Positions 1 through 20,000 of a stretch of DNA of 20,000 nucleotides are shown here, piece by piece. The notes beneath the pieces are model-generated. The model was given only the letters and a program-made list of their open reading frames with translations. It was not told the DNA's origin and did not search any database. Position numbers and translations under genes: made by a program. The stretch is from IMG/VR virus record IMGVR_UViG_3300000553_000007; one strand, written 5' to 3'. Numbering within the stretch: position 1 is the first letter of the stretch; every line of letters begins with the position of its first letter. The DNA is from an uncultured virus (IMG/VR IMGVR_UViG_3300000553_000007) (lineage: Duplodnaviria; Heunggongvirae; Uroviricota; Caudoviricetes).

Positions 1-236
1 AACGATGTCGACGCAAATGACGATGAACATGAATTGTCACTAAAATTTGAATGTGATGCGGATACTGATACTAATGATGAACTAGCGCCAACAGATGCTG
101 ATATCCAATTACCGACTTGAGTAAATGTGGTTCTATACGTGGTTAATGATGAACTCTGAACTAATGGTATAAAATCACTAGAACTTATAGAAAATAATGG
201 ATTTAATCCGCTTATTGGTATGCTTATATTTGACAT
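1..236 (-). CDS. Ser/Thr-rich virion/tail-fibre-like protein, N-terminal part (runs off window)
   Basis: Manual translation from ATG at 236: MSNISIPISGLNPLFSISSSDFIPLVQSSSLTTYRTT..., open to base 1; N-terminus and composition resemble the adjacent 359-aa ORF. Confidence 0.65.
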   Translation of the reverse strand, partial: MSNISIPISGLNPLFSISSSDFIPLVQSSSLTTYRTTFTQVGNWISASVGASSSLVSVSASHSNFSDNSCSSSFASTS

Positions 237-238
237 AA

Positions 239-1318
239 TTAATATCCTATTACTTGAAAATTCATTCCCCAGGGTTCGTTCGGCGTGTTATCCCACGTCC
301 CTTGTATTGACATAGTAAACGATGTAGTCGACCTATTATTTAACATAGAGTGAGTTTGTGGTAAAAATACAACACCTACCTCAGCTCCATTTGTACCGGC
401 AATTTCCCACGCATTACCGACGATGATATAATTCGTTGTATTTATTGGATTTAAAAATGTTACGCCGTAACAGAATTGAGTATGGTTAGACCCGGAATAA
501 ATTGCCAAAGTACCAAGAGAAACCACAGAACTAATATTACATCCAGTAACTATAGTTAATGTATCCGTATCTTTATTACTAGCATCGCTTCCCGTAACCA
601 TGGCAAATGCTCTAAGTGATGGAGTTCCTAATGCGATATAACTGGCGGTATCCGCGTTTATGGTAGTTGTAGATTGTCCGGCAGTTGTGGCAAATGTTGC
701 AAAATTTGCAGTCGCTGACGTTCCAGAACTGATTGAGTAATTCGATGTATCGGATGATACGGCATGTGATGCTGATGTTGAGTTACTTGATATAATAGAA
801 TATGATGCCGACGTTCCATTCATTGAATATGACGCTGTTCCATTCGGTAATCCACTATAAAACAAATTTAACGTGGTAGTAGATGAATCTGCCGAATTAG
901 CTTTAACCGAATATGAAGATGTACCATTTGGTGTACCAGTATATTTCAGGAAAGATGCGGTATCGGCGCTAGGCATAGTAGTTACACAAAATGCCGAATA
1001 ACTAGCTGTGTCGGATTGTATAGCATGAGATGCTGATATAACTGTACCGGCGTAACTAGATGATATTGATTGACTGGAAATTGTTGCAACTGCAACAATT
1101 CCATGTATATTAGATGAGTCTATATAAGATGCGGTGTCTGCCAGCGTGGCTTTGTATGCCGGGAAACTTCCACTATTTTCTACAAATAATAGAAGTTGAC
1201 CCACCTCTAATTGCTTAGATTCTCGTTGGCTTGTATCAGTTACGAAGAATACATCATTTGATTGTATATCAGTCGCCGCCAATGACAATAATTCAGACAC
1301 CCTCTTATTTTGACTCAT
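239..1318 (-). CDS. Ser/Thr/Ala-rich structural protein (tail-fibre-like)
   Basis: 359-aa ORF with repeated A(D/S)TASY-type units; ATATTTAT motif just upstream of the ATG. Confidence 0.6.
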   Translation of the reverse strand: MSQNKRVSELLSLAATDIQSNDVFFVTDTSQRESKQLEVGQLLLFVENSGSFPAYKATLADTASYIDSSNIHGIVAVATISSQSISSSYAGTVISASHAIQSDTASYSAFCVTTMPSADTASFLKYTGTPNGTSSYSVKANSADSSTTTLNLFYSGLPNGTASYSMNGTSASYSIISSNSTSASHAVSSDTSNYSISSGTSATANFATFATTAGQSTTTINADTASYIALGTPSLRAFAMVTGSDASNKDTDTLTIVTGCNISSVVSLGTLAIYSGSNHTQFCYGVTFLNPINTTNYIIVGNAWEIAGTNGAEVGVVFLPQTHSMLNNRSTTSFTMSIQGTWDNTPNEPWGMNFQVIGY

Positions 1319-1335
1319 AACAAATAAATATACGA

Positions 1336-2067
1336 TTAAATAGTTTTTTTGACTTTTTTTATGATGAATTTGACTAGAGCGCTTCTTACTATATCATCTT
1401 CTGTGAATTTAAACACATGGATTCCGTTAGCTCTTGATTCCTCATCATCAAAATAAGATATCATTTTTATAAAACCACTCTTACCGTTAATATCTGATTG
1501 GTCAGCGTCACCTAATATAAATACTTTACTAAATTCGCCTGTTCTGGTTATCAATGTGAATAGTTCTTTCACGGTCATGTTCTGAGCTTCATCAGAAATT
1601 ATAACCTTAGCATTCCAATTCAACCCTCTTAGGAACCCTACAGGAACAGAAGATATTCTTTCTTCTTTTTTAAGTCCCTCAATTTCTTGTACCGGTAGTA
1701 ATTCCATCAACTTGTCAACTAACGGAGCTAGATAAGGAGCCATTTTATCGTCTGCTTCTCCTGGTAGAAATCCGAGTTTTGATTCTGACGATTCAACTGC
1801 AGAACGAATGTAAATCAAATCACTAACTCTTCTTTCATTTAACATTTGAAGGGCCGCGTATACTGCCATATACGTCTTTGATGTTCCTGCTGGTCCAGAT
1901 ACAAATACTATTTTTGTATCTTTATTCATAGCAACTTCTAAGAATTGCTTTTGTTTATCATTTAATTCTCTTTTGCGAATTGATAATTGATTTTTGATTT
2001 TATTACGTTGTGGAATACTCGGGCTTGTGTCCTGAACTTTAGTTTGGTCGATGCGTTTTGTTTTCAT
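1336..2067 (-). CDS. phoH: PhoH-family ATPase
   Basis: GPAGTSKT Walker A variant, LGFLPG, FLRG, DEAQN, LITRTG, GDADQSD and DIVRS motifs. Confidence 0.95.
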   Translation of the reverse strand: MKTKRIDQTKVQDTSPSIPQRNKIKNQLSIRKRELNDKQKQFLEVAMNKDTKIVFVSGPAGTSKTYMAVYAALQMLNERRVSDLIYIRSAVESSESKLGFLPGEADDKMAPYLAPLVDKLMELLPVQEIEGLKKEERISSVPVGFLRGLNWNAKVIISDEAQNMTVKELFTLITRTGEFSKVFILGDADQSDINGKSGFIKMISYFDDEESRANGIHVFKFTEDDIVRSALVKFIIKKVKKTI

Positions 2068-2404
2068 CAGTTGTAGTTGTATTTGTGGACTTTTCCTTTA
2101 GTGTTTTTTGTAACCTAACCACCCTTGTACAATGTTCATATGTTTCATTTTTCATATAATATGAATATATGTTATCAAGATTGGTCAAATAATCTTTTTC
2201 TGATAATGTTATTACAAAATCAGAATTTTTGAATTGGAATACTTCAACGAGAGGTAAGTTATGTTCTAAGGCGAACTCAATGATGTTTACAACTTGTTCC
2301 ATCATATCAACTTTGAATTTTTGAGAAAAAGATTGCAAGTCCTTATTTTCAGACGGTAGGACATATAAAGACGGTGAATCGTTTGTATTCTTTTTTGCTG
2401 CCAT
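2039..2404 (-). CDS. hypothetical protein
   Basis: ORF track 2039..2440; ATG at 2404 (MAAKK) preferred because the TTG start abuts a terminator U-tract. Confidence 0.7.
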   Translation of the reverse strand: MAAKKNTNDSPSLYVLPSENKDLQSFSQKFKVDMMEQVVNIIEFALEHNLPLVEVFQFKNSDFVITLSEKDYLTNLDNIYSYYMKNETYEHCTRVVRLQKTLKEKSTNTTTTDENKTHRPN

Positions 2405-2438
2405 ATCTTTCTCAACATAACTATAACGAAACAAATGC

Positions 2439-2475
2439 AAAAAAGAAAAACGTGGCAGATTTCTCTACCACGTTT
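2439..2475 (-). terminator. intrinsic terminator
   Basis: AAACGTGGTAGA-GAAA-TCTGCCACGTTT hairpin followed by TTCTTTTT on the minus strand. Confidence 0.75.
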
Positions 2476-2497
2476 ACGTATTAACTTGTATGAATGT

Positions 2498-2818
2498 TTA
2501 GTTAGTAAGTTCGGTCAATCTTTTACTGGCGACCTTCCGCCATTTTCTTACTGTTTTTGGACTAACATTTTTATAATCAGACTCTCCTTTTATTAGAAGA
2601 TTATTAACTTCTTGTTTAGTCATTGCATTCTCAATTAGATTTGAGAGTCCTGGTTCTGGTGTCGGTTTAAATGCTCCTTCATGTGGAGCATACATAATGG
2701 GAGTATTCCCATATTTCATTATCTCCTTCACGGCTGCTTTCTTTTCTTCAAAAGAACTCGAAGAGTTTACAACGGCTCGAATCTCTGCCGATTTTCTACT
2801 TTTTGGTGTAGTATTCAT
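2498..2818 (-). CDS. hypothetical protein (basic)
   Basis: 106-aa ORF tightly packed with co-oriented neighbours. Confidence 0.7.
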   Translation of the reverse strand: MNTTPKSRKSAEIRAVVNSSSSFEEKKAAVKEIMKYGNTPIMYAPHEGAFKPTPEPGLSNLIENAMTKQEVNNLLIKGESDYKNVSPKTVRKWRKVASKRLTELTN

Positions 2819-2822
2819 GAAT

Positions 2823-3107
2823 TTACCAAATACGATGTTTTTTCTTATCGAATTGTACGATTTCTACTTTCGTCCCATCCGGCCAACGTTTTACGACTTT
2901 TTGCCAAAACGTCTTTTCATCTAGCGCTCTCTGTTCGTCAGGATTTGAATAATCTTTGTCGGAAACTCGTAACCCTCCACGAACAACTACGTAACGTGTA
3001 GATGCCTGACCAGGAGTCCAAGTTTCTTGTTCCACCAATTCATTAATGGGAATCATCAGATTAGGAACTGCGTCTGAATGTGTCCGTTTTGTTTTTTCAT
3101 TTGCCAT
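2823..3107 (-). CDS. hypothetical protein
   Basis: 94-aa ORF in operon-like packing. Confidence 0.7.
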   Translation of the reverse strand: MANEKTKRTHSDAVPNLMIPINELVEQETWTPGQASTRYVVVRGGLRVSDKDYSNPDEQRALDEKTFWQKVVKRWPDGTKVEIVQFDKKKHRIW

Positions 3108-3432
3108 GTTTTTGTTTCCAGTTTTTATACTGCATTCTACTTGTTTTTACTTTATCAGATAGAAACTTTGAAATAACTTCTGCATCTTCTATACTAACTA
3201 TAACATCACTACCTGAAAGATTTTTACCTATAATCAACTGCCAAATCATTTTTAACCTATCACTAAAACAATATGGGATTGGTGATTGATTCCATATGGA
3301 AAAATAAAAAACGGAGGCGATGTCATCACATATGCCGAGAGTATCATTGGTCACTTCTAATACATGTGAGTGACATTCACATCTGACCATCAATACATCC
3401 TCATTTGTATTTATTATTGGCATGATTATCAA
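3097..3432 (-). CDS. hypothetical protein
   Basis: 111-aa ORF with CECHSH motif, overlapping both neighbours by a few bases. Confidence 0.65.
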   Translation of the reverse strand: MIIMPIINTNEDVLMVRCECHSHVLEVTNDTLGICDDIASVFYFSIWNQSPIPYCFSDRLKMIWQLIIGKNLSGSDVIVSIEDAEVISKFLSDKVKTSRMQYKNWKQKHGK

Positions 3433-4112
3433 ATTCTCTCTTCATTTTTAGAAAAAAACCATTTATCATATTCGCCACGACAGGCAGAATAATCTGCGCT
3501 GTGAATGATTCGTGGTAAATTCGTTTTCAAATATAGGTCTTGGTTATATTGTTTCAAATATTTTTCAGTACCTTCATTGAACAATCCATCTGCCAATTTA
3601 ATACCGAGATATTCTTTCCAATCATAAACAACTCCGAATTTTTGTAGAAGGAATACGGCTCTATCGGTTACTTCCATATAAGGTAGATTGGGATTCATTT
3701 TATAGAATTCGCCCTTTTTGTATTTCCAATCTTGGTCTTGTGGGTAGTAGTATTCACCAAACTCCGGGTCGCCCAATTTACCCAAATCGTGATGCATCGC
3801 TGCGAAGACCATCTGTTCATCTGTGAAGTCTATATTACAACCGGCCACTTCGAATAATTTCTTTGAGGCGAATGACATTTTAATGACATTCATGATGTGT
3901 TGTAGATATCCGCCGGGATGACAGAGATGATAATGTTCACACATAGCGGCCGGAGCCGTAGCTAATGATAATCCCAAAGAATCCTCATTTTCAGAATACA
4001 TCTTTAGAAGTTTCGTCTTTCGGTCGCCTTTAAAAACGCTACTTATAAATTTTATAAATTCTTGATAATTTTCTTGAATTTCATTGTCAGTCAAATTTGG
4101 TTTGTCAATCAT
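3429..4112 (-). CDS. HD-domain phosphohydrolase (YhaM-like HD domain)
   Basis: APA..H.CHPGGYLQH, HHDLGK and IHSAD motifs. Confidence 0.85.
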   Translation of the reverse strand: MIDKPNLTDNEIQENYQEFIKFISSVFKGDRKTKLLKMYSENEDSLGLSLATAPAAMCEHYHLCHPGGYLQHIMNVIKMSFASKKLFEVAGCNIDFTDEQMVFAAMHHDLGKLGDPEFGEYYYPQDQDWKYKKGEFYKMNPNLPYMEVTDRAVFLLQKFGVVYDWKEYLGIKLADGLFNEGTEKYLKQYNQDLYLKTNLPRIIHSADYSACRGEYDKWFFSKNEERI

Positions 4113-4118
4113 GTGATG

Positions 4119-4146
4119 ATATTATCAGAGTTGTAGAAGATATCAA
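4119..4146 (-). promoter_or_regulatory. sigma70-like promoter; probably leaderless HD gene
   Basis: TTGATA-16 bp-TAATAT with TG extension, 6 nt before ATG 4112. Confidence 0.55.
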
Positions 4147-4152
4147 CTTATT

Positions 4153-4783
4153 TTAAAAGTATGGATTTGCCATGATGCTTTCGACGGTTCCGGACGGCAT
4201 ATCATCAAGAGTCTTTACGAATTCTCTCATAAGACGAAAACTTTGAGGAATCAATTCATCAGGAACATTTGCCACTCTATCAGTATAAACCTTGAGTTGT
4301 TTGGCGGCCATTAATGCTGCAAGATGGGTTTTTGCCATCAAGGCATCATGAGAATCGGTAGTAAATTTTTGACCTATTCCGTCGTTTATTTGAACGGTTG
4401 AAACGGTTGACCAAATATTCAAGAAATCAGATTCAAGAGTATCTTCTGACAACCAAGTATCATTGCAGGCGGCATACGAGTGTGTGAGAATTGAATTTCT
4501 CTTATTGGCAGTTGTTCGTTTTCCAAATAGAGGATGGATACTAGTAACTCTATCGGTGTATTGTAGAAGGATGTCCGTGGACGGTTTTTGAACACTACAC
4601 ACGTTGATTAGGTGTTTATCCCACATCTGCGCAGCCAGACCATGATAGGGCGGAGATAGGTACAGCTAATATAATACTTGGGGCCCCAAATGCTTCCGAG
4701 CCAGGGCCTATTTCAAATTTGTCTTTGAGAAGTTCTTTGAGGAATGTTCCAAAAACACCATCGCCTATGATTGTTAGTTTCAC
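4153..4783 (-). pseudogene. prephenate dehydrogenase (TyrA)-like gene with a 1-nt frameshift near 4648-4650
   Basis: GTG 4783 gives MKLTIIGDGVFG..IILAVPISA (Rossmann fold) then a stop; the +1 frame continues YHGLAAQMWDKHLINVCSVQK..SIHPLFG..HDALMA; span 631 nt = 3n+1. Confidence 0.7.
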
Positions 4784-4789
4784 AGTTAA

Positions 4790-4818
4790 ATACTAACAGT
4801 GTTGTAGAAGGAAGTCAA
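4790..4818 (-). promoter_or_regulatory. sigma70-like promoter; probably leaderless TyrA-like gene
   Basis: TTGACT-17 bp-TAGTAT with TG extension, 6 nt before GTG 4783. Confidence 0.6.
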
Positions 4819-4831
4819 GAAGATTATAAAA

Positions 4832-4923
4832 TGGCGGTTAATGAGGGAATTGAACCCCCGCCGGACGCAATGCCGGATTAGTTTTCGAAACTAACGTAGC
4901 GAACCAACATCTACCTACTAACC
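4832..4923 (-). tRNA. tRNA-Ser(CGA)
   Basis: Cloverleaf; TTAGT-TTCGAAA-ACTAA; long variable arm; G73 and CCA. Confidence 0.9.
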
Positions 4924-4927
4924 AAAA

Positions 4928-5149
4928 TTATTTAGACCAACGGTGTTTTCTGCTATGATATTCCCAACAAATGTTACAATTATTTATTGGTGGAGTTGAG
5001 CCGGTATAATCCGTATGAAGAGGACATGATTCCATATCTAATTGAATTCTTAAAGAATCGATATTAAATGGTTTGCCATTTGGTAAGATGAACTTGGTAG
5101 TTATCTCAGGTTCTTCTTTTTTAAACCAGTTTCGTATCCAATTAAACAT
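4928..5149 (-). CDS. hypothetical protein with Cys/His cluster
   Basis: 73-aa ORF filling the gap between two tRNA-Ser genes; CPLH..CNIC. Confidence 0.6.
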   Translation of the reverse strand: MFNWIRNWFKKEEPEITTKFILPNGKPFNIDSLRIQLDMESCPLHTDYTGSTPPINNCNICWEYHSRKHRWSK

Positions 5150-5153
5150 AAAA

Positions 5154-5247
5154 TGGCGGTTGTGATAGGATTCGAACCTACGGGCCGGCTTTCACCGAAC
5201 CTCCTAATTTCCAATCAGGTGCCTTATAGCCACTCAGCCACACAACC
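5154..5247 (-). tRNA. tRNA-Ser(GGA)
   Basis: CCTGA-TTGGAAA-TTAGG; long variable arm; GCCA end. Confidence 0.93.
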
Positions 5248-5295
5248 AAAACGGTGAGTTATAATATAAATATATCAAATGATATTATAACATCA

Positions 5296-5330
5296 AAAAG
5301 AAAACACCAACCAAAAATGGAAGGTGTTTT
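5296..5330 (-). terminator. intrinsic terminator-like hairpin
   Basis: AAAACACC..GGTGTTTT stem followed by CTTTTT, directly after tRNA-Gln. Confidence 0.55.
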
Positions 5331-5337
5331 ATGAAAC

Positions 5338-5411
5338 TGGCTGGGGATGAAGGAATCGAACCTTCGTCTATCGGTTCAGAGCCGACTGTAATACCATTAT
5401 ACAAATCCCCA
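5338..5411 (-). tRNA. tRNA-Gln(CTG)
   Basis: GTCGG-CTCTGAA-CCGAT; U1-A72; GCCA end. Confidence 0.93.
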
Positions 5412-5422
5412 ATAAAGACAAC

Positions 5423-5596
5423 TTAAAGTTTCTTTGCATCAGTAGAGACTTCTGCCACTACTGTTTTTGCGGTTGTTGCCACTACTACTGCATCGGCCAC
5501 TACTTTATTGACTACTGCGACGTGTTTACGTCCGACCAATACGCCGACGATAAATGTTACAACACCGACAATGGATGCTACTATTACGATACTCAT
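5423..5596 (-). CDS. 57-aa single-pass membrane protein (absent from ORF track)
   Basis: MSIVIVASIVGVVTFIVGVLVGRKH..KKL*, with AAGGA ribosome-binding site upstream. Confidence 0.7.
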   Translation of the reverse strand: MSIVIVASIVGVVTFIVGVLVGRKHVAVVNKVVADAVVVATTAKTVVAEVSTDAKKL

Positions 5597-5686
5597 ATTT
5601 TTTCCTTTATGTTAATTGTTATTTCAACAAACCATTGGGGTTTGTGATAATAAATATGACAATATAAGTATAAAAACTTACAAAAT

Positions 5687-5760
5687 TGGTGGAGCCGCCG
5701 AGAATCGAACTCGGGCCTTTTCATTGCGAGTGAAACGTATTCCCACTTTACCACGGCCCC
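5687..5760 (-). tRNA. tRNA-Ala(CGC)
   Basis: TTTCA-CTCGCAA-TGAAA; G3:U70; ACCA end. Confidence 0.93.
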
Positions 5761-5810
5761 CATAAACTCCCTCACAAGAGGGAATTGTATCTTCTCATAA
5801 TATAGAAGAC

Positions 5811-6000
5811 TAGATACAGAATTTTAAGGTTATCTCCTGGACCATTTTTACAACTTATCCATTGTTGAGTGGTCTTTTTACAACTTTACTCTGTTGGGCG
5901 TTTTTACAGTAGTCACTGCTACCCCTGTCAAAGACAGGATTGTGAGCCTTGTTAGGCTTGTTTTTTAGCTAGATATTTTTATCTGCTGTTACCGTATCTA
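5811..6000 (-). ncRNA. stem-closed structured RNA of unknown family (AGATAC..CAGCA family, long form)
   Basis: Ends pair (TAGATACGG/CTGTATCTA); several internal hairpins; no ORF in track. Confidence 0.55.
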
Positions 6001-6003
6001 AAT

Positions 6004-6077
6004 TGGTGGAGCCAAAGGGAATCGAACCCTTATTTCAACACTGCCAGCGTCGTGTCTTACCATTGGACGATGACCCC
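6004..6077 (-). tRNA. tRNA-Ala(GGC)
   Basis: CGACG-CTGGCAG-TGTTG; G3:U70; ACCA end. Confidence 0.92.
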
Positions 6078-6081
6078 ATTT

Positions 6082-6479
6082 TGTGACGTAGCCGTAACCG
6101 CCGTTTTGTTTTATCTCTACATTTATCTCAGTATTTCTACTGGTTCTCCGTTAAAGAGAACTGCTCCAACCTTTCCTTTACATCGGCCAACACTAGCCTT
6201 TGGAACTTTAGGATTACTGTTAATTTGTGGTACAAACGAATGTAATGAACAGGAACTATCGGACGTGTATTGGATTACTTGTCTACCTGTTTTCCCTTAA
6301 AGTCTTTCACTTTAAGTTTCCTCCGACTATTTTATGGTTTTACCCACGTTACATTCTCCCAACATCTGCTGTACAGAGGCGAATTTCCTCTGGTAATATC
6401 TTGAACCATTGTCAAGCCTAGTTTCATCAACTTCCGATTCGAACGGACTTATTACCAGCGTAGAGTCGCTTACGTCACA
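6082..6479 (-). ncRNA. rnpB: bacterial-type RNase P RNA
   Basis: P1 TGTGACGTA/TACGTCACA; P2 CTCTAC/GTAGAG; P3 CTGGTAAT/ATTACCAG; CR-I GAGGAAATTCGCC pairs with CR-V AACAAAACGGCGGTTA to form P4; CR-IV AGATAAATG; ~398 nt. Confidence 0.88.
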
Positions 6480-6484
6480 TCAAT

Positions 6485-6512
6485 AATATACATCTAAATT
6501 ATTAAATGTCAA
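6485..6512 (-). promoter_or_regulatory. sigma70-like promoter of the RNase P RNA
   Basis: TTGACA-16 bp-TATATT, ~5 nt before P1. Confidence 0.7.
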
Positions 6513-6524
6513 GCGTTGAAATTT

Positions 6525-6602
6525 TGGTGGTGTCTATGAGATTCGAACTCATACATTTTCACTTCTCAGGCGAACGACTCCTGCCAGTTGGTCTAAGACA
6601 CC
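6525..6602 (-). tRNA. tRNA-Leu(GAG), short variable loop
   Basis: TTCGC-CTGAGAA-GTGAA; 5-nt variable loop; ACCA end. Confidence 0.88.
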
Positions 6603-6607
6603 GTAAA

Positions 6608-6685
6608 TGGTATGCGTGACAGGACTCGAACCTGTGATAAATCTCAGTGTAAATGAGACGCCGTTGCCGCTGGAGCCACACGCAC
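6608..6685 (-). tRNA. tRNA-Val(TAC)
   Basis: TCTCA-TTTACAC-TGAGA; ACCA end. Confidence 0.92.
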
Positions 6686-6693
6686 ATTAAATG

Positions 6694-6770
6694 TGGTCGG
6701 AATGCCGGGACTCGAACCCGGAAATCTCCTGGACCCAAACCAGGCGCGATACCAATTACGCTACATTCCG
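6694..6770 (-). tRNA. tRNA-Pro(TGG)
   Basis: CCTGG-TTTGGGT-CCAGG; C1-G72; ACCA end. Confidence 0.95.
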
Positions 6771-6780
6771 ATTAAAAATT

Positions 6781-6872
6781 TGGCGGTTCCGACCAGATTC
6801 GAACTGGTGGCAGTTTTTTAGGCTGCGAGAGTTTAGCAAACTCTTGGTTTAATCCATCTCACCCACAGAACC
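6781..6872 (-). tRNA. tRNA-Ser(GCT)
   Basis: AGAGT-TTGCTAA-ACTCT; long variable arm; GCCA end. Confidence 0.93.
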
Positions 6873-6886
6873 ATAATCAATAACTA

Positions 6887-7411
6887 TTATATATCTTTAG
6901 TAATGTCAAGGTTTTTCTCAACTTTAAATCCTTGATATATTAAGATTTCTTTACAAAGTTGTATAAAATCTTCTAAAATCATATCACCTTTAGCAAAATT
7001 TGCTTCTTTACAAGTTAATCCTAAATTATCAAAAGAACATCCCCCGCCCTTTGAAACAGGTATTATATGGTCACATTGATATGTTTTAGGTTGTAATAAA
7101 TCTATTTTTCTACCACTTAAATAACAGATTGGAGTATTAATTAATTTGTCTTTAAATTCATTAGATGAAAAATTCAAAGATTTTCTTTTTTGTAAACAAT
7201 GCCTATTTCCATTAACAAAACTAAAATTATCTTTTTTTCTTTTTAAAATTCCAGTAAGAGTTTTTTTATAATTTTTGACACGTAATTTACATTTGTCTTT
7301 TTGTCCATCGCCACAATGATAAGCAATGGTTCCTTTAGAGCATCCAAGAATAGATTTTATTTCATTATAGGATTTTCCCTCACTTCGTAATTTAAGTATT
7401 TCATTTTTCAT
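6887..7411 (-). CDS. HNH endonuclease with N-terminal HTH (free-standing homing endonuclease-like)
   Basis: LRSEGKSYNEIKSILGCSKGTIAYH (HTH); CYLSG..DHIIPVSKGG..NL..CKEANFAK; start moved to ATG 7411 because the longer ORF runs through a tRNA. Confidence 0.85.
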   Translation of the reverse strand: MKNEILKLRSEGKSYNEIKSILGCSKGTIAYHCGDGQKDKCKLRVKNYKKTLTGILKRKKDNFSFVNGNRHCLQKRKSLNFSSNEFKDKLINTPICYLSGRKIDLLQPKTYQCDHIIPVSKGGGCSFDNLGLTCKEANFAKGDMILEDFIQLCKEILIYQGFKVEKNLDITKDI

Positions 7412-7469
7412 GAATATACATATAAACGAGTTCGAATAAATACGAATAAAAATATTCGAACTATTAAAT

Positions 7470-7562
7470 TGGCGGTTGGAGAGGGATTCGAACCCCCGGC
7501 GGTTTTTTAGGCCGCTATAGTTTTCAAGACTATCGCCATCAGCCGGACTCGGCCACCCAACC
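7470..7562 (-). tRNA. tRNA-Ser(TGA)
   Basis: ATAGT-CTTGAAA-ACTAT; long variable arm; GCCA end. Confidence 0.93.
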
Positions 7563-7571
7563 ATAAATTCT

Positions 7572-7679
7572 TTAATCAAAGCCTGTAATTTCCCAGGCAT
7601 TTAATAATCCATCGTAGGATTCGGCTTCTTGTTGACGACGTTCCTCTTCTTCGGCGTCATAATAATCATCTTCTTCCAT
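7572..7679 (-). CDS. 35-aa acidic peptide (absent from ORF track)
   Basis: MEEDDYYDAEEEERRQQEAESYDGLLNAWEITGFD*, 8 nt after a -10 box. Confidence 0.5.
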   Translation of the reverse strand: MEEDDYYDAEEEERRQQEAESYDGLLNAWEITGFD

Positions 7680-7687
7680 TGACAATA

Positions 7688-7715
7688 ACTATATCATCAT
7701 TTATGAAATAGTCAA
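7688..7715 (-). promoter_or_regulatory. sigma70-like promoter
   Basis: TTGACT-16 bp-TATAGT with TG extension. Confidence 0.55.
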
Positions 7716-7725
7716 TAATAAATTA

Positions 7726-7822
7726 TGCAATTTGAGAAGGATTCGAACCTTCGACCAACCCAATCAAGGGTTCGGCATGGCTATCAAGGCCAATACGTTA
7801 AACCACTCCGACACCAAACTAC
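7726..7822 (-). pseudogene. degenerate Ser(TGA)-like tRNA with extended acceptor stem and no CCA
   Basis: Perfect T-arm GAAGG-TTCGAAT-CCTTC; long variable arm; loop CTTGATA; acceptor GTAGTTTGG/TCAAATTGC. Confidence 0.6.
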
Positions 7823-7829
7823 ATATTTG

Positions 7830-8237
7830 TTAACAATCAAAAATCTGTTCGTATTTTCCAATAGTCATATGAAAACATTTTATATGACCCGATGGTGGTA
7901 ATGTATATTTACTATAAATTGACATACCAAGTTCTTCTCTAATTGATTCCAATCTCTTACACCACACATTTAAAAAGAAATATCCATTTCCTTCAAGAAC
8001 GTATGAGTCATACATAAACTCAACTTCTTCGCCTTCATAGTCATCCCAATATCGTATTCTTGGTGGAATTTCTAATTTAGGTCTTACGACTGTGATGTGA
8101 GCCGGCCACTTTGATTTAAATGGTCTTCTATATAACGGTATTAACGAATAATAATCCGATAAATCTTGACCAACTTCAACCGTTACTCTAAATCCATTTT
8201 CATCGTTGTAATGAATTTTTCCTTTTCCTAAAAACAT
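7830..8237 (-). CDS. 2H phosphoesterase family protein
   Basis: Two HxT motifs (AHITV, FHMTI); paralog of 9999..10397, which supports the MFLGKG start. Confidence 0.75.
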   Translation of the reverse strand: MFLGKGKIHYNDENGFRVTVEVGQDLSDYYSLIPLYRRPFKSKWPAHITVVRPKLEIPPRIRYWDDYEGEEVEFMYDSYVLEGNGYFFLNVWCKRLESIREELGMSIYSKYTLPPSGHIKCFHMTIGKYEQIFDC

Positions 8238-8260
8238 TTCTGTAATATTACCTTTCAAAT

Positions 8261-8334
8261 TGGAGCCCGGTGTCAGAATCGAACTGACGTTTCTTCGTTA
8301 CAAGGGAAGAGTAATGCCATTATACTAAACGGGC
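8261..8334 (-). tRNA. tRNA-Thr(TGT)
   Basis: CTTCC-CTTGTAA-CGAAG (31:39 mismatch); TCCA end. Confidence 0.88.
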
Positions 8335-8636
8335 AAATTTTCACTGTCTTTTCTAGCTTTCTCGTATGATGAACCTATTTTTTTATATAAATCATTTGGA
8401 TGAAACCCATCTGTATTCCATTTACCATGTGTAATATGAAAATGTTCGGCATTCCAATGACAATCTGGACACAAGGAAATACCATTATTTAGAACATATC
8501 CACCATTTGGCATTTCGTGGCGGTCTGTAATATGATGTGCATCTAATTTTTCTTTATTATTGCACATTCTACATTTACGACCGTCTCTTTCAAATACACC
8601 TTCACGGAATAGGTGTCTTTTTTGATATTTGTTCAT
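8325..8636 (-). CDS. HNH endonuclease
   Basis: VFERDGRKCRMC..LDAHHI..NGISLCPDCH. Confidence 0.88.
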   Translation of the reverse strand: MNKYQKRHLFREGVFERDGRKCRMCNNKEKLDAHHITDRHEMPNGGYVLNNGISLCPDCHWNAEHFHITHGKWNTDGFHPNDLYKKIGSSYEKARKDSENLPV

Positions 8637-8877
8637 ACTTACTTTCTATTTGTTTCTTCGCTTCTTCAAATGTCACAGACTTTGGTTGTGCGTCAACTGT
8701 TGCTTGAACTTTTTTACGAGTAGCTTGTAACTTTTCATCTAGTTTGATACATTTCAATAGACGTTTTAATCCACGTTTTGAAAGAGGCATCATAGTTTGT
8801 AATTGTTCCAACGCTTGACGTTCTGTTGTCAATGGTTGATTTAATCTACCTTCTAAAGTAGGCCATTTATTTTTCAT
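8602..8877 (-). CDS. hypothetical protein
   Basis: ORF track 8602..8901; start uncertain, ATG 8877 chosen. Confidence 0.55.
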   Translation of the reverse strand: MKNKWPTLEGRLNQPLTTERQALEQLQTMMPLSKRGLKRLLKCIKLDEKLQATRKKVQATVDAQPKSVTFEEAKKQIESKYEQISKKTPIP

Positions 8878-9109
8878 AAATGTGGTCATATTTACCAACA
8901 AACTCGAATGTCTTTTCTATGTTGGGGAAATTTTTTAACCAACCATCAATTTTATCTTCATTATTCCCATACATTACCATTCCATTTGGTGTAATTGGCT
9001 CTTTACTACTACCATCATCACTGATGATGAACGCAGGCATTCCGTTTATATAAACTATATTTTTATATATGTCGTTTTCAAATTTGGAATTTACAATTTC
9101 ACATATCAT
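8867..9109 (-). CDS. hypothetical protein
   Basis: 80-aa ORF with ATGA overlap to the upstream gene. Confidence 0.6.
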   Translation of the reverse strand: MICEIVNSKFENDIYKNIVYINGMPAFIISDDGSSKEPITPNGMVMYGNNEDKIDGWLKNFPNIEKTFEFVGKYDHIYEK

Positions 9110-9318
9110 AAATTATAATTTTTCAGTAATTTATCCAAAATAGATTTATCAATTGTTTGCGCTAAAAAATTAGCAGCAGCATCAGGGCAATAATCCCATC
9201 TATTACATGTGGGACATCTATAATGGGATGTTCTGACGGAAATGCCCATATCCCCAATTTTGGGGTCGCCGTGTTCGACGATTGTCATCTCAATATCGCA
9301 CTTTTCACATTTCTTCAT
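9106..9318 (-). CDS. small zinc-ribbon protein
   Basis: CEKC..CPTC; ATG 9318 lies 5 nt after a -10 box. Confidence 0.65.
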   Translation of the reverse strand: MKKCEKCDIEMTIVEHGDPKIGDMGISVRTSHYRCPTCNRWDYCPDAAANFLAQTIDKSILDKLLKNYNL

Positions 9319-9323
9319 AAAAT

Positions 9324-9351
9324 ATAATAACACATCTTGTGGATATGTCAA
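9324..9351 (-). promoter_or_regulatory. sigma70-like promoter
   Basis: TTGACA-16 bp-TATTAT. Confidence 0.6.
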
Positions 9352-9362
9352 GCGTTTAAAAA

Positions 9363-9439
9363 TGGCGAGATAGACGAGACTCGAACTCGCAACTTTTCGG
9401 GCGACAGCCGAATACTCTAACCAATTGAGTTACTACCCC
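9363..9439 (-). tRNA. tRNA-Asp(GTC)
   Basis: TTCGG-CTGTCGC-CCGAA; GCCA end. Confidence 0.93.
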
Positions 9440-10002
9440 GTTAATTGACATCCGAAATTTACTTTAAAAATTGTTCTGATGGCATCTTTACCACTCTCTT
9501 GCAATTCTCTAGTTCCGATACCGGCAAAATTTTGTGTCAACTTTGGAATTTCGCCCCAAAGACACTCAAATCCAACAATTGGCATATATCGAAACCAAGA
9601 ACCTCCCATATCGTCTTGAAGAAATACAAACGTAGGTTTATCACAGTCAATTGCCATTTGAACCGCCCATCCTGTTCCTCCATCCACAGTCGATTTTGAT
9701 AAAAACTTTTTCGCTATAGCGAAAACCGCATCTGAATTCTTGATTTGAAACCAATTCCTAGATAATAAATTTTTTATATAGGTTGGTTGACCTTGTGGAT
9801 ATTTTTTTAGAACTTTATTAGCTCTTAATACTGCTTCAAATCCTTCATTTAATTCCGGTCTTTCTAGAATCTTTCTATTCTTACCTTTTTGCGTATGACC
9901 ATAAAAAGAATAAGCGATGGTTTTAACACCGTATTTATCGCCTTCGTTTTCCCAGAACATATCAGCACCGGGACAACCACCACTATGACAAGTATAATTC
10001 AT
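9433..10002 (-). CDS. SLOG-superfamily (YpsA/DprA/LOG-like) nucleotide-binding protein
   Basis: HSGGCPGAD, RN...SDAVFAI, GGTGWAV..A..KP.FVF and FAGIGTR motifs. Confidence 0.7.
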   Translation of the reverse strand: MNYTCHSGGCPGADMFWENEGDKYGVKTIAYSFYGHTQKGKNRKILERPELNEGFEAVLRANKVLKKYPQGQPTYIKNLLSRNWFQIKNSDAVFAIAKKFLSKSTVDGGTGWAVQMAIDCDKPTFVFLQDDMGGSWFRYMPIVGFECLWGEIPKLTQNFAGIGTRELQESGKDAIRTIFKVNFGCQLTG

Positions 10003-10397
10003 AAATTAAATCCTTTACCCAAAGTACAATGAAAACATTTTAAATATCCTAATGGCGGAATTGTTATTCTACTTATTATAGACAATCCTAATTCTTTACG
10101 AATATCTTCCATTTCAACTGACCATAAATTGAACCACCAATAATTTTTTTCATATAAAATATTATAGTCGTACACGAAATTTGCAACTTGGCCTTCTCTA
10201 TTTCCCCATTTATCCCAATTAATAATTGGGTCTATTGGGCTTACGACGGTTACGTGGGCATTCCATCTTGGTTTTAATGCTCGGTAATATTTAGGAATTA
10301 GAGAATAGTAATAATCTCCAATGGATTGTTCCACACTTACGGTAACTCTATCTCCATCGGATTTATCATAATGAATTATTCCACTAGACTTAAACAT
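9999..10397 (-). CDS. 2H phosphoesterase family protein
   Basis: Two HxT motifs (AHVTV, FHCTL); paralog of 7830..8237. Confidence 0.75.
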   Translation of the reverse strand: MFKSSGIIHYDKSDGDRVTVSVEQSIGDYYYSLIPKYYRALKPRWNAHVTVVSPIDPIINWDKWGNREGQVANFVYDYNILYEKNYWWFNLWSVEMEDIRKELGLSIISRITIPPLGYLKCFHCTLGKGFNL

Positions 10398-10402
10398 CCC
10401 AA

Positions 10403-10430
10403 ATTATACATTACCGAATTGAGAAGTCAA
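10403..10430 (-). promoter_or_regulatory. sigma70-like promoter; probably leaderless 2H gene
   Basis: TTGACT-16 bp-TATAAT, 5 nt before ATG 10397. Confidence 0.7.
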
Positions 10431-10829
10431 GATTTAATTTCCATAACATCGTCAGAAGACCAAATAACGGTATCTTCTTCATCGTTATCCCATGTTACTT
10501 TATTAGACTCTAATTCAATTGCCAAATTTATCAATTCTCTTTTCTGTAATTGATTCGGTTTGTGGAGAGAGTTGTTTGTGCACAATTCTTTAAGATAATT
10601 TGAATTTGTGATTCTTTGCCAACCGAGTTTCCATAAATCTAATATATGGTCTGAGGCATCATTGAAATCGTTTTTATTTTTTGTGGCCTGCCATAATATA
10701 TTACGAGCATCTGAACCGTGTGAGTATTTGATTGGAATAAAAGTTCCATTTGGCATCTGCCAAGAATATGCCCGTTTTTTATCGGATTCTAATGTCTCAT
10801 TTAGTATGTCTTTTAGCTTAATCGCTCAT
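10427..10829 (-). CDS. hypothetical protein; apparent 1-nt insertion right after the start codon
   Basis: Frame of track ORF 10427..10756 stays open upstream as IKLKDILNE..; ATG 10829 behind an ATATTTAT motif is 1 nt out of frame (ATG AGC G ATT AAG). Confidence 0.55.
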
Positions 10830-10866
10830 ATAAATATAAAGTTAAAGATGATTTTACTATATAAAT

Positions 10867-10940
10867 TGGTGCATCCACCCGGAATCGAACCGAGATTAAC
10901 AGGGTAAAAGCCTGCCAGCTTACCATTGACTTATGGATGC
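10867..10940 (-). tRNA. tRNA-Lys(TTT)
   Basis: GCAGG-CTTTTAC-CCTGT; ACCA end. Confidence 0.9.
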
Positions 10941-10949
10941 GTTAAAAAC

Positions 10950-11013
10950 AAGATACCATCTTTTTTAGTTCTGCGTATTAGGCGGATTTTATTTTGATTG
11001 CGGTTGATATCTT
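10950..11013 (-). ncRNA. stem-closed small RNA (AGATAY..CMGCAATC family)
   Basis: AAGATATCA/TGGTATCTT terminal stem followed by ACCGCAATCAAAA. Confidence 0.5.
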
Positions 11014-11017
11014 TAAA

Positions 11018-11085
11018 TGGTGGAGTTTGAGGATTTTTACCCCATGTTCTATTGTCGCCTGAACAAGGCTTACCCTACATACCCC
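11018..11085 (-). ncRNA. degenerate tRNA-like RNA with Ala-type acceptor
   Basis: GGGGT/ACTCC-ACCA (G3:U70); three short arms with non-canonical loops. Confidence 0.45.
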
Positions 11086-11126
11086 TGCATAGGATAATAC
11101 TTTCTGAACATCACTCAATGTACAAA

Positions 11127-11291
11127 TTACCTTAAAATCTTTAATACTAACCGAGCTTTCTTTAACTTTTGTTCGGTTTTAGTGTATTCTTCACCACTAA
11201 CATTCTTCTTATAGTTTTCACTATTCAAACGTTTTTCAAGAAAGGCGATATAATCTTCCTCCTGTTTGATTCGGTTTTCTTTTGTATTCAT
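11127..11291 (-). CDS. 54-aa coiled-coil protein resembling the ValRS C-terminal tRNA-binding arm
   Basis: IAFLEKRLNSENYKKNVSGEEYTKTEQKL compared with the remembered ValRS pattern KKLSNEGFVAKAPAEVVEKEREKL; start moved to ATG 11291, outside the tRNA. Confidence 0.55.
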   Translation of the reverse strand: MNTKENRIKQEEDYIAFLEKRLNSENYKKNVSGEEYTKTEQKLKKARLVLKILR

Positions 11292-11295
11292 AAAT

Positions 11296-11374
11296 TGGTG
11301 TCTGTGGAGGGATTCGAACCCACACTTTACAAGTTTTAAGTTTGTTGCCATGCTTCCAGTTGGGCTACACAGAC
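11296..11374 (-). tRNA. tRNA-Leu(TAA), short variable loop
   Basis: ACAAA-CTTAAAA-CTTGT; 5-nt variable loop; ACCA end. Confidence 0.85.
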
Positions 11375-11437
11375 GTATAAATAAGCAGAACTGAAATATA
11401 AGTTCATTTTAAGTTGTTCCATTTATATTTATTTTAT

Positions 11438-11911
11438 ATGAAACACAAATATGAAAAAGAACAATTTTCGGAATGCGTAAAAAAATCTGAAAGTATGGGG
11501 CATTTATTAGAACTTTTAGGTATTATAAAAGCCGGTGGAAATTATGCTACAATGAAACGTAGAATATTAACGTGGAATATAGACACTTCCCATTGGGAAC
11601 TAACAAAACGAAAACGTCAGGGATATAAAAATCGTGAAAGAGATAATTCCATTCCATTGTATAAAATTTTAATAGAAAATTCATCATATACTCACACTTA
11701 TTGTCTTAAAAATAAATTAATTAAAGAAAAGGTGTTTGAGTTGAAATGTTATAGATGTGAATTAACTAATTGGCTGGATAGGTCAATTCCTTTAGAATTA
11801 GAACATATAAACGGAAATCGAGCCGATAATAGAATTGAAAATCTTACATTATTGTGTCCAAATTGTCATGCTTTAACTAATACTTACCGTGGAAAAAATA
11901 AACGAAAGTAA
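11438..11911 (+). CDS. HNH endonuclease (homing-type), antisense to the array
   Basis: CYRC..LELEHINGNRADNRIENLTLLCPNCH; ATG 11438 follows ATATTTAT. Confidence 0.92.
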   Translation: MKHKYEKEQFSECVKKSESMGHLLELLGIIKAGGNYATMKRRILTWNIDTSHWELTKRKRQGYKNRERDNSIPLYKILIENSSYTHTYCLKNKLIKEKVFELKCYRCELTNWLDRSIPLELEHINGNRADNRIENLTLLCPNCHALTNTYRGKNKRK

Positions 11912-11913
11912 AT

Positions 11914-11990
11914 TGGTAGTGGTAAAGAGAGTCGAACTCTTAAAATCATTATTTTGAGTAATAAATGTCTTCCAATTGCATCATACCACC
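11914..11990 (-). tRNA. tRNA-Leu(CAA), short variable loop
   Basis: TATTA-CTCAAAA-TAATG; ACCA end. Confidence 0.87.
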
Positions 11991-11998
11991 ATAAAATT

Positions 11999-12076
11999 TG
12001 GTAACATCTAAGGGATTCGAACCCATACATTTCTGTTTCTGAGACAGACGACTCCTACCGGTTGGTCTAAGATGTC
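11999..12076 (-). tRNA. tRNA-Leu(CAG), short variable loop
   Basis: TCTGT-CTCAGAA-ACAGA; ACCA end. Confidence 0.88.
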
Positions 12077-12139
12077 ATTAAATTGTGTCTTCTTCTCCCC
12101 TAACGCGGGGCTACCGACCGAAATGGTCGCCGACTGAAT

Positions 12140-12215
12140 TGGGGTGAGTAGGGGGAATCGAACCCGCCATTGGAAGCTTCACAGGCCTCGACATTACCAC
12201 TATGCTATACACACC
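12140..12215 (-). tRNA. tRNA-His(GTG)
   Basis: GAGGC-CTGTGAA-GCTTC; encoded G-1 opposite C73; CCA end. Confidence 0.9.
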
Positions 12216-12227
12216 ATAAAAATTATT

Positions 12228-12422
12228 TGTCATATGGCTAATGTGTGGAATGGAAAACCACTGATGTTACAATTAGACCACATTGACGGCAATCACCAAA
12301 ATCACGTTATTTCTAATCTACGATTTATTTGTCCAAATTGTCATAGTCAGACAGAAACATTTTCTGGAAAAAATAAAATGGCATCGGTGGAGGGAATCGA
12401 ACCCATCATATCTTCTCATTGA
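12228..12422 (+). pseudogene. N-terminally truncated HNH endonuclease remnant
   Basis: WNGKPLMLQLDHIDGNHQNHVISNLRFICPNCH matches only the C-terminus of 11438..11911; frame reads on into the antisense of tRNA-Glu. Confidence 0.75.
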
Positions 12423-12457
12423 GAATGAGACGTGTTAACCAATTACACTACACCGAC
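12379..12457 (-). tRNA. tRNA-Glu(CTC)
   Basis: TCTCA-TTCTCAA-TGAGA; GCCA end. Confidence 0.88.
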
Positions 12458-12464
12458 ATATTCA

Positions 12465-12568
12465 CAGACACGTCAGGTCACACGATATTCACTATATTTT
12501 TCCGTTATTCATGTGATTGGCAAAACCACCAGGCGCCATTTAGTCCACCCTTGTCAGGGATGTGTCTA
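12465..12568 (-). ncRNA. stem-closed structured RNA, unknown
   Basis: TAGACAC/GTGTCTG terminal stem; internal CCCT-GACA-AGGG and TCACATGA/TCGTGTGA helices. Confidence 0.4.
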
Positions 12569-13099
12569 TGAAATTGTTGATACATACATGCCCATTACAA
12601 TTGCCGCACACGAGCCGACATTTAATGAACGAACTGTACCTCTAGCAGGAATAGTAACGATTCTTTCCGAATTGTCAAGCATGTATTCTGATAATCCCAA
12701 TTGTTCTTCACCGACAACAAACACCGGCGGAAACTGTAGACCGTTGAACGGATTATCATAGATTGAAACTGTCTTATTTTCATACTTTGGAACATTATTT
12801 TCAATACATACTAATGAATAATTTCCATTAATTGTTGAAATGAATTCTTCTTCGGTACGAATGAAATTGATAGGAATATAATGGTGCGTTCCAACGGTGG
12901 AACGTCGGTCATACTGCTTACTACCACCAATATAGATGGCTTCCTTGAAGCCAAAAAAGTTTGCCGAACGAATTACATTACCCAAATTGAAATCCCCTGA
13001 CAAATGCGTCATACCAAAAGCAGCAGTGTGCGCATGGTCACAATAGTTTTCCTTGATTTCTTCCGGTGATAGGGACTTTAAATAATCGTGAACATTCAT
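12566..13099 (-). CDS. SpoU/TrmH-family (SPOUT) RNA 2'-O-methyltransferase
   Basis: NLGNVIRSANFFG, VVGEEQLGLS and VTIP.RG.VRSLNVG motifs. Confidence 0.92.
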   Translation of the reverse strand: MNVHDYLKSLSPEEIKENYCDHAHTAAFGMTHLSGDFNLGNVIRSANFFGFKEAIYIGGSKQYDRRSTVGTHHYIPINFIRTEEEFISTINGNYSLVCIENNVPKYENKTVSIYDNPFNGLQFPPVFVVGEEQLGLSEYMLDNSERIVTIPARGTVRSLNVGSCAAIVMGMYVSTIS

Positions 13100-13104
13100 A
13101 ACTT

Positions 13105-14007
13105 TTATTTTTTTTCGTAGAGATTTAAGTAGTTTTTGCCATATTTTTTCTCTACATATTCAATATATGGTTTGATGTCATTTTTTCCTATGACTGTTAA
13201 TGTGTGTGGAAAATGTAAAAATTTAGATTTATTTTTGTCTGTCATATATCCTTTTACTTCCACATACTCTCCATTATCTAATACAAAATCGGGATAAAAT
13301 TTGTATTTTTTATTTTCAAATTTATACTCAAATCCTTGTGTATTCCTTTTAAATTTTAATTTGTGGTCTAATTGATAAATTACCCACGCCAATTCCCATG
13401 AAGATTGGCAAAAATATCCTTTATACCATCCCTGTTTTCCTCTACCGGAATTTTTTCTATATCCACCTGATTTACCTTTAAGGTATCCGGTTTTATTCAT
13501 CCAAATAGTAGAACATTTTCTTGAACAACAAATTTGATGTTTTTGTGATGGAAACGTTTCAAATTCTATATTACAAGTAGGACATATTTTTTTAATCAAC
13601 TCTGCTGCCGGCCGTATTCCATTAACATTGATAAATTTTATTACATTATTTTTTATAGCCCATAAAGATAATTTTTTCTTTTCTTCATCATTACATTTAT
13701 GATGTCCCCCATTTATTTGAGTATGAATAGATGCACATTTATTTGAGCAATATAAATTATTTTTATTTTTATATAAAATATCCACATTACAATTTAAACA
13801 TTTTTTAGGGGTTTTTAAATATTCATTTTTTAATAATTGAGATTTTATTTTTGAAGTATTATCTTTTGTGAAAATGAATAAATTATAAACATTTAACTTT
13901 TTAAACCTATTTCTTAGAGCATTTAAACTAATTCCATAAAGTTCAGAGTAATATTTGATTGGCTTTGTATAATCTAATTCTTCGATTTTTATATTGATAT
14001 CTTTCAT
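13105..14007 (-). CDS. PD-(D/E)XK endonuclease with Cys-rich zinc-finger repeats (homing-type)
   Basis: CLNC..YCSNKC, CPTC..CCSRKC, SSWE..YPDF..YVEVKG; ATG 14007 chosen over the TTG in the track. Confidence 0.8.
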   Translation of the reverse strand: MKDINIKIEELDYTKPIKYYSELYGISLNALRNRFKKLNVYNLFIFTKDNTSKIKSQLLKNEYLKTPKKCLNCNVDILYKNKNNLYCSNKCASIHTQINGGHHKCNDEEKKKLSLWAIKNNVIKFINVNGIRPAAELIKKICPTCNIEFETFPSQKHQICCSRKCSTIWMNKTGYLKGKSGGYRKNSGRGKQGWYKGYFCQSSWELAWVIYQLDHKLKFKRNTQGFEYKFENKKYKFYPDFVLDNGEYVEVKGYMTDKNKSKFLHFPHTLTVIGKNDIKPYIEYVEKKYGKNYLNLYEKK

Positions 14008-14067
14008 ATTGGTATCAATATATATAGTCGAACTCAATGAAAATACATTGATTTTTAATTATAAATA

Positions 14068-14141
14068 TGGTGTTCCGAAGGAGAATCGAACTCCTTTATT
14101 CGCATGGAAAGTGCGATGTATTACCATTATACGACCGGAAC
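14068..14141 (-). tRNA. tRNA-Glu(TTC)
   Basis: TCGCA-CTTTCCA-TGCGA; ACCA end. Confidence 0.9.
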
Positions 14142-14149
14142 GTAAAAGT

Positions 14150-14226
14150 TGGCAGCCTCATTCGGATTTGAACCGAATTCCCCACCTTGAAAGGGTAGTA
14201 TCCTAAACCAGATAGACGATGAGGCC
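14150..14226 (-). tRNA. tRNA-Glu(TTC)
   Basis: CTACC-CTTTCAA-GGTGG; GCCA end. Confidence 0.92.
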
Positions 14227-14268
14227 ATTTAAATCGTAACAGGTGTTTGATGTGGGGAATCTCTGTTC

Positions 14269-14766
14269 CTACTTAACACCCTTAACCTGTTTAAATTTGA
14301 AATTTATAGATTTTTTTAAAATCATTTTGGTATTGTATGAAAGAATGGTTGGTGATGCTTTCCAAGATGCTATTCTATCCAATAGAATAATACTGGCTTT
14401 TTGGAATGATTTAAATACTAATTCACTACAAAACCACTTTCCATAAGAATTTCTTTCTTCTTCGGTATCACATATAACGAATCCAATCACGGACCAGTAG
14501 TCATATTTTTTTCCAATTTGTTCCACCAAGAATTTTTCAATTATCATATCTTGTTTTTTTGTGGTATGGACTTCAAATATATCTATGATACAATCCTTAG
14601 TAAGTCCATCGGTGATACTTTTACGTCGTCTGACGCCATGAAATTCTTTTGATTCTATGATAGAACCATCATTTAATAAGACTGCTGAGTGGGAATATCC
14701 ACCTCTCGAAAAGTAAAGTATTAGTTTACTTACAACACTAGTTCCTTTATACATTACTATCCTCAT
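14269..14766 (-). CDS. permuted papain-like NlpC/P60 enzyme (YiiX/YebB-like)
   Basis: YSHSAV, GKKYD and WFCSELV motifs. Confidence 0.85.
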   Translation of the reverse strand: MRIVMYKGTSVVSKLILYFSRGGYSHSAVLLNDGSIIESKEFHGVRRRKSITDGLTKDCIIDIFEVHTTKKQDMIIEKFLVEQIGKKYDYWSVIGFVICDTEEERNSYGKWFCSELVFKSFQKASIILLDRIASWKASPTILSYNTKMILKKSINFKFKQVKGVK

Positions 14767-14778
14767 GATATATAAATA

Positions 14779-15009
14779 TCAGAATATTTCTCTATCACTG
14801 ACATTGGGAGCATCTTTAATGTTAATAAATTCTTCACAAAAGGATTCATAATTAACTGTATCCTTGTTGTATCCATCTCCGTAGTAAATGTTTACATATT
14901 GTAAACCTTTTTCTTTTGCATCTTTTAACCACGATTCAAATCGTTCCGTGTAAATAGTTGAAATCGTTTCGGATTTTCTTTGTGGAATATTTTCAAACGG
15001 ATGTGTCAT
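14779..15009 (-). CDS. hypothetical protein
   Basis: ATG 15009 with AAAGGA ribosome-binding site; the longer track start lies inside a tRNA. Confidence 0.65.
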   Translation of the reverse strand: MTHPFENIPQRKSETISTIYTERFESWLKDAKEKGLQYVNIYYGDGYNKDTVNYESFCEEFINIKDAPNVSDREIF

Positions 15010-15030
15010 GGTAATCCTTTCTTTTATAAA

Positions 15031-15105
15031 TGGCCCGGAAAATTGGTAACGCTCCAATCTCTCATCCTCTTCAGGGATACGCTAATCAATCTCAGCTATT
15101 TCCGG
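15031..15105 (-). tRNA. atypical tRNA-Phe(GAA) with non-canonical T-loop
   Basis: TATCC-CTGAAGA-GGATG; T-arm ATTGG-AGCGTTA-CCAAT; GCCA end. Confidence 0.75.
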
Positions 15106-15113
15106 TTTAAATT

Positions 15114-15189
15114 TGGAGCCACAGGTCGAAATCGAATCGGCGACGCACACGCTTTCAACGTGTCGCTCTACCAACTGAGCTACTGTGAC
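15114..15189 (-). tRNA. tRNA-Phe(GAA)
   Basis: ACACG-TTGAAAG-CGTGT; TCCA end. Confidence 0.88.
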
Positions 15190-15200
15190 TTGTGAAGTTA

Positions 15201-15641
15201 TTAATAACCAATTACATATAGACTTCCTGTAATATTTCCAGAACAAGAATGTGCGGATGTAAGATACCATTTTCTATTTCCTGCTAGAAGAAATACGCTA
15301 GATGTATTTGGTGTTAAGTTAAAAGAAAATTCATTTTTAAAAGTCATTCCATTTATGGAAGAACTGACTGATATAGATGATGTAGCATTTCCTGAACCGG
15401 TAGTTGCGGCTTGAAATGAAAATGTAGTATAATCTGACACATCTACGGACGACGATTCTGTTATACTGCTACCATAAACTAAAAAGCTACCAAGTGAGTT
15501 CGTTATTGGCCAGTTAGATGATGTAAAAAATACATTTATTAACGTTGATATCTGTCCAACTACATTTTGAGATGTTGTGTTTAATAACCCAAGTTGAATT
15601 GGCGGACTTCCTATTTTTGTAGTCGGTATATTATTAGGCAT
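15201..15641 (-). CDS. Ser/Thr-rich beta-rich protein, possibly structural
   Basis: 146-aa ORF; ends in VIGY like 239..1318. Confidence 0.65.
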   Translation of the reverse strand: MPNNIPTTKIGSPPIQLGLLNTTSQNVVGQISTLINVFFTSSNWPITNSLGSFLVYGSSITESSSVDVSDYTTFSFQAATTGSGNATSSISVSSSINGMTFKNEFSFNLTPNTSSVFLLAGNRKWYLTSAHSCSGNITGSLYVIGY

Positions 15642-15690
15642 AATTCTCTATAACTATAAAAAACATAAACATAAATCATTTATATTAAAT

Positions 15691-15764
15691 TGGTTCCCTC
15701 TGATAGAATCGAACTATCACTCACAGATTCAAAGTCTGCTTTGCTACCACTACAACAAGAGGGA
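15691..15764 (-). tRNA. tRNA-Gln(TTG)
   Basis: GCAGA-CTTTGAA-TCTGT; U1-A72; ACCA end. Confidence 0.9.
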
Positions 15765-15862
15765 ATAAAATTGGCCCGGTCTTTCCTAGAGTCAATCATC
15801 ATAAGTATACGGGTGGAACCGGTTAACTCATTACGGAGCGATTTGCCGTTTGTTTAACAAAT

Positions 15863-15936
15863 TGGTGGGGCGTATAGGAATCGAACCTATGTCAAAAGAG
15901 TGTCATTCTTCCGTTCTACCACTAAACTAACTCCCC
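15863..15936 (-). tRNA. tRNA-Val(GAC)
   Basis: GAAGA-ATGACAC-TCTTT; ACCA end. Confidence 0.88.
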
Positions 15937-15942
15937 AAACTA

Positions 15943-16019
15943 TGGCGGGAATAGCCGGATTCGAACCGAGCGTCATTACCGTGACAGGGTAATTGATGAA
16001 ACCACTCTCTTATATTCCC
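15943..16019 (-). tRNA. tRNA-Asp(GTC), weak D-stem
   Basis: TTACC-CTGTCAC-GGTAA; GCCA end. Confidence 0.82.
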
Positions 16020-16570
16020 AAATTTTTATTAATGTATATTTTTTTAACTAATTCTAAAAATCTATTAACTGGCAAATCCCATTTCATAATATTCACGTTT
16101 TTATGAACCCAATGAACGTTATCTTCCGTATATCCTTTTGAACTATCAATTCTGTCCAATGACGCGGTTCCATCGGAAGTTTTTACTTTACTTCTAAAAC
16201 ATATTTCTTCTCCAGATAAAGAACATTTCTTATTTTGTTTTAAAAACATCTCCCATAAAAAATCTATAGTCACATTAAATTCTAAATTTCTTGATTCGGC
16301 TTCTCTTTTTGTTTTTGAAAAATATGACCGACTTAAATCTCCACTACCTTTCCAAGTTAAAGATTCTTTTCCGGTTTTATTAAGAATACAACCACAACTT
16401 TTTTTAGTTCCATTAATCAACAATCGTGATTGGGCAATCGTCTCATTTCCACAATCACATTTACATTTCCACATTGCATGTCTTGTTTTATTTAAATGAC
16501 TAAATTCAACAACTGTTAATTTATTGAATTTTTTACCTTTAATATCTTTTTTGTATGTCAGTATCTTCAT
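16010..16570 (-). CDS. HNH-type homing endonuclease with N-terminal Cys-rich domain
   Basis: WKCKCDCG..SCGC; QNKKCSLSG; ASLDRIDSSKGYTEDNVHWVHKNVNIMK. Confidence 0.88.
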   Translation of the reverse strand: MKILTYKKDIKGKKFNKLTVVEFSHLNKTRHAMWKCKCDCGNETIAQSRLLINGTKKSCGCILNKTGKESLTWKGSGDLSRSYFSKTKREAESRNLEFNVTIDFLWEMFLKQNKKCSLSGEEICFRSKVKTSDGTASLDRIDSSKGYTEDNVHWVHKNVNIMKWDLPVNRFLELVKKIYINKNLGI

Positions 16571-16662
16571 ATTTAATATATATAAGACTATGACACGAAA
16601 GATTAAATATAAAACTTATACTGTTAGACGTCATTGGCCGCTTCCTCACTAACGTAAAAAAC

Positions 16663-16719
16663 TAGATACATTTTTTTTCATTAATAATATGAATTTTTTT
16701 TGATTGCTGGATGTATCTA
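16663..16719 (-). ncRNA. stem-closed small RNA (AGATAC..CAGCAATC family)
   Basis: TAGATACAT/ATGTATCTA stem followed by CCAGCAATCAAAA. Confidence 0.55.
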
Positions 16720-16990
16720 AATCACTTCACCACCCTCTAACACTAGAGGCATTATGTTTTCTAAGACTGTGCGATAACTGTCGTGGTTACTAAATCGGGC
16801 GGTAGCGACCCTGATTAATTCGAACGTCTGGCGACTCTTAATTAACCCACGCTATTTCCGCTAAATTATAAATTTAATTGATAAATTATAGGATTTCAAT
16901 CTATTCGCGTATCCACTCATGGGATAAACTTTCTCGTTTGTTCTAAATAAACCCTTGTTTATTCGGTGTATCTTGAACATTTATCAAAAT

Positions 16991-17065
16991 TGGAGCGTAT
17001 AGAGAATTTTGAAATCTCGACGTTCACGTTGGAAGCGTGACATTCTGCCTCTGAATTATATACGC
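16991..17065 (-). tRNA. tRNA-Gly(TCC)
   Basis: TCACG-CTTCCAA-CGTGA; TCCA end; T-stem lacks the usual G53-C61 pair. Confidence 0.87.
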
Positions 17066-17149
17066 GTAAATTGAATATCGTTGATTCGCCAGGCCGGTTC
17101 AACGAGAAAAACCTTGATAGCTTACTTACCACTGGTAAGGAAGTCAAAT

Positions 17150-17233
17150 TGGTCGTCGTGGAAAGAATCGAACTTTCTACCTATGTGGTTAAGAGTTTTA
17201 CAGACTCTCGCTCACCATTGAGACATCACGACG
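17150..17233 (-). tRNA. tRNA-Tyr(GTA)
   Basis: AGAGT-CTGTAAA-ACTCT; variable arm; C1-G72; ACCA end. Confidence 0.85.
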
Positions 17234-17237
17234 AAAT

Positions 17238-17323
17238 TGGCTCCGGTCGTAGGACTTGAACCTACATTGGGATTTCTCCCACTGATTAACAATCAGTTGC
17301 ATTACCAATTATGCTAAACCGGA
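17238..17323 (-). tRNA. tRNA with Asn(GTT) anticodon and long variable arm
   Basis: ACTGA-TTGTTAA-TCAGT; variable arm GGGA-GAAA-TCCC; GCCA end. Confidence 0.88.
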
Positions 17324-17334
17324 ATTAAATTATT

Positions 17335-17450
17335 TTTCATCAATTTCATGTCTGGCTTACACAAAAGTTTTACAACCTCTGGTTAGGATTCGAACCTATT
17401 ACATTCATACCGATGCCGTTTTTTAGTTATCGGTTTACGAATTGACGAAA
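17335..17450 (-). ncRNA. circularly permuted tRNA-like RNA (YrlA-like architecture)
   Basis: Terminal stem TTTCGTCAATT/AATTGATGAAA; internal T-arm TAGG-TTCGAAT-CCTA followed by hairpin CAGAGGTT-GTAA-AACTTTTG. Confidence 0.55.
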
Positions 17451-17451
17451 T

Positions 17452-17542
17452 TGGCTGGTGGCAGAGGACTTGAACCTCCATAATGATTTCTCATATACAT
17501 CTGGGTAACAACCAGGTCTCTTACCAATTAGAGTAACCACCA
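17452..17542 (-). tRNA. tRNA with Asn(GTT) anticodon and long variable arm
   Basis: CCTGG-TTGTTAC-CCAGA; variable arm ATGA-GAAA-TCAT; GCCA end. Confidence 0.85.
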
Positions 17543-17544
17543 AT

Positions 17545-18099
17545 TTAAAGTAATTTTAATTTTTTCAAACGTTTTCTTACCGCTGCTCCTGATATTCCTA
17601 ATGAGGATGCTATATGCGTTTGAGGGATTTTTTTAACAACCCATAAATCGTGTAAATCTATATTATCCCAATCTACCGTTCTTGCCTTTTTCCCGGCACA
17701 TTCTAATGAACAAGTAATTTTTTGTATAGACATTTTTTTATTACAAATTGGACAGTTTGTAAATCGTTCTTCATCTTTTTTATTCTGTTCAATCATAACA
17801 GAGTCATCACATAATCTAATGTTATCTGGAATTTTAGTCATTCCATTATGAACTTCACTATGACAGTTAGCACAAAGTAATACACATTTTTTTAATTCTG
17901 GAATTACATATGCCCATTTTTGTGGGTTGCCCATAACACTACTTAAAGAAAATTCTTTTTTAGATGGGTCTAAATGATGACAATGAAAAGCGTCATTACA
18001 TTTATCATATCCACAAATTCCACATTTGTTGCCAAACGAATTTACAATTTTTTGTTTAAATCGTCGGCGCCACTCTTTTACTTTTATACTATTACTCAT
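17545..18099 (-). CDS. HNH endonuclease with zinc finger and C-terminal HTH
   Basis: CGICGY..HHLDP..CVLLCANCHSEVH; CPIC..CSLEC; IASSLGISGAAVRKRL. Confidence 0.88.
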   Translation of the reverse strand: MSNSIKVKEWRRRFKQKIVNSFGNKCGICGYDKCNDAFHCHHLDPSKKEFSLSSVMGNPQKWAYVIPELKKCVLLCANCHSEVHNGMTKIPDNIRLCDDSVMIEQNKKDEERFTNCPICNKKMSIQKITCSLECAGKKARTVDWDNIDLHDLWVVKKIPQTHIASSLGISGAAVRKRLKKLKLL

Positions 18100-18322
18100 A
18101 CCACCATATACATAGTAACAAAGAATGTTAAAACATAAATTATGGTATTAATAATTAAAACCGTAGTAAGACCTCTGTCGGAGTTGGCTCCGATTCCTAT
18201 TAAGGTGGCAAGGTAACAAGCCCTGTGATTCCACTTTAACGTTGGTTAGGTTACTTACAAAATTGTTGATAGTGACAAGCCTCGCTCTGCAGAACTACGC
18301 ATTCTATATCATCTATCAAAAT

Positions 18323-18400
18323 TGGTGGACTACGGTGGTCATGAACCACTTCACGCGATTTAGAACTGTGACTTACTTTGAATAATCGCTCTCCTAGCCC
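18323..18400 (-). ncRNA. D-armless tRNA-like RNA with Ala-type acceptor
   Basis: GGGCTA/TAGTCC-ACCA (G3:U70, A73); T-arm GTGG-TTCATGA-CCAC; central GCGATT/AATCGC helix. Confidence 0.55.
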
Positions 18401-18404
18401 AAAA

Positions 18405-18569
18405 CTAATTCAAACACTTCTGACATAATAATTGATTTCCTATCAATGTCAAGTAATCATTACCGTCATTTCCATTTGTTATTGGAAAGTATTTTCCACA
18501 TAAATCACATACGTCTATCAAAGCATTATTACCATAATAGACTTGTTCTTCGATTGTTAATTCTTTCAT
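18405..18569 (-). CDS. 54-aa zinc-ribbon protein (absent from ORF track)
   Basis: MKELTIEEQ..CDLC..CQKCLN*. Confidence 0.6.
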   Translation of the reverse strand: MKELTIEEQVYYGNNALIDVCDLCGKYFPITNGNDGNDYLTLIGNQLLCQKCLN

Positions 18570-18573
18570 AAAT

Positions 18574-18649
18574 CGGTGTATTAGACGAGACTTTAACTCG
18601 CACTATCTGGACGTTATCTGGATGTTCTATCTTTTTAAACTACTAATAC
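18574..18649 (-). pseudogene. degenerate tRNA
   Basis: Acceptor GTATTAG/CTAATAC, D-stem and T-stem intact; anticodon stem mispaired; ends ACCG. Confidence 0.6.
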
Positions 18650-18766
18650 ATAAATTGGGATTTACACCCGACGTTTTTTAAGTTCGTCGTCTATTTCTAG
18701 TCACACTCATATCCTGGCTCTAACGCCAAGCGCCTCTTTAAAGTTGGGCTATTCTCTGATTAAAAT

Positions 18767-18856
18767 TGGTCGGAGTGGTGAGATTTGAACTCACAAGGCC
18801 ACACGTGGCGCTCGGTTCCAGGCCGAGGTGACTGCCAATTATCTTCCTACACTCCG
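18767..18856 (-). tRNA. atypical tRNA-Pro(TGG) with long variable arm
   Basis: C1-G72, A73; CTCGG-CCTGGAA-CCGAG (C33, A37); variable arm GCCACGTGTGGC. Confidence 0.75.
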
Positions 18857-18868
18857 TTAAAATTAAAT

Positions 18869-18943
18869 CATCGTTGACAGGTGTTTCGCCTGCGTCTCTG
18901 GCCTCAATGGCCAGCGTCGTTTATAAGTTGGACTACAACGATG
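18869..18943 (-). ncRNA. cloverleaf RNA with intact stems, non-canonical loops and no CCA
   Basis: CATCGTTG/CAACGATG; GTC/GAC; CTGGC-CATTGAG-GCCAG; GCAGG-CGAAACA-CCTGT. Confidence 0.6.
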
Positions 18944-19035
18944 TTAAATTGGTGTGTTTTTGTTTATAAAGAACTCACAATCTTTAGATAAATAATAGAT
19001 TTTCATCCTATACGGTTTATCATTACCCGCTTAAA

Positions 19036-19110
19036 TGGTGGGTTCGTCGAGACTCGAACTCGATTCCAATCGCTTAAGAGGCGATGCTTCACCTTCAAAG
19101 TTTCAAACCC
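19036..19110 (-). tRNA. tRNA-Lys(CTT)
   Basis: ATCGC-CTCTTAA-GCGAT; A8 instead of U8; ACCA end. Confidence 0.87.
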
Positions 19111-19130
19111 ATTGATAATTTTTATTTACT

Positions 19131-19220
19131 ACCCCCGCTGTGTTATCGCATATTCATCATAATCTACACCACAAGAATTATCGAAAACTTGGTTGGCTTC
19201 AAACCAACGACTCGGGACGT
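19131..19220 (-). ncRNA. circularly permuted tRNA-like RNA
   Basis: 5'->3' order: TCCCG, AGTC, T-arm GTTGG-TTTGAAG-CCAAC, CAAG..CTTG hairpin, TG, D-like stem GTGT/ACAC, CGGGG. Confidence 0.5.
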
Positions 19221-19231
19221 GATTTTGAAAT

Positions 19232-19305
19232 TGGTCGTCTTACGTGGAATCGAACCACGGTCGTTCGGTTATCGGCCGACAGCTCTACCATTGAGTTATA
19301 AGACG
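19232..19305 (-). tRNA. tRNA-Ile(GAT)
   Basis: TCGG-CCGATAA-CCGA (C33); ACCA end. Confidence 0.88.
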
Positions 19306-19384
19306 GTTGGAGGCAAAGTTAAAGAGGTTCTAACGCTAATATTTCTATTATGTAAAACTTTATCCCTTGTCCCAAATATTAAAT

Positions 19385-19473
19385 TGGTGCTGCCGGTGAG
19401 AGTCGAACTCACGGTGGGTGTTATCCTCCCGATTAAAAGTCGGGTGCTTTCGGCCATCTAAGCGAACGACAGC
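19385..19473 (-). tRNA. tRNA with Lys(TTT) anticodon and long variable region
   Basis: CCCGA-CTTTTAA-TCGGG; ~15-nt variable region AGGATAACACCCACC; ACCA end. Confidence 0.83.
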
Positions 19474-19886
19474 AATATTTCGTTCAAATTACTAAATTCA
19501 TCTATTGTGTGACATTCGCGAACTTGTTTGTGTTCGCCTTTTGTGACACGCAATGTAAAAGTATTCTTGTTTTGACATGCTAATTTAGCAGGTATAAAAA
19601 TAATTTTATCTAAAGCTGGCAAATATACCGAAAACAAATCTATATCGTTTTCATTATATGTATATTTGTATCCATTTGGGCCACACTTTCTTAATGGCAA
19701 TGTAACCATTCCATTTTTTTCTGTGGCATATTTTACTTGAATTTTTACAAGTTTTTGATTAATTTCTGCAATCAAATCAATTTTTGAAAAATCTCCAAGT
19801 TCGGTAAATACGTTTACTCCTAACTTGTGAAGTTCCTTGATTGTTGCCGAATATCCTAGATTTCCCTTTTGTTTACTATGTTTCAT
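19458..19886 (-). CDS. PD-(D/E)XK endonuclease (group I intron-associated PDDEXK-like family, free-standing)
   Basis: KQKGNLG..KIDLIAE..KIQVKY..YNENDIDLFSVY; ATG 19886 follows ATATTTAT. Confidence 0.85.
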   Translation of the reverse strand: MKHSKQKGNLGYSATIKELHKLGVNVFTELGDFSKIDLIAEINQKLVKIQVKYATEKNGMVTLPLRKCGPNGYKYTYNENDIDLFSVYLPALDKIIFIPAKLACQNKNTFTLRVTKGEHKQVRECHTIDEFSNLNEILLSFA

Positions 19887-19933
19887 GATAATAAATATCA
19901 ATCTACGAATCAAAAGAGTAGTAATCTGTTAAT

Positions 19934-20000
19934 TGGCAGGCGGAGTCGGAATTGAACCGACGAAGCCAAGATTTGGAGTTTCGGCACCGCCCAGCGGCCC
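19934..20000 (-). tRNA. tRNA-Trp(CCA), 5' end outside the window
   Basis: Loop CTCCAAA; T-arm GTCGG-TTCAATT-CCGAC; GCCA end. Confidence 0.8.

Follow-up and report, generated by a model that had tools for sequence, protein, structure and literature searches.

A tRNA gene array of an uncultured freshwater tailed phage carrying an RNase P RNA and non-coding RNA cassettes

The DNA analyzed here (20,000 nucleotides, hereafter the window) comes from an uncultured freshwater (lake) tailed phage, of which it is the tRNA-gene region. It was found that the window contains the 34 tRNA genes claimed in a first-pass annotation, 33 identified by ARAGORN and one more by Rfam (18577-18649), with every one on the minus strand. 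A 3′ CCA is encoded in 32 of the 34, and in 15 of these 32 it is directly followed by ATTT. The array includes the long-armed tRNAs Lys(UUU) at 19385-19473 and Asn(GUU) at 17238-17323 and 17452-17542, four short Leu tRNAs, and two tRNAs that look degenerate (7727-7820, without CCA, and 18577-18649, with a mispaired anticodon stem), and therefore decay does occur in the array. The genes and associated features are as follows.

4832..19473, minus: tRNA gene array (ARAGORN 33; Rfam tRNA 34; CCA count)
5248..5337, minus: terminator-like strong hairpin, then a U run and an AT-rich palindrome (minus-strand z −5.9, plus-strand z −5.5)
6083..6478, minus: predicted RNase P RNA, class A-derived, 396 nt (homology to the L002 copy, helix covariation)
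6483..6512, minus: promoter-like site immediately 5′ of the RNase P RNA (11 of 12 matches)
6887..7460, minus: HNH homing-endonuclease-like gene
7572..7679, minus: 35-aa acidic ORF, with a promoter-like site ahead at 7688-7715
7830..8258, minus: small 2H phosphoesterase, paralogue 1 (two HxT/S motifs; Pfam 2H E 0.04-0.055)
8325..8636, minus: HNH endonuclease-like gene
9433..10002, minus: DprA-like/SLOG-type protein (phrog_768, E 1.9e-16)
9999..10397, minus: small 2H phosphoesterase, paralogue 2 (two HxT/S motifs)
11127..11291, minus: 54-aa helical protein gene, starting 4 nt past a tRNA-Leu CCA
11414..11911, plus: HNH endonuclease-like gene (phrog_10822, E 5e-44)
12566..13099, minus: SpoU/TrmH-family RNA 2′-O-methyltransferase (PF00588, 76 bits, E 4e-21)
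13105..14037, minus: HNH/endonuclease-like gene (phrog_1271, E 1.3e-11)
16010..16570, minus: endonuclease-like gene (phrog_3322, E 8e-26)
17545..18099, minus: HNH endonuclease-like gene (phrog_35854, E 9e-26)
18767..18856, minus: long-armed tRNA-Pro(UGG)-like gene (fold, alignment, compensatory changes)
19458..19913, minus: PD-(D/E)XK endonuclease-like gene (PF11645, E 3e-19)
19934..20000, running to 20004 past the window end, minus: tRNA-Trp(CCA), a 35th tRNA (L001:1724-1794)

The first-pass annotation had placed an RNase P RNA in this locus, and sequence comparison indicates that the segment 6083-6478 is a real phage RNase P RNA of class-A type. The Rfam scan was blind to the window copy, giving no match even at E up to 10. 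The homologue L002:16301-16568 matches RF00010 (45.3 bits, E 5.7e-13, model 1-367), as does the L108 copy (45.3 bits, model positions 1-367), and the window and L002 copies match one another with an nhmmer E of 3e-11. Over 12 hand-mapped helices in five phage copies, 35 of 53 pair positions had double-sided changes and 232 of 236 cells were paired, values that are biased toward pairing, as the helices were picked by eye from the very sequences scored. CR-I, CR-IV, CR-V and the L15 GGU, which we take to be the 3′-CCA-pairing motif of class A RNase P, were kept in all four full copies, and the catalytic core of the window copy (P1-P5, the bulged U in P4, P15-P18 and L15 GGU) is intact. The window copy reads ACAAAAC where three relatives read ACAGAAC, and it carries an extension of P3 (about 6399-6449) as well as an S-domain-like insert of 103 nt (about 6246-6348), which the relatives do not have. 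The promoter-like site upstream consists of TTGACA and TATATT/TATTAT at a spacing of 16 or 18 nt, and the L002 copy is preceded by a similar one. Over the window as a whole, promoter-like sites were not in excess of chance (72 vs. 64.8 ± 8.8 expected), and therefore the transcription units are guesses.

The TrmH-type methylase of the first-pass annotation is solid at the level of the PF00588 family, the NCBIfam models for RlmB, TrmL and TrmH all scoring under cut-off. The two 2H phosphoesterases are likewise supported, as both HxT/S motifs were invariant across 5 sequences and 2H enzymes made up 17 of the 20 top VIA structure matches, at low Z values of 4.7 to 3.0. The fold of these proteins is equally close to the phage anti-CBASS enzyme Acb1 and to RNA-repair enzymes, and so the RNA-processing toolkit that had been proposed is only one reading. 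The SLOG assignment held in part, through the DprA-like phrog_768 match; Pfam gave Nuc_deoxyrib_tr at E 0.01, and the Atlas rank 22 cluster has DprA on 11% of its members. Paralogue 2 of the 2H genes overlaps the start of this SLOG-like gene, and the pair is kept in L002 and L033. The 54-aa protein is probably the one that had been called ValRS-arm-like, for which an Atlas lead of 0.85 to a PF10458 cluster is a weak pointer and Pfam and PDB gave no support. Its 135 relatives, with tRNAs within 1.5 kb at 25 of 27 loci, indicate a family of small proteins that is widespread and associated with the tRNA arrays of phages.

Much of the patchwork layout is explained by seven homing-endonuclease-like genes that are absent from the first-pass annotation. 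That at 11414..11911 is the sole plus-strand gene of the array. The gene at 16010..16570 is inserted between the cassette at 16662-16804 and tRNA-Asp, whereas in relatives this cassette directly adjoins the tRNA. The block formed by the HNH gene 17545..18099 and the neighboring tRNA-Asn occupies another array position in L002. The homing endonuclease SegB is described as often linked with tRNA genes, which it amplifies (PMC13096335).

The sequence CCAATTT occurs 27 times in the window, compared to 8.2 ± 2.8 expected, a number reached by 0 of 200 shuffles. Five copies close non-tRNA units (15772, 18323, 18656, 18767 and 18950), and six non-tRNA units have a CCA end. CCA-AUUU junctions and a single strand are common to the tRNAs and the cassettes. 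In the unit at 18767..18856, a 7-bp acceptor stem and A73-CCA are accompanied by a long variable arm, a canonical T arm and an anticodon loop that reads CCUGGAA. It was called neither by ARAGORN nor by the Rfam tRNA model, and the tRNA-Sec model gave 19.6 bits (E 0.5). It can be aligned to the tRNA-Pro at 6694-6770. Relative to L002, its 5-bp anticodon stem differs by three double compensatory changes and its anticodon loop is identical.

The first-pass annotation had listed 14 elements between the tRNAs, with ends said to base-pair. These elements, named below by their listed positions, and one further cassette are as follows.

5810..6001, minus: UAGAUAC cassette, long form (5811; cassette B); 9 of 9 closing pairs, motif match
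10949..11014, minus: UAGAUAC cassette, short form (10950); motif, closing pairs, covariation
11018..11090, minus: cloverleaf-like RNA of tRNA size, "anticodon" loop of 11 nt, ACCA end (11018; A2); z −1.2
12087..12135, minus: two small hairpins in the tRNA-His/tRNA-Leu interval (12087); z −1.2, ends unpaired
12465..12565, minus: stretch downstream of the SpoU gene (12465), unsupported as a structured RNA; z −0.25, no homologue in relatives
15772..15858, minus: four-hairpin cassette with GCCA end (15772; D)
16662..16804, minus: three-way junction (16726-16804) and short UAGAUAC hairpin (16662-16720) (16663; cassette C)
16878..16986, minus: folded orphan with paired ends (16878); z −2.6, no homologue
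17335..17447, minus: tRNA-derived cassette, a canonical T-arm-like hairpin and a 10-bp hairpin (17335; E); z −2.8, ends paired
18166..18265, minus: multi-hairpin cassette (18166; F); z −2.1
18266..18318, minus: orphan hairpin with paired ends (18266); z −1.15, no homologue
18323..18401, minus: tRNA-like RNA without a D arm (18323); z −1.98, no homologue
18656..18766, minus: cassette between two CCAATTT copies; z −0.5
18869..18945, minus: cloverleaf-shaped orphan RNA (18869); z −3.6, 0 of 200 shuffles, no homologue
19131..19227, minus: weakly folded orphan spacer (19131); z −0.56, no homologue

A single family, the UAGAUAC hairpin, includes the elements at 5811 and 10950 together with the 3′ half of 16663. 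Its stem core of 6 bp is invariant and its internal loop, ACAGCAA...AAAA, is conserved, whereas the insert varies and measures 35-174 nt. The motif occurs at three window sites compared to 0.02 expected, and the hairpin recurs in the tRNA arrays of distant phages, with copies in L002, L003, L004, L029, L153-L159, L167 and L204. Covariation was seen in the pairs on either side of the invariant core (13 double-sided cells vs. 5.3 ± 1.7; 0 of 500 shuffles as high). The hairpin is absent from Rfam, and no match was found in the catalogues or literature searched. The 174-nt insert of cassette B forms multiple hairpins (whole-gap z −4.9), and this cassette is conserved in L002 (31 predicted pairs, one double-sided change). 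The short form lies directly upstream of tRNA-Lys and has 92-93% identity in L002, and cassette C, aligned with L029 and L002, has 28 pairs, 95.2% paired, with five double-sided changes (17 of 500 shuffles reach this).

Among the other cassettes, D aligned with L029 and L030 has 16 pairs, 95.8% paired, with five double-sided changes, a result reached by 2 of 500 shuffles. A2 is kept in L002 and L032 (21 pairs, one double-sided change), E in L029 (20 pairs, three double-sided, the T-arm stem among them) and F in L002 (23 pairs, two double-sided). The element at 12087..12135 has 77% identity in L002, and its first hairpin is changed on both strands, as judged by eye. The RNA at 18323..18401 ends in ACCA and is built of an acceptor-like stem, an arm of 6 bp with a loop of 23 nt, and a hairpin resembling a T arm, and that at 18869..18945 has an 8-bp terminal stem and a 5-nt "anticodon" loop, without CCA.

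As a group, the listed elements bore out the earlier description only in part. In the MFE fold, the ends were clearly paired in nine of the 14 (5811, 10950, 11018, 16878, 17335, 18166, 18266, 18323 and 18869), weakly paired in three (12465, 15772 and 19131) and unpaired in two (12087 and 16663). The z value was −2.0 or lower in four of 18 singly folded elements and above −2 in the other 14; because ten genuine window tRNAs gave values from +0.21 to −4.40, this comparison with shuffled controls cannot discriminate. Homologues in relatives, each with some compensatory change, were found for eight of the 14, in alignments of 2-3 independent sequences each that make the covariation statistics weak, and the tool itself warns that sequences may score above shuffles by being related, even when no structure is present. 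The remaining six are orphans, having no homologue in relatives. The listed elements are thus not a single class. About ten non-coding cassettes are shown to be real: tRNA-shaped units with altered anticodon loops (at least five elements are tRNA-shaped), multi-hairpin units and the three UAGAUAC copies. A minority of elements are promoters, the terminator-like hairpin, small ORFs (7572-7679, 11127-11291 and 18405-18569) or unsupported spacer.

It had been proposed that transcripts of the array are diced into tRNAs and tRNA-mimic or decoy RNAs. The shared strand and CCA-AUUU junctions, the RNase P RNA with its L15 GGU, the CCA ends and the tRNA shapes make it plausible that tRNAs and cassettes are co-transcribed and then diced into discrete RNAs by enzymes of tRNA processing. 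A match to the sequence was found in no RNA run. The tRNA-shaped elements mostly have altered anticodon loops, a misfit for decoys of anticodon nucleases. Our best guess is that the cassette RNAs are not debris but accessory, fast-turning-over small RNAs of an unexplained kind like the T4 and T5 stable RNAs. As discrete species they would resemble T4 RNAC and RNAD, which are described as products of the tRNA region with unknown roles (PMC3014915, PMC9697503).

We lean, with moderate confidence, toward an array of tRNAs, a phage RNase P RNA and some ten real cassettes that is processed to discrete RNAs and shuffled by homing endonucleases and recombination. In this model, several promoters would give rise to array precursor transcripts, which RNase P and host 3′-end nucleases would cut at the common CCA-AUUU(N)AU junctions, releasing both the tRNAs and the RNAs of the cassettes as discrete species. 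The RNase P would comprise the phage RNA, probably with a host protein subunit, because RnpA (PF00825) was found in none of five related phage records, including the 148-kb, 95%-complete G008. Cassettes would be shuffled, inserted and deleted through the action of homing endonucleases and by recombination at the junctions, which are repeated. One low-depth X21 contig holds a natural variant without 18652-18762, a stretch of 111 nt flanked by two copies of CCAATTT.

An RNase P RNA had been proposed within the tRNA array, and this was borne out both by a homologue that matches RF00010 in the related phage contig L002 and by twelve helices that covary among related phages. The gene occupies most of a 447-nt gap (6078-6524), in which the minus strand has no ORF that reaches 50 aa and which also holds a promoter-like site at 6483-6512:

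6083-6478, minus strand, RNase P RNA, 396 nt

No Rfam match was obtained for the window copy, whether at the gathering threshold or with E relaxed to 1 and to 10, and the copy in the larger related phage record G008 gave no match to RF00010. The L002 homologue matched positions 1-367 of the model with 45.3 bits (E 5.7e-13), as did the copy in L108 with an equal score; all of these copies fell below the RF00010 gathering threshold of 100 bits. The window RNA was recognizably related to that of L002 by nhmmer (E 3e-11) and was 84.5% identical to that of G008 across 155 nt. Because MAFFT misaligned two insertions in the window copy, the helices were mapped by coordinates instead, using four full copies (the window, L113/G008, L002 and L110/G007) and a partial copy from L033. 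They comprise P1, P2, P3, P4 in two parts, P5, an S-stub, P15, P16, P17 and two P18-region hairpins with GAAA loops. It was found that 232 of 236 cells are paired, three of the four misses being due to an off-by-one index for L033, and that 35 of the 53 aligned pair positions show double-sided change, in helices that were picked from these same sequences. The bulged U of P4 is kept, and two P4 positions occur as three different Watson-Crick pairs, one of them as A-U, G-C or C-G. All four full copies contain GAGGAA, GAGATAAATG and ACARAAC (ACAAAAC in the window, ACAGAAC in the others), and likewise RGGTTG at the L15 position, the GGU of which is the motif that pairs with the 3'-RCCA of the substrate. 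The class A catalytic core is present, with P1-P4, a long-range P4, the bulged U, and CR-I, CR-IV and CR-V.

The RNA resembles the RF00010 class A type (rnpB, or M1 RNA) in P1-P5, the P4 pseudoknot with its bulged U, P15-P18 and the L15 GGU. In contrast to the bacterial RNAs of this class, it is phage-encoded and lies within a tRNA array, and where the S-domain would be, four relatives have only a stub and the window has a divergent module of 103 nt. In L002, approximately positions 78-213 of the model (the S-domain) are replaced by 14+7+22 nt. The window copy has both a P3 extension and the 103-nt module at the S-domain site, which contains a P12-like GAAA hairpin and has no model match, whereas relatives of 215-270 nt have neither. 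The P3 extension (6399-6449) includes a hairpin with a canonical T-loop-like UUCGAAU and a 4-bp closing stem. A search of five related records turned up no RnpA gene, from which we infer the use of a host protein subunit. To our knowledge, RNase P RNA is regarded as a strictly cellular gene. A literature search found no paper on a phage RNase P RNA, and the words 'phage', 'virus', 'viral' and 'plasmid' do not occur in PMC7191817. Situated among its own CCA-encoded substrates, a phage RNase P RNA in which the half that reads the substrate is trimmed or rebuilt would serve as a naturally minimal ribozyme, on which one could test directly what portion of RNase P is required to recognize a tRNA.

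In the phage collection, blastn of the L002 RNase P RNA gave only a weak 51-nt match in two records, LR756501.1 and LR756503.1 (181322-181369), which is 80% identical to the CR-IV/CR-V end; these are unannotated 735-kb uncultured-phage records, and the match may mark a further RNase P RNA of phage origin. G007 (L110, L127-L130), a 78.7-kb phage contig of 28% GC and 16% completeness, encodes a mini RNase P RNA some 215 nt long but no tRNA gene that ARAGORN detects. G008 (147.8 kb, 95% complete by CheckV) has the RNase P RNA in common with the window and only 13 tRNAs. In G004, G007 and G008, no cassette of the window was found except the RNase P RNA.

The relatives compared were drawn from virus and metagenome contigs, and the identities given for their SpoU methylase are protein identities. 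Contigs L001, L028, L109 and L111 are one and the same phage as the window. The nearest independent relative is L002 (81% SpoU identity, 38 tRNAs), which is identical in sequence to L037, L107 and L108; L029 to L033 are short contigs with 83-89% identity, and L003 and L004 have 63%. The window as a whole had no megablast match among cultured-phage records. Of the freshwater metagenome runs, 24 contain the window DNA, and no RNA run is among these; the four DNA runs examined yielded low-depth contigs. The window has a GC content of 35%, and its minus strand carries all likely genes except one.

The count of 34 tRNAs was reproduced, with 33 called by ARAGORN and one (18577-18649) found by Rfam only; a tRNA-Trp gene crosses the window end. 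CCA is encoded in 32 of the 34 and is followed by ATTT in 15, and CCAATTT occurs 27 times in the window against 8.2 expected, a number reached in 0 of 200 shuffles. The two tRNAs without CCA, 7727-7820 and 18577-18649, both look degenerate. The former is a second tRNA-Ser(UGA)-like gene (38 bits), the counterpart of which in L002 (15051-15146) is called with a two-base anticodon; this is probably a pseudogene or an odd tRNA that is kept in both phages. The latter has a mispaired anticodon stem and ends in ACA-CCG. One natural-variant contig differs from it by two substitutions and by 11 nt inserted behind 18613, so that the window copy may derive from a longer form by deletion. Several tRNAs of the minus-strand array have unusual variable arms, as does a gene that no caller found and that was not among the elements listed in the first-pass annotation:

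19385-19473, Lys(UUU) tRNA of 89 nt, class-II-shaped, with a long variable arm
17238-17323 and 17452-17542, two Asn(GUU) tRNAs of 86 and 91 nt, class-II-shaped and long-armed
6525-6602, 11296-11374, 11914-11990 and 11999-12076, four short Leu tRNAs of 77-79 nt without a long variable arm
18767-18856, long-armed tRNA-Pro-like gene

Long-armed tRNAs of the relatives include Lys(CUU), Arg, Ala, Asp, Thr and Ile(UAU).

In the gene at 18767-18856, the acceptor stem of 7 bp is followed by A73-CCA, the T arm is canonical, the variable arm is long, and an anticodon stem of 5 bp closes the 7-nt loop CCUGGAA; the D stem is weak, and C occupies position 33. It aligns to the tRNA-Pro(UGG) of the array, with acceptor stems that differ by one base. 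Compared with its L002 homologue, three of the five anticodon-stem pairs are changed on both sides and the loop is identical. No match to RF00005 was obtained even at E up to 10 (cut-off 29 bits), ARAGORN made no call, and a tRNA-Sec match reached 19.6 bits (E 0.5). The gene shows the acceptor stem, discriminator and CCA end, T arm and selected anticodon arm of a tRNA, and on these sequence features it is read as a long-armed tRNA-Pro-like gene. At L153:1669-1760 and in L157 and L159, a CCA-ended tRNA-like gene, also missed by ARAGORN, carries an anticodon loop of the Leu(CAA) type. The module order in these contigs is that of the window: a small ORF, a CCA-ended tRNA-like RNA, a UAGAUAC hairpin (described below) and a tRNA.

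While the ORF for a 54-aa protein (11127-11291) was being traced into other phages, it was noticed that three of the listed non-tRNA elements share one design, in which a UAGAUAC/GUAUCUA stem encloses ACAGCAA-N-AAAA, a variable insert and an A run:

5810-6001, UAGAUAC hairpin with a 174-nt insert
10949-11014, UAGAUAC hairpin with a 48-nt insert
16662-16720, UAGAUAC hairpin with a 41-nt insert

The 5' pattern occurs at these three window sites against 0.02 expected. Further copies, all on the tRNA strand, were found in L002 (four), L003 (two), L004, L029, L153, L155, L157, L159, L167 and L204, and most copies directly follow a CCA end and precede the next tRNA. The six core pairs do not vary among 11 of the 12 short-form copies, the exception being 10949-11014, in which the sixth pair is U-G and not C-G. 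Pairs flanking the core covary, one position being AU in 4, GC in 3 and UA in 2, and the other AU in 5, CG in 3, UA in 1 and UG in 1; the 13 double-sided cells in these copies compare with 5.3 +/- 1.7 in shuffles, of which 0 of 500 reached this number. Rfam gave no match for the hairpin, and we found no description of such a scaffold family, as the aligned copies suggest it to be. The UAGAUAC hairpin offers a conserved, searchable handle, across unrelated phages, on the puzzle of the T4 small RNAs RNAC and RNAD. The hairpin is not terminator-like: its stem contains two G-C pairs and its loops are of 35-174 nt, where an intrinsic terminator would have a short GC-rich stem and a small loop ahead of a U tract; a tRNA start, not a U run, often lies downstream, and the terminator scan did not list the hairpin. 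In a motif scan of the viral collection, the matches among the at least 80 loci listed were mostly due to chance, with the partner sequence downstream at 7 and, as a control, upstream at 8. The long forms at L003:7957-8090, L004:4382-4520 and L002:9293-9425 have the inner submotif UCGUCUAA..UAGGACA.CG in common; this points to a second family of conserved cargos within the putative scaffold.

The 14 elements of 50-190 nt listed between the tRNAs had been described as having base-paired ends. In MFE folds this was clear for nine and weak for three, whereas two were unpaired. When 18 elements were folded singly, four had an MFE z-score of -2 or below; ten genuine tRNAs of the window ranged from +0.21 to -4.40, and therefore the shuffled-fold test is powerless for these elements. 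The Rfam scan that had been proposed recovered the tRNAs but no other family for any cassette at E up to 10, and blastn of the cassette at 16662-16804 against the phage collection gave no match. Homologues in relatives, each with some compensatory change, were found for eight of the 14 (5811, 10950, 11018, 12087, 15772, 16663, 17335 and 18166), whereas no homologue was found among the relatives for 12465, 16878, 18266, 18323, 18869 and 19131. Compensatory change affects 5 of 16 pairs at 15772-15858 (matched by 2 of 500 shuffles), 5 of 28 at 16663-16804 (17 of 500 shuffles), 3 of 20 at 17335-17447, including a canonical T-arm-like hairpin, 2 of 23 at 18166-18265, 1 of 21 at 11018-11090 and 1 of 31 at 5808-6003; for 12087 it was judged by eye and for 10950 it came from the hairpin-family alignment. 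With two or three sequences per cassette, these changes are indicative rather than proof. Several cassettes are related to tRNA in shape, and four further elements are not RNA cassettes:

18869-18945, tRNA-shaped, folding as a cloverleaf in which the 'anticodon' loop has 5 nt (z -3.6)
18323-18401, tRNA-shaped, ending in ACCA, with an acceptor stem, a T-like arm and a single long arm
11018-11090, tRNA-shaped, cloverleaf-like with an 11-nt loop and ACCA
17335-17447, tRNA-derived, with the T arm retained
7563-7726, not an RNA cassette, a promoter-like site and an acidic 35-aa ORF
11127-11291, not an RNA cassette, the 54-aa ORF
18405-18569, not an RNA cassette, a zinc-ribbon-like ORF of 54 aa
5248-5337, not an RNA cassette, a terminator-like hairpin

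A scan for acceptor-plus-T-arm modules was discarded as too permissive, with 176 modules on the minus strand and 139 on the plus strand compared to 81-113 in shuffles. Promoter-scan hits in the window were no commoner than expected by chance, and the terminator scan returned 18 hits against 9.7 +/- 3.4, chiefly plus-strand images of tRNA arms. Overall, what the first-pass annotation observed was largely right, and the tRNA-Pro-like gene and the UAGAUAC family extend its list; each piece of the array is now precisely located.

The protein genes said to form an RNA-processing toolkit fared differently from one another. The SpoU/TrmH methylase was upheld at the family level, with no subfamily assigned (PF00588, 76 bits against a gathering cut-off of 29.7). 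The two presumed 2H phosphoesterases, encoded at 7830-8258 and 9999-10397, are paralogues that are 50% identical and have the two expected HxT/S motifs, H54/T56 and H130/T132, of which both His residues and T132 are invariant in five sequences and position 56 is T in four and S in one. The Pfam cut-off of 27 bits was missed, however, one paralogue scoring 14.3 bits with PF13563 and 14.2 bits with PF22547 and the other having no match. PDB sequence searches of the pair were uninformative, and Foldseek gave no match for the AF2 model (pLDDT 66.7). In a VIA wide search, 2H enzymes made up 17 of the top 20 matches, with Z of only 4.7-3.0, and included a phage phosphodiesterase, the anti-CBASS protein Acb1 and LigT. 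The proteins resemble Acb1 and LigT/CPDase-type 2H enzymes in length (132-142 aa), in the two motifs and in their best structures (9q2y, 7t27 and 1vgj, Z 4.7-4.4), and they differ from these in the low Z of the model and the sub-threshold Pfam scores. From this mediocre model a 2H fold is likely, and an anti-signalling role would be as plausible as RNA repair, the substrate being perhaps a cyclic nucleotide signal or perhaps an RNA end. The proposed SLOG protein was matched by phrog_768 (DprA-like, E 1.9e-16) and, in Pfam, only by Nuc_deoxyrib_tr (E 0.01, under the cut-off); a PDB sequence search gave no match. Its gene is coupled to that of the second 2H paralogue in the window, L002 and L033.

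The 54-aa protein, for which a likeness to the ValRS arm was an Atlas lead (0.85), was not matched as such by Pfam or PDB profiles: PF10458 was absent at E up to 10, PDB profiles built from 4 or 30 sequences were without ValRS, and a Pfam domain was found in none of the best 120 of 135 relatives. These 135 relatives are of about 52-57 aa, and the protein is conserved as far as L004. The family sits within tRNA arrays of numerous unrelated phages, having tRNAs within 1.5 kb at 25 of 27 viral loci. Its ATG often lies 3-8 nt past a CCA, without a visible ribosome-binding site, and a tRNA follows right after the stop codon (L139-L163). Judging from this gene arrangement, tRNA processing may create a near-leaderless mRNA for the family; that a small protein family accompanies tRNA arrays and seems to begin at the 3' ends of tRNAs suggests that phage gene expression may be tRNA-punctuated.

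Seven endonuclease-like genes lie within the array. One sits between the cassette 16662-16804 and tRNA-Asp, which adjoin in L029 and L002, and L002 has an HNH and tRNA-Asn block at another array position. A natural variant, seen in one low-depth contig, lacks exactly the 111 nt between two CCAATTT copies. These arrangements fit a shuffling of the array driven by endonucleases and repeats. Homing endonuclease-driven shuffling of tRNA genes is described for T4 SegB in PMC13096335. The window is like the tRNA clusters of large virulent phages (T4 with SegB, T5-like phages) in being a long same-strand tRNA array with free-standing genes for homing endonucleases, which move or amplify tRNA genes nearby (PMC13096335). 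The window differs in that its endonucleases are of the HNH and PD-(D/E)XK types, seven in 15 kb, and in that movement is read from the relatives alone.

The closest known counterparts of the system are T4 RNAC/RNAD and class A RNase P RNA. The T4 RNAC/RNAD puzzle is fifty years old, and the tRNA region of phage T5 also contains tRNA-like stable RNAs. RNAC and RNAD (species 1 and 2) are small stable RNAs of the T4 tRNA region, with roles given as unknown in PMC3014915 and PMC9697503. As in T4, the non-tRNA RNA genes of the window lie inside a tRNA cluster, on the same strand, with release presumably by the tRNA-processing enzymes. Unlike the two T4 RNAs, the window has at least 10 predicted cassettes of several unrelated shapes, and three of these belong to a scaffold family that also occurs in distant phages. 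The cassettes widen the puzzle from two RNAs to a diverse, shuffled repertoire.

Several other explanations of the spacer elements were weighed against the same evidence. They could be debris, that is, decaying tRNAs, homing-endonuclease scars and neutral filler in which AT-rich palindromes would fold anyway. This is consistent with the degenerate tRNAs at 7727-7820 and 18577-18649, the tRNA T-arm relic in 17335-17447, the number of endonuclease-like genes, the six elements without a homologue, the mostly unremarkable z-scores, and the varying presence of cassettes among close relatives and in the natural variant. Neutral decay, however, does not account well for compensatory change in every cassette that has a homologue, for cassette DNA conservation (77-93%) on par with that of adjacent protein genes (70-81%), for an invariant UAGAUAC core with covarying flanks across phages in which the 54-aa protein is only about 55% identical, or for a tRNA-Pro-like anticodon loop that is unchanged despite three altered stem pairs, and we consider debris unlikely as the explanation. 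It is less probable still that the elements act mainly as signals in cis for processing, folding insulation or expression (RNase E/III sites, terminators or leaders) for the tRNAs and small genes among them instead of as stand-alone RNAs. Their position exactly at tRNA junctions would suit such a role, as would the terminator-like 5248-5337, the promoter-like 6483-6512 and 7688-7715, the placement of most UAGAUAC copies between a CCA end and the following tRNA, and the start of the 54-aa ORF 3-8 nt past CCA in several phages, as if tRNA processing made the mRNA 5' end. Inserts of up to 174 nt with conserved hairpins of their own nevertheless exceed what a cleavage signal needs; the AU-rich stems, large loops and inconsistent U tract are unlike intrinsic terminators, and the tRNA-shaped, CCA-ended units resemble products.

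The first-pass annotation itself took the cassettes to be tRNA mimics or decoys that titrate host RNA-targeting defences or sustain translation; on this hypothesis the nucleases titrated would be tRNA-targeting ones, and the methylase and 2H proteins would protect or repair tRNAs. The processing part of this interpretation is plausible from the gene layout. The decoy part draws on at least five tRNA-shaped cassettes, on six cassettes with CCA ends, on the rapid cassette turnover that an arms race predicts, and on the Lys, Asn and Pro anticodons of the long-armed tRNAs; Lys, Asn and Pro tRNAs are classes hit by known anticodon nucleases. Phage tRNA genes also counter tRNA-cleaving defences, according to PMC13096335. 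Most of the tRNA-shaped cassettes, however, have altered anticodon loops (5, 11 or 23 nt), and the loop is precisely what anticodon nucleases read; many cassettes are not tRNA-like, and the 2H proteins are structurally as close to Acb1 as to RNA ligase/CPDase enzymes. We regard a decoy function as very improbable.

An equally slim chance is given to a further model, in which the array would be a self-contained RNA production line with swappable effector cassettes and its own processing enzyme, and would represent a new class. In such a scheme, the phage ribozyme with a borrowed host protein subunit would dice CCA-tagged precursors, and the UAGAUAC hairpin would be a scaffold presenting interchangeable RNA cargos of 35-174 nt. 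The 54-aa arm-like protein, the gene of which lies one cassette upstream of a UAGAUAC hairpin in the window and in distant phages, would possibly bind this hairpin. The cargos, together with the tRNA look-alikes with altered anticodons, could then serve as swappable counter-defence or host-takeover RNAs.

L109 and L111, independent assemblies of the window phage, both end at window position 12126, between tRNA-His and tRNA-Leu, and this break may be due to strain variation or repeats. Within the array, the product of 14269-14766 was matched by phrog_1128 (E 8e-31) and is a permuted papain-like protein of the YaeF/C92 type; the gene of a PhoH-like ATPase lies just beyond the array, at 1336-2067.

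Follow-up and report, generated by a model that had tools for sequence, protein, structure and literature searches.

A putative phage-encoded RNase P RNA of bacterial class-A descent within a viral tRNA gene array

The window analysed here, the whole 20,000-nt stretch from an uncultured virus of the Caudoviricetes (IMG/VR record IMGVR_UViG_3300000553_000007), carries on its minus strand, at 6479..6082, a 398-nt RNase P RNA-like gene that lies between two of the window's 33 tRNA genes, all of them on that strand. We consider it likely that this element encodes a phage version of the RNase P RNA subunit, of bacterial class-A descent, and predict that it cleaves the phage's own pre-tRNAs. At the level of sequence, its catalytic-domain architecture was shown to be complete, comprising P1-P5, P7, P15-P17, CR-I, CR-IV, CR-V and a P4 with the bulged U. 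RNase P matures the 5′ ends of tRNAs, and to our knowledge its RNA has been treated as a strictly cellular housekeeping ribozyme. In the literature outside subscription journals, as far as the sources were accessible, our search returned no description of a phage- or virus-encoded RNase P RNA. An earlier note on this DNA had proposed an RNase P RNA encoded in a phage tRNA array; as a statement of homology this is upheld by a covarying family, by Rfam matches to relatives and by the viral context.

Position and parts of the element

The two ends of the RNA pair with each other as P1, and this pairing defines the exact limits of the gene, 6479 and 6082. The strings that had been named as evidence for P1-P4, CR-I, CR-IV and CR-V were all located on the minus strand. 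The parts of the element and its immediate neighbours are listed in the direction of transcription (A4 is the family alignment described below):

6525..6602 (-), tRNA-Leu(GAG), the upstream neighbour
6485..6512 (-), promoter-like site TTGACA-16-TATATT, 11/12 matches, its -10 hexamer ending 6 nt before P1
6468..6479 (-), P1 5′ strand: UGUGACGUA (6479-6471), bulged A, GC; partner 6082-6092
6460..6465 (-), P2 5′ strand CUCUAC, followed by an invariant GC; partner 6115-6120
6390..6458 (-), P3: CUGGUAAUA/UAUUACCAG around three small hairpins, from the MFE fold
6378..6391 (-), CR-I / J3-4 and P4 5′ strand: AGAGGAAAUUCGCC with the bulged U, aligned to the model's GAGGAAAGUCcGg
6373..6376 (-), P5 5′ strand CUGU; partner ACAG at 6217-6220
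6364..6366 (-), 5′ strand GAU of a P7-like 3-bp helix; partner AUU at 6222-6224
6356..6362 (-), UUGGGAG junction, invariant or nearly so in A4 and used in the family pattern
6238..6356 (-), inner module at the S-domain site: closing stem GAAUGUAA/UUACAUUC, long-range helix GUCGGA/UCCGAU, hairpin with GUGAAAG loop
6225..6231 (-), ACCACAA junction, invariant in A4
6217..6224 (-), P7 3′ strand (AUU), A, P5 3′ strand (ACAG), placed by the located strings and family pairing
6163..6212 (-), P15-P16-P17 region: P15 UCC/GGA, P16 UUCC/GGAA, P17 GGC/GCC
6129..6161 (-), two hairpins at the P18 position: GUUCUC-UUUAACG-GAGAAC and CAGU-AGAAAU-ACUG
6120..6128 (-), CR-IV / J18-2: AGAUAAAUG, aligned to the consensus AGAuaaAUG, directly before the P2 3′ strand
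6115..6120 (-), P2 3′ strand GUAGAG
6096..6114 (-), CR-V / J2-4 and P4 3′ strand: AUAAAACAAAAC then GGCGGUU
6082..6092 (-), P1 3′ strand: GC then UACGUCACA (6090-6082)
6004..6077 (-), tRNA-Ala(GGC), starting 4 nt past the 3′ end of the RNA

In the window copy P1 has 11 bp, P2 has 6 bp and P3 is a hairpin, in the same order as in class A, and P2 crosses P4 in the class-A pseudoknot. P3 is unusually long here, whereas it is short in the relatives. P4 is formed by AAUUCGCC and GGCGGUU between CR-I and CR-V and contains the bulged U. Compared with the commonest form in the family, it carries two double changes (G-C to A-U and G-C to C-G), and its final pair is a U-C mismatch (A4 pair 106-417). The compensatory change previously claimed for this helix is upheld. 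The P7-like assignment is matched by RF00010, which aligns the corresponding region of the relative L152 as P7. P17 ends in a conserved UAGUG loop, and the 3′ side of the internal loop together with the P15 strand reads AGGUUGGAGC, which contains GGU and lines up with the type-A consensus GgguuggcGC, so that the GGU loop of P15-P17 is present. The GGU of this internal loop (L15) is the element of RNase P RNA that binds the 3′-CCA of tRNA. The second hairpin at the P18 position has the loop AGAAAU, where class-A P18 has a GNRA-type loop; both hairpins are skipped by R1 (a custom model, see below) and by RF00010, and neither occurs in the relatives L080 or L082. The MFE fold of the 398-nt element had z = -2.77. 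An identical copy is carried by the IMG/VR record G001. Plus-strand open reading frames over the element (82, 64 and 44 aa) were rejected as coding, being antisense to a covarying RNA.

Homology searches and covariation in a viral family

The Rfam models for RNase P of types A and B, which the earlier note had named as a check, did not match the window sequence. A cmscan with all 4227 Rfam families detected no RNase P RNA in the window when gathering scores were applied, and none at E ≤ 10 on 5950-6620, and RF00010 yielded no candidate in G001. The class-B model RF00011 matched neither the window nor any of 12 family members; no other Rfam family matched the element either. A primary-sequence profile (nhmmer, relaxed filters) of 27 verified RNase P RNAs returned only a 14-nt CR-I stretch, which was not significant (E 1.7 on the sub-region). 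Among deposited phages, megablast and blastn of the region found no similar DNA, and the deposited phage genomes held no annotated counterpart of the element. As Rfam misses the window copy, support for its RNase P identity rests on a custom model, on relatives and on covariation.

The sequences for the custom model came from other viral contigs. A degenerate CR-I...CR-V pattern with P4 left free identified 64 viral loci, of which 40 were scanned with Rfam, the other 24 being apparent duplicates by their flanks. Full-score RF00010 genes, of 151-331 bits, were present at 27 of the 40 scanned loci. The majority of these genes have tRNA genes as direct neighbours, and the contigs that carry them reach 497 kb in length; a few of the shorter ones may represent host DNA flanking prophages. 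Of the 13 loci that lacked an Rfam match, one was the window type (L017), another was L045, and the remaining 11, all of low GC, are apparent chance matches. L045 represents another divergent type of phage RNase P RNA, located on a viral contig of 385 kb that has terminal repeats and encodes a terminase; Rfam does not report it at gathering score, R1 gives it 73 bits, and here too the S-domain region (119 nt) is left unaligned.

R1 is a type-A covariance model built from 13 of the 27 Rfam-verified RNase P RNAs, the window sequence not being included. Its alignment was trimmed to CR-I through CR-V and rows with long insertions were dropped, leaving 298 positions and 63 pairs, the model being closed by P4; because calibration was shortened, its E-values are rough. 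With filters off, the top R1 match in the whole window was 6095-6390 (-), with 16.9 bits, a rough E of ~1e-5 and full model span, while the second-best match reached only 7.5 bits. R1 aligned CR-I, P4, the P15-17 region, CR-IV and CR-V, and placed CUCUGUACAGCAG on the P5-J5/7-P7 consensus. Treated as local ends, and so skipped, were 136 nt where an S-domain would lie and 32 nt where P18 would lie, and the score of the window copy thus comes from catalytic-domain motifs only. The 11 chance-like loci were scored as a control because the pattern had preselected CR-I and CR-V in them; none of the 11 gave a full-span R1 match, and the best fragment had 10.5 bits. The first-ranked, full-span match of the window copy, set against these fragments, is evidence that the resemblance is more than chance, as is the covariation described below.

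Relatives were sought through the PhoH gene of the window (1336-2067). We took 80 loci with PhoH 66-100% identical to this gene, with 10-kb flanks. A blastn search with the element matched 23 of the 80 at E ≤ 0.002, and the best diverged match was L092 (E 1e-32); many of the loci that did not match do not extend far enough to include the element region. A regular expression for the CR-I and CR-V of the window, applied to the PhoH-linked loci, found the same phage only; it missed the relatives because these read GAGGAAGUUC and GGCUA. A family-specific pattern then matched 42 viral contigs; these hold 32 unique cores, whose span from CR-I to CR-V ranges from 156 to 360 nt. With three window-type contigs, the family is present in at least 45 viral contigs. 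The homologs found at the PhoH-linked loci measure 212-398 nt, and the smallest family members are L080 with 212 nt and L168 with about 200 nt.

The viral origin of the contig, which had been flagged for confirmation, is supported by the IMG/VR record itself, by the matches of 10 of 16 window proteins to PHROGs (PhoH and numerous homing endonucleases included), and by the terminase on contigs of relatives. Relatives whose PhoH is 66-94% identical come from terminase-bearing contigs that reach 365 kb; the large terminase is encoded by 4 of 5 contigs carrying family members, and one of these terminase contigs, of 365 kb, has a CheckV completeness of 100%. Near another family member, at L170:94-167 (-), a match to the tmRNA model RF00023 scores 36.1 bits, short of the gathering score of 47, and probably represents a tRNA-like domain.

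Curated models connect the family to RNase P. Rfam RNase P models matched six family members at 36-47 bits and E-values of 1e-7 to 2e-14, all below gathering scores. RF00010 matched the elements of L072 (45.3 bits, E 2.2e-14) and L082 (44.1 bits, E 2.7e-13) over the full model span, and the family element was its sole match on both contigs; on three other contigs RF00010 found nothing. It also matched L176 (45.9 bits) and L152 (40.6 bits), and RF00373 matched L168 (47.1 bits) and L165 (36.4 bits). Among 12 further members, an RNase P-clan match at E ≤ 0.01 was obtained for four and none for eight. The RF00010 alignment of L152 spans P1, P2, P3, CR-I, P5, P7, P15-17 with the GGU loop, CR-IV, CR-V and P1′, and skips the S-domain and P18. 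R1, applied to 2 kb of L132, gave 30.5 bits (rough E 1e-11).

Covariation was counted on alignment A4, which holds 14 members including the window copy. Duplicates (L073, L076, L081, L083-L085, L087/L102), the truncated L086 and L088, in which the 3′ P1 strand could not be placed, were left out. An explicit 60-pair structure was written onto A4 and its pairs were counted; a 56-pair version was 90.7% paired. With the 60 pairs, standard pairs filled 89.5% of cells, against 34.3-39.6% when the 3′ partners were slid by 1-3 columns, and 44 of the 60 pairs showed changes on both sides, against 9-21 when slid; this comparison is biased in favour of the structure, which was partly derived from the same A4 sequences, but the bias does not suffice to explain so large a gap and so many types of pair. 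None of 500 shuffles reached any of the pairing measures. By helix, P1 was 90.4% paired with both-side changes in 7 of 10 pairs, and the P3 base was 88.8% paired. P2 and P5 were both 100% paired (4 of 6 and 3 of 4 pairs covarying, respectively), the P4 pseudoknot 99.1% (5 of 8) and the P7-like helix 97.6% (2 of 3). Helices 7-9, in the P15-P17 region, were 73%, 72% and 100% paired and covarying, and helices 10 and 11, the hairpins at the P18 position, covary as well. A4 contains 66 invariant columns. Judged from these alignments, the window element is unambiguously a member of a covarying RNA family.

Inner module, tRNA array and predicted function

The region from UUGGGAG to ACCACAA is extremely variable across the family. 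It measures about 112 nt in the window copy, whereas in L176 and L080 it shrinks to a short stem capped by a loop of 7-12 nt; other family members carry unrelated inserts at this site. A class-A S-domain (P7-P14 with CR-II and CR-III) was not recognised here, the module being skipped by R1 (136 nt) and, in L152, by RF00010 (137 nt). The inner module of the window is shared by L152, L165 and L159, and a consensus fold derived from only these four sequences has 29 predicted pairs, 12 of them with both-side changes. It consists of a stem that closes the module, a long-range helix that covaries, and a hairpin whose GUGAAAG loop is conserved. Between L152 and L176, 247 of the 251 aligned positions match, and a cleanly bounded 104-nt stretch of the module is present in L152 and absent from L176; the module is therefore dispensable or mobile. 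With the module, L152 scores no higher with RF00010 than L176 does without it. The module may derive from the class-A S-domain or may have taken its place. Further inserts of about 100-130 nt occur at the P18 position in L151, L171, L174 and L183, so that the S-domain site is not the only place of expansion.

Upstream of the element, the dedicated TTGACA promoter that had been claimed from the letters corresponds to the near-consensus site listed above (11/12 matches). A TTGAC[AT]-N16-18-TAnnnT site lies upstream in 15 of the 32 unique family members, and the upstream tRNA directly adjoins the element in 5 of the 32. A leader, AGUUCUUUGAGAUUU, between promoter and P1 and ~20 nt upstream of P1, is conserved in most relatives, its carriers including L072, L078, L080, L082, L094 and L101; the window copy and L157 do not have it. 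Downstream, the order of element then tRNA-Ala was found in 7 of 15 regions examined, counting this phage's own.

The array itself encodes the 3′-CCA in 32 of its 33 tRNAs. The one exception, a weakly called tRNA-Ser(UGA) at 7727-7820 (-) (38.2 bits), may represent a decayed duplicate of another tRNA-Ser(UGA), the one at 7470-7562. In ARAGORN structures, both copies of tRNA-Asn(GUU) (86 and 91 nt) and tRNA-Lys(UUU) (89 nt) have long class-II-type variable arms. Such arms are normally confined to Leu, Ser and bacterial Tyr tRNAs, and their presence here raises the question of the charging synthetase. HNH and PD-(D/E)XK endonuclease genes, probably homing endonucleases, are interspersed in the array; the first of them probably starts further in than listed, because its open reading frame overlaps the tRNA-Ser at 7470-7562. 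A gene for a SpoU-family RNA 2′-O-methyltransferase (Pfam E 4e-21) also lies in the array and may represent a tRNA-modifying enzyme brought by the phage.

17238-17323, 17452-17542 and 19385-19473 (-), the three long-arm tRNAs (two tRNA-Asn, one tRNA-Lys)
6887-7600, 8325-8636, 13105-14037, 16010-16570, 17545-18099 and 19458-19913 (-), array endonuclease genes
12566-13099 (-), SpoU-family methyltransferase gene

For the protein partner, none of the 20 window ORFs scanned matched RnpA, in agreement with the observation in the earlier note that the window holds no such gene. PF00825 (RnpA) was likewise found in none of 10 viral records (a 36.9-kb fragment of this phage and nine others), with control genomes positive.

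In the reading that we favour, the sigma-70-type promoter of the element would drive co-transcription of the RNA and the downstream tRNA-Ala, and the 3′ end of the RNA would be freed by an RNase P cut at the 5′ end of that tRNA. The partner protein would be host RnpA, since no phage copy was found in the records searched. The RNA would cleave the 5′ leaders of the phage's many pre-tRNAs, with its GGU loop reading the CCA encoded by 32 of the 33 array tRNAs, and would thereby raise RNase P capacity during infection or free it from the expression of host rnpB. Catalysis is made more plausible by the class-A C-domain, which by itself has been reported as catalytic, at reduced efficiency (PMC5839562); it counts against this reading that loss of the S-domain lowers the activity of the engineered E. 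coli RNA of that study.

The earlier note suggested that the enzyme may be tuned to atypical substrates; what the sequence shows in this respect is the variable module at the S-domain site and the three long-arm tRNAs of the array. Speculatively, and with a low probability of holding in full, this reading can be extended to a modular phage RNase P, in which a bacterial-type core would carry a plug-in module that is gained, lost or exchanged between near-identical phages and tuned to their own pre-tRNAs, including the class-II-like tRNA-Asn and tRNA-Lys, and in which the RNA would mature itself, possibly in cis, by cutting the tRNA-Ala 4 nt behind it. The module also bears on a different explanation, which we regard as unlikely, namely that an RNase P-derived ribozyme has been retargeted to phage polycistronic RNAs, tRNA-like structures or host RNAs, with the module as a new recognition domain and perhaps no need for a protein. 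A structured module with both-side changes in 12 of 29 predicted pairs would suit such a domain, as would its differences between members, the presence or absence of the 104-nt stretch between RNAs identical at 247 of 251 positions, and the quite different inserts at the same site elsewhere. However, L176 and L080 keep everything else with only a 7-12 nt loop, so the module is not essential to the core function, and both the location in a tRNA array and the CCA-binding loop point to pre-tRNA as the substrate.

The absence of RnpA genes from all 10 viral records means that a protein partner must be the host's, and the specificity domain is unrecognisable; both observations are compatible with a non-catalytic mimic that retains the face of RNase P RNA bound by the protein, and that soaks up host RnpA or competes with the host M1-type RNA and so disturbs host tRNA maturation instead of processing phage tRNAs. 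We think this quite improbable, given that positions required for chemistry and substrate docking, beyond those for protein binding, are kept and covarying (the bulged U of P4, the A-run of J3/4, J18/2, J2/4 and the GGU of L15), and that the gene sits inside an array of substrates, 32 of 33 tRNAs having the CCA that L15 reads. A functionless, decaying relic of a captured bacterial rnpB gene would account for scores far below the Rfam thresholds and for an unalignable S-domain, but it is very improbable and largely refuted by covariation: 44 of 60 pairs are compensated, a result reached by 0 of 500 shuffles, across phages whose PhoH is only 66-94% identical, and 66 columns of A4 are invariant and promoters conserved. 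That the resemblance is due to chance, or to a structured RNA unrelated to RNase P, has next to no probability left and is refuted at the level of homology, because, despite the non-significant primary-sequence profile search, curated RNase P models match members over the full span with E down to 2e-14 and no other Rfam family matches the element.

If the element is indeed a phage RNase P RNA, tRNA 5′ maturation would join the steps of translation brought by large phages. The family would supply natural minimal or modular class-A RNase P RNAs, and the pair L152/L176, differing by the 104-nt module, would probe the role of the specificity domain; the RNA is also a candidate compact ribozyme scaffold. 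For annotation the family would mark a blind spot: the curated thresholds of Rfam miss the whole family and the window copy is invisible even at E ≤ 10.

Comparison with known RNase P RNAs

The element is closest in plan to class A (RF00010; the rnpB or M1 RNA type), and bacterial class A gave the best curated match in four of the six matched family members. It shares with class A P1-P3, the P4 pseudoknot with the bulged U, P5, P7 and P15-P17 with the GGU loop, and it also keeps CR-I, CR-IV and CR-V. It differs in its scores, with RF00010 giving 40.6-45.9 bits in the matched members and no match for the window copy, against a gathering score of 100 bits. The P8-P14 specificity domain is unalignable and a variable module stands in its place, and J3/4 is one A shorter in most family members. 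The gene is, moreover, phage-borne and lies inside a tRNA array, with an RnpA gene in 0 of the 10 viral records searched.

A reduction of similar kind is described for the archaeal type T of Thermoproteaceae, which retains its C-domain but has lost most of the S-domain (Chan, Brown & Lowe 2012, PMC3579882). According to that paper, the C-domain of type T is of archaeal type, its P2 comprises just 3 bp, and its P10 ends in a small loop or is missing. The phage family likewise keeps the catalytic domain and lacks the S-domain, and its smallest members (L080, L168) are similar in size to type T. Both were missed by the Rfam models of their time because the S-domain is lost. The phage family differs from type T in having a P2 of 6 bp that is 100% paired, a core of bacterial class A, and a viral instead of a cellular setting. 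The window copy, at 398 nt, is not small, because P3 and the inner module are expanded. To judge from these features, the family resembles type T in plan yet is not a member of it.

The other parallel is an engineered one. An E. coli RNA reduced to the C-domain cleaves with or without the C5 protein, at reduced efficiency, and P18 is dispensable in that setting (Mao et al. 2018, PMC5839562). The members of the phage family that have neither the module nor the hairpins at the P18 position are its natural parallel; unlike the construct, the phage genes form a natural, conserved and covarying family.
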